A DNA stretch of 64,000 nucleotides from an uncultured Thermoplasmata archaeon (GCA_963768855.1 CAVYJM010000010.1:1-64000), one strand, 5' to 3'. Counted from the stretch's first letter, positions 1 through 64,000 are shown. Notes: generated by a model from the sequence alone, not told the origin. Translations and numbers: made by a program.

Positions 1-2
1 GC

Positions 3-1034
3 ATGAGCTACGTGGACGACATGCGGAAGGAGCTCGAGCTCCTCGTCCGCAATCAGCGGGATCTCCCGATCCCACCGGAGGCCGTGCCGGAGTTCCACCT
101 CTTCCGCCCCGCGGACCCGCCGCGGGACATGGTCGCGGTCGACGGGTCGTACTCGTTCCTCCTGAACCTCTCGAGCTGGTGGCTTGCGATGATCTCCGTC
201 GGGCTGCTCCGGTACAACTTCGACGGCGCGAGGTTCAAGCGGCTCGACGTCCGCCTGATGCAGCGCATGCTCGGCCTCTCCACGTTCGAGGAGTTCGTCG
301 GGAAGCAGGACGACCTTCACCGCGCCCTCTTCGAGTTCACGCGCGGGTCTCACGAGAACCAGCCGCGGGACATGGTCAACGAGTACCGGCGGCTCATCGA
401 GGGCCAGCTCGCGATCAACTTCGCGGACGATTGCGAGGGCGCGATCGTTGCGATGGACGGCACGCTCTCCGAGTTCCCCAAGCAGTTCATGTTCATGAAG
501 CGGCTCGTCGAGGTGTGCGAGAAGCGCGAGCACGTCCTCGTCGGCATCTCGAAGGACAGCCAGCTCCATACCTTCGGGCAGGTCCTGACGGATGAGGACT
601 TCCTCGCCCGGTGCCAGTCCCAGGTCCCCCACGAGGCCACGGCCTTCGTGCGCGCGCCGAAGGAGTCCGAGGCGGCCCGGGAGGGCCTTCTGCATGGCGA
701 CATCTATTACGGCCGCCTGCATCCCCAGGGCCGGAAGTGGTTCCGGGTGGACGTGGGCACGTTCCGCGACGAGCCCGAGTACGTGTTCGGCCAGCTCGCG
801 CCGTACGCCCGGAGCCTCGTGTCCGTCGGGTATCCGTGGCCGCTCATCGAGGCGCACCGCATGGCCGTGACCGTGCGGCAGCTCAAGCCAATCTACCAGG
901 AGACCGTGATCCGCGCGGCGCTGCGGATGGGGATCGACGTGCGCACGGTCCTGGACGGCCTCACGGAGATCGAGGGCCGGAAGCACTCCGCGTTCCATGA
1001 GTACCTGGACAAGGTCGCGAGGGACCTGCGATGA
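3..1034 (+). CDS. nurA: NurA-family 5'-3' nuclease
   Basis: 343 aa; NurA-type acidic motifs 'VAVDGS' and 'AMDGTL', C-terminal 'GYPWPLIEAH'; stop overlaps the start of the downstream HerA gene (ATGA). Confidence 0.8.
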   Translation: MSYVDDMRKELELLVRNQRDLPIPPEAVPEFHLFRPADPPRDMVAVDGSYSFLLNLSSWWLAMISVGLLRYNFDGARFKRLDVRLMQRMLGLSTFEEFVGKQDDLHRALFEFTRGSHENQPRDMVNEYRRLIEGQLAINFADDCEGAIVAMDGTLSEFPKQFMFMKRLVEVCEKREHVLVGISKDSQLHTFGQVLTDEDFLARCQSQVPHEATAFVRAPKESEAAREGLLHGDIYYGRLHPQGRKWFRVDVGTFRDEPEYVFGQLAPYARSLVSVGYPWPLIEAHRMAVTVRQLKPIYQETVIRAALRMGIDVRTVLDGLTEIEGRKHSAFHEYLDKVARDLR

Positions 1035-2584
1035 AGATCGGGGAGATCGTCGCCGCGAGCGTGATCGACGGGCTCGTGGCGAAGCTGCAGCTCGGCAACC
1101 CGGAGGAGCTGCGGATCGCCTATCCAGTCATCGTGGAGGGGGCCCGGTACGACTTCTACTGCCTCGTGGAGGACGTGCTCAACGAGCCGAACGAGATCGC
1201 GGACCAGCTGGCCGGATCGACGATCAGCGACGTCATCGTCCCGCGGCCGGAGACCCACGAGGGCTACGGCGGCCCGATCTTCTATTCGAAGGCGAAGCTG
1301 CGGATGATCCAGATCATCGAGAGAGAAACGAAGATCCTCAGCGAGCCTCAGACGATCCCGCCGTACTTCTCGGAGTGCCGGCATGCGACGAAGCAGGACG
1401 TGGAACGGATCTACGAGCCCACGGACACGTCGGTCACCCTCGGGACGATCACCGGCATCGAACCGTTCTACGTGCAGGTGGACATGAAGAAGCTCGTGGA
1501 GAAGCCCTTCGCGATCTTCGGTCGCACGGGGACCGGGAAATCGATCCTGAACAAGCTCGTGTGCACCGGTATCCTTGCCAGGAACGCGGCGTCGGTCCTG
1601 ATCTTCGACATGCACAGCGAGTACGGCGTGTACAGCAAGACGGACGGCACAGAGGGGCTGAAGTACTACTTCCCGTCGAAGGTGGAAACCTTCTCCCTGG
1701 ACCCCAAGAACAAAGAAGCGAGGCCGTTCGTCCTCGACACGGCCGAGATCACGCCGAGCGACCTCATCATCGCGCTCCAGGACCTGAGCTCCTCCATGGC
1801 GGATCTGCTCTTCGAGATCAACAAGACCCGCGGGTCCCGGGACATCATCTCCGCGATCCGCGAGTCCTCCGTCGAGATGCTGGGCCAGGAGCGTGCCCAT
1901 GAGATGTCCCTCCAAGGGCTGAAGCGGCGGATCGGTCGCCTGGACCGGCTACCGTTCCTGAAAGAGATGAAGGAGGGGCAGAAGGACGCGTTCAATCACA
2001 TGATGGCGACGATCCGGGAGGGGAAGTCCGTCGTCCTCGACTTCGGGGACTTCGGGACGGACCAGATGGTCTATCTCTTCGTGGCGAACGTGCTTTCGCG
2101 CCGGCTGTTCGACCTGTATGTCGAGCAGAACGAGGACTACCCGCGCCTCGTCCTCTTCCTCGAGGAGGCGCACAAGTTCCTCGATCCGCGAATCGCCGAG
2201 TATTCGATCTTCAGCCGGCTCGCGCGGGAGACGCGGAAGTTCAACCTCATCCTCGCCCTGATCGACCAGCGTCCCTCGCGGATCGATGACGAGGTGCGGA
2301 GCCAGCTCGCGAACCGCCTCGTCATGTCCCTGAAGGAACCGTCCGACGTCGAGTCGGCCCTGGCGGGCGTCCCGGACAAGGGGATGTGGGTGAACATCGT
2401 CGCGAAGCTCCCGCTCCGCACGGTCGCGGTCCTCGGGGACGCAATCCGCATCCCCACGGTCATCGACGTGCTCGAGTACGAGGACCTCAAGGTGCGCAAA
2501 TACCTGCTGCCCCCGGAGGCCGTGGACGAGGACACGATGACCGAGATCGGGGACCGCGCGGACGACGTCCTAGGCCGCGGTTAG
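1031..2584 (+). CDS. herA: HerA/FtsK-family DNA helicase/translocase
   Basis: Walker A 'FGRTGTGKS', Walker B 'LFLEEAHKF', 'RETRKF...DQRPS..D..V.SQ' HerA signature; N-terminal HAS-barrel-like region; coupled to nurA. Confidence 0.85.
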   Translation: MKIGEIVAASVIDGLVAKLQLGNPEELRIAYPVIVEGARYDFYCLVEDVLNEPNEIADQLAGSTISDVIVPRPETHEGYGGPIFYSKAKLRMIQIIERETKILSEPQTIPPYFSECRHATKQDVERIYEPTDTSVTLGTITGIEPFYVQVDMKKLVEKPFAIFGRTGTGKSILNKLVCTGILARNAASVLIFDMHSEYGVYSKTDGTEGLKYYFPSKVETFSLDPKNKEARPFVLDTAEITPSDLIIALQDLSSSMADLLFEINKTRGSRDIISAIRESSVEMLGQERAHEMSLQGLKRRIGRLDRLPFLKEMKEGQKDAFNHMMATIREGKSVVLDFGDFGTDQMVYLFVANVLSRRLFDLYVEQNEDYPRLVLFLEEAHKFLDPRIAEYSIFSRLARETRKFNLILALIDQRPSRIDDEVRSQLANRLVMSLKEPSDVESALAGVPDKGMWVNIVAKLPLRTVAVLGDAIRIPTVIDVLEYEDLKVRKYLLPPEAVDEDTMTEIGDRADDVLGRG

Positions 2585-2663
2585 GACGACCCTCGGCCTG
2601 GCGTGGGAACGGCGGGGTTCGCCGCGCTACACTTTTATACCCCCGGCTGAATGAGATGGAATC

Positions 2664-3320
2664 ATGGCCTTGAGCATCCCAGGTCTCGCCCCTGAGGCGG
2701 GCCTCATCATCGGGGGCATCCTCGTGGTCACGGGCCTCCTCCTCGCCTTCTGGGGCCACGGAATCTGGGCCGCCGTGATGTCGATGATCGGCGCCCTGCT
2801 CGGTAGCGCGGTCGGCTACCTCGTCGGTGCGACGGTCAGCGGCAGCGACCTTGTGGGCCTGGTCCTCGCCATCGTCGGCGCGGTCATCGGCAGCATCCTG
2901 TTCTCGAAGCTCGTGAAGGTCGCCTTGGCGTTCCTCGTCGGAGTCCTGGCGGGCGCGCTCGTCTACACGCTGTTGAAGGGACAGGCGTACTTCAACGCGG
3001 GAACCCTCGACCCCGCCCTGATCGTCGCGCTCCTCGTCGTCGTCATCGTGTTCGGGATCAGCTACTACTTCATCGACGACCTGATTGGGATCATCACCGC
3101 TGCCATCGGCGGGCTCCTGCTCGCCGCCGGCCTGTACGTCCTGAACGTCGCGACCCTCCTGGCCGCCGTGGCGGGGATCGGCCTGTTCGTCCTCGGTGCG
3201 GTCGTGCAGACGCGGGCGATCAACCGCAAGCGCCAGATTCGGGAGCAGCAGAAGACGATGGCCCAGGCGCAGGCCACGCAGGCCTACGCACAGCCCCCAC
3301 CGCCACCTCCGCCTCCGTAG
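2664..3320 (+). CDS. Multi-pass membrane protein (DUF4203/TMEM198-like) with Gln/Pro-rich tail
   Basis: About 7 Gly-rich hydrophobic segments, 'LLLAFWG' start; TATA-like TTTTATA about 25 nt upstream. Confidence 0.55.
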   Translation: MALSIPGLAPEAGLIIGGILVVTGLLLAFWGHGIWAAVMSMIGALLGSAVGYLVGATVSGSDLVGLVLAIVGAVIGSILFSKLVKVALAFLVGVLAGALVYTLLKGQAYFNAGTLDPALIVALLVVVIVFGISYYFIDDLIGIITAAIGGLLLAAGLYVLNVATLLAAVAGIGLFVLGAVVQTRAINRKRQIREQQKTMAQAQATQAYAQPPPPPPPP

Positions 3321-3767
3321 ATGATCGTCCGCGTGGAGCGCGTGGTCCCGTTTCCGCGGGACGCCGTGTATGCGTGGTGGACGGATTTCCGGGAGGACGA
3401 CCACCTGGGGCGTTCCTCCCCCACGAGGAGCTCGCGGGAAATCCTCCGGCGGGAAGACAACGAGATTTGGCTGCGAGACCGCGCCCGGCGGCCCGCTCCC
3501 GTCACGATTGAGGAGCATGTCGTCCTCGACCCGCCGAACGGCTATGTCGTGACGGCTCGGTATCCCGGAGCGGATGCGCGGTACGGATACCAGTTCGAAG
3601 AGACCTCCGGGGGCACGAGGATCCTCCTGACCGTCGACGTCCGCCCTCGCCATGTCGGTCGAGTTCTGCTCCCTCTGTTCTCCGGGTGGGCGAGACGCTA
3701 CGCGGAGCGGGATACGGACGACCATCTGAGACAGATGTCCGAGGATTTGCGCGGTCCCCGATCGTGA
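3321..3767 (+). CDS. SRPBCC (START/polyketide cyclase-like) family protein
   Basis: 148 aa; 'VERVVPFPRDAVYAWWTDF' start and 'YQFEETSGGTRILLT' end are typical of SRPBCC folds. Confidence 0.65.
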   Translation: MIVRVERVVPFPRDAVYAWWTDFREDDHLGRSSPTRSSREILRREDNEIWLRDRARRPAPVTIEEHVVLDPPNGYVVTARYPGADARYGYQFEETSGGTRILLTVDVRPRHVGRVLLPLFSGWARRYAERDTDDHLRQMSEDLRGPRS

Positions 3768-3843
3768 GCGTACTTTCGGGCACCTCCCTTCGGCGCTCTC
3801 CTTTATAGCGACGCGTCCATCGACGGAGGAACGGGGAGGAACC

Positions 3844-4638
3844 ATGGTCCTCATCACGGAGACGCTCGCCGCCCCCGAGACTCGCCTCGAGACGCGCAAG
3901 GCCCTCACGACCTCCGTGCCGACCCTGGACCGCCTCCTCGGCTCCTTCGAGGCGGGGAAGGTCACGCTCCTCGACAGCGGGAGCGATTTCGTCTTCCACC
4001 TCACGACCCTCCTGTGCGTGCGCGCGGTCATGGAGGGCGGGAGCGTCGTCTTCGTGGACGGCGGGAACTCCGTCGACCCGCACGGCATGGTCGCCCTGGG
4101 GAAACGGGCCGGCCTGACGCGGGACGAGATCCTCCCGCGGGTCCACGTCGCGCGGGCGTTCACCTGCCACCAGATGACCACATTACTATTGGACATGCTG
4201 GATAAAAAGCTCGAGGAGACTCACGCCGAACTCGCGGTCCTCGCCTGCCTCCCGGAGATGTACCTGGACGAGGACGTCGACGTCGGCGAGGCCCACGCGC
4301 TCTTCCAGAAGTCCGTGCGGGCGATCCGCCAGACGGTCACGAACCGCGACGTCGTCGGCCTCGTGACGAACGCGGGATTGTCGAAGCTCTACCGACGCCG
4401 CTCGATCCGGCGACAGCTCTACGAGTCCGTGGACCGCGTGGTCCGCATTGCCCACGGAAGGAGCGGCGTGCTCATCACCCGCTCCGATGCGGACGCGGCG
4501 GAATGGTACCGCCCCGTGCCCCCGGACCAGCGCACCCTGGACGACTTCGAGGACGCGCGGCCGAGGATCGTCGACCTCGCGGCGGTCGGCGTGCCGAGGC
4601 CCATCCGGAACGCGGAGCACATGCGGTTCTCCTGGTGA
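3844..4638 (+). CDS. RecA/RadA-superfamily protein lacking a Walker A motif (probably inactive ATPase)
   Basis: 'TTSVPTLDRLLG', 'VFVDGGNS.DP', 'VHVARAFTCHQ' are RadA/Rad51-like, but the P-loop position reads 'DSGSDF'; GGAGGA RBS upstream. Confidence 0.75.
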   Translation: MVLITETLAAPETRLETRKALTTSVPTLDRLLGSFEAGKVTLLDSGSDFVFHLTTLLCVRAVMEGGSVVFVDGGNSVDPHGMVALGKRAGLTRDEILPRVHVARAFTCHQMTTLLLDMLDKKLEETHAELAVLACLPEMYLDEDVDVGEAHALFQKSVRAIRQTVTNRDVVGLVTNAGLSKLYRRRSIRRQLYESVDRVVRIAHGRSGVLITRSDADAAEWYRPVPPDQRTLDDFEDARPRIVDLAAVGVPRPIRNAEHMRFSW

Positions 4639-4645
4639 GACGCCG

Positions 4646-5257
4646 CTAGGGGAATCCCGTGAAGGCCGTCCAGGCGAGGTAGACGGCGAAGACGACCAGG
4701 ACGGCAATCGAGAAGACGAGGACGAGGTGGTACGTCCTCGCATACCGCTTCTGGGCCGCCTGCAGCAGGAAAGGGAAGGCGAGGATCCAGAGGAGGATCC
4801 CCACGACGAAGCCGACGAGGACGGAAGGGCCGAGCTCGTCGATGAGCGCAATCCCGGCCGTGAGCCACCAGAGGATCGGGTAGGGGCTCGTGAGGTTCGC
4901 CGCGACCCCGGTGGCAAACGAGGTCGCGCGGACGACGGACGCGGAGGTCGCCACGACGGGTTCCGCCTTCCAGGCTTTCGCCGCGCCCCAGGCGAAGTAC
5001 GCCATGACGCCCGCGCCCACGAGGGCGATCGCCGGGAAGATCGGTCGCATCCCCAGGAGGAGGGAGTGGGCGAGCACGGAGAGAGCGAGCCAGAGCATGT
5101 CGATCGTGAGCGCGCCGAGGCCGATCAGGAACCCCGAGCGCCACGAGCGCGTGACGGCGTGGCTCGCCATGAGCGCGTTCACCGGGCCGGGAGGAGCGGT
5201 GAGCGAGAGGGCCAGCAGGATCCCGATGCCCGCGCTCACGAAGACCTCGAGGACCAC
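4646..5257 (-). CDS. LysE/RhtB-family transporter
   Basis: 'GILLALSLTAPPGPVN', 'GFLIGLGALTID', 'NLTSPY.ILWW' motifs; start codon chosen approximately. Confidence 0.75.
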   Translation of the reverse strand: MVLEVFVSAGIGILLALSLTAPPGPVNALMASHAVTRSWRSGFLIGLGALTIDMLWLALSVLAHSLLLGMRPIFPAIALVGAGVMAYFAWGAAKAWKAEPVVATSASVVRATSFATGVAANLTSPYPILWWLTAGIALIDELGPSVLVGFVVGILLWILAFPFLLQAAQKRYARTYHLVLVFSIAVLVVFAVYLAWTAFTGFP

Positions 5258-5330
5258 GCGACGCGAACGCGAGCGCGGCACATGAAGCATCCCGCGAACC
5301 CTTATACCGCCCGCAGCCATCGGCCGCCTC

Positions 5331-6065
5331 GTGCGCATCGGCGCGTCGACGTACAGCCGCGAGCCGTTCCCCAAGCAGATCGAGGAGGCCCGCGAGGCCG
5401 GGTACGACTACGTCGAGCTCGACCTGACCTGGGTGAACTGGGAGCCTGCGAAGCTCCGGGAGGAGGCCGAAGGCTTCGCGAAGAAGATCCCGCTCGAGAC
5501 GGCCCACTTCCCGCCCTCCCATTTCCATGACCGGGACCTCGCGCGGTTCGCGGGCTTCATCGACGCCCTCGCGCCGGTCGGCACGCGGGTGTTCAACGTC
5601 CACTTCCTCCAGGCGCGCTCCGCGCCGACCGTCTCGACGGAGGCGAAGATCTCATGGCTCGCCGACCTCGCGAAGGCCGCAACAAGTCGTGGCGTTGTGG
5701 TCACCGTGGAGAACCTCGACGAGACCCCGCAGGAATTGCGAAAGGTGCTCGACGCGGTGCCGGACCTGCAGTACTGCCTCGACATCGGGCACGCCCACCT
5801 CGACAAGCGCGAGGACGGCGGGCGGACGTACCTGGAGGCGCTTGGAGATCGCCTCGGGCTCGTCCACATGCACGACAACCATGGAGGCCACGGCAAGGAA
5901 GGGGACGAGCACCTGCCCTTCGGCCAGGGAACGATCGACCTGGAGCGGGACGTCCGCGCGCTCAAGGCGCGCTACGAGGACCGCGTGACCTTGGAGATTT
6001 TCAAGGGAATCCCGGATGACCGCAAGGCGTGCCTCCGCAAGATGCGTCGGTGGGCGCGGCCGTAG
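5331..6065 (+). CDS. Sugar-phosphate isomerase/epimerase (xylose-isomerase-like TIM barrel)
   Basis: 'VTVEN', 'CLDIGHAH', 'HMHDN.G..DEHLPFGQGTID', 'TLE' metal-binding motifs. Confidence 0.8.
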   Translation: MRIGASTYSREPFPKQIEEAREAGYDYVELDLTWVNWEPAKLREEAEGFAKKIPLETAHFPPSHFHDRDLARFAGFIDALAPVGTRVFNVHFLQARSAPTVSTEAKISWLADLAKAATSRGVVVTVENLDETPQELRKVLDAVPDLQYCLDIGHAHLDKREDGGRTYLEALGDRLGLVHMHDNHGGHGKEGDEHLPFGQGTIDLERDVRALKARYEDRVTLEIFKGIPDDRKACLRKMRRWARP

Positions 6066-6079
6066 ACGATGCGGCTGGG

Positions 6080-6105
6080 AAGTCAACCTTGTTTAAGGTT
6101 GACTT
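6080..6105. promoter_or_regulatory. Palindrome copy 1: AAGTCAACCTT-GTTT-AAGGTTGACTT
   Basis: Perfect 11-bp inverted repeat with a 4-bp spacer, intergenic, upstream of the small-ORF/GNAT/polB2 unit; three more copies in the window. Confidence 0.8.
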
Positions 6106-6172
6106 TTCCGGGACACTTTCGGGGACCTCTCCCGGGCATCCGATGATAGCGGACACAGACCATAGCGAGCGC

Positions 6173-6469
6173 ATGGGCCGCACGATCCCGACGTACCGCC
6201 TCCACCTCGAGTCGATCCTGAACGACTGGATGGACTACCGCCGCGCGCTTCGGGAGAGGGACCGGGAGGTCTTCGACCGTCTCCTGAACAAGGCGAGGCA
6301 GCACGCGAGCGCCGCGAGCTACTCCGCCCACCTGGACCCCACGGACCTCGCGTTCCTGTCCATCCTCCTCGAGATGGAGAAGGAGCTGGAGACCCTGCGG
6401 ACCCGACGCGAACGTTCTTCCGGCCCGGAGGAATCCGCGGCCCGTGAACCTCCGCGAGGCACGGCCTGA
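6173..6469 (+). CDS. Small helical protein of the type encoded next to archaeal PolB2 (arCOG07300-like)
   Basis: 'MGRTIPTYR...W.DYRRALR..DREVFDRLL.KARQHASA...SILLE.EK' resembles, from recall, the PolB2-associated small protein; lies just upstream of polB2. Confidence 0.7.
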   Translation: MGRTIPTYRLHLESILNDWMDYRRALRERDREVFDRLLNKARQHASAASYSAHLDPTDLAFLSILLEMEKELETLRTRRERSSGPEESAAREPPRGTA

Positions 6470-6959
6470 GGACCGTCCGGCGATCGAGCGGATCTCGCGG
6501 GCCTCCTTCGACCGCGTGTACGCGTTCTTCTCGATCCACGGGAGCCGCCAGGGCTGGCCCCAGCTCATCGCCGAGGAGGATGGCGGGGTAGTCGGGTTCC
6601 TCGAAGGGCGCCTCTTCGACGGACGGCCGCCGATCGGCTACGTGTACTTCGTCGCGGTGGACTCGGAGCACCGGAGGCACCACGCGGGACGGTTGCTCGT
6701 GGAGGAGTCCCTGCGGAGATTCGAGTCCCGCGGAGCCACGCGGGTCTTCGCCGCGGTCCCCGATGGCAACGAAGCGTCCATGGGACTTTTCAAGGTCCTC
6801 AGATTCCAGGAAGTCCCGCGGGGCGCAATGTGGCAGTGGTACCGGTGGCGCAGCCTCGCGGTCCAGATGAACATGATGATCGCGCCGCACGAGATCCTGC
6901 TCGCGCGCACTTTCACGGACCCCTCCCCGGCATCGGACCAAGAGCCCCCTCGACCCTGA
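6444..6959 (+). CDS. GNAT-family N-acetyltransferase
   Basis: 'YVYFVAVDSEHRRHHAGRLL' motif A, 'NEASMGLFKVLRF' motif B. Confidence 0.8.
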   Translation: MNLREARPEDRPAIERISRASFDRVYAFFSIHGSRQGWPQLIAEEDGGVVGFLEGRLFDGRPPIGYVYFVAVDSEHRRHHAGRLLVEESLRRFESRGATRVFAAVPDGNEASMGLFKVLRFQEVPRGAMWQWYRWRSLAVQMNMMIAPHEILLARTFTDPSPASDQEPPRP

Positions 6960-6981
6960 AGGAGGGCCCCGGGGGAGTTTC

Positions 6982-9328
6982 ACGCACGGATGGATCATCG
7001 ACGCGTACGCGGACTACGACAAGGACGCGGTGGTCCTCCGGCTCTGGAACGAGCAGGGCGCGCACCGCATCGAGGACCCGCGACTCGTGCCGTCGTTCTT
7101 CCTCCACGCATCGCCGGGCGACCTGCCTTCCCTCCGCCGCCGCATCGAGATCCTTGACGGCGTGCGCGAGATCCGCGAGGTCTCGCGCCGCATCGCCCTC
7201 GAGGACGACGAACCGCGTCCCGTCCTCGAGATCGTGCCGCGGCACTACCGCGACCTGCGAAAACTCTCCCATATCCTCGACTCGAACGGCGGCTATGTGG
7301 ACCACCGTCTCTTCGATGTCGACCTGCGGTTCAGCCAGCGCTACGCAATCGAGCACGATATCTTCCCCATGGGCCTCGTGCGCTACGCGAACGGCACATG
7401 GCGGGCGGAGGAGGAACACTTCGCCCTCGACTATCCGCTGCCGCCTTTGAGGCGGTCTCTCCTCGACCTCCATGTGGACAACCCGGCAGGCATGCCGCGG
7501 ATGCAGGATCGGCTCCTCGGAGCTCGTATGGACGACGTTGAGATCGACGGGAGCGAGGAGGCGATCCTCCGAGGCATCGACGAGACGGTCCGCTCGAAGG
7601 ACCCGGACATCCTGATGACGGATGGTGGAGACGCCTTCGTCATGCCGTACCTCGCGCGGAAGGCCGCGGAACTCGGCGTGAATTTGCAGCTCGGCCGTGA
7701 TGCGGACAAATTCGCGGAGAAGAAAGCGAAGTCCTACTTCACGTACGGGAAGATCGTCTACAAACCCGGGCAATACATCCTGCGCGGACGGCTGCACCTG
7801 GACCGCGGGCACTTCGCGTTCCGGGAGAGTGACTTCGCGGGGCTCGCGGAGCTGTCCCGCCTGTCGACCCTGACACCCCAGGAGCAGGCGCGGCTCACGC
7901 CGGGCACGGCGATCACCGCGATGCAGGTGAACCAGGCACACAAGGACGGTTGCCTCGCGGCCTGGAAGAAGAACCGTCCGGAGGAGTTCAAGAGCGCGGA
8001 GTATCTGCTGCGGGGGGACCGCGGCGGATTCATCTTCGAGCCCGAGGTCGGATTGCACGAGGGACTCTACGAGCTCGATTTCTTCGCGCTGTATCCGAAC
8101 ATCATGGTGAAGTTCAACATCAGCCCAGAGACGCTCGATTGTCCTTGCTGCTCCTCGGACGGGCGTGGCGTTCCCGAGTTGAATTATCATCTTTGCACGC
8201 GACGCGCAGGATTGATTCCTCGTGTCTTGAGGCCCGTGGTCGAGCGGCGGCGTTACTACAAGAAGATGAAGAAGGAGCCGGGCCCGCTACAGGAGGTGTA
8301 TGCGGGCAGGGACACGATCCTGAAGTGGCTCCTAGTGACGTGCTTTCGGTTACACTGGCTACAAAAATGCCCGCTTCGGCCGCATCGAATGCCACGAGGC
8401 CATCAACGCGTACGCGCGCGACGTTCTCGTCCACTCCATGGAAATCGCGGAGTCACACCGCTACGAGGTGGTCCACGGCATCGTCGACTCGCTGTGGCTC
8501 CGCCCCAAACCTGATGCAGACGACATCCGCAAGGTCCAGGACCATATCGCCGGTGCAACAGGTCTCCCCATCGAACTCGAGGGCCGCTACAAGTGGATCG
8601 TCTTCCTCCCCTGCAAAACGACCGGCGTCGGCGCGCTGAACCGCTACTACGGCCTCTACGACCACGATGAGTTCAAGCTCCGCGGCATCGAGCTGCGGAA
8701 ACACGACACGCCGGAGTTCATCAACATCGCCCAAGAGGCGATGCTCGGAGAGCTGAGCCTCGCCTCGAACGCGGCGGAGTTCCACGAGCGCATCCCCCGC
8801 GCCGTGAACGTGCTGCGCTGGACCGCGAAGCGCGTCCTCGACCGCGCGATCCCCGTGCACCAGTTCGTCCTCACGAAGAACGTCTCCCGCACCCTGCCCG
8901 AGTACGTCGTCCTCACGGCGACCGCGGCGGCCCTCAAGCAGATGGAGAAACGCGGCTTCACGGTCGAGCCCGGAGAGACCGTGCGCTACGTCCTCCTCGA
9001 CGTCCGAGCGCGCGAGTCAGAGCGGAAGGTGCGCGTCGCGGAGTTCCTCGATGGAGACGAGAGGCCGGATGCGTGGGAGTACATCCGCCTCCTGTGCCGC
9101 TCGGGGCAGACGCTCCTCGCGCCCTTCGGCATCACGGAGGAGGACCTCTTCGCGAGCTGCAAGGACCTCTCCGACGTCGCGTCGCCGGGGAGTCCGCAGG
9201 AGATCGAGATCAAGGACCCGGGACGCGGGTACGGGCACAGCCGCGCGCGGGGGGGCGTGGGCTACACGCACACGTGGCGCATCGAGGAGGACGAGGCGGA
9301 GCCCGGCGAGATCCCCGAAGAGGGATGA
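6982..9328 (+). CDS. polB2: Family B DNA polymerase, PolB2 (Dpo2-like) group; frameshifted as sequenced (ORFs 7030-8514 and 8438-9328)
   Basis: Motif A 'ELDFFALYPNIM', motif B 'ILKWLLVTCF/GYTGYKNARFG', motif C 'HGIVDS' (PolB2-type), 'RGIELRKHD'; one extra T at 8344-8346 splits the frame; N-terminus 'HGWIIDAY' starts at ACG 6982 behind GGGGGAG. Confidence 0.85.
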
Positions 9329-9346
9329 TGCGCCGGCCCGGCGCGC

Positions 9347-9571
9347 TCACTCGAGTTCCAGCGGCTCTTCCTGGAGTCCGTCCGTCGCGGCCACGAGCTT
9401 CGTCACGCGCTGCTCCGCCTGGGCCAGCATGCCGTGGCACCGGCGGTACAGGGCGAGACCTTCCTCGAAGGTCGCCAGGGCTCGGTCCAGCGGCACGTCG
9501 CCGCGGGAGAGCTCCTCGACCTTCGCCTCGAGCGCCGCGAGGGCGTCCTCGAACGACGGTTCGTCGGTCAT
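9347..9571 (-). CDS. xseB: Exodeoxyribonuclease VII small subunit
   Basis: 'SFEDALAALEAKVEEL..GDVPLDRAL..FEEG..L...C...L..AEQRV'. Confidence 0.9.
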   Translation of the reverse strand: MTDEPSFEDALAALEAKVEELSRGDVPLDRALATFEEGLALYRRCHGMLAQAEQRVTKLVAATDGLQEEPLELE

Positions 9572-9572
9572 G

Positions 9573-10811
9573 TCATGGGTCCTCCTGTTTCGATTCGACG
9601 TGAACGTGAAGGCGGCCGTCCTGGAGGCGGACGACCAGGTTGTCTGGGACGAGCACGGAGCGGGCGAGGGTGACCACGCCGCCCGCGCCGCGCTCGACGA
9701 TCGCGTACCCGCGGCGCAAGGTGCCCAGGGGGCTCACGGCATCCAAGCGGTCGGCGACGGAGTCGAGCCGTTCCGACCGGGCCGCCAGCATCCGGACGGT
9801 CGCGTCCCGGAGGCCACAGCCCAGCTTCCCCAGCCGCACTGTGGAGTCCGCGACCTCGTTCCGGAGCGCGAGCGGGGAGAGACGGCCTCCCGCGACGGCC
9901 GCGGCCCTCCTTCGCTCCCGCAGCGCGTCCCGGATCGCGGCCAGGGACGCCTCGGCGAGGGATTGCAGGTGGGCCTGCAGGTCCTCCGAGTCTGGGGAGA
10001 CGAGCTCCGCGGCCGCGCTGGGCGTGGGCGCGCGGACGTCGGCCACGAAGTCCGCGATCGTGACGTCCGTCTCGTGCCCGACCGCACTCACGACGGGCAC
10101 GGGGCATGAGGCGATGGCCCGGGCCAGGGACTCGTCGTTGAAGCACCAGAGGTCCTCGAGGGAACCGCCGCCGCGGGCGACGATGACGAGGTCCACGCGT
10201 TCCTGCACGGCGGCGAGAGCCTGCCGCAGGCTGGCGGGGGCCTCGGGTCCCTGCACGAGTGCGGGAGACAGGACGACGTCCGCGAGGGGATAGCGCCGTC
10301 GCAGGATCGTCACGAGGTCATGGAGGACGGCACCCCGCTCCGACGTCACGAGCCCGATACGACACGGGTACGTCGGCAGGGGCCGCTTCCTCGCGGCGCC
10401 GAACAGGCCCTCCGCGTCGAGGGTCTTGCGCGTCCGCTGGAACGTCGCCCAGAACAGGCCCACGCCCTCGGGGGCCAGGGTGTGCACGACGAGCTGGATC
10501 TCCCCACGGCGCGCGTACAGGTCGACGTCGCCGGTCGCGAGGACCGCCATGCCATCCGCCAGGTCGAAGGGGAGGGACTCCGCATCGCCGCGGAACAGGA
10601 CACAGGGGATCTGCGCGTTCTCGTCCTTGAGGGTGAAGAACACGAGGCCTCCGGAGACGCGCTGCACGTTGCTCGTTTCGCCGCGGACGAGCACGCGCGT
10701 GAGGAGGGGGTTGGAGCGCACCGTGTCCCGCAGGAGGCGGGTGAGCTCGGACACGGTCAGGGCTCGGGCCCCGCCGCCGTCTCCGTCCGCCCGGATCGTG
10801 ATCGTGCCCAT
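9573..10811 (-). CDS. xseA: Exodeoxyribonuclease VII large subunit
   Basis: 'LTVSEL', OB-fold 'VRGETSN', 'IVARGGGSLEDLWCFNDE', 'SAVGHETDVTIADFVADVRAPTPSAAAE', 'SPLGTLRRGY'. Confidence 0.92.
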   Translation of the reverse strand: MGTITIRADGDGGGARALTVSELTRLLRDTVRSNPLLTRVLVRGETSNVQRVSGGLVFFTLKDENAQIPCVLFRGDAESLPFDLADGMAVLATGDVDLYARRGEIQLVVHTLAPEGVGLFWATFQRTRKTLDAEGLFGAARKRPLPTYPCRIGLVTSERGAVLHDLVTILRRRYPLADVVLSPALVQGPEAPASLRQALAAVQERVDLVIVARGGGSLEDLWCFNDESLARAIASCPVPVVSAVGHETDVTIADFVADVRAPTPSAAAELVSPDSEDLQAHLQSLAEASLAAIRDALRERRRAAAVAGGRLSPLALRNEVADSTVRLGKLGCGLRDATVRMLAARSERLDSVADRLDAVSPLGTLRRGYAIVERGAGGVVTLARSVLVPDNLVVRLQDGRLHVHVESKQEDP

Positions 10812-10889
10812 GATGCCCTCGAAGGAGGAGACCACGGGATCGCGCGTATTTCAACGGGCCCGGGAGGGATGGGCGAAAGTGCCGAACCC

Positions 10890-11429
10890 CTACGCGCTCG
10901 CGAGGAGGTCCTTCGCGGTCACCAGTGCATGAAGGTGCACGGCGATCTCCGCGAGGGCCATCTTCCCGCCTTCCTCGCGGTCGACGACCGCGACGACGTC
11001 GTCGATGACCGCGCCCTGCGCGCGCAGCCGCTCGATCGCGCCGCGTAGCGTGCCGCCCGTCGTGATGACGTCCTCGACGAAGAGCACCCGGTCGCCCTTC
11101 GCAAGTTCGCCTTCGAACTCCTTCTTCGTCCCGTGCTCCTTCGTCGCCTTGCGGACCATGAGGTAGGGCTTGTTCGACGCCAGGCTGACGGCCGCAGCGA
11201 TGGGGACCGCGCCAAGTTCCACGCCCGCGATCCGGTCCGCGTGCGCCGCGAAGGGGGCCATCCCCTCGCCGATCGCACGGAGCAGGGCGGGCCGCGTCAC
11301 GGCCTTCTTGATGTCGATGTAGAACGCGGAGGTCTTGCCCGAGGCCAGGGTGAACGTCCCGAACTGCAGCGCCCCGCACGCCTTGAGGTCCGCCAGGAAC
11401 GCGGCGCGGTCGAACTCACCAGGGCTCAT
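10890..11429 (-). CDS. pyrE: Orotate phosphoribosyltransferase
   Basis: 'FGTFTLASGKTS.FYID', 'VRKATKEHGT', PRPP loop 'VEDVITTGGT'. Confidence 0.92.
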   Translation of the reverse strand: MSPGEFDRAAFLADLKACGALQFGTFTLASGKTSAFYIDIKKAVTRPALLRAIGEGMAPFAAHADRIAGVELGAVPIAAAVSLASNKPYLMVRKATKEHGTKKEFEGELAKGDRVLFVEDVITTGGTLRGAIERLRAQGAVIDDVVAVVDREEGGKMALAEIAVHLHALVTAKDLLASA

Positions 11430-11976
11430 GCTTCTTCCCCATCCGGTAGCCGAGGATGTTCACGCCGCGATGCAGCGCGGGCGTGATAAGGATGATGGCG
11501 AGCACGCCATACCATGCGTCGCCCGAGAAGAACCGCGGCACGGACCAGCCCGCGGCGAGGAGGCTGAGCAAGAGCCCACCCGCCACGAAATCGTACTGAT
11601 CGAGGCCCGGCGCCTTCGCCCCGCGCGGCTTGTGCATCCGTCGCTTGACGAACGCGCCGACCAGGTCGCCCAGGAGCGCGCCGAACGCGAGGAGGCCGGA
11701 CGCGAGGAACGCGTCGAGCGGCGCGCCGAAGGACCAGCCCGACGACGGATCGAGGAAGACGAAGGGCAGGGCGAGCAGGAGGCCGAGGAGCGCCCCGCTC
11801 AGGGTGCCCCCGACGAGGCCCCGCCACGTCTTTCCGTCCCCGAAGAGCCGCTCGCCGTCCCGAAGGGTCTTCCCGAAATCCATCGGACGCCCGCCGCCCC
11901 ACACGACCGCCATCGGGTTCGCGACGTACGCGGGCAGGAAGAACCAGAGGGCCTGCGGGATCGCCTCGAGGGCCAT
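11416..11976 (-). CDS. carS: CDP-archaeol synthase
   Basis: 'FFLPAYVANPMAV', 'DFG....DG.RLFGDGKTWRG', 'GALLGDL.GAFVKRR', 'LDQYDF', 'GY..G.K.EPW'; own TATA-like CTTATAT about 25 nt upstream. Confidence 0.88.
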   Translation of the reverse strand: MALEAIPQALWFFLPAYVANPMAVVWGGGRPMDFGKTLRDGERLFGDGKTWRGLVGGTLSGALLGLLLALPFVFLDPSSGWSFGAPLDAFLASGLLAFGALLGDLVGAFVKRRMHKPRGAKAPGLDQYDFVAGGLLLSLLAAGWSVPRFFSGDAWYGVLAIILITPALHRGVNILGYRMGKKHEPW

Positions 11977-12513
11977 CGCCGCGGCGAAGGGGATGGTTCC
12001 ATATAAGCCACCGCCCGCCGGGCGCGAGCCACCATATTCGGAACGGAGGCGCTTCCGCATCTCGAGGTTCATCTCGCTCTGGGAGACGACCTCGTAACCC
12101 GAGCTTTCGTACAGGGCGACGGCCACCGTGTTCCAGCGGAACACGTTCAAGTGGAGCCATGTCACGCCGGCTTTCAGGAGACGGCGCTCGACCGCCTGGA
12201 GGAGACCGCGGCCGTATCCCTTCCCGCGGAGCGCGTCGTCGACGACGATCTCGAAGAGCCATCGCTTCCCGCGGGCCCCCTTAGATCCCGGCACAGGCCC
12301 GAACCACGCCCAGCCGATCCGGCGGCCCGCGTCGTCCACGGCGACGAAGAACTCGTGGCCCCGTTTCGCCGGGCTCGTTCCCACGGTCGAGGCGATCTCC
12401 CTGCGCGCCCGCGCGAGCGACTCCTCGCGGGACCAGAATCCCGCGCGCGCCTTCGCCTCGGCGTACTCGAACGCTTCCCCCTCGAGCGCGTTCCGGCGTT
12501 GGGTCGCGGTCAT
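11977..12513 (-). CDS. GNAT-family acetyltransferase; no stop codon, reads in frame into carS
   Basis: 'WLFEIVVDDALRGKGYGRGLL', 'LHLNVFRWNTVAVALYESSGY'; ORF 11416-12594 contains both domains in one frame. Confidence 0.7.
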
Positions 12514-12651
12514 CCGAACGAGCCGGACCGTCCGCGGGGAAGAACGCGAAGACGGACCACGACGCGGAGCCACGACTCGATGACAACCCGCCACCCGCCA
12601 TAGAGCTTGCCCGGACCGGTACCGCCCCGGTCCGCGCGCGTTTTCGGGGGT

Positions 12652-12680
12652 GATAATCTCCGCACCACCCCTTTATAGCG
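12652..12680 (+). promoter_or_regulatory. Shared promoter motif GATAA-N8-CCACCCCTTTATA-N-CG (copy A)
   Basis: Same motif and spacing as 14248-14276; TTTATA ends about 30 nt before the ATG of KaiC-like paralog 1. Confidence 0.65.
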
Positions 12681-12706
12681 CGAGGGGCTCGTTTCGCCTC
12701 GGTTCC

Positions 12707-13408
12707 ATGGATCGGGTCAAGACCTTCGTCGAGGGCTTCGACGAGGCCCTGGGGGGCGGCGTCCCGCGGGGCTCCGTCGTCCTCGTGGCCGGCACTCCGG
12801 GCACGATGAAGACCGCCCTGACCTTCTCGATCCTCTACGAGAACGTCAAGGCGGGGTCCCGCGCCCTCTACATCTCCCTCGAGGAGAGCCAGGAGGAGCT
12901 CCGCGCCTCCATGGCCGACCTCGGCATGACGAGCTTCGAAGACCTCGAGCTCTACATCCTCGACATCGGGCGCATCCGCCTCGAGCACAAGGAGGAGGAG
13001 CTTTCGAAGAACTGGCTCGACGTCCTCCAGAAGTACATCGAGCAGCGCGTCCGGGTGAACAACTTCGACCTGATCGCGATCGACAGCCTCGAGGCGCTGT
13101 ACAGCCTGAGCCGTCTCGAGAACCCGCGGCGGGAACTCTTCCACTTCTTTGGGTTCCTGCGCTCCCTGAACGCGACCGCGTTCCTGATCACGGAGATCCC
13201 GTCCGGCTCGCAGGGCGGCTTCGGCCGCTACGACGAGGAGTTCCTGGCGGACGGCATCCTGCACCTCAAGCAGGCGCCCATCGGCGAGACCGACGTCCAG
13301 CTGCGGATCCGCTGCGTCAAGATGCGCCGGTCCAAGCACGAGCACGGCGACTTCGCGCTCGTCCGCGGCGCGGAGCAGTTCCAGATCACCCGCGTGATCT
13401 CAAAGTGA
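12707..13408 (+). CDS. Single-domain KaiC/RAD55-like ATPase, paralog 1
   Basis: 'GFDEALGGGVPRGSVVLVAGTPGTMKT', 'YISLEE', 'IDSL', 'FLADGILHL', 'RCVKMR'. Confidence 0.85.
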   Translation: MDRVKTFVEGFDEALGGGVPRGSVVLVAGTPGTMKTALTFSILYENVKAGSRALYISLEESQEELRASMADLGMTSFEDLELYILDIGRIRLEHKEEELSKNWLDVLQKYIEQRVRVNNFDLIAIDSLEALYSLSRLENPRRELFHFFGFLRSLNATAFLITEIPSGSQGGFGRYDEEFLADGILHLKQAPIGETDVQLRIRCVKMRRSKHEHGDFALVRGAEQFQITRVISK

Positions 13409-14173
13409 CGTCTTCGCGAGGAGCTTGAGGAGCGCGTCGGCGTACCGCGCGGCCAGGGGCTCGTTCCCGAACGTCCGCACCGCGGCGGCCTTGTTCTCCT
13501 CGATCGCCTCGACCGTCTTCGTCAGGACCGAGACGACGTCCTTCCCCGGCGCGCGGCGGAACAGCGCGACGATGGCGGTCGTCTCCCCCGTCATGACGAC
13601 GAGGCGTCCGACGGGGAGGTGCATCACGTAGGTCCCCTGGGCCGGCCGGCCCGTCTCGCGGCGGATCGCGTCCGCGACGTCGGGCTGGTCCAGGTACGCG
13701 GTCTCCCCGGCCTTCGCGAGCACGCCGTGCCCGCGCCGCAGGATCAGGAGGGCGATCGCGTTCGACTCTCTCTCCTTCGCCGCGAGGTCGGACCAGAAGG
13801 TCGCCTGGAGGGAGAGCGCCCGGAGGCGGCGGCGCAGCGCCGTGATGCCGTCGCGGTCTCGCGTCTTCGAGAGCTCGCGAAGCTGCATCTCGAAATCCTT
13901 TGCCTCGCGCGGGGCGAGGAGATGGCGGAAGGTCTGGAACTCCTGATCGAGGGCGTCCAGCTCCGTGGTGGGGCGAGTGCGGACGGGTCCCGGGGCGGTC
14001 GCATGGGGCGCGGGTTCGTGGGGCGACAAGCTCGGCACCTCCTGTTCAATCAGATCGACGGCCTCGGCCAGGTTCTTGTCGGGATGGCGTAGCATGGCCT
14101 CCTTGACTTGGTCGCCGCGGCCCTCGAGCTCCCAGAGGAGCAACCGGAGGGCTGCCTCGTCCCGTCTACCCAT
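13400..14173 (-). CDS. Hypothetical protein between KaiC-like paralogs (helical N-terminus, alpha/beta C-terminal domain)
   Basis: 257-aa ORF with GGAGGCGGGAGAAGGG upstream; no family recognised. Confidence 0.6.
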   Translation of the reverse strand: MGRRDEAALRLLLWELEGRGDQVKEAMLRHPDKNLAEAVDLIEQEVPSLSPHEPAPHATAPGPVRTRPTTELDALDQEFQTFRHLLAPREAKDFEMQLRELSKTRDRDGITALRRRLRALSLQATFWSDLAAKERESNAIALLILRRGHGVLAKAGETAYLDQPDVADAIRRETGRPAQGTYVMHLPVGRLVVMTGETTAIVALFRRAPGKDVVSVLTKTVEAIEENKAAAVRTFGNEPLAARYADALLKLLAKTSL

Positions 14174-14247
14174 CCCTTCTCGCGGAGGCGGAAAGCCGTC
14201 TCGCTACAAAAGCGTTCCCTCCAGGAAAACGGATGGGTATCGACGCC

Positions 14248-14276
14248 GATAACTAGGTCGCCACCCCTTTATAACG
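14248..14276 (+). promoter_or_regulatory. Shared promoter motif GATAA-N8-CCACCCCTTTATA-N-CG (copy B)
   Basis: Matches 12652-12680; TTTATA ends about 26 nt before the ATG of KaiC-like paralog 2. Confidence 0.65.
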
Positions 14277-14298
14277 TGGTCCTCGTCCTCCACCCGCG

Positions 14299-15018
14299 AT
14301 GGACTCCGAGGTGCCCGTTTTCCATTCCTACGTCGAGGGCTTGGACCGCGCCCTCGGAGGTGGCATCCCGAAGGGGAGCACGATCCTCGTCGCCGGCACC
14401 CCGGGCACGATGAAGACGTCCCTCATCCTCTGGATGATGCACGAGAACGCCCGCCTGAACGGCACGCGCTCCCTCTACGTCAGCTTCGAACAGTCCATGG
14501 ACAGCCTCCGCGCCGGGGCCGCCCGGATGGGCATGACCCAGGTCGACGAGGCCCACGTGTACATCCTGGACATGGGCCAGCTGCGCCGCGGGATGGAGCG
14601 GTCCGAGTCCACGAAGGACTGGGTCACGATCCTCCTCGAGATCATCAAGGAGGCCGTCAACTCGAGCCAGTACGAGGTCCTCGCCCTGGACAGCCTCGAG
14701 GTCCTCTACGCGCTCACGGAGATGAAGAACCCGCGTCGCGAGATGTTCCACTTCCTCACCGGGCTCAAGGAGCTCGACCTGACGACGTTCCTGATCGCCG
14801 AGACGCCCTTCGGCGCGCAGCGGCTCGCCCAGTGGGGGGAGGACTTCCTCGCCGACGGCATCCTCCAGCTGCGCCAGGTCGAGATCGGCGAGACGGACGT
14901 CCAGCTCCGCCTGCGCTGCGTGAAGATGCGATGGATGAACCACGACCACAATGCGCTCGCCCTGACCCACGACGGCGAGAAGTTCTTCGTGACGCACGTC
15001 CTCGCCAAGAAGAAGTGA
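14299..15018 (+). CDS. Single-domain KaiC/RAD55-like ATPase, paralog 2
   Basis: 'GLDRALGGGIPKGSTILVAGTPGTMKTS', 'LDSL', 'FLADGILQL', 'RCVKMR'. Confidence 0.85.
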   Translation: MDSEVPVFHSYVEGLDRALGGGIPKGSTILVAGTPGTMKTSLILWMMHENARLNGTRSLYVSFEQSMDSLRAGAARMGMTQVDEAHVYILDMGQLRRGMERSESTKDWVTILLEIIKEAVNSSQYEVLALDSLEVLYALTEMKNPRREMFHFLTGLKELDLTTFLIAETPFGAQRLAQWGEDFLADGILQLRQVEIGETDVQLRLRCVKMRWMNHDHNALALTHDGEKFFVTHVLAKKK

Positions 15019-15021
15019 AGG

Positions 15022-15041
15022 GAGGGCGGCCTCCCGCCCTC
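15022..15041. terminator. GC hairpin between convergent genes
   Basis: GAGGGCGG-CCTC-CCGCCCTC directly after the paralog 2 stop; no U-tract. Confidence 0.35.
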
Positions 15042-15055
15042 GTGGACGCGGCGTC

Positions 15056-15970
15056 TCACTGCGGATTGAGGGGCGGCGCGGGGCCGCTCGGCGGCGGGGA
15101 CTGAGGCGGCATCGCGTACGGGGACGTCAGGACGGCCCCCGAAGCTCCGCCGGGGTGCGCGGGGATCTCCCCGCGATTGATCCGCGCCCATGCGAGGTAG
15201 TCCGCGGCAGCGAAGAGCAACGCAGGGATGACGTTGAGGAGAGCGTAGGTGCCCTGCAGGGCGACGACGCTGTCGTAGTCGGCCTGGGTGACCACGGCAC
15301 CGACCACGGAGCTCAGGAGAAGATACATGGCGATGCTCACGGCGATGTTCGCACCGTACGCTGCGAACAGGATGACCCGCCCGGGCTGCGCCTGCAACCC
15401 GTAGGTGAACAGGACCTCCGCGATGCCGAGGATGATTGCCGCGGGAATGGCGCCCAGGAGGCTCGCGTTGAGCGCTGCCGCGAGAATCGGGGGCGTGATC
15501 GTGACCGCCCCGCCGCTGCCGAACTGGCCCGCGATGCTCGCCAGCGCCGCGATGACGGTCACGCCGATCACGACCAGGACGCCGACGATGAACAGGACGA
15601 TCGAAACGAGGATGTTTCTCGAGTGAGCAGCTCCAAACGCCTTCCGTCCGAGGATTACGAGGATGACGCCGATGAAGATGAGGAGGTAGCCGATGATCGA
15701 GATCAACGGCAGCCATGAGAGCAGGGTCCCGATCAGCAACAGCAGGACGCCGGTCTTCGTGCGGTCGACCTGCCTCGAGCGGTCATAGTCCCCGGCAGGC
15801 GGATAGTAGCCCGCGGCGGACGGATATCCCGGGGGCGCGCCGTAGGCGGCCGGGGGAGCCACCGCCGGCGCGCCGGCCGCCGCGCCGAGGGGGGCGCCGC
15901 AGTTCGTGCAGAACGTGTACCCGGGCTGGTTCTGGTAGCCGCAACGCGTGCAGGAGAGAGAGGCTGACAC
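15056..15970 (-). CDS. Membrane protein with N-terminal zinc ribbon and Pro/Tyr-rich linker
   Basis: 'CTRCG......FCTNCG' followed by about 5 TM segments; start approximate (GTG 15970). Confidence 0.7.
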   Translation of the reverse strand: MSASLSCTRCGYQNQPGYTFCTNCGAPLGAAAGAPAVAPPAAYGAPPGYPSAAGYYPPAGDYDRSRQVDRTKTGVLLLLIGTLLSWLPLISIIGYLLIFIGVILVILGRKAFGAAHSRNILVSIVLFIVGVLVVIGVTVIAALASIAGQFGSGGAVTITPPILAAALNASLLGAIPAAIILGIAEVLFTYGLQAQPGRVILFAAYGANIAVSIAMYLLLSSVVGAVVTQADYDSVVALQGTYALLNVIPALLFAAADYLAWARINRGEIPAHPGGASGAVLTSPYAMPPQSPPPSGPAPPLNPQ

Positions 15971-16067
15971 GGACAGTCCTTCGACCCGGCCCAAAGAGGG
16001 ACACGGGGAAAAAGGTTTCGCGGGCTCTCCGAAGGCTTTTTCACCGCCCGCCGTCGTGGGAGGATGC

Positions 16068-16481
16068 ATGGCCATTCCGGGCGCCTGGGACCGCTGGATC
16101 TCCCTCGAGCTCGGACGCCTGAACGCCGGGCTCGTCGTGGAGCGGAAGAGCCTAGCCCACCTCCTCCAGGAAGCCGAGCCGGCCTGCCGGGACCGCGAGG
16201 GCGCGGACCACCCGTTTGACCCGGCCGCCCTCCGAAGGCTCGCCCGCGTGCTGACGGCGCAGGAGGCGGAGACCCTCCGACTTCCGGTGACCGTCTTCGT
16301 CGCAGGGGACCTGGAGGACAGCGTCTACATCGCAGAGGAGCTGGCCGCGAAGGCGTTGCGTGCCACGGAGGACTTCGGCCCCGCCTTCCCCTTCCGCGGG
16401 GGACGGATGTACCTGCCCCACTCCCTGGCGGTGGACCTCGTGCGGCGAAGCGGCGGGACCCTGCAGCTCGCGTTCGGGTGA
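16068..16481 (+). CDS. DUF61 (UPF0216)-like protein
   Basis: 'LNAGLVVERKSLAHLLQE.EP....R.G..H.FD...L' and 'LRLP' resemble archaeal DUF61; GGAGG RBS. Confidence 0.65.
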   Translation: MAIPGAWDRWISLELGRLNAGLVVERKSLAHLLQEAEPACRDREGADHPFDPAALRRLARVLTAQEAETLRLPVTVFVAGDLEDSVYIAEELAAKALRATEDFGPAFPFRGGRMYLPHSLAVDLVRRSGGTLQLAFG

Positions 16482-16490
16482 GCGTCCGGG

Positions 16491-16925
16491 TCACTTGGGC
16501 GCGTCCGCCGGCTTCTCCCGGCGCGCGATCCAGAGGTCCTCGGGCACGTCGTCGTAGATCGTCTGTCCGACCCCGGCCTCTTCCTTGGCGCGCTGGGCCT
16601 CGACGAGCTCGAAGATGCGGTCCTTGCGGAACATCCAGTAGTGGATCCGCCACTCCCGGCCGTCGTAGAGGGTCGTCTCCTCCCGCTCCGTCGTCAGGAT
16701 GCCGGAGTCCTCGAGCATGTAGAACGCATCCCGGTCCTCCGGTTCGAGGACGTTGTCGATGATGCGCTCGGAATAGCCGAAGAAGTTGAGGACGTGGGTC
16801 GCCATGGCGCGGGCCTCCTCCTCCTTCATCCCCGTGCGGTCGATCGAGTTCTTGATCGCGCGGGTGAGGTCGTCCACGGTGATCGTACCGGCTGGTCCCC
16901 GCTCAGGCTTCGCCTTCACAGACAT
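16491..16925 (-). CDS. Conserved Thermoplasmata protein (DUF6015-like, winged-helix-like)
   Basis: 'A.HVLNFFGYSERIIDNVLEPEDRDAFYMLED.GIL.TEREE..LYDGREWRIHYW' recalled as a conserved Thermoplasmata family. Confidence 0.6.
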   Translation of the reverse strand: MSVKAKPERGPAGTITVDDLTRAIKNSIDRTGMKEEEARAMATHVLNFFGYSERIIDNVLEPEDRDAFYMLEDSGILTTEREETTLYDGREWRIHYWMFRKDRIFELVEAQRAKEEAGVGQTIYDDVPEDLWIARREKPADAPK

Positions 16926-17062
16926 GGGTCGCCCCGAAGGAGTACTACTTGGGCAGGGGCCTATATAAGCATTCTGTCGGAGGGACCTCGGGATGATTCT
17001 CACCCCGCCGCCGGACAGGACACGGCAAAGACCGTTCCAAAGCATAAAAGCGAGCCGGTCGC

Positions 17063-17959
17063 ATGCCGGGCAGCGGGATGTTGCAGGACGGGGACGGGAC
17101 GGAACCGGGCGGGCCGGTTCCCATTGACCGGGGGACACCCGCGACGCCGCCAGGTGGGTCCGAGGCGGAGATCCGGACCCTGCGGGACGAGGTCCGCCGT
17201 CTGCGCGAGCAGGTGGCCGCCCTGGCCGCCCGGACGAAGGACACCGACGCGCGCGTGCCGACGTACGTGAAGGGGCTGGACGCGGCCCTGCAGGGGGGTG
17301 TGCCCCGCGGTCACGTCGTCGGGATCGTGGGGCCGGGCGGCTCGATGAAGACGTCCCTCGCCCTCTATACGTTGATCCGGAACCGCGCCGCGGGGACGCG
17401 CGGGGTCTTCGTCACGATCGAGGAGAGCCGGGACTCGATCGTCCAGACAATGAAGCGGCTCGGCCTCGGGGACGCTGAGGACTTCGTCGTCGACATCAGC
17501 CGGCTGCGCCTCGATTACGCGGGCGCCGAGGAGATCCGCGACTGGGTGCGGGTCCTCGAGGACTACCTGAGCCGGAGGCGGGAGCGGGACCCGCTGGGTG
17601 TCGTCGTCATCGACTCCCTCGATGCGCTGGCCGCCCTCACGCACATCGAGGACGTGCGGCGCGAGCTGTTCCACTTCTTCCACTTCCTGCGTGGCCTCGG
17701 GGCCACGTCCTTCGTGCTGGCCGAACAGGACCCGGCGCGGCCCGGCGTGGACCACGACGTCGCCTTCCTGGCGGACGGCGCGTTCGAGCTCCGCTTCAGC
17801 GGCGTCGGGGAGGGAAGGGTCCAGCTCCTGATCCGCATCTCGAAGATGCGGCACACGAACCACTCGCGGGACTACTTCGTGCTGGACTACGGGCCGGAAG
17901 GGTTCACGGCGAGGCCCTACGAGCTCCCGAAGCCGCGCCGCTGGGGACGGCGGATCTGA
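17063..17959 (+). CDS. Single-domain KaiC/RAD55-like ATPase, paralog 3, with N-terminal coiled coil
   Basis: 'EIRTLRDEVRRLREQVAALAAR' then 'GLDAALQGGVPRGHVVGIVGPGGSMKTS', 'IDSL', 'FLADG', 'ISKMR'; start uncertain. Confidence 0.8.
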   Translation: MPGSGMLQDGDGTEPGGPVPIDRGTPATPPGGSEAEIRTLRDEVRRLREQVAALAARTKDTDARVPTYVKGLDAALQGGVPRGHVVGIVGPGGSMKTSLALYTLIRNRAAGTRGVFVTIEESRDSIVQTMKRLGLGDAEDFVVDISRLRLDYAGAEEIRDWVRVLEDYLSRRRERDPLGVVVIDSLDALAALTHIEDVRRELFHFFHFLRGLGATSFVLAEQDPARPGVDHDVAFLADGAFELRFSGVGEGRVQLLIRISKMRHTNHSRDYFVLDYGPEGFTARPYELPKPRRWGRRI

Positions 17960-17965
17960 GGCGGC

Positions 17966-18352
17966 TCAGAAGCTGCCCTTGATCTTCGCCCGGTCGATCT
18001 TGATGCCGGCCGGGGTGGCCATCATGACGTTCTTGCCGACGACGGCGACGTCGCCGCCGCAGTCCCGGATTGCACTCTTTAGCTCGGCCGTGATCCGCTT
18101 CAGGGCGAGCTCGTCGCTCGACAGGCTCGTGAAGTCGATCAGCAGGATGTTCCCGTTGTAGACGTGGGTCGTCAGATCTGCCACGTCCTCGTAGCGGTAG
18201 ATCTCCGCGACCTTGACGAGGTGTTCGACCGGTTCTCCAAGCGCTCCGCCCTCGCCATCAAAGGTCAGCTCCCCCAGGTCGATGTACGTGTCGGCCTCTG
18301 CGGCGGAGCCTCCTTCAGCGAGGCGTTTGAACGGCTTCTTGATGAAGGCCAT
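17966..18352 (-). CDS. sepF: Cell division protein SepF (archaeal type)
   Basis: 'YIDL', 'VKVAEI..YED', 'GNILLIDF', 'GGDVAVVG...MMATP.GIKIDR'. Confidence 0.85.
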   Translation of the reverse strand: MAFIKKPFKRLAEGGSAAEADTYIDLGELTFDGEGGALGEPVEHLVKVAEIYRYEDVADLTTHVYNGNILLIDFTSLSSDELALKRITAELKSAIRDCGGDVAVVGKNVMMATPAGIKIDRAKIKGSF

Positions 18353-18548
18353 CCCAAATCCCTTCTGGTTCCGGCATATCCAGGAGGGAGAATTTAAAAG
18401 TATCGTGAAGACGGAGCCTCGGGTTGACAGAATGGCGATAAAAATAAAAGTGACTGTATTATAGCTGTGCTCTTTCGTGCCACGCCGTGTCGCGGGGAAT
18501 AGTCGGGTAACAAGATTTTTAAGGGGTGGGTCTTTGTCGCAAGACGCC

Positions 18549-19493
18549 ATGGTCTACGACGTCGTCGTCGTAGGGGGAGGCCCGGCGGGCCTGACCGCGG
18601 GGATCTACGCGAGGACGCGGAGCCTTTCGACCCTGATCCTGGAAGCCCAGGCGATGGGGGGCCAGCTGGCCTGGCTCTACCCTACGAAGTCCGTGTACGA
18701 CTACCCGAGCTACATTGCGATCGAGGGCGGCGAGCTCGGAGAGCTCTTCACGATGCACGCCCGCGAGAGCGGCGCGGAGATGGTGACCGGGGAGATGGTC
18801 GACCTGAAGCGGGACGGCCAGATCTTCCACATCGCGACCCGGGACGGGACGACGTACGACGCCCGAGCGGTCATCCTGGCGGTGGGCATGGGGCTGTTCG
18901 AGCCCAAGCGCTTGGACATCCCCGGCGAGACAGAGCTCGAGGGCAAGGGCGTCACGTACCAGGTCAAGGACCGCCACGAGTTCCGGGGCAAGCGCGTGCT
19001 GATCGTCGGCGGCGGCGACAGCGCCCTGGAGTACGCGCTCGAGATCGTCGCGTCCGCGAAGGAGGTGACCCTGGTCCACCGACGCGGCGAGTTCCGCGCG
19101 ATGGAGAAGAACGTGGAGGCGGTCAAGAAGGCGCCCATCCAAGTTGTGTTCAACGCCGAGCTGACGTCGATCGAAGGGGACGGCAGCGTGGAGCGGGCCG
19201 TCGTCTACGACAACCGGACGCTGAAGAAGACCGTCTTCGAGATCGACACGGTCCTGATCAACATCGGCTTCGAGCCGAAGATCACGCCGCTGCCCAAGTG
19301 GGGGATCGCTCTGGAGGGCGAGCGGCTCATCAAGGTGAAGGCCGACATGTCCACGTCCGTACCGGGCGTGTATGCGTGCGGCGACATCGTCTCCTATCCG
19401 GGGAAGGACAAACGCATTGTGACGGCGTGCGGGGAGGCCGTGACCGCGGTCATGTCCGTCTACAAGTACCTCAAGTCACCGTACTGGGCGTGA
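18549..19493 (+). CDS. Thioredoxin-reductase-like flavoprotein lacking CXXC (ferredoxin-NADP+ reductase, YumC-type)
   Basis: FAD 'GGGPAG', NADPH 'GGGDSA', 'GVYACGD'; 'GVTYQV' where TrxB has CxxC. Confidence 0.75.
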   Translation: MVYDVVVVGGGPAGLTAGIYARTRSLSTLILEAQAMGGQLAWLYPTKSVYDYPSYIAIEGGELGELFTMHARESGAEMVTGEMVDLKRDGQIFHIATRDGTTYDARAVILAVGMGLFEPKRLDIPGETELEGKGVTYQVKDRHEFRGKRVLIVGGGDSALEYALEIVASAKEVTLVHRRGEFRAMEKNVEAVKKAPIQVVFNAELTSIEGDGSVERAVVYDNRTLKKTVFEIDTVLINIGFEPKITPLPKWGIALEGERLIKVKADMSTSVPGVYACGDIVSYPGKDKRIVTACGEAVTAVMSVYKYLKSPYWA

Positions 19494-20136
19494 GGGCGCG
19501 CATCAGGGGCGGCAGTGCCGCGGGCGTTTCGACGAGGTACCCCACCCCCGCCTCCTCGAGTCGCGCGCGGGTCCCGTAGCCCCACGTGACTCCGATCGTC
19601 ACCGCTCCCGCGTCGCGGCCCGCCTGGACGTCGTTCTCCGTGTCTCCGACGACCGCGCAGGCGGAGACGGGGACCTTCAGGGCCTCCGCGGCCTGGAGGA
19701 CCGGGTCGGGAGCGGGCTTCTTGTGCGCGACGGAGTCCCCGCCGAGGACGAGCGCGAACCGATCCTCCAACCCGGCGAGGCGGAGGGCCTCCAAGGTCGT
19801 GTCGTGACGCTTGTTCGTGATTGTCGCGAGCTGCCAGGCTCCGAGCGAGGATAGCATCTCCCGTACGCCGGCGTAGGTCCGCACGCCGCGCCCGAGCGAG
19901 GCGGCCTCGCTCCGCTGGAACTCCCGGACCGCGGCGGTCAGGAGCTCTCCCGAGAGCCCGCACCGCTCCGCGTAGATCATCTCGATGGGTGTGCCGATCC
20001 ACCGGGCCCCTTCGACGCCGGACATCGCTCGGGAGCCGATGGCGGACAGGCCGTCGTCGAACGCGGCGATCCAAGCGTCCCGCGTGTCGAGGAGAGTCCC
20101 GTCCACGTCGAAGAGGACTGCCTGAAGGGCGACCAC
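19471..20136 (-). CDS. HAD-superfamily hydrolase (phosphoglycolate-phosphatase-like)
   Basis: 'FDVDGTLLD', 'TITNK', 'KKPAPD', 'VGDTENDVQAG'. Confidence 0.85.
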   Translation of the reverse strand: MVALQAVLFDVDGTLLDTRDAWIAAFDDGLSAIGSRAMSGVEGARWIGTPIEMIYAERCGLSGELLTAAVREFQRSEAASLGRGVRTYAGVREMLSSLGAWQLATITNKRHDTTLEALRLAGLEDRFALVLGGDSVAHKKPAPDPVLQAAEALKVPVSACAVVGDTENDVQAGRDAGAVTIGVTWGYGTRARLEEAGVGYLVETPAALPPLMRALTPSTVT

Positions 20137-20137
20137 G

Positions 20138-20635
20138 TCACGACTCCTCCTCCCCGAGGCGCCAGAGGTCGTCCCCGACGTGGTGGATCGTCTCGATCGC
20201 CTTGCCGCGCTCCTCGCGGGCCATCGTCGGGCCATCCATGATCGCGCGGCCGACCGCCAGGGGGCGACGGTTCTTCTCATCCCGGACCCAAACGAGGTCT
20301 CCCGCCCGGATGGCGGGGTCCGCGTCCACGATCCCCGGCGCCATGACATCCGCGCCGTTGTAGACAAAGGGGACCGCTCCCATGTCGACCGTGACGTGGC
20401 GCTTGCTGGCCGGGAAAGCGAGGAGGCCGCGAACGGTAGGTCCGACCGTTTCGCCCAGGACCAGGGCGACCGCCTCGTCGTCGAGGAGCAGGAGGCGCAT
20501 CTCCCCCGCGTCCGCCGCATCGATCGGAGTCTCATCGGAGGGCATCGCCATCCCAAAGTCCTCGCCGAGTCGACGGAACCACGCCTCGACTTCCTTGCGC
20601 CGGAGGCGGGTGCGGTGGCGCACCCTCAGGACCAT
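20138..20635 (-). CDS. PUA-domain RNA-binding protein
   Basis: 'VTVDMGAVPFV.NGADVMAPGI..ADP.I..GD.V.V.DE....PLAVG', 'GKAIETIHHVGD'. Confidence 0.8.
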   Translation of the reverse strand: MVLRVRHRTRLRRKEVEAWFRRLGEDFGMAMPSDETPIDAADAGEMRLLLLDDEAVALVLGETVGPTVRGLLAFPASKRHVTVDMGAVPFVYNGADVMAPGIVDADPAIRAGDLVWVRDEKNRRPLAVGRAIMDGPTMAREERGKAIETIHHVGDDLWRLGEEES

Positions 20636-20720
20636 TGGAGGCCCTCATGAGCCCGAAGAAGATAACCCTTGCTCGGATTGGCGAGCCTGTCTTTTATCCA
20701 TATGAAAGAATAAAAGGCTC

Positions 20721-22847
20721 CTACCCTGACGCGGGCGTCAGGTCCCGGAGACGGAGGGCCCGCTCGAGGTGCGGGTCCAGATCGAGCGCCCGGTCGAGCA
20801 GGCGGCGGGCCTTCGCCTCCTGGCCGCAAGACCGCCAGGCGACCGCAGCATCGCACCAGTATTCCGGGTCGGCCGGGTTGAGCCCGAGCGCGGCGTCGAA
20901 GCACCCGGCGGCCTCCTTCGATCGGCCGTCGGCGAGGAGGAGCTTCCCCTTGCGGTGGTAGGCGACGTCCCGGACCGCGGGATCGACGCGGACCGCGGCG
21001 TCGCAGGCGGCGAGGGCTTCCTCCCTCCGGCCGAGGGCGTGCAGCCAGTCCGCCCGGAGGAGCTGGGACGCCGCGTCCAGATCGGAGTCGTCGCCTAGGG
21101 TCTCGACCGCCGCGTCCGTGCGGCCCAGGGCCGCCAGGGCACGCGCCCGGTCGACCCGCGTGCCGACGTCGTCCTGAAGGGCGGCGGCTTTCTCCAGGAA
21201 CGGCAGGGCGCGCTCCGGGTCTCCGCGGGTGAGCCAGGCTCGGCCCGCTGCGCGCCATCCGCGCGGATCCTCGGGGAACCGCACCCGGGCCTCGTCCGCG
21301 GGGGCCAGCGCGTCCGACCCGCGGCCCGCTCGGATGAGGGCGTCGGCCAGGGCGGCGAAGGGCTCGGCGTCCTTGGCGCGGGACGCTGCGGCGGCGTACG
21401 CCTCGAGGGCGTCCTCCGTCCGCGCAAGCTCGTCCAGGAGGCGAGCCTTCCGCAGCCACAGCGACGCGTCCGCCGCATCCATCTCGAGTCCGGCGTCGAA
21501 GCAGCCCAGGGCCTCCTCGTAGCATCGCTCCGCCTCGAGGGCGTTCCCGATCTCCTCGAGCACCTGGCCGCGGAAGATCCACGCATCCTCGAACCCGGGG
21601 TTCAGGATGAGCGCGTTGTTGAGCGCGTCTCGGCACTCCTCGAGGCGGCCCAGCGCGCGCAGGGCCTCCGCCTTGGCCATCCAAGCGTGGTCGTAGTTCG
21701 GGTTGAGCTCGAGGCTCTGGGTGATGAGCTCCAGTCCCTCCTCGTGGCGGCCGAGCTTGTGGAGGCTCTCGCCCTTCGCGTACAGCGCGTAGTCGAAGTC
21801 CGGCTTGATCTCGAGGGACTTGTCGTGGTACGTCAGCGATTCGGCCCACTTCCCCATCTTGTTGAGCGCGTTCCCGATGTTGTTCCACGCAATCTCGTAC
21901 TTCGGGTTGACCTCGAGGGCCTTCTCGAAGTAGGGGATCGACTCCTCGTATCGCCCGAGGTTGTACAGGGCGTTCCCCAGGTTGTTCCAGAGGACCTCGT
22001 CGCCCACGTCGAACTCGAGGGCCTTCTGGTAACAGACGACGGCCTCCTCGAGGCGGTCGATGCCGTGCAGCGTGTATCCCTTGTTGTACCACGCGGCCTT
22101 GTAGTGCGGGTCCAGGGCGATCGCCCGGTCGTAGCATCGGAGCGCCTCGTCGTGGATGCCGAGCATGAAGAACGTGAAGCCTTTGTTGTTCCACGCCGGC
22201 GCGTCGTTCGGGTCGATCTCGAGCGCTCGGTCGTACGCCTCGACTGCCTCTTCGTATCGCTCGAGGGCGAAGCGCGCATCGCCGAGCGCGGACCACGCCG
22301 TGCGGACCTTCGGGTCGAGGCCCACCGCGGCCTCGAGGGCCTCGGCCGCCTCCTGGGGGCGGTCCAGATCGAGGAGCAGGCGACCCTTCCGCACCCAGGC
22401 CGTCCCGTTCTTCGGATCGCGGCGCAGGAAGTCCTCGTACAGGGCGACCGCAGACTTCGCGCGCCCCAGGTGGGCGAGGGCCGCCGCCTTGTCGAAGAGC
22501 ACCTCCGCGTAGTCCGGGCGGAGGGCGAGGGCGCGGTCGTACGCCTTCAGGGCATCCTCGAAGCGGCCCAGGTGGGCCTGCGCGTTCCCGAGGTTGTACC
22601 ACGCGACGTCGTAGTCCGCCTTCCGGCCCAGCGCCTTGCGGTACGAGTCGAGGGCATCCTCGTCCCGGCCGAGGCCGTCGAGCGCCACGCCGCGGTTGTT
22701 CCAGAGCACGTGATCCTCGTAGCCCAGGGCGACGGCGCGGTCGTAGCACTCGACCGCGTCCTCGTAGCGGTGTGCGTCGCAGAGGTCGTTCCCGCGAAGG
22801 AACTCCGACTCCCCGCGGGCGAGGTCCTCGGGCGGGGACGGGGGCAT
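20721..22847 (-). CDS. Tetratricopeptide-repeat protein
   Basis: Many 34-aa repeats such as 'AWYNLGNA..LGR.EDA..AYDRAL.L.P'. Confidence 0.9.
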   Translation of the reverse strand: MPPSPPEDLARGESEFLRGNDLCDAHRYEDAVECYDRAVALGYEDHVLWNNRGVALDGLGRDEDALDSYRKALGRKADYDVAWYNLGNAQAHLGRFEDALKAYDRALALRPDYAEVLFDKAAALAHLGRAKSAVALYEDFLRRDPKNGTAWVRKGRLLLDLDRPQEAAEALEAAVGLDPKVRTAWSALGDARFALERYEEAVEAYDRALEIDPNDAPAWNNKGFTFFMLGIHDEALRCYDRAIALDPHYKAAWYNKGYTLHGIDRLEEAVVCYQKALEFDVGDEVLWNNLGNALYNLGRYEESIPYFEKALEVNPKYEIAWNNIGNALNKMGKWAESLTYHDKSLEIKPDFDYALYAKGESLHKLGRHEEGLELITQSLELNPNYDHAWMAKAEALRALGRLEECRDALNNALILNPGFEDAWIFRGQVLEEIGNALEAERCYEEALGCFDAGLEMDAADASLWLRKARLLDELARTEDALEAYAAAASRAKDAEPFAALADALIRAGRGSDALAPADEARVRFPEDPRGWRAAGRAWLTRGDPERALPFLEKAAALQDDVGTRVDRARALAALGRTDAAVETLGDDSDLDAASQLLRADWLHALGRREEALAACDAAVRVDPAVRDVAYHRKGKLLLADGRSKEAAGCFDAALGLNPADPEYWCDAAVAWRSCGQEAKARRLLDRALDLDPHLERALRLRDLTPASG

Positions 22848-22975
22848 GGAGGGCTTCCATCCGGGAGGGCTTGCTTAAACTTTCCGCGGCGGCCCTCCGT
22901 CCTGAGAGCGTCCCGGGTGCCGCGGACTCAGATTTAAGTAGCGACACCCCCTTGAACCCGGTTCAGGGCGCGTCC

Positions 22976-24052
22976 TTGACGACCTTCGATGTAGAGTCCT
23001 TCTCCAAGACGAAGGCCATGGAACTTCCGCGCTACGTCGTCGTGGGCCACGACGGCATCCTGCAGACGGGCGACGTCTGCGCGTCCCTCAAGCTCGGGCG
23101 GAAGGCGCTCCTCGTGGCCGACGAGATCACGATGAAGGTCGCAGGTGCGACCGTCGTCGACTCCCTAGCGAAGAAGCGTATCAAGACGCAGATCTTCCTG
23201 ATCCCCGATGCCACGATGGAGGAAGTCCGAGAGGCGGAGGACCTCATCCGGAAGGGCAACTTCGATTTCGCCCTCGGCGTCGGGGGCGGCCGGCCTATCG
23301 ACGTTGCGAAGTGCGCGTCCTTCAACGCCGGCGTGCCGTTCGTCAGCGTGCCGACCGCGGCGAGCCACGACGGCGTCGTGTCGTCCCGCGCCTCGATCAC
23401 GAAGGGCGGCGAGAAGGTGAGCCTCGCCGCGCAGACGCCCATCGCGGTCATCATGGACACGGGGATCATCGCCGAATCGCCGTTCCGCCTCCTCGCCGCG
23501 GGATGCGGGGACATCATCTCGAACCTCTCCGCGGTGAAGGACTGGGCCCTCGCTCGGAACCTGAGGAATGAGTACTATTCCTCGTACGCAGCTGCGCTGA
23601 GCGAGCTGGCCGCGCACCTCGTAATCGAGAACGCCCCGACGATCAAGCCGCGGCTCGAGGAAAGCGCCTGGTTCGTGTGCAAGGCGCTCGTGTCGAGCGG
23701 GGTGGCGATGTCCATCGCGGGTTCCTCCCGGCCCGCGTCGGGGAGCGAACACAAGTTCTCCCACGCGCTTGACCGCGTCGCGAAGAAGCCGGCGCTGCAT
23801 GGGGAGCAGTGCGGGGTCGGGACGATCATGATGATGTACCTCCACGCCGGGAACTGGGAGGAGGTGCGGGACGCCCTCCTGGCGATCGGCGCGCCCACGA
23901 CGGCCCACGCGCTCGGGGTCACGGACGACGAGGTCGTCCAGGCGCTCGTCCACGCGCACGAGATCGCGAGGGACCGCTATACGATCCTGGGGGACACGGG
24001 CCTCACGGAGGAAGCCGCCGAGCGGCTCGCGCGAATCACGAAGGTCATCTGA
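22976..24052 (+). CDS. egsA: sn-glycerol-1-phosphate dehydrogenase
   Basis: 'GVGGGRPIDVAK', 'VPTAASHDG', 'SSRPASGSEHKFSHALD', 'LHGEQCGVG'; start approximate (TTG 22976 or ATG 23018). Confidence 0.92.
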   Translation: MTTFDVESFSKTKAMELPRYVVVGHDGILQTGDVCASLKLGRKALLVADEITMKVAGATVVDSLAKKRIKTQIFLIPDATMEEVREAEDLIRKGNFDFALGVGGGRPIDVAKCASFNAGVPFVSVPTAASHDGVVSSRASITKGGEKVSLAAQTPIAVIMDTGIIAESPFRLLAAGCGDIISNLSAVKDWALARNLRNEYYSSYAAALSELAAHLVIENAPTIKPRLEESAWFVCKALVSSGVAMSIAGSSRPASGSEHKFSHALDRVAKKPALHGEQCGVGTIMMMYLHAGNWEEVRDALLAIGAPTTAHALGVTDDEVVQALVHAHEIARDRYTILGDTGLTEEAAERLARITKVI

Positions 24053-24785
24053 GCACGCCGAACTTGTCCCGCGAGTCGATGAGCCGATCGACGAACGGTT
24101 CGATGTCGATCGTGAGCCCATATTTCCGGAAGTACGCTCCGAGCGCGTCGAGGCCGTGCCAGAGCGCCTCGGTCGCCTCGGTGAGGCGGATCCATGCGGA
24201 CGTCCCGATCCGGTCGACCCGGAGGCCCTCGCTGAAGTCGATGAACCAAGGCTCGCCCTGATGGACGAGGATGTTGAAGGCGCTAAGGTCGCCATGGACC
24301 ACTCCGGCCCGGGCGAGGGACTCGACCCCGGCGAGCACCGCCTCGAGGAAGCGGTCGGGATCCTCGAGCCTCACGTCCTGGAGCCGGGGAGAGGGCCCAT
24401 CCTCCCCGCCGAGGTACCGCATGGAGAACATGTTCTCGACGCGTCGGGCGGGCGCGGGCACGCGCGCGCCTCCTCTCCAAGCCTGGCGGGTGATCTCGAA
24501 CTCGTGCGCAGCGCGCCAGCCCATCGAATCAGCCTTGATGGGCCCGCCTCCGCGGTGGGAGGTGCGGTAGAGGCGGCACACCTTGATCGCGAGCGGCGCT
24601 CCCTGGTAGCGCCCCAGGTAGACGTCCGCCTCCTTGCCTGCGTTGATGAGGCCGACGACCTCGGTCGCGAGGCCGGAGGAGAGGATGGCCTCCGACGTGG
24701 AGCGGTACCCCGACTCGTGTAGGTCGAGCGTTCCCGCCTTGATGCGCCACTGGACGCTCGCGTCCAGGTATGGTGTGTTCGGCAT
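24045..24785 (-). CDS. RIO1-family atypical Ser/Thr kinase
   Basis: 'INAGKEADVY', 'AIK', 'VVHGDLSAFNIL', 'FIDFSEG'. Confidence 0.85.
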   Translation of the reverse strand: MPNTPYLDASVQWRIKAGTLDLHESGYRSTSEAILSSGLATEVVGLINAGKEADVYLGRYQGAPLAIKVCRLYRTSHRGGGPIKADSMGWRAAHEFEITRQAWRGGARVPAPARRVENMFSMRYLGGEDGPSPRLQDVRLEDPDRFLEAVLAGVESLARAGVVHGDLSAFNILVHQGEPWFIDFSEGLRVDRIGTSAWIRLTEATEALWHGLDALGAYFRKYGLTIDIEPFVDRLIDSRDKFGVLR

Positions 24786-25043
24786 TCCCTGGCTCTCGAT
24801 GTCAACGATGACAGCGTTCGCACAGCAAGCTCACGAACGCCGGAGAGCCGAGGACGATCTCACGCGGCTCCCGGCGTCGCTCGGAAAACCCATTCGGACA
24901 TCATCGCCGGGAACCTCCTGGTCCACTGGACCAGCCCTCCAAAACGACGACCCCTAGATGAAGGTGCCGCCCCAGTCAGGGCCGGCACAGCGGTCGACGG
25001 TGGGCTTAAGTCCGACCGGAGCGTAGAGCCACCGGGGAGCCTC

Positions 25044-25478
25044 GTGGCCCAGATCACCTTGGTGGGGGAGCGGCAGGCCGTCGAGGGCCACGAGTTCGTG
25101 TACCGTGGGCCGCAACCCGAGTGCCGCGAGTGCCGCGTGAAGGCGGCATGCCTCAATCAGGACGTCGGGCGACGATATCGGATCACGCATGTCCGCGACG
25201 TGAGCCATCCCTGCCTGCTGAACGAGGAGCGCGCTCGCGTTGTCGAGGTCGAGGCGGCGCCCCCGGAATGCAGCGTCCCTGTTCGCGCCGCGGTCGAGGG
25301 CGCGCTTGTCAGCTACGAGCCGCTCCTTTGCTCGAACGTGGCCTGCCCGAACTACCGCCTGTGCCATCCCATCGGCATCCAGGCGGGTCAGCGCCTGCAG
25401 GTTCAGGATGTCGGACGGGAGCTCGACTGCCCCCTCGGCTACGACATCGTGCCCGTCCACGTCGCGTATTCGGAGTGA
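25044..25478 (+). CDS. UPF0179-family Cys-rich archaeal protein
   Basis: 'ITLVGE..A..G.EFVY.G...EC.EC.VK..C.N...GRRY.I..VR...H.C'. Confidence 0.75.
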   Translation: MAQITLVGERQAVEGHEFVYRGPQPECRECRVKAACLNQDVGRRYRITHVRDVSHPCLLNEERARVVEVEAAPPECSVPVRAAVEGALVSYEPLLCSNVACPNYRLCHPIGIQAGQRLQVQDVGRELDCPLGYDIVPVHVAYSE

Positions 25479-25488
25479 TGGCTCATCC

Positions 25489-25911
25489 ATGAAAGCGTCC
25501 CTGCCGCGGCGCATGACGCTCCACGCGATCGAGGCTGCGTTCCTGACTCTGGACTACCGCGTGAAGCGGGAGACCTTCGACCTCGTCGCGTTCAAGCCGC
25601 TCCTTCGCGGCCGGCGGTTCCACATGCGGCTCGAGACCCACGGCCTCGAGACCGTGCCCAAGGGATCGGAGATCGACCTCCACGTCGATTTCCTGCGGGA
25701 GAACGCCCACGCGAGCTTCCACGGCTCCCAGGCGGAGTCCGAGGCGATCGCGTTCGAGATGGCGCAACTACTCGGCGCGCTAGGTCGCCAAGACCCGAAC
25801 CGCTCGAGGCCCCGCGTGCGCTGCCCGGACTGCGGCAAGGAGTTCGGACAGGACGTGTTCCAGGCGCACCGCGCGGTCGTCCACGGGCGTCAGGGGAACC
25901 CGCGGCTGTAA
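25489..25911 (+). CDS. Hypothetical protein with C-terminal C2H2-like zinc finger
   Basis: 'CPDCGKEF......HRAVVH' at the C-terminus. Confidence 0.5.
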   Translation: MKASLPRRMTLHAIEAAFLTLDYRVKRETFDLVAFKPLLRGRRFHMRLETHGLETVPKGSEIDLHVDFLRENAHASFHGSQAESEAIAFEMAQLLGALGRQDPNRSRPRVRCPDCGKEFGQDVFQAHRAVVHGRQGNPRL

Positions 25912-26333
25912 ATCGTGCGCCCCGTGTTCCGGAAGCCCAGGGACTTCCAGAATGCCGCCGCCGCGGCGTTCGTCGGGAGGACCTCCAAGTCGATCTGGTC
26001 CACGTGCATCGCTTTCGCCTCGTCCACGAGCTTCGTGGCGAGCGCGCGCCCGATGCCTTTGCGGCGCAGGGTCGGATCGACGTAGAAATCGTTGACGACC
26101 AGGACGCGTCCGAGCTCCGCGGACGGCTGGTAGACCGCCAATGCGATGCCCACGACGGCACGCTTCTCGCGGGCGACGAGGAGGACGCCACCAACTCGGT
26201 TTCGAAGGAGCTGGTCCACGGCCCAGGAGATCCGCTCGGGCCGCGGCTTCACGCCCTCGCTCGCGTGATAGGCTGCGATGAGACGCTCGACGTCCGGGCG
26301 GTCCGGGGGGACGGCGCGATCGACGAGCACCAT
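25890..26333 (-). CDS. GNAT-family acetyltransferase
   Basis: 'VNDFYVDPTLRRKGIGRAL', 'LEVLPTNAAA.AFWKSLGF'. Confidence 0.85.
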   Translation of the reverse strand: MVLVDRAVPPDRPDVERLIAAYHASEGVKPRPERISWAVDQLLRNRVGGVLLVAREKRAVVGIALAVYQPSAELGRVLVVNDFYVDPTLRRKGIGRALATKLVDEAKAMHVDQIDLEVLPTNAAAAAFWKSLGFRNTGRTIYSRGFP

Positions 26334-26380
26334 GGCGCTTCGCGAGTCAGGTCTCCCGTATAAGGGTTACGAGGCATCAA

Positions 26381-27649
26381 TCAGAAGAGGGTCACGCGGA
26401 CGGTCTCTCCCTTCTCCACGAGGTCGACGTTCGCGGGAATCTCGATGTAGCCGTCCGCATGCGCCATCGACGTGATCGCGCCGCTCTCCTTGTAGGCGGG
26501 AACGGCCACCCCGTCGACGATGCGCACGGTGTGGAACTCGACACGGCCGAGGGCGCTCGTCAACCGCTTCGCGAGCGGCGCCTCGACGACGCGCTCGACG
26601 GCGGGCGGGAGACGGGCCATGCGCCGCAGCATCGGAGCCAGGATGAGGTAGCAGTTGCTCAGGCACGACGTCGGGTAGCCGGGCATTCCGAGGACCGCCT
26701 TGCCCTCGACGCGACCGAGGACGGTCGGCTTGCCCGGCTTGACCGCGACCCCGTGGAACAGGAGGTCTCCCATCTCTCGGAGCACGTCGATGATCATATC
26801 CTTCTCGCCGACGCTGGAACCGCCGCTGAAGACGACGAGATCCTCTCGGACCGCCTTCGCGAGGGCGTCATGGAGAGCGTCGAGGCGGTCTGCGACGCGG
26901 CCCTGGAGGACCGGCTCCCCGCCGTTCTCCCGCACAATCGAGGACATCGTGTTCGCGTTGATGTCGTACACCTGGCCAGGGCGGATTGGATGCCCGGGCG
27001 GCACGACCTCGTCGCCCGTCGTGAGGATTGCGACCCTCGGCCTCGCATAGACGGAGACGCGATCCCGACCGATTGCCGCGAGCGCACCCACCTTCGCCGG
27101 GGTGAGCCATTCGCCCAGCGTGACGACGAGGGAGCCCTTGCGGATGTCCTCTCCCTGGCCTGAGACGTTCTCCCGCGGATGCACGGGGCGGTATACCTTG
27201 ACGACGTCCTTCTCGCGCTCCGTGTCCTCGACCATGACAACCGCGTCCGCTCCGCGAGGCAGGGTCGCACCCGTCGCGACCTCCGTGCACCGTCCCTTCG
27301 TCACGCGCTTCGCCGGCACGCCGTCCGCGTAGACTGTCTCCAGGATTCGGAGGACCATGGGCTTGAACTTCCCCGCGCGGAACGTCTCGCGGGCGACGAC
27401 GGCGTACCCGTCCATCGCCGCGCGGTCTGCCAGGGGCACGTCGATCGGCGAGCGGACGTCCTCCGCGTTCACCCGGCGGAGAGACTCGAGGAGCGGGACC
27501 GTTTCGTGGCGCTCCAGTGGGACGGCGAGGTCCATGCACATCGTGAGCGCCTCGTCGAGGGCGATGAGCGCCTTGAGCGGGCGCATGCCGTGGCCCGGGT
27601 GCTCGCGGTCGTCGTGATCGTGCCCGCGGTGCGCGGTCGCTCGGTTCAT
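26381..27649 (-). CDS. moeA: Molybdopterin molybdotransferase MoeA with His-rich N-terminal extension
   Basis: 'AAMDGYAV', 'TGA.LP.GADAVVMVED', 'TGDEV', 'SGGSSVG', 'VKPGKPT', 'GMPGYPTS'; ATGA overlap with moaB. Confidence 0.92.
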   Translation of the reverse strand: MNRATAHRGHDHDDREHPGHGMRPLKALIALDEALTMCMDLAVPLERHETVPLLESLRRVNAEDVRSPIDVPLADRAAMDGYAVVARETFRAGKFKPMVLRILETVYADGVPAKRVTKGRCTEVATGATLPRGADAVVMVEDTEREKDVVKVYRPVHPRENVSGQGEDIRKGSLVVTLGEWLTPAKVGALAAIGRDRVSVYARPRVAILTTGDEVVPPGHPIRPGQVYDINANTMSSIVRENGGEPVLQGRVADRLDALHDALAKAVREDLVVFSGGSSVGEKDMIIDVLREMGDLLFHGVAVKPGKPTVLGRVEGKAVLGMPGYPTSCLSNCYLILAPMLRRMARLPPAVERVVEAPLAKRLTSALGRVEFHTVRIVDGVAVPAYKESGAITSMAHADGYIEIPANVDLVEKGETVRVTLF

Positions 27650-28146
27650 CGGTTCATCACCCCGACCGCATGCCCGAGCTCCGGGAGAATGAGCTTCTCC
27701 ATCGCGAGGCGGCACGCGTCGGGCGAGCCAGGGAGGCAGAACACGATCCGGCCATGGTACACGCCTGCGGTGGCCCCGGAGAGCCAGGCCGCGCTCCCAA
27801 TCGAGTCATAGGAAAGGCGCCGAAACAGTTCGCCGAAGCCGGGGAGCGTGCGCTCGAACTGCGGGGCCAGCGTCGGAATCGTCACGTCGCGTCGCCCGAG
27901 CCCGGTGCCCCCGTTCGTGATGATTGCCTCGCAGGTCCACGACGCCTGCTCGACTGCATCGGAGATGGCCTTCGGCTCGTCCTTGACGACCACGTAGAAG
28001 AGGACCGCGTGGCCCGCCTTGAGGAGGAGCTCACGGATGAGCCTGCCCGAGTCATCTGTCGCCTCTGTGCGGCTGTCCGAACTCGTGACGATCCCACATT
28101 TCACGGAAGCGGGAGCGTGGTCCTTGTGGTCCTGATGGACGGGCAT
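27646..28146 (-). CDS. moaB: Molybdopterin adenylyltransferase MoaB/MogA
   Basis: 'TSSDSR', 'DDSG', 'TNGGTGLGRRDVT', 'LPGFGELFR', 'CLPGSP'. Confidence 0.9.
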   Translation of the reverse strand: MPVHQDHKDHAPASVKCGIVTSSDSRTEATDDSGRLIRELLLKAGHAVLFYVVVKDEPKAISDAVEQASWTCEAIITNGGTGLGRRDVTIPTLAPQFERTLPGFGELFRRLSYDSIGSAAWLSGATAGVYHGRIVFCLPGSPDACRLAMEKLILPELGHAVGVMNR

Positions 28147-28192
28147 GCGCCAGAGGAGAAGACCAGCCAAGGTCAAAAGGTTCGTCCCGCAG

Positions 28193-28214
28193 GTTAACCT
28201 TATTCAAGGTTGAC
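28193..28214. promoter_or_regulatory. Palindrome copy 2: GTTAACCTT-ATTC-AAGGTTGAC
   Basis: 47 bp upstream of the moaB ATG (minus strand), at the left edge of the more A/T-rich accessory block. Confidence 0.75.
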
Positions 28215-28451
28215 GCAGATTTCTCCCCGACACTTCCGGAATGGCGTCTGATTGAGGCTGCGCACGTCTCACCATCCCGTGACGTGTTCGCGGACTGGCT
28301 CCGAGTGCAGTCGAGCCCAGGATGAATCCACACGAACGCTGGAATCGCGGGAACCGAATCTGCCGCCAAGAACCCCCGCTGAACCGTCTAATACGGAGCG
28401 CGACATTGCCGCGGCGTGCCCTCCGCACGTGTCGAACCAACCCGTGCAGGG

Positions 28452-29144
28452 ATGCGGTTCACTCGCGTAGAGGGTAGGCAGATCTCCATCGGTGTTGCCG
28501 TGATGACGTTCGCGTTTGCGATCGCCTACATCGGCGGCGCACGGAATCTGGAGAGCTACTTCCGCTTCGGTGGCGACCTTCTGTTCCTGATCGTCCTCAC
28601 CGGCTCCTTCGTCGCGGTCGTGACCGCGTTCTTCCTCCACGAGCTTGCGCACAAGGCGGTCGCCCAGCGTTACGGCGCGGTCGCGGAATACCGCTACTCT
28701 CCCGCGGGCCTCCTTGCGGGGCTCGTCACCGCCTTCATCGGCTGGATGCTCGCGATGCCGGGGGCCGTGGTCATTTCCGGACGGATCACCCCTCGACATC
28801 AGGTGCGAATCAGCGTGGCGGGACCCGCGGCGAACCTCGCCTTCGCGGCCGTGTTCATCGGCCTCTCGGTCGCGCTCGGCACGACCCCTGGTCGGTTCAG
28901 GGAGCCGATCCCGATCTTCGTCGGCACCCTTGCCTTCGTGAATCTGCTCCTGGCGGGGTTCAACCTCATCCCGGTCCCGCCCATTGCCTTCCATCGCGTC
29001 ATTGCCGGGAGACTCCCTGTGAATGTGACGCTCCCCGCGAGCGACGGGTTCCTGATTCTGGTGCCCAGCAAGGTGGTGTGGGCCACGTCGGTCGTGGCGC
29101 TCTTCGCACTGGGCATCGGGGGCCACTTGCTTGAAGTCTTCTAG
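28452..29144 (+). CDS. Site-2 protease (M50) family membrane zinc metalloprotease
   Basis: 'FFLHELAH', 'ISVAGPAANL', 'FNLIPVPP...DG'. Confidence 0.85.
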   Translation: MRFTRVEGRQISIGVAVMTFAFAIAYIGGARNLESYFRFGGDLLFLIVLTGSFVAVVTAFFLHELAHKAVAQRYGAVAEYRYSPAGLLAGLVTAFIGWMLAMPGAVVISGRITPRHQVRISVAGPAANLAFAAVFIGLSVALGTTPGRFREPIPIFVGTLAFVNLLLAGFNLIPVPPIAFHRVIAGRLPVNVTLPASDGFLILVPSKVVWATSVVALFALGIGGHLLEVF

Positions 29145-29249
29145 GTCGCGTTGACCGTCGCCGTCAGGCATCCCGCGCCGAGCCCATTGGCCAGGTTTGC
29201 GATTCATCGGCCGGGGGACATGCGTTGAGCATCGCTTGTCTCTCGGAGA

Positions 29250-29942
29250 CTAGGCGGCCGGTGGTGCAACGGAAGGCGAGGCAGCTTTGGGGGATATCTT
29301 AGGAACTCTGCGGTAGGCGTCGAGGTACGCGATGATGAATAGAGCGTAGGTCAGCGCAAAATAGGATCCGAAACCGGCAACCGATGCGTTGAGAGAACCG
29401 TCGGCGAGCGTGCGGGTCTGAAAGTCTTGGATAATCGCGCCGAAGTCCTGGGCAAGAACTTGCCCCATCCAGAAAGAAACAACCGCGGCCCAGCCAAGGG
29501 CGAGGAGGAGGAGAGCTTTGCCGACCCATGCTGTCAGATGGAGGGCAAGCAACACATACGTCGCGAACGTGAGGAACAGGGAAGCCATGAGCGCAGCGCC
29601 GAACACCCACGACACCCACCAGGATATCGGCGCGGCCGACCCGTAGCTGGACCAGACAAGCGTTGCGGCGCCCGCCACGAGAGCGACGAGGCTGAGCCCG
29701 AACGTCCGATGAGCGTGTCGGAATTCCCGGCTGAGGAGATCGTTCCACTGGTTGCGCCCCATCCAGAGGACAAAGATACCGGCCAGGGTGACGAAAGGCC
29801 CGAGGATGAAAATCACAGCGGCGTAGGGCAATCGGTAGCTGCGGCTGACGTACGCGTACGCCTCCATCGCCCCTTCGATTGCGAACCCTATGGTAAGAAT
29901 CGCAAGGGTGAGGCGGAGCTTGGACACCACGGGCAACGGCAT
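29250..29942 (-). CDS. Hypothetical multi-pass membrane protein
   Basis: About 6 hydrophobic segments; GGAGG RBS. Confidence 0.6.
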   Translation of the reverse strand: MPLPVVSKLRLTLAILTIGFAIEGAMEAYAYVSRSYRLPYAAVIFILGPFVTLAGIFVLWMGRNQWNDLLSREFRHAHRTFGLSLVALVAGAATLVWSSYGSAAPISWWVSWVFGAALMASLFLTFATYVLLALHLTAWVGKALLLLALGWAAVVSFWMGQVLAQDFGAIIQDFQTRTLADGSLNASVAGFGSYFALTYALFIIAYLDAYRRVPKISPKAASPSVAPPAA

Positions 29943-30018
29943 GCATGCCTCCGGGCCTCTTCAAGAGGCCGACGCCGCAGCAAGCGAGACCGACATTTCC
30001 ATCACCTGCATGGTGTCC

Positions 30019-30138
30019 TCACGTCTTCATGATGTCTCGGTCTGCCGGGCGTTTGCGGACGCGACCGCGGCCAACCGTCGAGTTGGCGGCATGCCTCTTG
30101 GCCGCGGTCTTCCTGCCGCCTCGGCTCTTCTTTGCGGT
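30019..30138 (-). repeat. Diverged second copy of the basic mini-ORF at 30662-30781, ATG replaced by ACC
   Basis: Reads (T)AKKSRGGRKTAAKRHAANSTVGRGRVRKRPADRDIMKT*; similarity continues into the downstream RBS region. Confidence 0.7.
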
Positions 30139-30151
30139 TCTTGCGTCACCT

Positions 30152-30295
30152 CTACCTAACCTTGATGACTCCCATGAGCAACAGGACCACAACCGCTAGC
30201 ACGATTGCGCCAAGGAGACCAAACACCAGCCAGCCGATCAGGAATGCCACCACGGAGCCCAGTCCAATGTGAGACCATTGCACGGTTATTGCCAT
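30152..30295 (-). CDS. 47-aa hydrophobic small membrane protein
   Basis: MAITVQWSHIGLGSVVAFLIGWLVFGLLGAIVLAVVVLLLMGVIKVR; GAGGTGGA RBS. Confidence 0.55.
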   Translation of the reverse strand: MAITVQWSHIGLGSVVAFLIGWLVFGLLGAIVLAVVVLLLMGVIKVR

Positions 30296-30305
30296 CCATT
30301 CCACC

Positions 30306-30641
30306 TCACAGAGGACCGATGACGGTGGGCAGGATAAAGCCCACGACCGCAGCGACAATCCACACGATGACCGCGACCACGAGCGCCTTGAGCCATCCCA
30401 TCTCGTACAGACTCCCGAGCGCCAGCAGCCATACGAAGCCACCGATCAAGCCCGCAAGGAGCCCCTGACCCAGGAAGTAATACGCCAAGGCGTAGATGAT
30501 GGCCCCGACGAGGGCGGCCAACAAGGCCGTCCCGATCCCTTCCTTCTCCCCGAAGAGCTTCGTGACCACGTAGATGATGATCGCCGAGATGATCCATCCG
30601 ATGAGGAAGAAGACCAAGGTCGTGACGAGCGACACTGCCAT
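30306..30641 (-). CDS. Small four-TM membrane protein
   Basis: 111 aa, almost entirely hydrophobic; GGGGTGA RBS. Confidence 0.65.
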   Translation of the reverse strand: MAVSLVTTLVFFLIGWIISAIIIYVVTKLFGEKEGIGTALLAALVGAIIYALAYYFLGQGLLAGLIGGFVWLLALGSLYEMGWLKALVVAVIVWIVAAVVGFILPTVIGPL

Positions 30642-30661
30642 TTCCAATCACCCCAGTGTCC

Positions 30662-30781
30662 TCACGTCTTCATGATCTGTCGGCCTGCTTTGCGCTTTCG
30701 GACACGACCACGTCCACCCGGGGACTTCGCGGCCCGCCTCTTGGCCGCGGTCATTCTGCCGCCTCGGCTCTTCTTTGCCAT
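30662..30781 (-). CDS. 39-aa highly basic peptide (not in the ORF track)
   Basis: MAKKSRGGRMTAAKRRAAKSPGGRGRVRKRKAGRQIMKT*; GGAGAAGG 8 nt upstream; frame conserved in the diverged duplicate. Confidence 0.55.
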   Translation of the reverse strand: MAKKSRGGRMTAAKRRAAKSPGGRGRVRKRKAGRQIMKT

Positions 30782-30902
30782 GAGTATAACCTTCTCCGAT
30801 ATCCAGAATCGCCACTCCACGGTTGGCCTCCCCCCTCAGGCCTGCGCGGCCCTCGGACAAGTATATTAGGTTCGTGTCCGATTCCCCCAACGGTTCTGGT
30901 TT

Positions 30903-31820
30903 ATGTGGTCACCAGACGACCAAGACATTCGTATCGTCAGGGCGCTGGCTTCGCCCCACTCGTTTCAGTGGGACGTCCGGATTTCCTATGCTAACGTGGC
31001 CAAGGGGCTCGCCCTCGACGAAGAGACAGTCAGGAACCGGCTGAGACGCATGAACGAGGTGGGGTTCCTGCAGGGATGGCAGCTCGTTCTCAACCCGAGC
31101 ATGCTTGGCCGAAAAGCCGCCATGGTGGAGCTGGGGGTCAGCGCCCCGGAATCGAAGACCAGAGCGATTTCACGACTCAGACTCCTGGAGGGCGTGACGC
31201 TCATCGATGACTTCTATGGCAACAAGCTCGCCGTCCAAGTCTTGTACGTGAATGTGGGGACGCTGGAGAGACAGGTTCAACTGATCGCCTCCCTTTGCGA
31301 CTGGCCAACCCCGGTTTGGTGGAAGCTCGGCTTCCCTCCCTGCGATCTGACCCCTACCAGGACGGACTGGCAGATCATCCAAGCCCTGCGACAGAATGCG
31401 AGAGGGAGCCTGTCCGACGTCTCCCGCAGCCTGCGGATCTCTACTCGGACAGTCAAGAGGCACCTGCAACACTTGGTCGAAGGGAATGCGTTCTACCTCG
31501 ATCCCGTCCTGGACTTGGGAAAGGTCGGCGGCGTGCGATGCCGACTCTGGGTCGTCTGCGAAGCGAACAAGAAGGAAGCCGTCGACCAGATGATTCTGTC
31601 CGGACTCCCGAGGATTATCTCGACCCACACCGCGCCGCAGGAGTACTCCCTTTTCGTCGTCCACTGCTCCAACGCGTCGGAGGTGCAGGAGATCTCGCAG
31701 TGGGCGGGGAAGCTGGAGGGCGTCAAGGAAGTCCGATCGAACATCGACGTGGAACATATCCACATTCAGGAATGGCTTGACGAGGAAATTGAGAAACGGT
31801 CGTCGACGCCGGCCTCCTAG
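30903..31820 (+). CDS. Lrp/AsnC-family regulator with two tandem HTH-plus-effector modules
   Basis: HTH1 'ISYANVAKGLALDEETVRNRLRRM', HTH2 'SLSDVSRSLRISTRTVKRHLQHL'. Confidence 0.8.
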   Translation: MWSPDDQDIRIVRALASPHSFQWDVRISYANVAKGLALDEETVRNRLRRMNEVGFLQGWQLVLNPSMLGRKAAMVELGVSAPESKTRAISRLRLLEGVTLIDDFYGNKLAVQVLYVNVGTLERQVQLIASLCDWPTPVWWKLGFPPCDLTPTRTDWQIIQALRQNARGSLSDVSRSLRISTRTVKRHLQHLVEGNAFYLDPVLDLGKVGGVRCRLWVVCEANKKEAVDQMILSGLPRIISTHTAPQEYSLFVVHCSNASEVQEISQWAGKLEGVKEVRSNIDVEHIHIQEWLDEEIEKRSSTPAS

Positions 31821-31919
31821 CCTGCACACGCCTCCACTAGGAAGACCGGCGGACCGCTCTTGACGGAGAGTCTCCCGCAGGTTGGGGGAGACCAGGAAGC
31901 GCGTTGCGCGCGTCCGCCA

Positions 31920-32264
31920 TTACTGGAGGACCGGATCGCGGCAATCCCTTCTGCGTCCAGGCCTGGAAGGCAGGGGACGACCAGCGCAAGGAAGACCATC
32001 ACGCCGAGCGGCGACCGATGCGATTAGGAGACGAGATCGACAAACGATCCATTGCGTGCCGCCAGGAGGCGCCGCCCCAGCGGTGCTCTCACTTGTCGCG
32101 TTGTCGACGAGCTCGCAGATGAATCGCGACACGGAAACGCCGTGGAGAGCGGCCTCCGCCCTCCACTCCCCGAACATGTCGGAGGTCGGGAAGTAGACCG
32201 TCACGGTCCTCTGTTCGGTCGTATGCGTTTTTCCCCGCTTGGAGCTTGCCGGGCCTTTCTTCAT
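31920..32264 (-). CDS. Ribbon-helix-helix-like protein, possibly degenerate at the C-terminus
   Basis: 'RTVTVYFP...MFGEWRAEAALHGVSVSRFICELVD' fits a beta-alpha-alpha pattern. Confidence 0.45.
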   Translation of the reverse strand: MKKGPASSKRGKTHTTEQRTVTVYFPTSDMFGEWRAEAALHGVSVSRFICELVDNATSESTAGAAPPGGTQWIVCRSRLLIASVAARRDGLPCAGRPLPSRPGRRRDCRDPVLQ

Positions 32265-32303
32265 GTGTATCGGTATTTAGAGCGCTTCACTCATACCACT
32301 TGT

Positions 32304-33770
32304 ATGGCCTTGGTGGACGTCTGGAACTTCATACTGGGCGACCCTCTGAAGATTTTCCTCTGGATTAACGCGGCCCTCATCATCATCACCATCATCTTCA
32401 TAAAACCCAGGAAGGTGACCTCGGTCTATCTCTGGATCGCTGCCTTCCTGGTCCTGCCTGTGGTCTTCGTTCTGATCTTCTACCTCTTCTTCGGCCGTGA
32501 CTATCATCACCGCCAGGTCTTCAGGAACAAGGGAGTAAGCGATGTCCAGGTGGTGGAGCTGCTCCGGCAGCAGCGGAAGACGCTGGCCTTCTCCAGTGAC
32601 ACCTACGAGAACACGCTGCACGAGAACATGTGGCTGGCGAAGATGCTGCTCAACACGAACCGCAGCTTCGTGACCTCGGACAACGAGGTGCGCTACATCA
32701 ACGACGGCAACGAGTTCTTCGAGACCATGTTCGCGCAGATTCGCAGCGCGAAGCACTTCATTCACCTCGAGATGTATATCGTGCGCGACGACGAGCTCGG
32801 CAGAAGACTGGCGCATGAGCTCGCCCTGAAGGCCAAGGAGGGCGTAGAGGTCAAGCTGCTGGTGGACGCGGTGGGCTCGCACAAGCTGCCCCGCAAGTTC
32901 TTCCAGGAACTGCGGGATGCGGGAGGCAAGACGGCCGAGTTCTTCCCCTCCTGGATCCGGGCCGTCAACACCCGCTTCAACAACCGCAACCACCGCAAGC
33001 TGATGATCGTGGATGGCGAGGAGGGCTTCTGCAGCGGCTTCAACGTCGGCATCGAGTATATCGGCCGAGGCCCGCTGGGCCCGTGGCGGGACGACGCGGT
33101 CTTCCTCAGGGGCGGGTCGACCATCGCGCTGGAGGCGCGTTTCATCCAAGACTGGAACTTCGCGGCCAAGGACAATACCACAATCACGCCGTATCTGCCC
33201 GATGGCCCGGGCCCCGGCAAGAGCCAAGTGCAAATCGTCTCCGGAGGGCCGGACACGGAGTACAGCCCCATCAATCATCACTATCTGAAGATGATCACCT
33301 CCGCCACGAAGAAGGTCTACATCCAGACGCCCTACTTCGTTCCAGAAGACCCCATCGCCACCGCCCTGCGAATGGCGGCCGAGTCGGGGGTCGAGGTGAA
33401 GCTCATGATCCCCAGCAAGCCGGACCATCCCTTCGTGTTCTGGGCCACGACCTACAACGCAGGCGAACTGCTGAGGTCGGGAGTGCATGTCTACAAGTTC
33501 CGACCCGGGTTCATCCATGCTAAGATCTGCATGATCGATGACCAGGTCGCCAGCGTGGGGAGCGCCAACTTCGATGTGAGGAGCTTCGAGCTTAACTTCG
33601 AGACCAACGCCGTCATCTACGATGCCGATGTCGCGGCCGCCATTCGTGACAAGTTCCTTGACGATGTCGCCAACCGCAGCGACGAGCTGACCAAGGAATC
33701 GTACGCCCAGCGCGGGAATTGGGTCAAGTTCAAGGAGGCCATCGCGCGCCTCTACACCCCCATCGCCTGA
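32304..33770 (+). CDS. cls: Cardiolipin synthase (phospholipase D family, bacterial ClsA type)
   Basis: Two N-terminal TMs; two HKD motifs 'NHRKLMIVDG' and 'HAKICMIDD'; 'GSANFDVRSFELNFE'. Confidence 0.9.
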   Translation: MALVDVWNFILGDPLKIFLWINAALIIITIIFIKPRKVTSVYLWIAAFLVLPVVFVLIFYLFFGRDYHHRQVFRNKGVSDVQVVELLRQQRKTLAFSSDTYENTLHENMWLAKMLLNTNRSFVTSDNEVRYINDGNEFFETMFAQIRSAKHFIHLEMYIVRDDELGRRLAHELALKAKEGVEVKLLVDAVGSHKLPRKFFQELRDAGGKTAEFFPSWIRAVNTRFNNRNHRKLMIVDGEEGFCSGFNVGIEYIGRGPLGPWRDDAVFLRGGSTIALEARFIQDWNFAAKDNTTITPYLPDGPGPGKSQVQIVSGGPDTEYSPINHHYLKMITSATKKVYIQTPYFVPEDPIATALRMAAESGVEVKLMIPSKPDHPFVFWATTYNAGELLRSGVHVYKFRPGFIHAKICMIDDQVASVGSANFDVRSFELNFETNAVIYDADVAAAIRDKFLDDVANRSDELTKESYAQRGNWVKFKEAIARLYTPIA

Positions 33771-34670
33771 TCACTTAGGCTTTTCCTGGTTCAGCTCGTT
33801 CCGCACCCGGCGGAGGTAGTGCTTGAACCGCGGGGCGTTTTGCTGGTAGTTTATGGCCATGGCGGGCAGGAAGTAGCGGCTGTGCTTGGCCACCATCACC
33901 ATGCCCGTGGCCAGCTTCTGCAGCGGCCCCTTCTCGCAGCCTATGACCACGTTCCGGCGGGCCGCAATCGCGTCCAAGAAGCCCTCCAACGTCGTCTCGT
34001 GAGCGCAGGTGACGACGCCCCCCACGTCCGAGAGCATGTGTCCGTCCGTGCCGCCGGTGAAGGCCATCTTCCTTTCATGCGCCAGCCGCATCGCCTTGAC
34101 GTTCAGCGAGTGCGTCATGCCGCCGGATATCACCTCCAGGCCATCGAAGCGCCTCACGGTCTCCGGCGACAGGTACTTCGCGCCAATGCTCTTCAGCAGA
34201 CCCTTGTTGAAGATCAGATAGCCATAGGGGTGCGCCGCGATCGTGACGCAGTTGTACTCCTCGGCGCGGTCGACAATCTCCTGCGTGCCTAGCTTGATGG
34301 CCAGCCAAGGGCTGCCCTGCCGGTTCGGCTCGATGTGGCGCCTGAAATAGTCCTCCAGGTCGCGAGGCGAATAGAAGTAGGTGAGGATATGGGGGCCGTC
34401 GAAGGCGCTGACCTCCATGCCCGGGACTACCAGCAGGTCCCCCCGGTCCCTGAAGGCTTGCAGAGATCCGGAGATGACGTTGTGATCGGTGATGGCCACC
34501 CCGAAGTCGCGCATGCGGGCTTTCGCCAGCACATCGTGCACCCGGGCATGGCCGTCCGAGTGGTCTGTGTGGAAGTGCATGTCGACGGCCGATAGGCCTT
34601 CCGTCTCCAGCTGTACCATGTCGGGGATCTCGAAACGGACCGGCCCGCTGCTGTGGTCTGAGCGCGGCAT
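33771..34670 (-). CDS. PHP-domain phosphoesterase
   Basis: 'DMHFHTDHSDG', 'AITDHN', 'PGMEV', 'IAAHPY', 'GGTDGH'. Confidence 0.85.
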   Translation of the reverse strand: MPRSDHSSGPVRFEIPDMVQLETEGLSAVDMHFHTDHSDGHARVHDVLAKARMRDFGVAITDHNVISGSLQAFRDRGDLLVVPGMEVSAFDGPHILTYFYSPRDLEDYFRRHIEPNRQGSPWLAIKLGTQEIVDRAEEYNCVTIAAHPYGYLIFNKGLLKSIGAKYLSPETVRRFDGLEVISGGMTHSLNVKAMRLAHERKMAFTGGTDGHMLSDVGGVVTCAHETTLEGFLDAIAARRNVVIGCEKGPLQKLATGMVMVAKHSRYFLPAMAINYQQNAPRFKHYLRRVRNELNQEKPK

Positions 34671-34939
34671 CTAGTCCTCGGCCAAGATAGCGACGGGTGG
34701 GGTTAGAAGCTATGCGCCAACCTAGCACCAAATAGGCGCTCAGGATCGCATTTCGCCGGTGAGGAACGAATGCGTCTTCACCCCTCCTGCCGGTTCGCTT
34801 CCATCGATGAATCGATGTTGCTCGGGCTGGTCGCTGGGTTCTTCATCAGCATCGGTTTCGTCTCTCCGACAGCCAAGGCATGGAAGGCAGGGATCGCCGT
34901 CCGAGGGAAGAGCGTCGCGCCGGGCGGTGACGGAACCGA

Positions 34940-36565
34940 TTAGGAGGCAAGGCCGACGAACGATCCAACGCGTTCCGCTACGGCGGGATCGTCGAGGGCG
35001 GCGGCGAATTCGACCAGGGTCGCAAACGGTCGGCGCCGCACGATGCGCGCCGCGCGCTTGGCCCCGACGCCGGGCAGGGCCTCAAGGGCCCTCAACGAGG
35101 CGCGATTCACGTCAAGCGGGAACTCCACGCCGGTCACGGACCGCTCGCCGTGGCTCGTGATCTTCACGTCCACGAACCGAGTGACGTCGAGATCATAGGG
35201 CAAGCCGACGAGGATTGGATAAGTTCCGATCTGGCGCCCGTACGTCACGTGGCCGTGTCGAATCTCGAGATACACGTCTCGCAGAACGGTTCCTTCGGGG
35301 AGGACGCGGCGGAGCATTTCATGGTCGACGCCTGCCCGCACAGATTCCTTGAAACGCCGGAACTCGGAATGCAGCCCCGTGGGCTCGAATTCCTGGCGTA
35401 CGGGACGAACCTGGCGGATGTTGATCCGCCGAACCCAGAGGTCCTCCTCGAGGAGATGCTTCAGAAAGGCGAGATTCAGATCGAAGGTCTTCTTCGTTTC
35501 GCCCGTCAAACCCGTGACGAAGTTGAGACCAGGTAGGAGCTGCGGCAGGCCGTTTTCCCCACGCTCCCGGCCCACGGCGTTGACCATGCGGATGGCCTGA
35601 AGACATCCGTCCGCGTCGATGTTGAGGTTGTTCGCCTCCGTGACCGCGGGATCCGCGGACTCGAGGCCGAAGGAGAGAAGGTTGCCCGGGGACGTGTACC
35701 GCACCAGGAGGCGGAGAGCCGCCGTGGCCTCGTCCGGATGGGCGACCATCATCGCAGGGTCGCCGTTGTCCGTGTGGAGGATCCGCAGCCGCGGCGCGGC
35801 CTCGTGGATCCCGCGGAGGAGGGCCTCAAGCGCCGGGACGTTGACCTGCGGCGTCGGAGAGCCGCCGAGGCCGATCGCCTGGTAGCTGAAGAAGTCCGCC
35901 TGGCCTCCGAGGCGGAAATTGACCGCGCCGAGGGACGCGAGCTTCCGGACCTCCGCAAGGATCCCGTCCAGCGGGCGGAACTTCGTGATCCCGTACTGAG
36001 GCTCGACACAGAAGCTGCAGCCGCCGTTCACGTAGCGCACGCAGCCCTTCGTGGTGTCGATCTCGACGATGAGCGGTTCCGGGAAGTCAGGATGCCGGGC
36101 GATGACGTCCGCGCCGAGGAGGGCCCAACGGTCCCACTCCGCCATCGTGCGGTCGCGGTCCTCCCACTCGCCCTTCGTCAGGTGGTCGTACACGCAGACA
36201 TCGAGGTCGCGGACCGCCACATGGTCGAACGGCTCGACGAGGGCGTCGTCGAAGAAGCGGAACCGGGCCAGGGGACCGCCGAACACGCTCGGGCCCTTGA
36301 AGGCGGTTGCGTGACGGAGGATCTCCTTCTCGCTGATGGGCAGGCTCCGGAGGTACTTGCCCGGGACGATCGGCCCGGAGATGATCGCGAGGAGGTCGCC
36401 GTGGAGCGGGTGACCGGCGCGCGCCCGGTCGATCGTGACATACTCCCATTCATGGCCCGCATCCGCCACGGCGCCTGCGAGGTACCGCGGGTACGGGGAA
36501 ATGAAGGGCGGCACGCCGAAGTTGGACGGCTCGTCGACGTAGCCGTCCAGGATCACGACCTTCAT
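34940..36565 (-). CDS. Archaeal radical SAM protein with C-terminal TRAM-like and helix-hairpin-helix regions
   Basis: 'LDGYVDEP..FGVPP', 'GCVRYVNGGCSFC' (Cx7Cx2C), 'SFGLESAD', 'LEALPGVGAKRA'. Confidence 0.8.
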   Translation of the reverse strand: MKVVILDGYVDEPSNFGVPPFISPYPRYLAGAVADAGHEWEYVTIDRARAGHPLHGDLLAIISGPIVPGKYLRSLPISEKEILRHATAFKGPSVFGGPLARFRFFDDALVEPFDHVAVRDLDVCVYDHLTKGEWEDRDRTMAEWDRWALLGADVIARHPDFPEPLIVEIDTTKGCVRYVNGGCSFCVEPQYGITKFRPLDGILAEVRKLASLGAVNFRLGGQADFFSYQAIGLGGSPTPQVNVPALEALLRGIHEAAPRLRILHTDNGDPAMMVAHPDEATAALRLLVRYTSPGNLLSFGLESADPAVTEANNLNIDADGCLQAIRMVNAVGRERGENGLPQLLPGLNFVTGLTGETKKTFDLNLAFLKHLLEEDLWVRRINIRQVRPVRQEFEPTGLHSEFRRFKESVRAGVDHEMLRRVLPEGTVLRDVYLEIRHGHVTYGRQIGTYPILVGLPYDLDVTRFVDVKITSHGERSVTGVEFPLDVNRASLRALEALPGVGAKRAARIVRRRPFATLVEFAAALDDPAVAERVGSFVGLAS

Positions 36566-36613
36566 GGACCGGAATCCATGCCGCCCTCGCGATAAAAGGG
36601 CTTCGCCCCATCC

Positions 36614-36886
36614 TCAGGCAGGCTTCTTCTCCGGCTCCTTGCCCGCGAGGCGGCTGATCAAGATGATGAAGATGATCAGCACGACGGTGAGGATGACGGC
36701 CGTCACGACGAAAATGCCCCACCCTGCCCAGTTCGCCGGCGCAGTGGTGCTAACCCCTGCCGCCGAAAGGCCGCCCTGCACGACTTGGTTCCACAACAGC
36801 GCAATCACGAAGCCGAAGGCCGAAGCCATCGACGTTGCAATCGTTTTGCGCACTTCCGTCACCGAGAGTTTCTTGTCCTCCGCCAT
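36614..36886 (-). CDS. Small membrane protein (DUF5654-like)
   Basis: 'MASAFGFVIALLWN' plus a second TM segment. Confidence 0.6.
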   Translation of the reverse strand: MAEDKKLSVTEVRKTIATSMASAFGFVIALLWNQVVQGGLSAAGVSTTAPANWAGWGIFVVTAVILTVVLIIFIILISRLAGKEPEKKPA

Positions 36887-36958
36887 ACCAACCCTCGGAG
36901 GGGGAATCGACCACCCGAGAATTGTGCTTTTCGGCCCCCGTCCGCTCGTGTTCGGATC

Positions 36959-37411
36959 CTAGTGGGACCGCCGCGCCGGACCTTTCTCCTTCGAGACCAC
37001 CCGGATCCCCTCGATCTGCGCGGCGGGGTACTGCCCCCGCGCATCCTTCTCGAGGGACTTCACCATGTCCCAGACCGTGAGCAGCGCGACGCTCACGCCG
37101 TACAGCGCCTCCATCTCGACGCCCGTCTTGTACGTCGCCGCGACGGTCGTCGTGCAAACGACGCGGTCCGCGCGGACGTCGAGCTCGACCGCCGCCGACG
37201 TAAGGGGGATCGGATGGCAGTGGGGCAGGGCCTGCCACGTGGACTTGATCGCCTGGAGCCCGGCGACTTCCGCCGCGGCGATCGGATCGCCCTTCTCCAC
37301 GCGCCCGGCGCGGATGGCGCGGACCGTGGCGGCACGGAGGCGGATCGTCCCGGTGGCCACGGCCCGCCGCGGCACGTCGGGCTTCGCCTGGATGTCGACC
37401 ATCCGCGCCAT
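36959..37411 (-). CDS. moaC: Cyclic pyranopterin monophosphate synthase
   Basis: 'MVDI..K..V.R.A.A.G.I', 'KGDP', 'LPHCHPIPL', 'TGVEMEAL.GVSVALLTVWDMVK'. Confidence 0.92.
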   Translation of the reverse strand: MARMVDIQAKPDVPRRAVATGTIRLRAATVRAIRAGRVEKGDPIAAAEVAGLQAIKSTWQALPHCHPIPLTSAAVELDVRADRVVCTTTVAATYKTGVEMEALYGVSVALLTVWDMVKSLEKDARGQYPAAQIEGIRVVSKEKGPARRSH

Positions 37412-37751
37412 GGGTCCCCGCAAGCGAGGCGTCGCTATATCACGATTCGCGCGCCCGGGCATTGTCAACACACGTGCGCACGTCCGACGCATCGGACGGT
37501 CCATTCCCATCGCGCGCGCGAGGCATTGTCAAGTCGACTGTGTCGGACGCCGGAGCGCTTAACTACGCCCCGGGCCGCTGAGGCGAGCTCGTGCGGATGG
37601 GACATGGCGCGCACGAAGGGATGGGACGGGACGCCGCGACGCGGCCTCCTGAGATGGCGATTCCTTCACCGCGTCCCCGCCGCCAAGCCTGGCCGGCTGA
37701 GCGGTCCGCGAACGGCTCCGGGGCCGGGCGAGACGACGTGAGGCGAAGGAC

Positions 37752-38234
37752 ATGGGAAACCTGAGAAGAATCGTGGGCGTGGGCCTGGCCGTCGCCTTGG
37801 TGGCGACGCTCGCAGTCTACGTGCTCATCCCCAAGACGGGGACCACCGCGAACAACGTGGTGGTCAATGAGCCGCAGAGCCCAACGAGCGGCGGCACGAC
37901 CAGCACGACGACCGGTGGTCACGGCCACGGCGGCCATGCCGGCGGATCGGGCACGACCCCGACACCGTCGACCCCGCCGACGAGGCCGCCGAAAGCCCAT
38001 GGGCAGAACAGCAACGGGCCCAAGCACGTGATCTGCCTGCCCGTGAAGGACCACTCGGGCAACGGGGTCTCGGAGTACCAGGGCGCGAACCAGTACCGCG
38101 GACAGTGCGCGGCTGGGTCGGCGCTCGGCGCCCAAGGCCACGGACACCAGGCAACGGCCTCGACCGGGGATGTCGCATCGGCGCAGGCGCTCTTCCGCGC
38201 ACACGCCAAGAACGGCAGCCACGGGAGCAACTGA
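37752..38234 (+). CDS. Membrane-anchored or secreted Gly/Thr/His-rich protein
   Basis: N-terminal hydrophobic helix, low-complexity T/G/H/P tracts; GAAGGA RBS. Confidence 0.55.
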   Translation: MGNLRRIVGVGLAVALVATLAVYVLIPKTGTTANNVVVNEPQSPTSGGTTSTTTGGHGHGGHAGGSGTTPTPSTPPTRPPKAHGQNSNGPKHVICLPVKDHSGNGVSEYQGANQYRGQCAAGSALGAQGHGHQATASTGDVASAQALFRAHAKNGSHGSN

Positions 38235-38300
38235 ACCTGCTTCCCCCTCCGGGGGTGCGGCCTGGGGCCGATGCGGCCCCGGGCGCCGATTTCTGGCCTG

Positions 38301-38690
38301 CTAGCGCGAACGCCGTTTCGGATGCGGCGGCTCTGACTTCCAGATGGGTACGATCCGTTTGACCTCGTCCATCGCCCAGGCGCACGCATCGAAGGCCTCG
38401 CGGCGGTGCGCCGCCGAGCAGGCGATCGCCACGGAGTCCCCGCCGACCGGGACGCGGCCGACGCGGTGCATGATGGACATGTCTAGGACGTGGAACTTGG
38501 ACCGCGCCCGGTCGACGAGCTCCGCGAAGACCTTCTGGGCCATGGGCCCATAGGCCTCGTAGTCCAGGGCGGCCACGCCGGAATCCGCGCGGACGGAGCC
38601 GAGGAACAGGACGATCGCGCCCGCGTCCTCGCGGCGGACGCTCGCCACGACCGCCCCGACGTCGATCCGGCGTCGGGTGATCTCGATCAT
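38301..38690 (-). CDS. moaE: Molybdopterin synthase catalytic subunit
   Basis: 'GAIVLFLGSVR', 'LDYEAY..MA', 'HRVG....G..SV.IA....HR.EAF', 'K..VPIWK'. Confidence 0.92.
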   Translation of the reverse strand: MIEITRRRIDVGAVVASVRREDAGAIVLFLGSVRADSGVAALDYEAYGPMAQKVFAELVDRARSKFHVLDMSIMHRVGRVPVGGDSVAIACSAAHRREAFDACAWAMDEVKRIVPIWKSEPPHPKRRSR

Positions 38691-38938
38691 CGCGCGCCTC
38701 CGCTCACCGGGGGGAGCAGGGCGACCTCATCGTCCTCGTGCAGGACCTGGGACGGATCTGCGAGGGCCTGGTTGACCGCGAGCATCATCGTGCCGCGATG
38801 CGGGGCGAGACGCGGATGGCGTCTCAGGAAGACGTCGAGGAACTCGCCGAGCGTGGCCCCCGGATCCGCCGTCCACACGACGTCCTTCGCGCCGACGATC
38901 TCGCGGTACGTGGCGAAGAGCTTGACGCGGAAACGCAT
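38687..38938 (-). CDS. moaD: MoaD/ThiS ubiquitin-like sulfur carrier ending in GG-AR
   Basis: 'VKLFATYREIVG', 'AVNQ', 'L.EDDEVALLPPVSGG' then AR*; stop overlaps the moaE ATG. Confidence 0.85.
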   Translation of the reverse strand: MRFRVKLFATYREIVGAKDVVWTADPGATLGEFLDVFLRRHPRLAPHRGTMMLAVNQALADPSQVLHEDDEVALLPPVSGGAR

Positions 38939-38979
38939 CGGGGCGGCCGATGCCGGGGCCGCCATTTGGGGTTTGCGCC

Positions 38980-39216
38980 TCAGAATGGCGGGAGCTTCGC
39001 GAGCAGGGCCGCCCGCCGCTCCCGCAGCTCGACCGCCACCCGGTCGAAGTAGGCCGCGACCGCGGCCTCGAGCCTCGGCCGGGCGGAGGCGGAGCGGGGG
39101 GAGCCAATGTACTGAAAGACCTGGACCCGACGCCCCGCGCGCTCCTCGTACCGCCAGAAGTAGAGGTAGGGGCGTCCCCGGATCACCTTGACCGTGAGAC
39201 CGCAACCGACCTGCAT
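38980..39216 (-). CDS. 78-aa protein with a three-stranded beta-sheet DNA-binding-like motif
   Basis: 'LTVKVIRGRPYLYFWRYEERAGRRVQVFQYIG' followed by a helix; palindrome copy 3 lies 15 bp upstream. Confidence 0.6.
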   Translation of the reverse strand: MQVGCGLTVKVIRGRPYLYFWRYEERAGRRVQVFQYIGSPRSASARPRLEAAVAAYFDRVAVELRERRAALLAKLPPF

Positions 39217-39230
39217 CGCGCGTGGAACGA

Positions 39231-39252
39231 TGCAACCTTACTTAAGGTTAAC
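39231..39252. promoter_or_regulatory. Palindrome copy 3: TGCAACCTT-ACTT-AAGGTTAAC
   Basis: Between the divergent 78-aa ORF and hflX; overlaps TATA-like CTTAAGTA on the minus strand. Confidence 0.75.
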
Positions 39253-39344
39253 TCGGCCGGACTCCCGCGAATGGGCGTCATGGACCCCCACCCCACCATT
39301 TCCTGTGGAAACGCTTATCGGATGGCCCTCCCTTCGACGGAACG

Positions 39345-40595
39345 TTGGACGTCCTCCTGGTCTCCCTCACGGACGACACGAATGAGATCGCGGCCCTCAT
39401 CGATTCAGCGGGGCACCGCATCGTCGAGCGCATCGTCCAACGCCGGGACCACCCAGACCCGCAGACTTTCGTCGGGCGGGGCAAGCTGGAGGAGGTCCGG
39501 GAGCGGGTCGAGCGAGGCGACATCGTCCTCGTCGTGTTCAACGGCGAGCTCCGGCCCACGATGCACTATCACCTGGAGCAGGAACTCGGCGTCGAGTGCT
39601 ACGACCGGCTCCGCGTGCTCCTCGAGCTGTTCGCGCAGCGCGCGGCGACCCGGGAGGCGAAGCTCCAGGTCGAGCTCGCCCTCCTCCACTACGAGGTCCC
39701 GCTCCTCCGGGAATGGATCCACGAGGCGGACATCGGCGAACGCCCGGGCTTCATGGCCGGCGGCGAACTCCGCGTCGACGCGTACTACGAGACCGTGAAG
39801 CGTCGCCTGAAGAAGATCAAGGACGAGCTCGAGACGATCCGACGGGAGCGCGACGTCCGACGCCAGCTGCGGAAGGAACGCGGGTATCACCTCGTCGCCC
39901 TGGCCGGGTACGCGAACGCGGGGAAGTCGTCCCTTCTGAACGCGCTGGCGAAGGAGCACGTCGTCGTCGATTCCCGGATGTTCTCGACCCTCTCCACGAC
40001 GACCCGCACCCTGCCCGGCCCCCACCGGCGCATCCTTCTGACGGATACGATCGGGTTCGTGGACGGAGTCCCCTTCTGGATGATCGAGGCGTTCAACGCC
40101 ACGCTGGAGGAGATCTTCCAGGCCGATCTCATCCTCCTCCTCGTCGACGCGTTCGATCCGGTCGAGGAGATCCGCCGGAAAGTGCGTCTGGCGGCCCGGA
40201 CGCTGCTCCCCAAGGTCCGGGTCGAGGCGATCCTGCCCGTCCTGGCGAAGGTGGACCTCCTCCCCGCGGACGCCGTCGCGGCGAAGGCCCGCGTCCTAGC
40301 CGAATCCGAGTTCCACCAACCGCCCCTGCGCCTCTCCGCCCGCACGGGAGAGGGACTCGAGGATCTGCGCCGTGTGATCCAAGACCTGTTCGCTTATCCG
40401 GTCGAGATCCATCTGCTGCTCCCCCTGGACCCGGAAAGCGAGGCGAAGCTCCACTGGCTCCACGAGCGCACGGACGTCGTGTCCGTCGTCCACGCGCCGG
40501 ATCGGATCGAAGCGGTCGTCCGCTGCCGGCCCCAGGACGAGGCCGCCGTGCAGGAACTCGGCCGGGTCGTGCTGCGACGGGATCTCAGCTCTTGA
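39345..40595 (+). CDS. hflX: GTPase HflX
   Basis: 'F.GRGKLEE', 'EAKLQVELA', G1 'GYANAGKSS', 'FSTL.TTTR', 'DTIGF'. Confidence 0.92.
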   Translation: MDVLLVSLTDDTNEIAALIDSAGHRIVERIVQRRDHPDPQTFVGRGKLEEVRERVERGDIVLVVFNGELRPTMHYHLEQELGVECYDRLRVLLELFAQRAATREAKLQVELALLHYEVPLLREWIHEADIGERPGFMAGGELRVDAYYETVKRRLKKIKDELETIRRERDVRRQLRKERGYHLVALAGYANAGKSSLLNALAKEHVVVDSRMFSTLSTTTRTLPGPHRRILLTDTIGFVDGVPFWMIEAFNATLEEIFQADLILLLVDAFDPVEEIRRKVRLAARTLLPKVRVEAILPVLAKVDLLPADAVAAKARVLAESEFHQPPLRLSARTGEGLEDLRRVIQDLFAYPVEIHLLLPLDPESEAKLHWLHERTDVVSVVHAPDRIEAVVRCRPQDEAAVQELGRVVLRRDLSS

Positions 40596-40962
40596 TGCGG
40601 AACTCCTTCCGCTTCGCTTGATACCTCTTCTCGTAGGAGGAGGGGAGGTGGTAGTACGCGAGTTCCTCGATCCGCTTCTGATTCTTCACGAAAATCTCCT
40701 TCGACGTCGTCGTCACGAGACGGTCGAACTCCCGCTCCTTGCGGATCGTGTCGATGAAGTAGTACCCCCCGGCCAGGAGTGCGAGGAATCCGAGGAAGGC
40801 CACCCAGATCATCCAGTTCCCGATCCCGTTGTTGATGCTCTTCAGCCAGTCCGGGGTCTGGTTCGGGATGAGCCAGTAGGTGATGGAGAGGATCATGCTG
40901 AGGATGCCGAGCCCGAAGACGAGCGTGCTCAACTCGTAGCGGAAGTCTCTCAGGGAGACCAT
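40585..40962 (-). CDS. Small two-TM membrane protein
   Basis: Two hydrophobic helices plus basic C-terminus; TATA-like GCTTATG upstream. Confidence 0.6.
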   Translation of the reverse strand: MVSLRDFRYELSTLVFGLGILSMILSITYWLIPNQTPDWLKSINNGIGNWMIWVAFLGFLALLAGGYYFIDTIRKEREFDRLVTTTSKEIFVKNQKRIEELAYYHLPSSYEKRYQAKRKEFRIKS

Positions 40963-41051
40963 GCGCCGCGGGCTATGGGTGCGACGGTCATAAGCTTTGC
41001 TCGCAGCAGCCCAAGGTTCAACCTCCGAGTCTGCATCTCCTCCCTCATCCC

Positions 41052-42227
41052 ATGGTGCTTCGGACGCCTTTGTATGACTGGCACGTCGCCGCGGGTGCAC
41101 GCCTGATCGAGTTCGGCGGCTGGGAGATGCCTCTCCAGTACTCCGGGATCATCGAAGAACACCTCACCGTCCGGCGGGCCGCGGGGCTCTTCGATGTGAG
41201 TCACATGGGTAAGCTCCTGGTCCAGGGTCCGTCCGCGCACGCGTTCCTCGATGGGCTGAGCGCGAACGACGTGGCGACCATGCCCGGTCGGGCGCGCTAC
41301 ACGCATCTCCTGCGGGAAGACGGCACGACCATCGATGACCTCATCATCACCACCCTCGCCTCGGACCGGTTCTTCGTCGTCTGCAACGCGGGTCCCCGCC
41401 CCGCGGTCCTCGCCTGGCTCGAGGCGCACCGCCCCGCGGACGTGCGCATCGATGACCTGACCTTGTCCCACCTGTGCCTCGCGTTGCAGGGTCCTGAGGC
41501 GCCCGACCTGCTCCAACGGTTCACGTCCGTCGAGCTGCGCGGGGTCAAGCCGTTCTGGGGCGCGGTCTTGGACTTCGACCCGTCCCGGGGGCGGGTTGCA
41601 GTGGAAACCGAGGGGTGGGGGTCTGTGGTTCAGGACGCCCTGACGGCGGCCGCCTCGGGCTTGGAGGCCACCTCCGGTTCCGGTGGAGCCCGGTTCCTCG
41701 CCACCCATACGGGCTACACCGGGGAGATGGGGTTCGAGCTCTTTCCACCCGCAACGATGGGGCGGGGGGTCTGGGAAACCCTTCTCGCGGCCGGCGCGGA
41801 TGTCGGCATCAGGCCAATCGGCCTGGGCGCCCGCGACACCCTCCGCCTGGAAAAGGGCTACCTCTTGTCGGGGCAGGACTTCACGGGCACGCAGACCCCC
41901 CTTGAGACAAACTGTGCGTGGATCGTGAAGTGGGACCGCCCGTTCGTCGGGCGAGCGGCCCTCCAGGCTCAGCGCTCCCGGGACGACTACCCTCGGCTGG
42001 TCGGGCTGAGGCTCTTGGACCGTGGGATTCCCCGGCACGAGTGCGCGGTCCTCTCCGAAGGCTTGCCGATCGGGCGCGTCACGAGCGGCACGCTCTCGCC
42101 ATCCCTGCGCCTCGGCATCGCGCTCGCTTCCATCGATAGGGCGCATGCCGCGCCCGGCGTTCGGGTCGACGTTGACATCCGCGACACACGGCATCCCGCG
42201 CAGGTGGTCCGCCTCCCCTTCTTGTGA
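41052..42227 (+). CDS. gcvT: Glycine cleavage system aminomethyltransferase T
   Basis: 'RTPLYDWH', 'FGGWEMPLQY', 'GLFDVSHMG', 'TGYTGE.GFE', 'GLGARDTLRLEKG'. Confidence 0.92.
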   Translation: MVLRTPLYDWHVAAGARLIEFGGWEMPLQYSGIIEEHLTVRRAAGLFDVSHMGKLLVQGPSAHAFLDGLSANDVATMPGRARYTHLLREDGTTIDDLIITTLASDRFFVVCNAGPRPAVLAWLEAHRPADVRIDDLTLSHLCLALQGPEAPDLLQRFTSVELRGVKPFWGAVLDFDPSRGRVAVETEGWGSVVQDALTAAASGLEATSGSGGARFLATHTGYTGEMGFELFPPATMGRGVWETLLAAGADVGIRPIGLGARDTLRLEKGYLLSGQDFTGTQTPLETNCAWIVKWDRPFVGRAALQAQRSRDDYPRLVGLRLLDRGIPRHECAVLSEGLPIGRVTSGTLSPSLRLGIALASIDRAHAAPGVRVDVDIRDTRHPAQVVRLPFL

Positions 42228-42467
42228 ACCGCCTCCCTATGGAGAGATTTCGGTTCTCCTCAAGTCCGCACCCGCAGGGTTAAAGGCCCCCGCTGCGTTG
42301 TCAGGACCAACTGGTAACAAACATGGTAAACGAATGCCGGGCGGCTGGTAACAGACGTGCTTCAAAAAGAACTATACCCCCTCACCCTGTTCGCCGCGCC
42401 CACCCCCAGGGATGGTCCGTAACGACTGGCCTGTCCGTCACCGAACCCTGTCTGGAGAGGTTCTTCC

Positions 42468-45400
42468 ATGGAGCAGATCAAAGTTGAATCGAAGGGCATC
42501 GACGTCCTCGCCCCTGAGCCCGATCCCAAGCTGTCCGAGAACGCCCTCCGGGTCCTCGAGAAGCGATACCTGAAGCGGGATGACAAGAACAACGTCACGG
42601 AGACTCCCAAGGAGCTGTTCGTCCGCGTGGCTTGGAACCTGGCCCAGGCCGAACGCTACTACGGCGCCGACGAGACGCGCGTCGCGGAGATGGCCCGCCG
42701 TTTCTACCGCCTCATGGCCGACCTGGATTTCCTGCCGAACAGCCCTACCCTGATGAACGCGGGGCTCGAACTCCAGCAGCTGAGCGCGTGCTTCGTCCTG
42801 CCCGTCGACGACAGCCTCGCCGGAATCTTCGAGGCGCTCAAGCAGCAGGCGCTCATCCACCAGTCCGGCGGCGGCACGGGTTTCTCCTTCTCACGGCTCC
42901 GGCCCAAGGGCGACTTCGTCAAGTCCACGATGGGGGTGGCCTCGGGCCCCGTCTCATTCATGAAGATCTTCGACGAGGCGACGCAGCAGGTCAAGCAGGG
43001 GGGAAAGCGCCGCGGAGCGAACATGGGCATCCTCCGCGTAGACCACCCCGACATCCTCGAGTTCATCACGTGCAAGGACAAGACCTCGGAGATCACGAAC
43101 TTCAACATCTCCGTGGCCGTGACCGACAAGTTCATGGAGGCCGTGAAGGCCGGCACGACCTACGATCTCGTGAACCCCCGGAACAAGCAGGTCGTGAAGA
43201 AGCTCGACGCCCGCGAGGTCTTCGACAAGATCGCCTTCCAGGCGTGGAAGAACGGCGAGCCGGGACTCTTCCTCGTGGACGAGACGAACCGCCGGCAGTC
43301 GACGCCGAACGTCGGCCTGATGGAAGCGACGAATCCGTGCGTCACGGGGGACACCTTGGTGTCGACCGAACGCGGCTTGGTTTCCATGGCGGAGCTCGCA
43401 GAGAGATACCCTGATGGCGGGATTTCTATCGTAACGGACCGTCGCGTCCCCGCAGAGGTCGTCACCGAGTCCAACGGCATGCTCCTCGCCTCGCGGGACG
43501 AAGCGGAGCGCGGCACGCGGCTCGGGCCTATGCTCGCGGCTTGGCGGACGGGCGTCAAGCCCGTGTGGAGGATTACGACGAAGTCCGGGTTCGTGCTGAG
43601 CGGCACGGCGGACCACAAGGTGCTGACCACAGAGGGGTGGGTTCCGATAGGAGACTTGGTCCCAGGGGTCCACAAGGTGCTGATTCAGTCGGGCGAAGGG
43701 AAGTATACAGAGGACCGAAGCCTCCCCTTTGAGCCAATCAACGTTCACATCGGCGGCAACGGGAAGACGACGATTCTCAACCTCCCGACCAAATGGTCCC
43801 GAGAACTCGGTTTGGTGCTCGGCTGGCTCTTGGGCGACGGCTGGTTGCGGTCCGGCGACAAGAACTGCCGAGTGGGTTTTACGTTTTCGAAGAGTGACGC
43901 ACCGATGTTTGCCTCGCTCAAGCCGATCTTGAATCGATGGTACGGACGGGAAATTCGCGGCGTTCGCAGAACCAACGGCGTCTACCATCTGTCCTATCAC
44001 TCACGGTTCTTCGTCGAGTTCTTCGAGCGACTTGGCGTGAAATCTGTCGACGGTGCCGAGAAGGAAGTTCCCCGGTCCTTGTTCACCGCGCCGCGTGAAG
44101 CAGTGGTTGGATTCCTACAGGGCTTGTTCACCGCAGATGGTACTGTGAGGGATCACCGGAACTGCAACAGCTCCGGGATCGCCCTCACCTCCAAGAGCCA
44201 TGAGCTACTCCGAGGCGTGCAGTTGCTCCTCCTGGGCCTCGGAATCCGCTCCCGGATTCTGAACCGGAGTCGCGCACCTCGGAAGGCGTTGTTCAGATAT
44301 GTAACGAAGGACGGAGAGGATCGAACCTACGGCTCCGATGGTGTGTTGTATGAGCTTTTCATCTTCGGGGAGTCAAGGCAGCGATTCGAGCACGCCGTCG
44401 GATTTCTGGATGAAAAGCACGCCCAGCTATCTCACGTCCGCTATCCGCGCTTCTACCAAACGAAGTTCGAGGACAAGCTGACCGGAAAGGAACTCCTCGG
44501 GGATCGCGAGGTCTTCGATCTCACAGAAGCCTCTTCGCATTCAATGATATGCAACGGCATCGTCGTTCGGCAGTGCGGCGAGCAGCCACTCTTCCCCTAC
44601 GAGTCCTGCAACCTCGGTTCGGTCAACCTCGAGAAGCACATGGTCCGCGGCCGGGGCACGACCGGTGGGAGGTCGACTGGAAGAAGCTCGAAGCCACGAT
44701 CCGGACGACCGTCCGCATGCTCGACAACGTGATCGACATGAACGCCTACCCGGTCAAGGAAATCGAGGAGATGACGAAGGCCACGCGGAAGGTCGGCCTG
44801 GGCGTCATGGGCTTCGCGCGCATGCTCTTCATGCTCGAGGTCCCCTACGACGGCCCCGAGGGCGTCGAGTGGGGACGCAAGATTATGCGGTTCCTCCACG
44901 AGACCGGCTACGACGAGAGCCAGAAGCTCGCGGCGGAGCGCGGCACCTACCCGGCGTGGGAGGGGAGCCGCCATTGGGAGCAGGGCCTCCGGATGCGCAA
45001 CTCGTACGTGACCACGGTCGCGCCGACGGGCACCCTGTCCATGATCGCGGACACGTCCGGCGGCTGTGAGCCCGAGTTCAGCCTGATCTGGTTCAAGCGG
45101 GTCATGGAGGGTGAGGAGCTTCCATACTTCCTCGAGTACTTCGAGGAGGTCGCGCGTCGGGAGGGATTCTGGCGGGAGGACCTCGTCCAGCGGATCACGG
45201 AGAACCACGGATCGACCCGCGGCATTGCGGACATCCCGGAGAAGTGGCAGCGCGTCTTCGCCGTCGCCCACGACGTCGCGCCGGAGTGGCACGTCCGGAT
45301 GCAGGCCGCCTTCCAGGATTACTGCGACGCCGCCGTGTCCAAGACGATCAACCTTCCGAAGGAGGCGACCGCGGAGGACGTCAAGAAGGCGTACCTCCTG

Positions 45401-46075
45401 GCCTTCGACCTGAAGTGCAAGGGCATCACGGTGTACCGCGACGGCTCGCGCGAGGACCAGGTGATGAACATCGGCGTCTCGGAGACGGAGAAGCCGAAGG
45501 AAGTCAAGATCCAGGTCCCCGCGGAGGTCCCCGTGGCCCTGCGCCCGCGGCCCCGTCCGGACGTGATCACGGGCCGCACCCAGAAGATCCTGACGGGCTA
45601 CGGCGCCCTGTACGTCACGGTCAACGAGGACGACAGGGGGCTGTTCGAGGTCTTCGCCCAGATCGGCCGCGGCGGCGGGTACACCGCGTCCTTCACGGAA
45701 GGCATCGCGCGCCTCGTGTCCCTCTGCCTGCGGTCCGGCGTCCCGGTCGATGAGATCATCGACCAGCTCGAGGGTATCCGCAGCCCGCGGATCGCCGTCG
45801 ACCACGGCGAGCGGGTGTACTCCGTCCCGGATGCGGTCGCGAAGGCGATGAAGCGCCACATCGGGATGCAGAAGACCGGCGTCCAGCCGCCCGTCGAGAC
45901 ATACGACGAGCTCGGGGGCGCCGTCGAGACGGACGTCGAGCTGGAGAAGGAGTCCCGCGACGTCGAGGAGATGCTCAAGAAGGGCCTGAACCCGGAGTGC
46001 CCGGAGTGCGGGAAGCAGCTCGTGTACGAGGAGGGCTGCGTGAAGTGCCACTCCTGCGGGTACTCCGAGTGCTGA
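42468..46075 (+). CDS. nrdJ: Class II (B12-dependent) ribonucleotide reductase with an intein; one-base frameshift near 44645-44656
   Basis: 'FLPNSPTLMNAG', 'LSACFV', 'TNP/CGEQPL' split by the intein, 'ESCNLGS', 'TVAPTGT', C-terminal TSCPD-like region and CxxC..CxxC; frame changes from the 42468 ORF to the 44549 ORF. Confidence 0.9.
43338..44573 (+). mobile_element. Intein with LAGLIDADG homing endonuclease (412 aa) in nrdJ
   Basis: Starts 'CVTGDTLV', block B 'GTADHKVLT', LAGLIDADG motifs 'LGWLLGDGW' and 'FLQGLFTADG', ends 'VFDLT...HSMICNGIVVRQ' before Cys+1; codon usage more A/T-rich than flanks. Confidence 0.9.
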
Positions 46076-46130
46076 TTCCGCCACCCCGACGGTCGAAAGG
46101 GAGAAGTGCCCGCGCGGCTACCCGGGTTCG

Positions 46131-47126
46131 ATGGCCCGCGTCCTCTTCACCTGCTCAATGGACGCCGAGCGCCGTGCGGTCCTCGCGGAGCGGAACCGGG
46201 ACGCGTTCGAGGCCGTGATCCTCGACGATCTGCCGGAGCCTTCGCGGGTCACGGCCTGGTCCCAGGCGGACGTCCTCGTCACGACGGGCTTCGGGCGCGA
46301 GATTCCCGACGACCTGGCGGCTCGCGCGCCGCGCCTCCGGATGCTCCAGACCTTGGTCGCCGGGGTCGACCACCTGCCGTACCGCTCCCTGCCGAAATCT
46401 CTCCTCGTGTGCGGGAACGCGGGTGCGTACAACACCTCCGTGGGGGAGCACGCGATGGCGCTCCTGCTCTCCGCGGCGAAGGACGTCCCGCAGCGGACCC
46501 GCGAGATCGCGGCCGGCGTGTTCGACCAGAACGCACCGAGCAAAGCCCTCTCCGGCGCGACGGTCCTGATCCTCGGAATGGGCGGGATCGGGACGACCGT
46601 CGCGGGTGCGTGCAAGGCCTTCCGGATGCACGTGATTGGCGTCAGCCGGTCCGGGACGCTCGTCGCGCCCGCGGACGAGGCGGGCACCTTGGCGGACGTC
46701 CCCCGTCTCCTCCCCCGGGCCGACTACGTCGTCCTCGCGCTGCCCCTCACCGCGACGACCGTGGGCCTCGTGAACCGAGCGTTCCTGTCCGCGATGAAGG
46801 ACGACGCGGTCCTCGTGAACATCGCCCGCGGCCGGATGGTCGTCGAGGACGACTTGTTCGAGCACCTGCGCGCCCATCCGGACTTCCGCGCCGCGCTGGA
46901 CGTCTGGTGGGTCTACCCGGCCGGGACGTCCGGTCGACCCTTCCATCGCCCGTTCCACGAACTCCTGAACGTGATCATGACCCCGCACAACGCGAACGCG
47001 ATCCCGGGGCAGCGCCGGTGGGCCATGGAGGCGGCCCTCGACAACGTCCTCCGATTCCTGCACGGGGAGACGCCCCGGAACGTCGTGGACGTGACAGAAT
47101 ATGACACTGGCGCCGGGTCCCGTTAA
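46131..47126 (+). CDS. D-isomer-specific 2-hydroxyacid dehydrogenase
   Basis: 'AGVDH', 'ILGMGGIG', 'LVNIARG', 'LDVWW.YP', 'TPHNA'. Confidence 0.88.
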   Translation: MARVLFTCSMDAERRAVLAERNRDAFEAVILDDLPEPSRVTAWSQADVLVTTGFGREIPDDLAARAPRLRMLQTLVAGVDHLPYRSLPKSLLVCGNAGAYNTSVGEHAMALLLSAAKDVPQRTREIAAGVFDQNAPSKALSGATVLILGMGGIGTTVAGACKAFRMHVIGVSRSGTLVAPADEAGTLADVPRLLPRADYVVLALPLTATTVGLVNRAFLSAMKDDAVLVNIARGRMVVEDDLFEHLRAHPDFRAALDVWWVYPAGTSGRPFHRPFHELLNVIMTPHNANAIPGQRRWAMEAALDNVLRFLHGETPRNVVDVTEYDTGAGSR

Positions 47127-47240
47127 CCGATGGGCGCCGTTACCCCCTAGACAATACCTTGTGACATAAAGGCTTAAAAGGGGTCCCCCCTACTTGCCGG
47201 CACTCCCGATATCCACGTGTGATGTCCGGGAGGTGTGTCT

Positions 47241-48503
47241 ATGCCGAAACCGAAGGAATCTCTGAACCCCTTTGAGGTCGCCCAAGAGCAGATCGACCGG
47301 GCCGGGAAGAAGCTGAACCTGGACGCCGATCTCCTCGAGCTCCTCAAGCACCCGAAACGCGAACTCCACGTGAACTTCCCCGTCAAGATGGACGACGGGC
47401 ATACGAGGGTCTTCACGGGGTATCGCGTGCAGTACAACGACGCCCGCGGACCGTTCAAGGGCGGGATCCGGTATCACTGGAACGTCAGCATCGACGAGGT
47501 CCGAGCCCTCGCGTGCTGGATGACGTGGAAGTGCGCGGTCATGGACATCCCCTACGGCGGGGCGAAGGGCGGCATCATCTGCAACCCGAAGGAGCTGTCC
47601 AAGGCGGAGAACGAGCGCATGACGCGCCGCTACGCGTCCGAGATCTCGATCATCATCGGCCCCGAGAAGGACATCCCAGCCCCGGACGTCTACACGGACG
47701 GCCAGACGATGGCCTGGATCATGGACACGATCTCCATGGCCAAGGGCTATACCGTCTCCGGCGTGGTCACGGGCAAGCCGATCCCGATCGGCGGATCCCT
47801 CGGCCGAGACGAGGCCACGGCCCGCGGCGCGGTCTACACGACCCGCGAGGCGGCCAAGAAGATCAAGCTGAACCTGAAGGGCGCGACCGTCGCGGTCCAG
47901 GGATTCGGCAATGCCGGCTACCACTACGCTCGCCTCATGCAGGACGAGTACGGCTCCAAGATCGTCGCCGTCTCGGACAGCAAGGGTGGCATTTACAGCG
48001 AGAAGGGCTTCGACCCGAAGGAAGTCATGGCCTACAAGGAGAAGACCGGATCTGTCGTGGGCTTCCCCGGAACGAAGAAGATCACGAACGAGGAGCTCCT
48101 CGAGCTCGCCGTGGACATCCTGTCCCCCGCAGCCCTGGAGAACCAGATCACCTCGGAGAACGCGCCCCGCATCAAGGCGAAGATCAGCGCGGAGTGCGCG
48201 AACGGCCCGACGACCCCCGAGGCGGATGACATCCTCTTCAAGAAGGGCGTCCTCGTGATCCCGGACATCCTCGCGAACGGCGGCGGCGTGACCGTCTCCT
48301 ACTTCGAGTGGGTCCAGGACCTCGCGAACTTCTTCTGGACGAAGCCGGAAGTCGACCAGAAGCTCGAAGGCATCATGGTGCGTGCGTTCGACGCGGTCTG
48401 GAAGATGCACGAGGAGAAGAAGTGCGACATGCGCCAGGCGGCGTACATGGTCGCGATCAACCGCGTCGCGGAAGCGTACAAGTGGCGCGGCATCTATCCG
48501 TAG
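47241..48503 (+). CDS. gdhA: Glutamate dehydrogenase (Glu/Leu/Phe/Val family)
   Basis: 'RGPFKGGIRYH', 'PYGGAKGG', 'DIPAPDV.T', 'VQGFGNAG', 'PDILANGGGVTVSYFEWVQ'. Confidence 0.95.
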   Translation: MPKPKESLNPFEVAQEQIDRAGKKLNLDADLLELLKHPKRELHVNFPVKMDDGHTRVFTGYRVQYNDARGPFKGGIRYHWNVSIDEVRALACWMTWKCAVMDIPYGGAKGGIICNPKELSKAENERMTRRYASEISIIIGPEKDIPAPDVYTDGQTMAWIMDTISMAKGYTVSGVVTGKPIPIGGSLGRDEATARGAVYTTREAAKKIKLNLKGATVAVQGFGNAGYHYARLMQDEYGSKIVAVSDSKGGIYSEKGFDPKEVMAYKEKTGSVVGFPGTKKITNEELLELAVDILSPAALENQITSENAPRIKAKISAECANGPTTPEADDILFKKGVLVIPDILANGGGVTVSYFEWVQDLANFFWTKPEVDQKLEGIMVRAFDAVWKMHEEKKCDMRQAAYMVAINRVAEAYKWRGIYP

Positions 48504-48515
48504 GCGCGAAAACCC

Positions 48516-48551
48516 GGGGGCCACTCGGCCCCCTTTCCCTCTTTTCATTTT
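48516..48551 (+). terminator. Hairpin plus pyrimidine tract after gdhA
   Basis: GGGGGCC-ACTC-GGCCCCC followed by TTTCCCTCTTTTCATTTT. Confidence 0.6.
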
Positions 48552-48635
48552 CCCGCGGCCCGAGCGAGGGCGCCGCCCTCCGGAGCGCGGGGGGCGCGAC
48601 ACGATTAAATAGCGTCCGTTCCTACGCGCGCTCAC

Positions 48636-49433
48636 ATGCCCCTCAACCTCATCGTCTGCCTGAAGCAGATACCCAATCCGGACCTCCAGTTCGCCATCGC
48701 GCCGACGGGGAAGGACATCAAGCGCGAGACCCTGAACTACAAGACGAACGGGTCCGACGAATACGCCCTGGAGGAGGCCGTGCGGATCAAGGAGAAACAC
48801 GGCGGCCGCGTGGTCGCGCTCACGATGGGCCCGAAGCGCGCGGACTCCATGCTCCGCGAGGCGCTCGCCAAGGGCGCGGACGAGGCCGTCCGTATCTCCT
48901 ACGAGGACGTCGGGGGCTACGACGCAGGGAAGACGGGGCGGATCCTCGCCGCGGCAATCAAGACGCTCCCCCACGACCTCGTCCTCACGGGCGTCCAGTC
49001 GGACGATCTCGTGAACTCGGCCACCGGCGCGCTCGTCGCGGGCCTGCTCGGCCTCGCCCACGTGAGTGTCGTCACGAAGGTCGAGGTCCAGGGGACCGGC
49101 ATCGAGGTCTGGAGCGAGCTCGAGGGCGGCCTTTCGCGCCGATACTCCGTCCCGCTCCCCGCACTGGTCTCGATCCAGTTCGGGGCGAACGTCCCGCGGT
49201 ACGCGCCCCTCCCCGCGATCATGAAAGCCACGAGGCAACCGATCAAGGAAATCGCGCCCGCGGCCCTGGGCGTGCCGGGCTGGGACGCGATCGCGACGCC
49301 GTACGCGTTCGCGATCCGCAAGCTCTCCCCGCCCGAGGCGAAGGGCCACGCGACGATGATCTCGGGCAGCCCCGAGGAGCAGGCGAAGAAGCTCGCCCAG
49401 ATGCTCCGCGAGAAGGGCTTCGTGAGGAGGTGA
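48636..49433 (+). CDS. etfB: Electron transfer flavoprotein beta subunit
   Basis: 'VCLKQIP', 'DEYALEEAVRIKE', 'ALAKGADEA', 'GVQSDD'. Confidence 0.92.
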   Translation: MPLNLIVCLKQIPNPDLQFAIAPTGKDIKRETLNYKTNGSDEYALEEAVRIKEKHGGRVVALTMGPKRADSMLREALAKGADEAVRISYEDVGGYDAGKTGRILAAAIKTLPHDLVLTGVQSDDLVNSATGALVAGLLGLAHVSVVTKVEVQGTGIEVWSELEGGLSRRYSVPLPALVSIQFGANVPRYAPLPAIMKATRQPIKEIAPAALGVPGWDAIATPYAFAIRKLSPPEAKGHATMISGSPEEQAKKLAQMLREKGFVRR

Positions 49434-49437
49434 TCGC

Positions 49438-50406
49438 ATGGGCAAGGACATCCTCCTCCTGGCCGAGCATCTCGAGGGCAAGCTCGCCCCCTCCACGCTG
49501 GAGATCGTCGCGAAGGGACGCGAACTGGCGGCGCAGTCCGGCGGTGTCGCGAAGGCCGCGCTCTTCGGCCACGACGCCGGCGGTCTCGCGCAGGCCCTTG
49601 CGGGCTATGGGCTCCCGGTGCTTCTCGTCGACGATGCCTCCCTGTCCGAGTACACGGGGGGCGGGTACGGCCAGGCGGCCCGCGCCCTGGTCGAATCGCT
49701 CGCTCCGCGCGTCGTCCTCGCGGCCCACACGTCCCAGGGATATGACCTGGCGCCCGGCCTCGCGGGTGCGATGGACCTGCCGCTCGCGTCGAACTGCGTG
49801 GACATCCGGCTCGAGGGCGACAAGCTGGTCGCGACGCGCCGTATCCTCAACGAGAAGGTCCAGGGCGAATTCGAGATCTCATCCGAGAAGCCCTACGTCG
49901 TCACCCTGCGGCCCGGATCGACGAAGCCCGCGGAGCCCGCGCCTGGCGGCCAGGTCACGCCGATGGCCGTGGCGATCGAGCCGTCCCAGGTCCGGGAGAA
50001 GTTCCTCGGGATCGAGCGGCCCCAGGTCTCGGACATCGACATCGCCGCCGCGGACGTCATCGTCTCGGCAGGCCGGGGCATCCAGAAGAAGGAGAACCTC
50101 GCAATCATCGAGGAGTTCGCGAAGATCCTCGGCGGCGTCGTGGGCGCCTCCCGGCCCCTGACGGACCTGGAGTGGCTTCCGAAGACCCGCCAGGTGGGGC
50201 AGAGCGGGAAGACCGTGCGCCCCAAGCTCTACATCGCGTGCGGCATCAGCGGCGCGATGCAGCACGTGGCCGGGATGAAGGACGCGGGGCTCATCGTCGC
50301 GATCAACACGGATCCGAGCGCGCCGATCTTCGAGATCGCCCACGTGGGAATCGTGGGCAACGTCCTCCAGGTCGTGCCGCTCGCGGTGAAGGAGCTCAAG
50401 GGCTGA
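49438..50406 (+). CDS. etfA: Electron transfer flavoprotein alpha subunit
   Basis: 'ADVIVSAGRG', 'VGASRP', 'QVGQSGKTVRPKLYIACGISGAMQH.AGM'. Confidence 0.93.
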   Translation: MGKDILLLAEHLEGKLAPSTLEIVAKGRELAAQSGGVAKAALFGHDAGGLAQALAGYGLPVLLVDDASLSEYTGGGYGQAARALVESLAPRVVLAAHTSQGYDLAPGLAGAMDLPLASNCVDIRLEGDKLVATRRILNEKVQGEFEISSEKPYVVTLRPGSTKPAEPAPGGQVTPMAVAIEPSQVREKFLGIERPQVSDIDIAAADVIVSAGRGIQKKENLAIIEEFAKILGGVVGASRPLTDLEWLPKTRQVGQSGKTVRPKLYIACGISGAMQHVAGMKDAGLIVAINTDPSAPIFEIAHVGIVGNVLQVVPLAVKELKG

Positions 50407-50468
50407 GCCTCCCCGCCCTCCGACGGGCCCCCGGAGCTTTCATCTAGACCGCGGCGCCATCCCGATGC

Positions 50469-50870
50469 ATGGTCCAGCCGCCCCCGCAGCCGTACTGGCC
50501 TCCCGCGCGGCCGCTCGCCTGGCAGTCCCCCGGGGCGATTATCGGGATCGTGCTCGCTGCGGTCTTCGGGATCTTCTTCCTGCTCTTCGTCGTCTCGGGG
50601 TTCGGGATGAGCGGATTCCCCGGGGTCATGTTCGCACCATTCTGCGCGATCTTCCTAATCATCGTCGTCGTCATCGTACTCGCGGCGTCCCAAGGCCTGA
50701 GGCGGGCCCCGATTCCCCCGCCGCCCCCAATCCAGCAGCCCATGGTCCCCGCGGGCCAGATGGGCCCAGTCGCCCTGAACTGCCCCAACTGCGGCGCGCC
50801 CCCGCAGAACGTGGACCGGTTCGGAGTCGCGACCTGCACGTACTGCAACGCGCGCTTCCTCGTGCGGTGA
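50469..50870 (+). CDS. Pro-rich two-TM protein with C-terminal zinc ribbon
   Basis: 'CPNCGAP...ATCTYCN'; 6 bp upstream of the arrestin-like gene. Confidence 0.65.
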   Translation: MVQPPPQPYWPPARPLAWQSPGAIIGIVLAAVFGIFFLLFVVSGFGMSGFPGVMFAPFCAIFLIIVVVIVLAASQGLRRAPIPPPPPIQQPMVPAGQMGPVALNCPNCGAPPQNVDRFGVATCTYCNARFLVR

Positions 50871-50876
50871 GGGTCC

Positions 50877-51701
50877 GTGCCGCGGTTCATCTCCGTGGAG
50901 CTCGCCCGGAACACCTACTACACGGGCGACGTCCTCGAGGGGACCGTGGTCCTCGAGACGACGAAGGAGACCCCGAGCCGCGGGCTCTACGTCGACTTCA
51001 CCGGCAAGGAGGAAACGCAGATCACGCGGAGCAGCGGCAAGCAGAGCGTGACCTACCGATCCGAGGCGGCGCTCGTGAGCTGGCGCCTCCCGCTCCAGGG
51101 CGAGGCGACGATCGCCCCGGGCGCCTACCGGTTCCCGTTCAAGTTCCAGGTGCCCCTCCAGGGACTGCCTTCCTATCAGGGTCGCCACGCGGTCGTGAAG
51201 TACATCCTGAGCGCGCGGCTCGACGTACCCCTGTGGCTCGACACGGTCTGGAGCAACGAGGTCTTCGTGTTCTACGACCGGCCGAGCGTCCGCACGTTCT
51301 CCGAGCCCGCGCGGTTCCGTTCCGGCGGGGATGGTCCCGAGGTCTACGTCGAGCTGGACGGGGACCGGTTCTTCGCGCGCGAGATGATCGGCTGCCGGAT
51401 CACCCTGCTCCGGGCAGGGGACCAGCGGATCCGGCGCCTGTACGCGCGCCTCATCGGCGCCGAGTTCGCCCAGGCCCAGAGCCAGCACGAGGAGACGACG
51501 ACCTTCCGCACCGAGGTCGATGTGCCCGCAGAACAGATCAAGCTCGGGGTCCCGTTCACGTTCGAGATCCCGATCCCCGGCAACGTGCAGTCGGCCTATC
51601 GCGGGACGTACTCGTACTACAGCTACATGCTCCAGATCGGCCTCGACATCGCCTGGGGGTTCGACTTGGTCGCCCAGACCCCCATCGTCATCGTCCGCTG
51701 A
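50877..51701 (+). CDS. Arrestin-fold (Spo0M/alpha-arrestin-like) two-domain protein
   Basis: 'YYTGDVLEGTV.L...K....RGLYV.FTG.EET', 'PG.YRFPF.F.VP...LPSY.G....VKY.L.A.LD.P'. Confidence 0.7.
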   Translation: MPRFISVELARNTYYTGDVLEGTVVLETTKETPSRGLYVDFTGKEETQITRSSGKQSVTYRSEAALVSWRLPLQGEATIAPGAYRFPFKFQVPLQGLPSYQGRHAVVKYILSARLDVPLWLDTVWSNEVFVFYDRPSVRTFSEPARFRSGGDGPEVYVELDGDRFFAREMIGCRITLLRAGDQRIRRLYARLIGAEFAQAQSQHEETTTFRTEVDVPAEQIKLGVPFTFEIPIPGNVQSAYRGTYSYYSYMLQIGLDIAWGFDLVAQTPIVIVR

Positions 51702-51733
51702 GCGACCGGGGCGCGGCCGCATCGTCTGATGCG

Positions 51734-51756
51734 AGTCAACCTTGTTTAAGGTTGCA
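51734..51756. promoter_or_regulatory. Palindrome copy 4: AGTCAACCTT-GTTT-AAGGTTGCA
   Basis: 21 bp identical to copy 1 (6081-6101); 52 bp upstream of the pterin dehydratase ATG. Confidence 0.78.
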
Positions 51757-51807
51757 CGGGATTCGCGTCAGCCTTTTGCCCGCCCGCGGCCTGCGTGCGT
51801 TCCGTCC

Positions 51808-52095
51808 ATGGCCCGACGCAAGCTTTTGCCCGAAGCGGAAATCGAGGTCCGCCTTCGGAAGGTTCCTGCCTGGAGGCGGGAAGGCGCCGCAATCACCCGC
51901 GAGTGGATATTCGAGGACTTCCCGCCCGCCCTCGCCTTCATCAACCGAGTCGGGGGCCTCGCGGAGGCCGCGAATCACCATCCGGACATCTTCAACTCGT
52001 GGAACCGTGTCCGGCTCAGCCTCACCACCCACGATGCCGGCGGGCTCACGGATCGCGACTTCGCCTTGGCCAAGCGGATTGATGGTCTCGAATAG
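51808..52095 (+). CDS. Pterin-4-alpha-carbinolamine dehydratase
   Basis: 'W......I.R...F.DF..A.AF.NRV..LAE.ANHHPDI...W.RV.L.L.THDAGGLT.RDF.LA'. Confidence 0.9.
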   Translation: MARRKLLPEAEIEVRLRKVPAWRREGAAITREWIFEDFPPALAFINRVGGLAEAANHHPDIFNSWNRVRLSLTTHDAGGLTDRDFALAKRIDGLE

Positions 52096-52249
52096 TTGGA
52101 GGCCTCGATTCTCCGACGCCCCCCGGCGGCAGTCCCCCTTGGCGCAGGCAGATTTCGGATGTCCGAAATTTCCTCGTCTTTTCGACCGTCGTACAAGAAC
52201 GCTTTAAGCGCACCCCCGCGGTGGGCGGCCGCCCAACGGAGGCGGAAGC

Positions 52250-52888
52250 ATGCGAAAGGCAACCCTCATCGTCACGGCCCTGCTTGCCGTGCTAGCTCTG
52301 TCCGTTGGAGCCCTCGCCTACCCTGTGGTCGTGGGGGTTCACCCCTTCGCGACGGTCCATCCTGCCGCGCCGGCCACCGCGAGCCATCCCAGGGGAGACG
52401 ACAACTCCACGGGCAATCAGACGAACGACAATGAGACGGGCGACCGTGAGACGCCGCCCGCCGGGAATGAGTCGGACAACGAGACCGGCGACAATGAGAC
52501 CGCTCCGCCCGTTCCGCCCTCGCCTGAGGGCAACGAGACCGAGAACGAATCCGAGATGAACGTGTCCGTCGAGCACAATGTGACCGTCGTCCAGGCGGAC
52601 AACACGACCTGGATCAACGGCACGATCGTCGTGACGCAGGGCAACGTGACCCTGGTGGATGTCACCTTCCAGATCGTCGTCCATGACAACGGCACGGCCA
52701 ATGTGACCTTCGACGGGACCCAGACGGTCGGTTCGATGGTGATTTCGGTCCACGGCGTCGCGGTCTTCGAATCCGACAGCCGGACCCTCGTTGCGTTCGG
52801 GACGGCCACGGCCAGCCAGAACGGGACGGTCCAGTGGACCCGGACCTTCGGGTTCGAACTACCCCTGTCCGACCCCGTGAGATGCTAA
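52250..52888 (+). CDS. Secreted, sequon-dense putative glycoprotein
   Basis: Signal peptide; 16 of 17 Asn residues are in N-x-S/T sequons. Confidence 0.7.
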   Translation: MRKATLIVTALLAVLALSVGALAYPVVVGVHPFATVHPAAPATASHPRGDDNSTGNQTNDNETGDRETPPAGNESDNETGDNETAPPVPPSPEGNETENESEMNVSVEHNVTVVQADNTTWINGTIVVTQGNVTLVDVTFQIVVHDNGTANVTFDGTQTVGSMVISVHGVAVFESDSRTLVAFGTATASQNGTVQWTRTFGFELPLSDPVRC

Positions 52889-52945
52889 GTCCAACCCTCT
52901 TCCACCCCGGATGCCGGGGAAGGGACCGTCCGCCGGGGCGGCCGC

Positions 52946-55042
52946 CTACAGTGTTTTCTCCAAGAGTTCAGCGATGTCCGCGCGGGCGAGGTCCTCCCGG
53001 TTCTTCGTCTTCGCCGCGTCGTCGAACATGATCAGGCAGTACGGGCAGGCGGACGCGACCGTCTTCGCGCCGGTCTCCGCGACCTGGTCGAGCCGGCGAT
53101 GGTTCACCTTCTGGCCGACCTTCTCCTCCATCCACATCCGCGCCCCGCCCGCCCCGCAGCAGAAGCCCTTGTCGCGGCACATCTTCATCTCGACGCTCTT
53201 CACGCCGGGGAGGCGAAGCAGGACGTCCCGGGGCTCCTCGTAGACCTTGTTGTACCGTCCGAGGTAGCAGGCGTCGTGGAAGGTCAGGAACTCCTGGACC
53301 TCCTTCGTCGGCCTCAGTTTGCCCGCCTTCAGGAGCTCGTCCAGGAAGACGGAGTGATGGACGACGTCATAGGCGCCCCCGAAATCCGGGTACTCGTTCT
53401 TGAGCGTGTTGAAGCAGTGGGGACACGCCGTCACGATCTTCTTCACAGCGTACCGGTTCAGCGTCTCCACGTTCGCCTTGATCATCATCTGTGCGCGGAA
53501 CTCGTCCCCGAGGCGCCGCGCCGGGTCGCCTGTGCACTTCTCCTCGGGCCCCAGGATCGCGAACTTGACGCCCGCCTTCTGCAGGAGCCGCGAGAACGAC
53601 TGCGCGACCTTCTTGTTCCGATCGTCGAACGACGCGGCGCAACCGACCCAGTACAGGACGTCGACCTGCTCGCCCGCGGCCACGACCTCGGAGAGCGTTC
53701 GGACGCCGAGACCCGCGGCCCAGTTGCCCCGCTGGTCCCATCCGATTCCCCAGGGGTTGAAGTTGGTCTCGATGTTCCGCAACATCGCCTGCGTTTCCTC
53801 GGGCATCTTGCCAATCTCTAGGACGAAGTTGCGGCGCAGCTCGACGATGAGCGGGACGTGGCGGATCGAGACCGGGCACTCCTGCATGCATGCCATGCAC
53901 GTCGTGCAGTCGAACAGCTCCTCGTAGCCGACGTACTCGGGCAACGGTTCCCCGAGCGTCTTCCCGCGCGCCTCCTTGACCATCGCGTCCTTCAGGTCCA
54001 GGATCACGTGCATCGGATCGAGCGGCTTCCCGGTGCTCCACGCGGGGCACACGGACGTGCACCGCCCGCAGATCGTGCACGCGTCCAGCTGCAGCCGGTC
54101 GAACCACGAGAACGCCTTCGTGGAGGCGGCGCCCAGCATGGGCTGGGGTGCTCCCTCCTGCATGATCAGGTCGACGTCGAAGTCCTTCGGGAGGCGTCCA
54201 TACGGTCCCGCGCTCTCGTAGAACGTCCGGGCGGGACTGAAGAGGAAATGGCTCGCCTTGGTCCACGGGAGCGTGGCGAGCACGAAGGACCAGGTCCCCG
54301 CATGGAACCACCACAGGGCGCCGTACGTCCAGGCGAGCACCGGCACGGGCGTGATTGTGACGCTCGTCGCCGTCACGGTCACGGTCGCCAGGCTCGAGTT
54401 CACGCCGACGGCTCGGAGGAGGAGCGAAAGGCCGTATCCGAAGAAGGACCACTCCTGCCACGGCGGCTGGAGGACCGCGAGCCGGATCGCCTCGAGGAGG
54501 TATCCCTGGAGGATGAGGAGGAACAGGACGCCGGGAAGGAATAGATCAGGCCGCTCGTTGCGGAGGTACTTCGGCCGCTGCGCGAGGCGCCGGAAGAAGA
54601 CCATGCCCAAGCCCACGAGGAAGGCGAGGCCCATGAAATCCAGGGCTGCCTTGAAGATCAGATACGGGTTGCCGCGGAGGACGTCCCAGTTCACATGGGA
54701 GGTCACGTCCATGTTGACGGCGACGATTGTCGTGCCGATCGCGAGGGCGATGAAGCCCGTGTAGAGCAGGAGGTGCATCACGCCGGCGTACCGCCGCCGC
54801 GCGACCTTCTTCTGGAACACCCCGACGACCAAGAGCCTCTGGAGGTGGAGCCAGAAGGACGCGCCCGTGGAACCGGCGGCGCCACCTTTCCAGATCCGCC
54901 ATCGATCCCAGAGGCCGTACGCCGCGATGAGGAGCGCGACGCCGGTGACCGCGTAGATCGCGAGCGAGGTCCAGTCCGGCAGGAAGTTGAGGTTCGTCCG
55001 GCACGGGACGGCTCCAGTGGGGTCGCAGGCTGGGAGAGGCAT
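52946..55042 (-). CDS. Membrane-bound Fe-S oxidoreductase (NarI-like TM, 4Fe-4S dicluster and two CCG domains; HdrD/FadF-like)
   Basis: 'CTICGRCTSVCP', 'CTTCMACMQECP', 'YWVGC', 'CTGD', 'CPHC', 'FHDAC', 'CCGAGG', 'ACPYC'. Confidence 0.85.
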   Translation of the reverse strand: MPLPACDPTGAVPCRTNLNFLPDWTSLAIYAVTGVALLIAAYGLWDRWRIWKGGAAGSTGASFWLHLQRLLVVGVFQKKVARRRYAGVMHLLLYTGFIALAIGTTIVAVNMDVTSHVNWDVLRGNPYLIFKAALDFMGLAFLVGLGMVFFRRLAQRPKYLRNERPDLFLPGVLFLLILQGYLLEAIRLAVLQPPWQEWSFFGYGLSLLLRAVGVNSSLATVTVTATSVTITPVPVLAWTYGALWWFHAGTWSFVLATLPWTKASHFLFSPARTFYESAGPYGRLPKDFDVDLIMQEGAPQPMLGAASTKAFSWFDRLQLDACTICGRCTSVCPAWSTGKPLDPMHVILDLKDAMVKEARGKTLGEPLPEYVGYEELFDCTTCMACMQECPVSIRHVPLIVELRRNFVLEIGKMPEETQAMLRNIETNFNPWGIGWDQRGNWAAGLGVRTLSEVVAAGEQVDVLYWVGCAASFDDRNKKVAQSFSRLLQKAGVKFAILGPEEKCTGDPARRLGDEFRAQMMIKANVETLNRYAVKKIVTACPHCFNTLKNEYPDFGGAYDVVHHSVFLDELLKAGKLRPTKEVQEFLTFHDACYLGRYNKVYEEPRDVLLRLPGVKSVEMKMCRDKGFCCGAGGARMWMEEKVGQKVNHRRLDQVAETGAKTVASACPYCLIMFDDAAKTKNREDLARADIAELLEKTL

Positions 55043-55120
55043 TCAGAACTCCTTCCTCGGAATCCCCGACTCCTCTGGGGGCCTCCGCAGGCGCCCGGGC
55101 GACGAAGGTCGTGACGCTAT

Positions 55121-55849
55121 TTAACCCCGCGCGGCCGGGCGCGCGACGAGGACGAACTTGCGTCGGTCCGCCGACACGGGCTCCTGGTCCCAGCCGCCGT
55201 AGGTGGCCTCGACGTGCCAGCCCGCGCTCGCGAGGAGTGCATGCGTCTCGTGCGGTGCCAGGAGTTGCAGCGTCGCGGAGGACTCGCTCCGGAACCGCAG
55301 GTCCGGGCCGACGCGCTCGTAGAACTTCCATCGGAGGTCGAGGAGGCCCGACGTCCCGTCGAACGTCCGGAACTCGTGCTGCTCCAGGTCGCCGACGACA
55401 TGGTAGGCGAAGGGCCTCGGGCGGGCGGCGAAGAAGTCCCGGTGCAGGAAGTCGACGAGGAGGATCCCGCCCGGGACGAGGTGGCCGCGCAGGCGGATCA
55501 GGAAGTCCCGTTCCTCGTCGCGGGGTCCTCGCCCCAGCGCGTGGTCGAGGCACAGGGCCGCGTCGAACTGCTCCGCGACGGGAGGGCCCGGCATCGTCTC
55601 CTTGGACGCCGTGCGGAAGGTGAGGCGGCCCTCAAGCTTCTTCGGAACCCGTTGCCGAAGCGCCCCGATTGCGACCTCGTTCGCGTCCACGGCGGTCACG
55701 TGGAAGCCGCGCTCGGCCAGCTCGAACGCGCGGCGACCGATGCCGCAGGGCGCGTCGAGGATCCGCGCGTCGCGGGCCACCCCCTTCGCGGCGAGAAATG
55801 CCTCGATCTCCTCGGCCTCCTGCGCGGGCGGTCGGGGGACCGGGGGCAC
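55121..55849 (-). CDS. Class I SAM-dependent methyltransferase (tandem paralog, shorter N-terminus)
   Basis: 'ILDAPCGIGRR', 'VTAVD', 'LVPGGILLVD'. Confidence 0.75.
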   Translation of the reverse strand: MPPVPRPPAQEAEEIEAFLAAKGVARDARILDAPCGIGRRAFELAERGFHVTAVDANEVAIGALRQRVPKKLEGRLTFRTASKETMPGPPVAEQFDAALCLDHALGRGPRDEERDFLIRLRGHLVPGGILLVDFLHRDFFAARPRPFAYHVVGDLEQHEFRTFDGTSGLLDLRWKFYERVGPDLRFRSESSATLQLLAPHETHALLASAGWHVEATYGGWDQEPVSADRRKFVLVARPAARG

Positions 55850-56638
55850 TCACTTCCTCCCGATCACGACGAGGCCGGGCGCATCGATTCCCGGAGCGTC
55901 CATCTCGTATCCTCCGAACGTCCCCTCGACACGCCAGCCGCCCCGCTCGAACAGGGAACGGAGCTCGTGCAGGCTGTAGATGCGGTGATCCACGTCCATC
56001 GCGGCGATCCCTTCGAGGTCCTGCCCGCTCTTCCGGAAGAAGCGCCAGTGGTTGCGCATCCACGACGCGTCGAGGTCCAGGCGGCGGTCTTCGATGTGGA
56101 CGAGGTCTCCGAACTCCTCCCATCCCTGGGGATCGAAGTGACGCACGACTCGGTCGCGGTTCACGACGTAGAGGACGAAGATCCCCCCGGGACGCACGAG
56201 GTCCGCGTAGCCGCGGAGGATGGCGACGTCCGTCTCCTCGCCGTAGTAGCCCAGGGAGGTCCAGAGGTTCACGGCGGCGTCGAAGGGGCGCTCGTCCTCC
56301 GGGACGGATCGGCCGAGCTCCCGCATGTCGCCGACGCGGTACCTCGCCCGGTCTGCGACGCCCTCCCGCTCTGCGAGCTCCTGGGCGCGCCGCACATACG
56401 CGGCCGAGAGGTCGAGGCCAAGGGTCCGGTACCCGATCTTCGCCAGTCGGGTCGCGTGTCGTCCGATGCCGCACGGGACGTCCAGGACGCGTCCTCCCTC
56501 CGGGACGCCGAAGCGGTCGAGGATCGCCTTCAGATCCCGCGCCTGGGCCTCGCCCGCCTCCCATCCATGCTCGTGGATCCGGAGGAAGATCTCATCGTGA
56601 TCCAGGAAGAGCTGCCGGGTCCAGTGTTCCTCCGGCAC
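55850..56638 (-). CDS. Class I SAM-dependent methyltransferase
   Basis: 'VLDVPCGIGRH', 'GLDLS', 'GDMR', 'FDAAVNLWTSLGY', 'VRPGG'; start approximate. Confidence 0.85.
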   Translation of the reverse strand: MPEEHWTRQLFLDHDEIFLRIHEHGWEAGEAQARDLKAILDRFGVPEGGRVLDVPCGIGRHATRLAKIGYRTLGLDLSAAYVRRAQELAEREGVADRARYRVGDMRELGRSVPEDERPFDAAVNLWTSLGYYGEETDVAILRGYADLVRPGGIFVLYVVNRDRVVRHFDPQGWEEFGDLVHIEDRRLDLDASWMRNHWRFFRKSGQDLEGIAAMDVDHRIYSLHELRSLFERGGWRVEGTFGGYEMDAPGIDAPGLVVIGRK

Positions 56639-56718
56639 GGGAGCCGCGATGGCCTGCAGGACTATAAGCCCGCGCCGCCACCGAAGCCTATTCATGTCCG
56701 CGATCCGGTTCGGGACCG

Positions 56719-58737
56719 ATGCAGGGATCCTCGTCCCCATCCCGCCATCCGCTCGATGCGGGTCTCGTCCTCTTCGTCACGACCTGGTTCACGGTCGAGG
56801 CGCTGCGCGTCTTCCTCGCGAGCGTCTATGCGATGAACGTGCTGACGGTGAGCCTGAACGCCTCGATCCTCGCCGTCCTGCTGCTCCTCGTGCCCGCCGT
56901 GTACCTCCTCGGCCTCGCGCGCGTGCGGATTCGCGTCCTCATCGTAGGCTTCGCCGCTGCCTTCCTCGGGCTCCGGCTCCTCCTCCTTGTGCCCTGGTCG
57001 GTGGAGATCCTCACCCTCGTCAGCGGATTCGCCGTCGTCTCCTACCTCCTGTTCTTCATCCCGTACGTCGCGTCGAACCTCCGCCTCGCGGGAGGCGGTG
57101 GCACCGTCGCGGCCGCCCTTGGGCTCGCCTTCGGGATGGACACCGCGCTGCGCGTCGTCGGGAACAGCCTGGATCCCGGGGCGACCATCTGGTCGGCGGC
57201 CTTCCTCGTCCCCCTGGGCGCCGTGGTCCTGTACCTGGTCTATCGCGGAGACTCGCCTCCTCCGAAGGGATCCGGCCCGGGCTGGAGCCGGACCGTCGGG
57301 CTCGCGGGCCTGGGATTCGGCGGGTTCCTGAGCCTGACGGCGATTGTCCTCCTGTATCCCGCCTTCGTGGCCCGATGGACCGCGGAAGCGTTCGCGCCGT
57401 TGCTGGCGGCGGTCCTCTTGGGATTCGGGACGGGCGCCTATCTCGCGAAGATGGGCCTGGGGCCGGGCCGGCGCGCCGCGCGCTGGTCCGGCGTCCTCCA
57501 GGGGCTCGCGCTCGTGGCCGCGGTCGACCTCGGGCTGGGCGGAGGCTTCCTGACCTTCCTGCTGATCTTCTTCGCGGCGGTCGCCTCCGTCGTCGGGCTC
57601 GAGCGCATCCTCAGCGCCCTGGCCGCGGCGCGTCCCTCCGTCCGGAGCGTCGGCTGGGTCGTGTTCCTCGGCTGCGTGGTCTTCCTCTTGGCCCTCATGG
57701 CCTTCGTGTTCACCCTGACCTACGCCTACGTCCCCGCGTCGGGGCTGTGGCGCGGGCACGCACCCGTGGTGTTCTTCCTGGCCGCCGCCTGCCTCGCCGT
57801 GCCCGCGCTGCTCCTCGGAGGCGTCTCGCCGAGCGCGGCGCCGAGCCTCGCCTCCCGCCGCTGGGTGACGGGCGCCGTGGCGGTCCTCCTGATCGTCGCC
57901 GCCGGTGGGATCGTCGCGAACCCCACCGCCGGCGTGCCCGGTGCGCCCTCCGTCGGGATCCGCGTGATGTCGTACAACGTCCACCAGGGGTTCAGCGCGA
58001 ACGGCACCCTCAACGTGCAGCGCATTGCGGACAACGTCCGGTATGTCGATCCGGACATCCTGGCCCTCGAGGAGAGCGACTCGGTCCGAATCACGTCCGG
58101 CGGTGTAGACCTCGTGAACTACCTTGCGACCAGCCTCGGATACAACGTCGCGTACGGACCGCCGACCTCCGCCCAGACGTACGGCGTCTCCATCCTCACC
58201 CATCTCCCGATCAAGGCGTGGAACTACACGCTGCTCCCGAGCCCGGGCGACAACCGCGTCGTGGTCCACGCAGTCCTCCTCGCGGGGAGCGTGGACGTCC
58301 ACGTCTTCGCGGTCCACCTGGGGCTCGACGGCACGGAACGCGACGCGCAGATTGCCGCGGTCCTCCAGCTGGCCGCTGGGTTCCCAGAACCGCGCATCCT
58401 ACTCGGCGACTTCAACGCCTGTCCTTCTGGAATCTGTCCGGAAGCGGGCGCCACCGCGGACCACGTCTACGCGGACGTCAACGCCTCATGGGACGACACA
58501 TGGAGGGAGGCGAACCCCACCACGCCGGTCGGCATGAGCTACACGTACGACTCCGTGAGCCCGTACGAGCGCATTGACTACGTCTTCGTCTCGGGTGGCG
58601 TGCACGTGACTCGTGCGGCGGTCGTGGGACAGTGCACGGTCGAGGTCCTCCCCCCGATCCAGCTCACCTGCATGTTCCCTCCGGCCCGCGACGCCTCGGA
58701 CCACCTACCGGTCATCGCGGACGTCACGTTCCCCTGA
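56719..58737 (+). CDS. Polytopic membrane protein fused to an endonuclease/exonuclease/phosphatase (EEP) domain, CWH43/PGAP2IP-like
   Basis: More than 10 TM segments, then 'MSYNVH', 'ALEESD', 'LLPSP', 'AVHL', 'LGDFN', 'RIDYVF', 'SDHLPV'. Confidence 0.8.
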   Translation: MQGSSSPSRHPLDAGLVLFVTTWFTVEALRVFLASVYAMNVLTVSLNASILAVLLLLVPAVYLLGLARVRIRVLIVGFAAAFLGLRLLLLVPWSVEILTLVSGFAVVSYLLFFIPYVASNLRLAGGGGTVAAALGLAFGMDTALRVVGNSLDPGATIWSAAFLVPLGAVVLYLVYRGDSPPPKGSGPGWSRTVGLAGLGFGGFLSLTAIVLLYPAFVARWTAEAFAPLLAAVLLGFGTGAYLAKMGLGPGRRAARWSGVLQGLALVAAVDLGLGGGFLTFLLIFFAAVASVVGLERILSALAAARPSVRSVGWVVFLGCVVFLLALMAFVFTLTYAYVPASGLWRGHAPVVFFLAAACLAVPALLLGGVSPSAAPSLASRRWVTGAVAVLLIVAAGGIVANPTAGVPGAPSVGIRVMSYNVHQGFSANGTLNVQRIADNVRYVDPDILALEESDSVRITSGGVDLVNYLATSLGYNVAYGPPTSAQTYGVSILTHLPIKAWNYTLLPSPGDNRVVVHAVLLAGSVDVHVFAVHLGLDGTERDAQIAAVLQLAAGFPEPRILLGDFNACPSGICPEAGATADHVYADVNASWDDTWREANPTTPVGMSYTYDSVSPYERIDYVFVSGGVHVTRAAVVGQCTVEVLPPIQLTCMFPPARDASDHLPVIADVTFP

Positions 58738-59169
58738 GCCGACCGGGGCTGGCTTCTTGAACGGGAGGAGGAGTCCCTTCGGATCCTGGCTGCGGATGCG
58801 GCGCACGACTCCGGGGATCTCGGTCGACGGATAGACTTCGTCGTACGCCGCTGTCGGCAGGGCGGCCACGTCCGGGTCCGAGGTGATGATGACCAGCACA
58901 ATCTCGGGTGAGTGCGTGTCGAGGAACCGCTCGAGGAGCTCCAGCCGACCTGGGTCCGCGGCTCCTCCCGAGAGCGGCTCGATCAGGAACAGGATCGCCC
59001 CACGGCGCACGACGAGGTCCGGTGTGAATTCGACGATCGCGCCATCAGACTGCTGGACGCGGAAATGGAGGGACCGGTGCTCGTGGGGCACGTTCTGCCG
59101 TCCCAGCTCCGCGCACAGGTCGCCCTCGAGCGGCGAGCGGGAGGCGTGCGAAGCCGGCGAGGGAACCAC
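58705..59169 (-). CDS. Hypothetical protein with a PD-(D/E)XK-like motif
   Basis: 'VEFTPDLVV....LFLIEP'; directly downstream of icd. Confidence 0.45.
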   Translation of the reverse strand: MVPSPASHASRSPLEGDLCAELGRQNVPHEHRSLHFRVQQSDGAIVEFTPDLVVRRGAILFLIEPLSGGAADPGRLELLERFLDTHSPEIVLVIITSDPDVAALPTAAYDEVYPSTEIPGVVRRIRSQDPKGLLLPFKKPAPVGSGERDVRDDR

Positions 59170-59170
59170 C

Positions 59171-60427
59171 TCATGCCTTCTGGAGTCGCTCCGCGATGGA
59201 CTGGGCGAAGGCGGTCGTGCTGACCTCCTTCGACCCCGGCATTTGGCGGGCGAGGTCGTACGTGACGACCTTCGCGGCAATCGTGGCCCGCACGGCCTCG
59301 CGGAGCCGCGCCGCGGCCTCTTTCCATCCGAGGTACTCGAGCATCATGACGCCCGCCAAGATTTCCGCGGTCGGGTTCACCTTGTCCATGCCCGCGTACT
59401 TCGGCGCGCTGCCATGGATGGGTTCGAACAGCCCGTGCGCGTCGCCGATGTTCGCTCCGGGGGCGACGCCGAGCCCGCCCACTTGGGCCGCGGCTGCGTC
59501 GCTGAGGTAGTCTCCGTTCAGGTTCGTCGTCGCGAGGACATCGTACTCGTCCGGGCGGAGGAGGAGCTGCTGGAACATGTTGTCCGCAATCACGTCCTTG
59601 ATGAGGACCTTGCCTTCCGGCGTCTTCCCATCATGCTTCTCCTGGACCTCCTTCCAGGTGATCGTGTCGTTCGGGAACTCGGTGCGCGCGAGCTCGTAGC
59701 CCCAGTCGCGGAACGCGCCCTCTGTGTACTTCATGATGTTCCCCTTGTGGACGAGGGTCACGGACCGCCGGTGGTTGTCGACCGCGAAGTGGATCGCCTT
59801 CCGGATGAGACGCTTGGACTCGTACTCGCTGATCGGCTTCACGCCGATCCCGCTGTCCTCGCGCACGTGGACGTTGAACTGGGTCCTCAGCGTCTCGACC
59901 ATGAGCTTCGCCTCCGGGGAGCCCTTCGCCCATTCGATGCCCGCGTAGACGTCCTCCTCGGCCTCGCGGAAGATGATGATGTCCAGCCGCTCCGGGTGCG
60001 TCACCGGGCTCGGCACGCCGGGCATCCAGTAGATGGGTCGCACGTTCGCGTAGAGGTCGAGGGTCTGGCGGAGCGTCACATTGAGCGAGCGGAAGCCGCC
60101 CCCCACCGGCGTCGTGAGGGGTCCCTTCAGCGCCACGACGTACTCCTTGATCGCGGCAAGCGTGGCCTCCGGGAGCATGTCCCCGTACCGGAACATCGCG
60201 GTCTCGCCCGCGGGGACCGGGTACCACACGATCCGCCGCCGGCCGTGGTACGTGGTCTCGACGGCGGTGTCGATGACGCTTCGGGCGGCGCGCGTCACGT
60301 CCGGGCCGATGCCGTCCCCCTCGATGAGCGGGATGATCGGATCCTCGGGGACGCGGAGGCCCGTCTCGGTGATCAGGATCTTATGCCCCTGCGAAGGGGG
60401 CGTCAGCTTGAGGGGTTCCGTCGGCAC
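59171..60427 (-). CDS. icd: Isocitrate dehydrogenase (NADP, bacterial/archaeal type)
   Basis: 'IEGDGIGPD', 'KGPLTTPVGGGFRSLNV.LRQ.LDLY', 'VHKGNIMKYTEG.F', 'NLNGDYLSD', 'HGSAPKYAG'. Confidence 0.95.
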   Translation of the reverse strand: MPTEPLKLTPPSQGHKILITETGLRVPEDPIIPLIEGDGIGPDVTRAARSVIDTAVETTYHGRRRIVWYPVPAGETAMFRYGDMLPEATLAAIKEYVVALKGPLTTPVGGGFRSLNVTLRQTLDLYANVRPIYWMPGVPSPVTHPERLDIIIFREAEEDVYAGIEWAKGSPEAKLMVETLRTQFNVHVREDSGIGVKPISEYESKRLIRKAIHFAVDNHRRSVTLVHKGNIMKYTEGAFRDWGYELARTEFPNDTITWKEVQEKHDGKTPEGKVLIKDVIADNMFQQLLLRPDEYDVLATTNLNGDYLSDAAAAQVGGLGVAPGANIGDAHGLFEPIHGSAPKYAGMDKVNPTAEILAGVMMLEYLGWKEAAARLREAVRATIAAKVVTYDLARQMPGSKEVSTTAFAQSIAERLQKA

Positions 60428-60488
60428 GTGATCGCCAGGTCCGCAAGGCGGGTTCCTTCCTTAATGCTACCGTGTGTATCGATCCGCA

Positions 60489-61655
60489 TCACGTGCGCTG
60501 GTCGATGGGCACGTACACGTTGTCCGTCGGCCCGATGTAGTAGTCGAGGGGGCGCACGAGTCGGTTGTCCTCCCAGTACTCGATGACGTGGGCCGTCCAG
60601 CCGGCGACTCTGGAAATCGCGAAGATCGGCGTGAAGAGGTCCGTGGGGATGCCGAGCAAGTGGTACGTCAGGCCGGAGTAGAAGTCGACGTTCGGGTAGA
60701 TGTGCTTCGAGGCGAGCTCCCGGACGACCGTGTCCTGGACGATCTCGGCGACCTTGAACAGATCCTCCTGTCCGCGGAGGTCGCTGAGCTGCCGCGCATA
60801 CTCCCGGAGGATGAGGGCGCGCGGGTCCCAGGTCTTGTATACGCGGTGGCCGAACCCGAAGATCTTCCCGTGGTTGCGGAGGGTGTTCTGCACATACGAC
60901 TCCGCGTTCTCCGGTTTCCCGATTGCGAGCATCGTCTTCAGGGCTGCCTCGTTCGCGCCGCCGTGGAGCGGTCCCTTCAGCGTGGCGACGGCCGCGACGA
61001 TCGTGCTGTACAGGTCGGCGAGCGTGGAGGCCGCAACGGTCGCGGCGAACGCGGACGCGTTCATGCTGTGGTCCGCGTGCAGGATCAGGGCGACGTCCAT
61101 CACCTTCGCCGACAAGCGGTCGGGCTTCCGGCCCGTGAGCATCCGGAGGAAGTCTTCCGCGATCCCGAGGCTCGGGTCCGGCGCGACGGGCCGCTTCCCC
61201 TCGCGGATCCGCTGGGCCGCCGCCACGAGGGTGGGGAACTTCCCGATCAGGCGCTGCGCCTTCCGCATGTTCGCGGCCCGCGTGGGGTCGTCCCGCTCGG
61301 CATCGAAGTTGCTCAGGTACGAGACCGCGGTGCGCAGGACGTCGATCGGCGGCGCATCCGGGGGCATGCAGCGAAGGAGCTTCACGACCTCGGGGCCGAT
61401 GCCGCGGTTCTCCGCGAACGCCTGTCTCGCCTCCCCGAGCTCCGTCTTCGTCGGCAGCCGGCCGTGGATCAGGATGTAGATGGTCTCCTCGAAGGTGGAG
61501 TGTTCCGCAAGGTCGCGGATGTCCCAGCCCCGGTACAGGAGGCGGCCCTTCACGCCGTCCACCAGGCAGATCGACGATTCCTTTACGTAGACGTCATCGA
61601 GGCCCTTCTCGATCTTCGGCTTCGCCTCGACGGTCGGCTTCTCGGTCATGTTCAC
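60489..61655 (-). CDS. gltA: Citrate (or 2-methylcitrate) synthase, type I
   Basis: 'LILHADHSMNAS', 'LKGPLHGGANE', 'GFGHRVYK..DPRA', 'PNVDFYSG', 'SRVAGW.AH'. Confidence 0.9.
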   Translation of the reverse strand: MNMTEKPTVEAKPKIEKGLDDVYVKESSICLVDGVKGRLLYRGWDIRDLAEHSTFEETIYILIHGRLPTKTELGEARQAFAENRGIGPEVVKLLRCMPPDAPPIDVLRTAVSYLSNFDAERDDPTRAANMRKAQRLIGKFPTLVAAAQRIREGKRPVAPDPSLGIAEDFLRMLTGRKPDRLSAKVMDVALILHADHSMNASAFAATVAASTLADLYSTIVAAVATLKGPLHGGANEAALKTMLAIGKPENAESYVQNTLRNHGKIFGFGHRVYKTWDPRALILREYARQLSDLRGQEDLFKVAEIVQDTVVRELASKHIYPNVDFYSGLTYHLLGIPTDLFTPIFAISRVAGWTAHVIEYWEDNRLVRPLDYYIGPTDNVYVPIDQRT

Positions 61656-61694
61656 GTCACACGCCTCCCCAACACGTGGCGGGGACCACCGGCC

Positions 61695-62192
61695 TCACGT
61701 CCCTGCGATGACGAGGTCCCCGTGGTGTTTGATGTACTCCACGAGGCCCCCCTCCTCCAGGATCCGCGCCATGACCGCCGGCAGGGGCGGGAACGTGAGG
61801 TCGATCCCTTTCGTCCGGTCATGGACGATCCCCTTCTCCAAATCAACGTCCAGGTCATCGCCCTCCGCGATCCGGTCCGTATCGACCACGATCGCGGGCA
61901 GGCCGATGTTGATGCAGTTGCGGTAGAAGATGCGGGCGAATGATTTTGCGAGGACCGCCCGCGCCCCGGCAATCTTGATGATCACGGGGGCGTGCTCCCG
62001 GGAGGATCCCTTTCCGAAGTTGCGTCCTCCGACGACGAAGTCGCCGGGCTTCACCTGTGACGCGAACTCCGGTCGGGCGTCCTCGAGGACATGCTTCGCG
62101 AGTTCGGGCAGGTTGGACCGCAGATGGTAGAACCTCCCGGCGGCGATCAGGTCCGTGGAGATGTTGTCGCCGAACTTCCAGGCGCGCCCCAT
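61695..62192 (-). CDS. LeuD/AksE-type aconitase-superfamily small subunit
   Basis: 'GRAWKFGDNISTD', 'NFGKGSSREHA', 'SFARIFYRNCINIGL'. Confidence 0.85.
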   Translation of the reverse strand: MGRAWKFGDNISTDLIAAGRFYHLRSNLPELAKHVLEDARPEFASQVKPGDFVVGGRNFGKGSSREHAPVIIKIAGARAVLAKSFARIFYRNCINIGLPAIVVDTDRIAEGDDLDVDLEKGIVHDRTKGIDLTFPPLPAVMARILEEGGLVEYIKHHGDLVIAGT

Positions 62193-63454
62193 CACTTCAC
62201 CTCCCGCGGGTCCGTGATCACGCCGCGGATCGCCGTCGCGGCCGCCGTGGCCGGAGAGGCCAGATACGTGAACGCGGCCGGGTTCCCCATGCGGCCCACG
62301 TAGTTCCGGTTCGTCGTGGACAGGACGTTCTCCCCGTCGCCGGGGACGCCCAGATGGACGCCGGGGCAGGCGCCGCATCCCGGCGAGTTGATCGTCGCGC
62401 CCGCGTCGAGGAGGATCTCGAACAGCCCTTCCTTCATCGAGCGCGTGTACGCCTCCTTGGACGCCGGGACGACGATGAGCCTCGTGCCGTTCGCGACCTT
62501 CTCCCCCTTCATGTAGTTGCAGAACACCTGGATGTCCTCGTAGCGGGCGTTCGTGCACGAGCCGAGGTAGACCTGGTGGATCTTGAGGCCCTGGACGCTC
62601 GGGTCCGTGACCGGCACGACGTTGTCCTCTTGGGGCGGCCGGGCCACCATGGGCTCCAGGTCGCCCGCGTCATACGGGTGCACGACCTCGTATGAGGCGT
62701 CCGCGTCGGCGTGGATCTCCTTCCAGTCGCCTTCGCGGCCGTGCTCGCGGAGGTAGCGCTTCGTCTCTTGGTCGGACGGCTGCGGGCCGCACTTGCCCCC
62801 GCCCTCGATGGCCATGTTGGAGAGCACCATGCGTTCGGTCATGGGCATCGCGGCCCACGCGGGTCCGCCCCACTCCATGGCCTTGTACGCGGCGCCGTCC
62901 GTCTTGATGTCTCCGAGCACGCGGAGGATCAGGTCCTTGGAGAATACGCCCGAATGGAACGCTCCGGTGACTTCGAACTTCATCGTCTCGGGCACGCGGA
63001 GCCACGTCTTTCCAAGGGCCAAGGCCACCGCGACGTCCGTGGAGCCCATCCCCGTCGCGAACGCGCCCATCGCGCCCCCCATCACGCTGTGGCTGTCCGC
63101 GCCGATGACGACATCCCAGGGGCGCACGAACTTCTCGAATGCGACCTGGTGGCAGACGCCCTGGCCGACGTCGGAGAGGACCATGCCCGTCTTCGCAGCG
63201 AACTCCCTCAGGTAGACGTGGTCCGTCGCCAGCTCCCGCCGCGGCGGAGGGCTCGAATGGTCGATGAACACGACGGACCGCTCGGGGTTCGCGGCCTTCA
63301 CGAGGTTCATCTGTTCCATCATGCGGAACGTGAGGGGTCCGGTCCCGTCCTGCACGTACGCGAGATCGACCTTGGCGATCGTGATGTCCCCCGCGTGAAC
63401 GGGATGGCCTGAGGCGCGGGAGAGTACCTTCTCGACAATCGTTTGCCCCGGCAT
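62192..63454 (-). CDS. LeuC/AksD-type aconitase-superfamily large subunit
   Basis: 'IDH', 'GVCHQ', 'GADSH', 'LGSCTNAR', 'PGCGACPG', 'STTNRNY.GRMG', 'YLASP'. Confidence 0.88.
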   Translation of the reverse strand: MPGQTIVEKVLSRASGHPVHAGDITIAKVDLAYVQDGTGPLTFRMMEQMNLVKAANPERSVVFIDHSSPPPRRELATDHVYLREFAAKTGMVLSDVGQGVCHQVAFEKFVRPWDVVIGADSHSVMGGAMGAFATGMGSTDVAVALALGKTWLRVPETMKFEVTGAFHSGVFSKDLILRVLGDIKTDGAAYKAMEWGGPAWAAMPMTERMVLSNMAIEGGGKCGPQPSDQETKRYLREHGREGDWKEIHADADASYEVVHPYDAGDLEPMVARPPQEDNVVPVTDPSVQGLKIHQVYLGSCTNARYEDIQVFCNYMKGEKVANGTRLIVVPASKEAYTRSMKEGLFEILLDAGATINSPGCGACPGVHLGVPGDGENVLSTTNRNYVGRMGNPAAFTYLASPATAAATAIRGVITDPREVK

Positions 63455-63560
63455 GCCTTCCACCGTCTTGTGGTGACCTCGCTAAAGCTCCCTGTGCTAT
63501 TAAAAGTGCGGGGTGATGCCCTGCGAACTCGATTCGCGACCGCGCGGATTTCGGCGCGGC

Positions 63561-64000
63561 TCACAGTCTCAACGCGAGGGGCACGAGCGCGTCGGCCATC
63601 ATGGCGACGAGGATCAGGGCGAGGTAGATGCCGGAGAACTTGTACCCCGCCCACGCCCGCTCCTGGGTGGGGTCGCGCAGGAACCGGATCGTCAGGTACA
63701 GAAGGATTGCGCCCAGCGCGACGGCGACGACGAGGTACCCGTCGTGGAACGCATCCGTGAAGAAGAAGGCGATGCTCGCGATCGCGACGATCGCGGACGA
63801 GAGGCCGATGGCCCGGGCTGACGTGGCGGCGTCCTTCACCGCCGGCAGCATCGGAAGTCCGGCGCGCCGGTAGTCCTCCCGGTTGCGGAAGGCCAGCGCC
63901 CAGAAATGACCTGGAGTCCAGAGGAACACGAGGAGGGCGATGAGCGCCGCGGGCAGGCTGATCGCGTTTGCGGCCGCGGCGGATCCGGCGAGGGCCGGGC
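63561..64000 (-). CDS. cyoE: Protoheme IX farnesyltransferase (heme O synthase), 3' part; runs off the window end
   Basis: 'FLWTPGHFWALA....EDY..AGLPMLP', 'YKFS..YL'. Confidence 0.85.
   Translation of the reverse strand, partial: PALAGSAAAANAISLPAALIALLVFLWTPGHFWALAFRNREDYRRAGLPMLPAVKDAATSARAIGLSSAIVAIASIAFFFTDAFHDGYLVVAVALGAILLYLTIRFLRDPTQERAWAGYKFSGIYLALILVAMMADALVPLALRL

What the first reader, a model, noticed from the sequence alone, without database searches (positions are those of the whole stretch)
6080..51756. Four-copy 22-bp promoter palindrome (AACCTT-N4-AAGGTT): candidate operator of an undescribed regulon linking PolB2 and Moco/pterin genes
Seen: copies at 6082-6103, 28193-28214, 39231-39252 and 51735-51756. 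All are intergenic and lie 15-70 bp upstream of a start codon: the small-ORF/GNAT/polB2 unit, moaB-moeA, the 78-aa ORF/moaD/moaE unit, and the pterin dehydratase. Copies 1 and 4 share an identical 21-mer 45.6 kb apart. The eight half-sites fall into only three variants (GTCAACCTT x4, GTTAACCTT x2, TGCAACCTT x2). Spacers are A/T-rich and overlap TATA-like sequence. By eye I found no copy inside genes. Known: Sulfolobus Dpo2 (PolB2) is DNA-damage induced, and dimeric repressors often cover the TATA/BRE. Inference: an SOS-like or redox/pterin regulon with an unknown repressor. Alternatives: a symmetric bidirectional BRE-TATA promoter (fits copies 2 and 3, not 1 and 4), or an 11-6-11 tyrosine-recombinase-type site whose arms have been shuffled.
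Basis: partly seen in the sequence, partly recalled or inferred. Interest (0 to 1): 0.85.

Follow-up and report, generated by a model that had tools for sequence, protein, structure and literature searches.

The report
Operator palindrome and its likely small regulator
The four palindromes are real and belong to about 13 conserved protein-binding sites per genome in a group of uncultured wetland and soil archaea. They most likely bind a previously undescribed 78-residue DNA-binding protein encoded next to one of them, which controls molybdenum-cofactor, pterin and a few other genes.

Summary
**Observation: confirmed.**
- AACCTT-N4-AAGGTT occurs 4 times in the window and 12 times in the 2.87-Mb genome (about 0.02 expected). 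There is one further variant copy.
- There are no one-mismatch copies and no copies with other spacings. All copies are intergenic.

**It is not the generic promoter.** AACCTT is part of this genome's BRE/TATA consensus, but most target genes keep their own core box 20-50 bp downstream of the palindrome.

**It is not mobile.** The sites sit at orthologous promoters across the genus:

| Upstream of | Sites kept |
|---|---|
| 78-aa ORF-moaD-moaE | 19/19 (some with 1-2 arm changes) |
| PCD | 25/27 |
| moaB-moeA | 24/28 |
| creatininase-family/dph6 | 20/21 |
| enoyl-CoA hydratase | 17/20 |
| isopropylmalate/isocitrate dehydrogenase | 11/25 |
| PolB2 unit | 6/25 |

**Likely regulator:** the 78-aa ORF at 38980-39216(-). 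Three results point to it.
- Its start lies 17-19 bp from copy 3 in the orthologues examined.
- Its roughly 13 subfamilies each carry their own palindrome, and that palindrome covaries with residues of the first beta-strand.
- The one genus member that lacks the gene also lacks every site.

The family has no Pfam or NCBIfam model. Its predicted fold is a three-stranded sheet plus a helix, like integrase arm and AP2 domains.

- Supported: an operator of an undescribed regulon with a Moco/pterin core.
- Not supported: an SOS-like regulon, a conserved PolB2 link, or a recombinase site.

Binding is inferred, not shown. The same reader flagged the ORF in a separate note.

The parts
6082..6103 (.). 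Palindrome copy 1 (GTCAACCTT-gttt-AAGGTTGAC), 40 bp upstream of the 108-aa ORF/GNAT/PolB-like unit
   Evidence: The site is kept in only 6 of 25 orthologous upstream regions in the genus.
28193..28214 (.). Palindrome copy 2, centred about 57 bp upstream of moaB-moeA
   Evidence: The site is kept in 24 of 28 orthologous moaB upstream regions, centred at -57 to -64.
28171..28183 (-). Core BRE/TATA-like box of moaB (GAACCTTTTGACC), between the palindrome and the start codon
   Evidence: Conserved in G003, G013, G045 and also in G001, which lacks the palindrome. It matches the genome-wide promoter consensus.
39231..39252 (.). Palindrome copy 3, the proposed auto-operator. Its centre is 25-26 bp upstream of the 78-aa ORF start, which is TATA position for a leaderless mRNA.
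   Evidence: It is present at the same distance in the 19 orthologues (a few with changed arms). The spacer, read toward the gene, is AAGT, AAAT or GAAT.
38980..39216 (-). 78-aa ORF (P0002), the candidate regulator that binds the palindrome. It is the first gene of the unit with moaD-moaE.
   Evidence: paralogue/palindrome covariation, a beta-sheet plus helix model with pLDDT 93.6, and no Pfam or NCBIfam hit. Co-loss with the sites in G001.
38301..38938 (-). moaD (38687-38938) and moaE (38301-38690), downstream of the 78-aa ORF
   Evidence: Pfam ThiS 1.8e-16 and MoaE 9.1e-36
26381..28146 (-). moaB (27646-28146) and moeA (26381-27649)
   Evidence: Pfam MoCF_biosynth, MoeA_N and MoeA_C; NCBIfam molyb_syn domain model above its cut-off
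51735..51756 (.). Palindrome copy 4, centred about 62 bp upstream of the pterin-4a-carbinolamine dehydratase gene
   Evidence: The site is kept in 25 of 27 orthologous upstream regions. Mean conservation is 0.89 in the arms against 0.45-0.51 in the flanks.
51770..51780 (+). Core promoter-like box of PCD (AGCCTTTTGCC), about 18 bp after the palindrome
   Evidence: The CCTTTTG box is conserved in the orthologue alignment, including genomes without the palindrome.
51808..52095 (+). Pterin-4a-carbinolamine dehydratase (PCD)
   Evidence: Pfam Pterin_4a 2.7e-32; NCBIfam NF002017 at 107 bits, above its cut-off of 80
6143..8514 (+). 108-aa ORF (6143-6469), GNAT acetyltransferase (6444-6959) and a short B-family polymerase-like gene (7030-8514, 494 aa)
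   Evidence: The polymerase matches family B models only below their cut-offs, so it is PolB2-like but not verified.
39345..40595 (+). hflX GTPase, divergent from the 78-aa ORF. It has its own conserved promoter box (GGAAACGCTTATCGG, 39307-39321).

Best explanation
The 22-26 bp palindrome ((G)T(C/T)AACCTT-N4-AAGGTT(G/A)A(C)) is the DNA-binding site of a homodimeric regulator. The regulator is most likely the 78-residue protein encoded at window 38980-39216(-).

That protein belongs to an undescribed, Thermoplasmata-restricted family. Each member has a three-stranded beta-sheet followed by one long helix.

At its own gene the site overlaps the TATA position, which suggests autorepression. At the other roughly 12 sites it lies 57-65 bp before the start codon, mostly just upstream of a separate core promoter. 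That is the usual place for an archaeal activator or modulator.

The conserved targets in the genus are:
- its own moaD-moaE unit
- moaB-moeA
- the pterin dehydratase
- a creatininase-family/rpiA unit, divergent from dph6
- an enoyl-CoA hydratase

The dehydrogenase and the PolB2-like unit are lineage-specific additions.

Shown here: the discreteness of the motif, its conservation, its geometry, and the covariation between protein subfamily and palindrome. Inferred: physical binding, dimer formation, the sign of regulation, and the signal.
For: 1. **A discrete motif far above chance.** There are 12 exact copies against about 0.02 expected. There is no degenerate tail, spacing is strictly 4 bp, and all copies are intergenic.
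2. **Genus-wide presence.** 23 of 24 genus genomes carry 1-16 copies, and the reversed control pattern gives 0.
3. **Orthologous conservation while flanks diverge.**
   - PCD 25/27, with arm conservation 0.89 against 0.45-0.51 in the flanks
   - moaB 24/28; dehydrogenase 11/25; PolB unit 6/25
   - creatininase-family 20/21; enoyl-CoA hydratase 17/20
   - G013 shares 12 of its 13 sites with this genome
4. **Symmetric recognition of DNA.** Spacer orientation (GTTT or AAAC) flips between orthologues and is not tied to gene direction.
5. **Separate core promoters.** Target genes keep their own core boxes downstream of the palindrome.
6. **The 78-aa ORF sits at the site.** It starts 17-19 bp from the palindrome edge in the genomes checked, and the palindrome centre is at about -25 in 19 orthologues.
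7. **Covariation.** Among 75 family members in about 13 subfamilies, each subfamily has its own palindrome of the form GTTAnnnnT-wwww-AnnnnTAAC next to the gene, and it tracks the residues after the invariant GCG. Examples:
   - xT(T/V)KxIR with TTAACCTT, also in two other families of the order
   - ARVRDF with ATACCTCT
   - xYxHxV with GTTAT(A/G)GTT
   - YC(E/V)K with GTTATCGTT
   - FRIK with TTACCCTT
8. **Co-loss.**
   - G001 (89% complete) has no motif and no family member.
   - It lacks the ORF between hflX and moaD.
   - It keeps the moaB and PCD core boxes without the palindrome.
   - The other genomes with no orthologue found lack the assembled moaD/E locus.
9. **Fold.**
   - The AF2 model has pLDDT 93.6, with strands 5-12, 15-26 and 29-38 and a helix at 45-73.
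   - The nearest non-family shapes are integrase Arm DNA-binding domains, at TM 0.57-0.60.
   - Weak PDB similarity exists to an AP2 tandem repeat (Z 5.3) and an integrase arm domain (Z 3.9).
   - By my count from the sequence, the protein has 14 Arg/Lys against 6 Asp/Glu.
Against: - No binding, expression or transcription-start data exist. No RNA run holds this DNA.
- The structural similarity to known DNA-binding folds is below the tools' noise marks.
- The target genes are functionally mixed. moaA has no site.
- Two sites lie between convergent genes, where no promoter is expected: C6:269726, after the stop of a paralogue and after dph2, and the variant at C6:577051.
- Some subfamilies look mobile. 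They have palindromes at both the start and the stop of the gene and near-identical copies within one genome. In G036 the palindrome is part of a 58-bp tandem repeat. The family's ancestral role may therefore not be host gene regulation.
- AACCTT is also part of the generic promoter consensus, so TBP/TFB could contribute to conservation of the arms.
- Covariation across kin is not a set of independent events.
Confidence: 0.62

Rival explanations
1. The palindrome is a conserved operator, but for a different, conventional regulator such as an Lrp/AsnC, TrmB or ArsR-type factor. On this reading the 78-aa ORF is just one regulated gene whose promoter carries the site.
For: - The site shape (6-9 bp arms, A/T-rich 4-bp centre, half-site centres 10 bp apart) is what helix-turn-helix dimers commonly bind; this rests on general knowledge.
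- One site lies next to a stand-alone AsnC ligand-binding-domain gene.
- The fold match of the 78-aa protein to DNA-binding domains is weak.
Against: - No conventional regulator gene is consistently next to a site in five genomes.
- Every paralogue of the 78-aa ORF has its own distinct palindrome at the same place, which a third-party factor would not explain.
- G001 lost the ORF family and all sites together.
Confidence: 0.15
2. The palindrome is a symmetric BRE-TATA-BRE element read by TBP and TFB. It would be a strong bidirectional promoter, or a decoy for the basal factors, with no dedicated regulator.
For: - AACCTT is 6.7-fold enriched upstream of genes. It peaks 30-50 bp before start codons in contexts such as AACCTTTAT and AACCTTTAAGG.
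- Copy 3 sits exactly at TATA position for the 78-aa ORF.
- The spacers are A/T-rich.
Against: - Only 13 copies exist and there are no degenerate relatives.
- Most targets have a separate conserved core box downstream. That box persists in G001 when the palindrome is gone.
- Two sites lie between convergent genes.
- Paralogue-specific palindromes such as ATACCTCT, GTTATCGTT and TTGTGGAT do not resemble the generic consensus, yet they occupy the same position.
Confidence: 0.08
3. The palindromes are relics or active ends of a selfish element (REP/MITE-like repeat, plasmid-type iteron or centromere, or recombination site) that travels with the small gene. On this reading they have no role in host gene control.
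For: - Several subfamilies have the palindrome at both the start and the stop of the gene.
- The ARVRDF subfamily has near-identical copies within G011.
- G036 carries the palindrome inside 58-bp tandem repeats at three or more places, two of them at contig ends.
- At C12:~32.8 kb this genome has an ACCTCT-type palindrome where G013 has the AACCTT type.
- The fold resembles integrase arm-binding domains.
Against: - AACCTT-type sites sit at the same orthologous promoters, at the same distance from the start codon (57-65 bp), across species whose proteins are only 64-90% identical.
- The 78-aa ORF is syntenic next to moaD and hflX in the genomes examined.
- No integrase or transposase gene was seen among the flanking genes annotated.
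- The spacer is 4 bp, not the 6-8 bp of tyrosine-recombinase cores; the latter rests on general knowledge.
Confidence: 0.07
4. The element acts as an RNA hairpin, either a terminator for the upstream gene or a 5'-UTR structure.
For: - Copy 1 folds into a stable hairpin (-21 kcal/mol, z -4.6).
- Eight of 13 sites lie 28-59 nt after a gene's stop codon.
Against: - The other three window copies fold no better than shuffles (z -0.4 to -2.1).
- The sequence of the arms is invariant rather than kept by compensatory changes, and the outer flank bases differ between arms without pairing.
- Loop orientation flips between orthologues.
- Four sites lie between divergent starts.
- Most sites lie upstream of the core promoter, so they would not be in the downstream mRNA.
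- No Rfam family matches the window.
- There is no T-run after the stem.
Confidence: 0.03

Closest known systems
Archaeal autoregulated repressor/activators with palindromic operators at or just upstream of BRE/TATA (for example Lrp-family FL11, Ss-LrpB and Ptr2; from general knowledge)
   Same: - Palindrome with an A/T-rich centre.
- A site over the regulator's own TATA box.
- Further sites just upstream of the core promoters of a small regulon.
   Different: The proposed protein has no helix-turn-helix and no ligand-binding domain. It is 78 residues of beta-sheet plus one helix and matches no Pfam or NCBIfam model.
Integrase arm-type (N-terminal) DNA-binding domains and AP2/ERF domains, which have a three-stranded sheet packed on a helix
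   Same: - The same order of secondary-structure elements.
- These are the nearest non-family shapes: TM 0.57-0.60, PDB 3jtz Z 3.9 and 6sy0 Z 5.3.
- The residues that vary between subfamilies lie on the first strand, which would fit DNA read-out by the sheet.
   Different: - No sequence match: PF20586 does not hit the paralogues, and Pfam and NCBIfam give nothing.
- Similarity scores are in the tools' noise range.
- The protein stands alone, with no recombinase attached.
- Its sites are palindromes, not direct arm repeats.
ModE-type molybdate-responsive control of Moco genes and the bacterial Moco riboswitch (from general knowledge)
   Same: Moco biosynthesis genes (moaB-moeA, moaD-moaE) form the conserved core of the target set.
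   Different: - The candidate has no ModE-like domain (Pfam gives no hit).
- No Rfam match in the window.
- The set also holds PCD, a creatininase-family/rpiA unit, dph6 and an enoyl-CoA hydratase.
- moaA has no site.
REP/REPIN-type palindromic repeats
   Same: Short, near-identical intergenic palindromes in about a dozen copies.
   Different: - Positions are orthologous and stable across species.
- No tyrosine-transposase partner was seen near the sites (not searched genome-wide).
- The distance to start codons is fixed.

Membership tests
Transcription-factor operator / regulon site | Motif far more frequent than chance and confined to non-coding DNA | tested here: met
   There are 12 exact copies plus 1 variant against about 0.02 expected. 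None of 100 window shuffles matched. All 13 copies are intergenic in a genome that is about 87% coding.
Transcription-factor operator / regulon site | Conserved at orthologous promoters while flanking DNA diverges | tested here: met
   PCD 25/27, moaB 24/28, creatininase-family 20/21, enoyl-CoA hydratase 17/20, own gene 19/19. Arm conservation is 0.89 against 0.45-0.51 in the flanks.
Transcription-factor operator / regulon site | A cognate protein binds the site | not testable with these tools
   Only indirect support exists: adjacency, paralogue/palindrome covariation and co-loss.
Generic archaeal BRE/TATA promoter | Found at a large share of promoters, about 25-35 bp before the transcription start | tested here: not met
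   Only 13 copies exist. Most lie 57-65 bp before the start codon, with a separate core box downstream. The half-site AACCTT does overlap the generic consensus, and copy 3 is at TATA position.
REP/MITE-like mobile palindrome | Positions differ between related genomes, with many decayed copies | tested here: not met
   G013 shares 12 of its 13 sites with this genome. There is no degenerate tail.
REP/MITE-like mobile palindrome | Associated Y1 (RAYT-type) transposase | not tested
   None was seen among the flanking genes annotated. No genome-wide search was made.
Tyrosine-recombinase core site (dif/att-like) | Two arms around a 6-8 bp crossover region, with a recombinase gene nearby and rearrangements at the site | tested here: not met
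   The spacer is always 4 bp. No integrase gene was seen among the flanking genes annotated. Synteny around the sites is kept. Read-level junctions were not examined.
AP2 / integrase-arm DNA-binding fold (for the 78-aa protein) | Three-stranded antiparallel sheet followed by a packing helix | tested here: met
   AF2 model with pLDDT 93.6: strands 5-12, 15-26 and 29-38, and a helix at 45-73.
AP2 / integrase-arm DNA-binding fold (for the 78-aa protein) | Significant sequence or structure similarity to members | tested here: inconclusive
   - Foldseek against PDB finds nothing at E <= 0.001.
- VIA gives Z 5.3 (6sy0) and Z 3.9 (3jtz), below the tool's noise mark.
- The Atlas shape search gives TM 0.57-0.60 to Arm-DNA-bind_5 clusters.
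- Pfam and NCBIfam find nothing.
DUF6788 (PF20586) | Match to the family model | tested here: not met
   Searching the whole genome with the model gives only one weak hit (14 bits) elsewhere and none at the six paralogues. The Atlas leads are weak: feature score 0.85 and shape TM 0.48.
Rfam RNA families (including the Moco riboswitch) | Covariance-model match at the gathering score | tested here: not met
   No match anywhere in the window.

The most novel reading that the evidence does not exclude
An undescribed family of about 80-residue archaeal DNA-binding proteins (invariant GCG...Y-Y-W-E...Y-G, sheet plus helix) reads palindromes through its first beta-strand, with a simple subfamily-specific code. 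About 13 protein/half-site pairs are already visible.

Some members still behave like mobile gene-plus-site cassettes. One member has been domesticated as the regulator of a conserved Moco/pterin-centred regulon in a genus of uncultured Thermoplasmata.
Probability: 0.5. Interest if true: 0.78.

Novelty: new variant of a known kind. Interest (0 to 1): 0.66.

Why it matters
Archaeal gene regulation is known mostly from a few helix-turn-helix families in cultured species. This case adds three things.
- A conserved regulon in an uncultured wetland and soil lineage, reconstructed from sequence alone.
- A specific, testable candidate for its regulator, from a protein family with no annotation anywhere.
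- A natural set of about 13 protein/operator pairs, which could reveal how a minimal beta-sheet domain reads DNA.

It also gives a first handle on how molybdenum-cofactor and pterin genes are controlled in archaea that lack the known bacterial systems.

Tried and rejected
- **Dimer prediction.** Two copies of the 78-aa protein gave no verdict (score 0.41 against a mark of 0.42). It counts neither for nor against binding.
- **Expression data.** No RNA holder is listed for window 38000-41000. Only DNA runs, labelled wetland, freshwater-sediment or sediment metagenomes, hold it, so no read laying was done.
- **Literature.** A full-text search for the two hexamers with 'archaea' returned only unrelated hits among those listed.
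- **PDB by Foldseek.** No match at E <= 0.001.
- **DUF6788.** It was a lead from memory and from the Atlas, but the model does not hit the paralogues.
- **A coherent SOS or repair regulon.** Rejected. Apart from the PolB-like unit (6/25), and a site after nreA in G013 only, no repair genes flank the sites.
- **A complete Moco regulon.** Rejected. moaA has no site, moaC has none of its own, and the ThiS-ThiF-rhodanese gene has one only in G003 and G045.
- **A specific name for the creatininase-family target.** None could be assigned (for example the archaeal riboflavin-pathway deformylase). NCBIfam gives only below-cut-off hits.
- **Clustering of sites.** All 13 sites lie on contigs C6, C10 and C11. 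I noted this but could not interpret it, because contig order is unknown.
Full report
**1. The observation**

None of 100 shuffles gave any match. The half-site variants and the shared 21-mer are correct.

The window is contig C10:1-64000 of a 2.87-Mb, 65.9% GC, 24-contig archaeal genome. Earlier notes of this scan call it a soil Thermoplasmata lineage. The DNA is held mainly by runs labelled wetland or freshwater-sediment metagenomes.

Across the genome the motif is discrete:
- 12 exact copies, none with one mismatch, and among 29 two-mismatch hits only C6:577051 looks related.
- A symmetrised 30-bp matrix separates 13 sites (33-48 bits) from everything else, which scores below 12 bits.
- Only a 4-bp spacer occurs, and everted or direct arrangements are absent.
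- From base composition, about 0.02 copies are expected.
- My crude gene caller gives 2,694 genes and 87% coding. It placed two sites inside genes. Both are over-extended or fused ORF calls, so all 13 sites are intergenic.

**2. Not the generic promoter, although related to it**

I took 1,255 upstream regions. AACCTT is 6.7-fold enriched in them and peaks 30-50 bp before start codons, in contexts such as AACCTTTAT and AACCTTTAAGG. The half-site is therefore part of this organism's BRE/TATA consensus.

The palindrome itself is nevertheless a separate element:
- It has only 13 copies.
- At most targets a second, conserved core box lies 12-50 bp downstream of it. Examples are GAACCTTTTGACC for moaB, AGCCTTTTGCC for PCD, GAACGGTTTATGG for the creatininase-family gene and GAAACCTACTTACG for the aldehyde dehydrogenase.
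- The palindrome centre lies 57-65 bp before the start codon at the main targets.

**3. Not mobile: orthologous conservation**

The motif occurs in 23 of 24 sampled genomes of the genus, at 1-16 copies each, and the reversed control pattern gives 0. It also occurs in some other families of the order.

I located every site in four relatives by blastx against this genome's proteins. The sites sit at the same intergenic regions, and G013 shares 12 of its 13 sites with this genome.

Genus-wide footprinting (30 other genus genomes searched per query) gave the counts below. The denominator is the number of orthologous upstream regions long enough to assess.

| Upstream of | Sites kept (exact, or as noted) |
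|---|---|
| 78-aa ORF (own gene) | 19/19 (some with 1-2 arm changes) |
| PCD | 25/27 (one position per arm allowed to vary) |
| moaB | 24/28 (exact or 1 mismatch) |
| creatininase-family (divergent from dph6) | 20/21 (exact or 1 mismatch) |
| enoyl-CoA hydratase | 17/20 (exact) |
| isopropylmalate/isocitrate-type dehydrogenase | 11/25 (exact or 1 mismatch) |
| 108-aa ORF/GNAT/PolB-like unit | 6/25 (exact or 1 mismatch) |

In the PCD alignment the arms are 0.89 conserved, against 0.45-0.51 for the flanks.

The spacer is mostly GTTT or AAAC. Its orientation flips between orthologues and is not tied to gene direction. That fits symmetric recognition of DNA and not an RNA element.

**4. The genes**

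The flanking genes are mixed:
- moaB-moeA; the 78-aa ORF with moaD-moaE; PCD
- dph6 divergent from a creatininase-family gene and rpiA
- an enoyl-CoA hydratase and a LeuB-like dehydrogenase
- an aldehyde dehydrogenase, an amidohydrolase and MscS
- gatD divergent from a 96-aa ORF
- a Cys-rich ORF followed by an ABC transporter
- the 108-aa ORF/GNAT/PolB-like unit

In G003 and G045 a ThiS-ThiF-rhodanese (MoeB/UbaA-like) gene also carries a site. moaC lies in the window without its own site. moaA is elsewhere and has none.

The conserved core is therefore Moco/pterin plus two or three other units. The PolB2 link is confined to a minority of the genus, and nothing supports an SOS-like set.

**5. 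The candidate regulator**

The 78-aa ORF behind copy 3 (P0002) has five paralogues in this genome. Each paralogue has its own distinct palindrome beside it.

I collected 75 family members from 20-odd genomes. They fall into about 13 subfamilies, each with a characteristic half-site that tracks the residues following the invariant Gly-Cys-Gly:

| Residues after GCG | Half-site |
|---|---|
| xT(T/V)KxIR | (G)TTAACCTT |
| QIVKTIKK | GTTAACCAT |
| ARVRDF | (C/T)ATACCTCT |
| LRV(R/H)RID | CTACCTCT |
| xYxHxV(R/H) | GTTAT(A/G)GTT |
| YC(E/V)K | GTTATCGTT |
| FV(E/Q)KTV | GTTATCGCA |
| FRIK | TTACCCTT |
| LRVMRVK | GTTATCCTT |
| LA(V/A)(R/K) | GTTACCACC |
| LATK(I/V)VH | GTTATACCT |
| LEVRRVN | TTGTGGAT |

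- The TxK type goes with AACCTT also in two other families of the order (G026, G036).
- In the P0002 orthologues the palindrome centre is 24-26 bp before the start codon, which is TATA position for a leaderless mRNA.
- Read toward the gene, the spacer there is AAGT, AAAT or GAAT, never GTTT or AAAC. This suggests the site doubles as the gene's TATA box.

**Co-loss**
- G001, a genus member that is 89% complete, has no motif copy and no family member.
- G001 lacks the ORF between hflX and moaD, although that interval contains a 10-N gap. Its moaB and PCD upstream regions keep the core boxes without the palindrome.
- In G004, G016, G017 and G021, where no orthologue was found, moaE was not found in the assembly either.
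- In G014, moaE lies about 140 bp from the end of its contig, so moaD and the ORF would fall beyond it.
- Among the assessable genomes, presence of the gene and presence of the sites agree without exception.

**What the protein is**
- Homologues are all unnamed proteins from Thermoplasmata metagenomes.
- A profile search of 1.84 billion representatives finds only 129 clusters.
- Pfam and NCBIfam give nothing.
- AlphaFold2 on a 19-sequence alignment gives a confident model (pLDDT 93.6) with three antiparallel strands and one long helix.
- PDB matches are weak. They include a Plasmodium AP2 tandem repeat (Z 5.3) and an integrase arm-type domain (Z 3.9), both within the aligner's stated noise range.
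- In the ESM Atlas shape search the nearest non-family clusters are integrase Arm DNA-binding domains, at TM 0.57-0.60.
- The fold is thus compatible with sheet-mediated DNA binding. Homology to those families is not shown.

**6. Mechanism proposed**

A dimer of the 78-aa protein binds the palindrome.
- At its own promoter it would compete with TBP/TFB, giving autorepression.
- At the targets it sits about three helical turns upstream of the core TATA (moaB, PCD, enoyl-CoA hydratase, 96-aa ORF, 108-aa ORF), or further away (creatininase-family gene, dehydrogenase, aldehyde dehydrogenase). From general knowledge, archaeal activators usually act from such positions.

The sign of regulation and the signal are unknown. 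The regulator's place at the head of the moaD-moaE unit suggests a cofactor-related or sulfur-carrier-related cue.

**7. What does not fit**

- Two sites lie between convergent genes.
- One of them follows the stop of the paralogue P0004 in this genome, G013, G014 and G016. This hints at cross-talk between paralogues or a roadblock role.
- Several subfamilies carry their palindrome at both the start and the stop of the gene. The ARVRDF type is multi-copy within G011.
- In G036 the AACCTT palindrome is embedded in 58-bp tandem repeats at several loci.
- In G026 and G037 the sites flank other genes.
- The family may therefore have a mobile or plasmid-like origin, with the genus-level regulon a later domestication.

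**8. Rivals**

I weighed four rivals. The details are in the rival section.
- A different, conventional regulator
- A TBP/TFB-read bidirectional element
- A selfish repeat or recombination site
- An RNA hairpin

For the RNA reading: there is no Rfam match, only copy 1 folds clearly better than shuffles, and the arm sequence is invariant rather than kept by compensatory changes.

**9. Earlier notes**

This report tests that idea and agrees with it.

Noticed in passing
L079 (G000 C6:490034-490314) and L080 (G000 C17:81082-81358): Two paralogues of the 78-aa ORF (ARVRDF subfamily) are bracketed by TACCTCT-N4-AGAGGTA palindromes. One overlaps the ATG and one overlaps the stop codon. Solo copies lie at C11:119621, C12:32809 and C17:54867. 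G011 holds several near-identical gene copies. This looks like a mobile gene-plus-site cassette.
   Followed up: partly
G000 C3:2464, C5:13790, C15:1846, C6:865706, C18:25236, C18:27995: A further six-copy intergenic palindrome family, TTACTAT-N4-ATAGTAA, with the same overall layout. No partner protein was identified.
   Followed up: no
L165, L171, L176, L113 (genome G036, another family of the order): The AACCTT palindrome is part of a 58-bp unit repeated 2-3 times in tandem at three or more loci. Two of these are at contig ends, and one lies directly upstream of a family member. It resembles an iteron or centromere-type array.
   Followed up: partly
window 28400-34940: In G003, G013 and G045 the moaB palindrome directly follows the 3' end of the radical-SAM/HhH gene (window 34940-36565). 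This genome has about 6.5 kb inserted between them, carrying an M50-like gene, a double AsnC-type HTH protein, a PLD-family enzyme and a PHP phosphoesterase.
   Followed up: partly
L083 (G000 C12:~32809) versus L071 (G013): At the orthologous place just after the 3' end of the nreA-like gene, this genome has an ACCTCT-type palindrome where G013 has the AACCTT type.
   Followed up: no
window 39286-39321: Upstream of hflX, a C-rich run (CCCCCACCCC) followed by TTTCC-n-GGAAACGCTTATCGG is conserved in G003, G013 and G041. It includes the likely hflX core promoter.
   Followed up: no
L004:2898-3585 (G000 C6:650397-651084): The TPR-like gene upstream of site C6:651127 seems to change frame. The N-terminal part is in the frame of 2898, and the C-terminal part is in the frame of 3142-3585. 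This is either a frameshift or an assembly error.
   Followed up: no
whole genome (G000): The general promoter consensus of this 66% GC archaeon is about (A/G)AACCTTTA(T/A). It lies 30-50 bp before start codons, which suggests that many mRNAs are leaderless or have short leaders.
   Followed up: partly
L159:961-1252 (genome G001): The hflX-moaD interval in G001 holds a 10-N gap flanked by a duplicated stretch of about 90 bp. The assembly there is uncertain, although no 78-aa ORF fits in the interval.
   Followed up: partly
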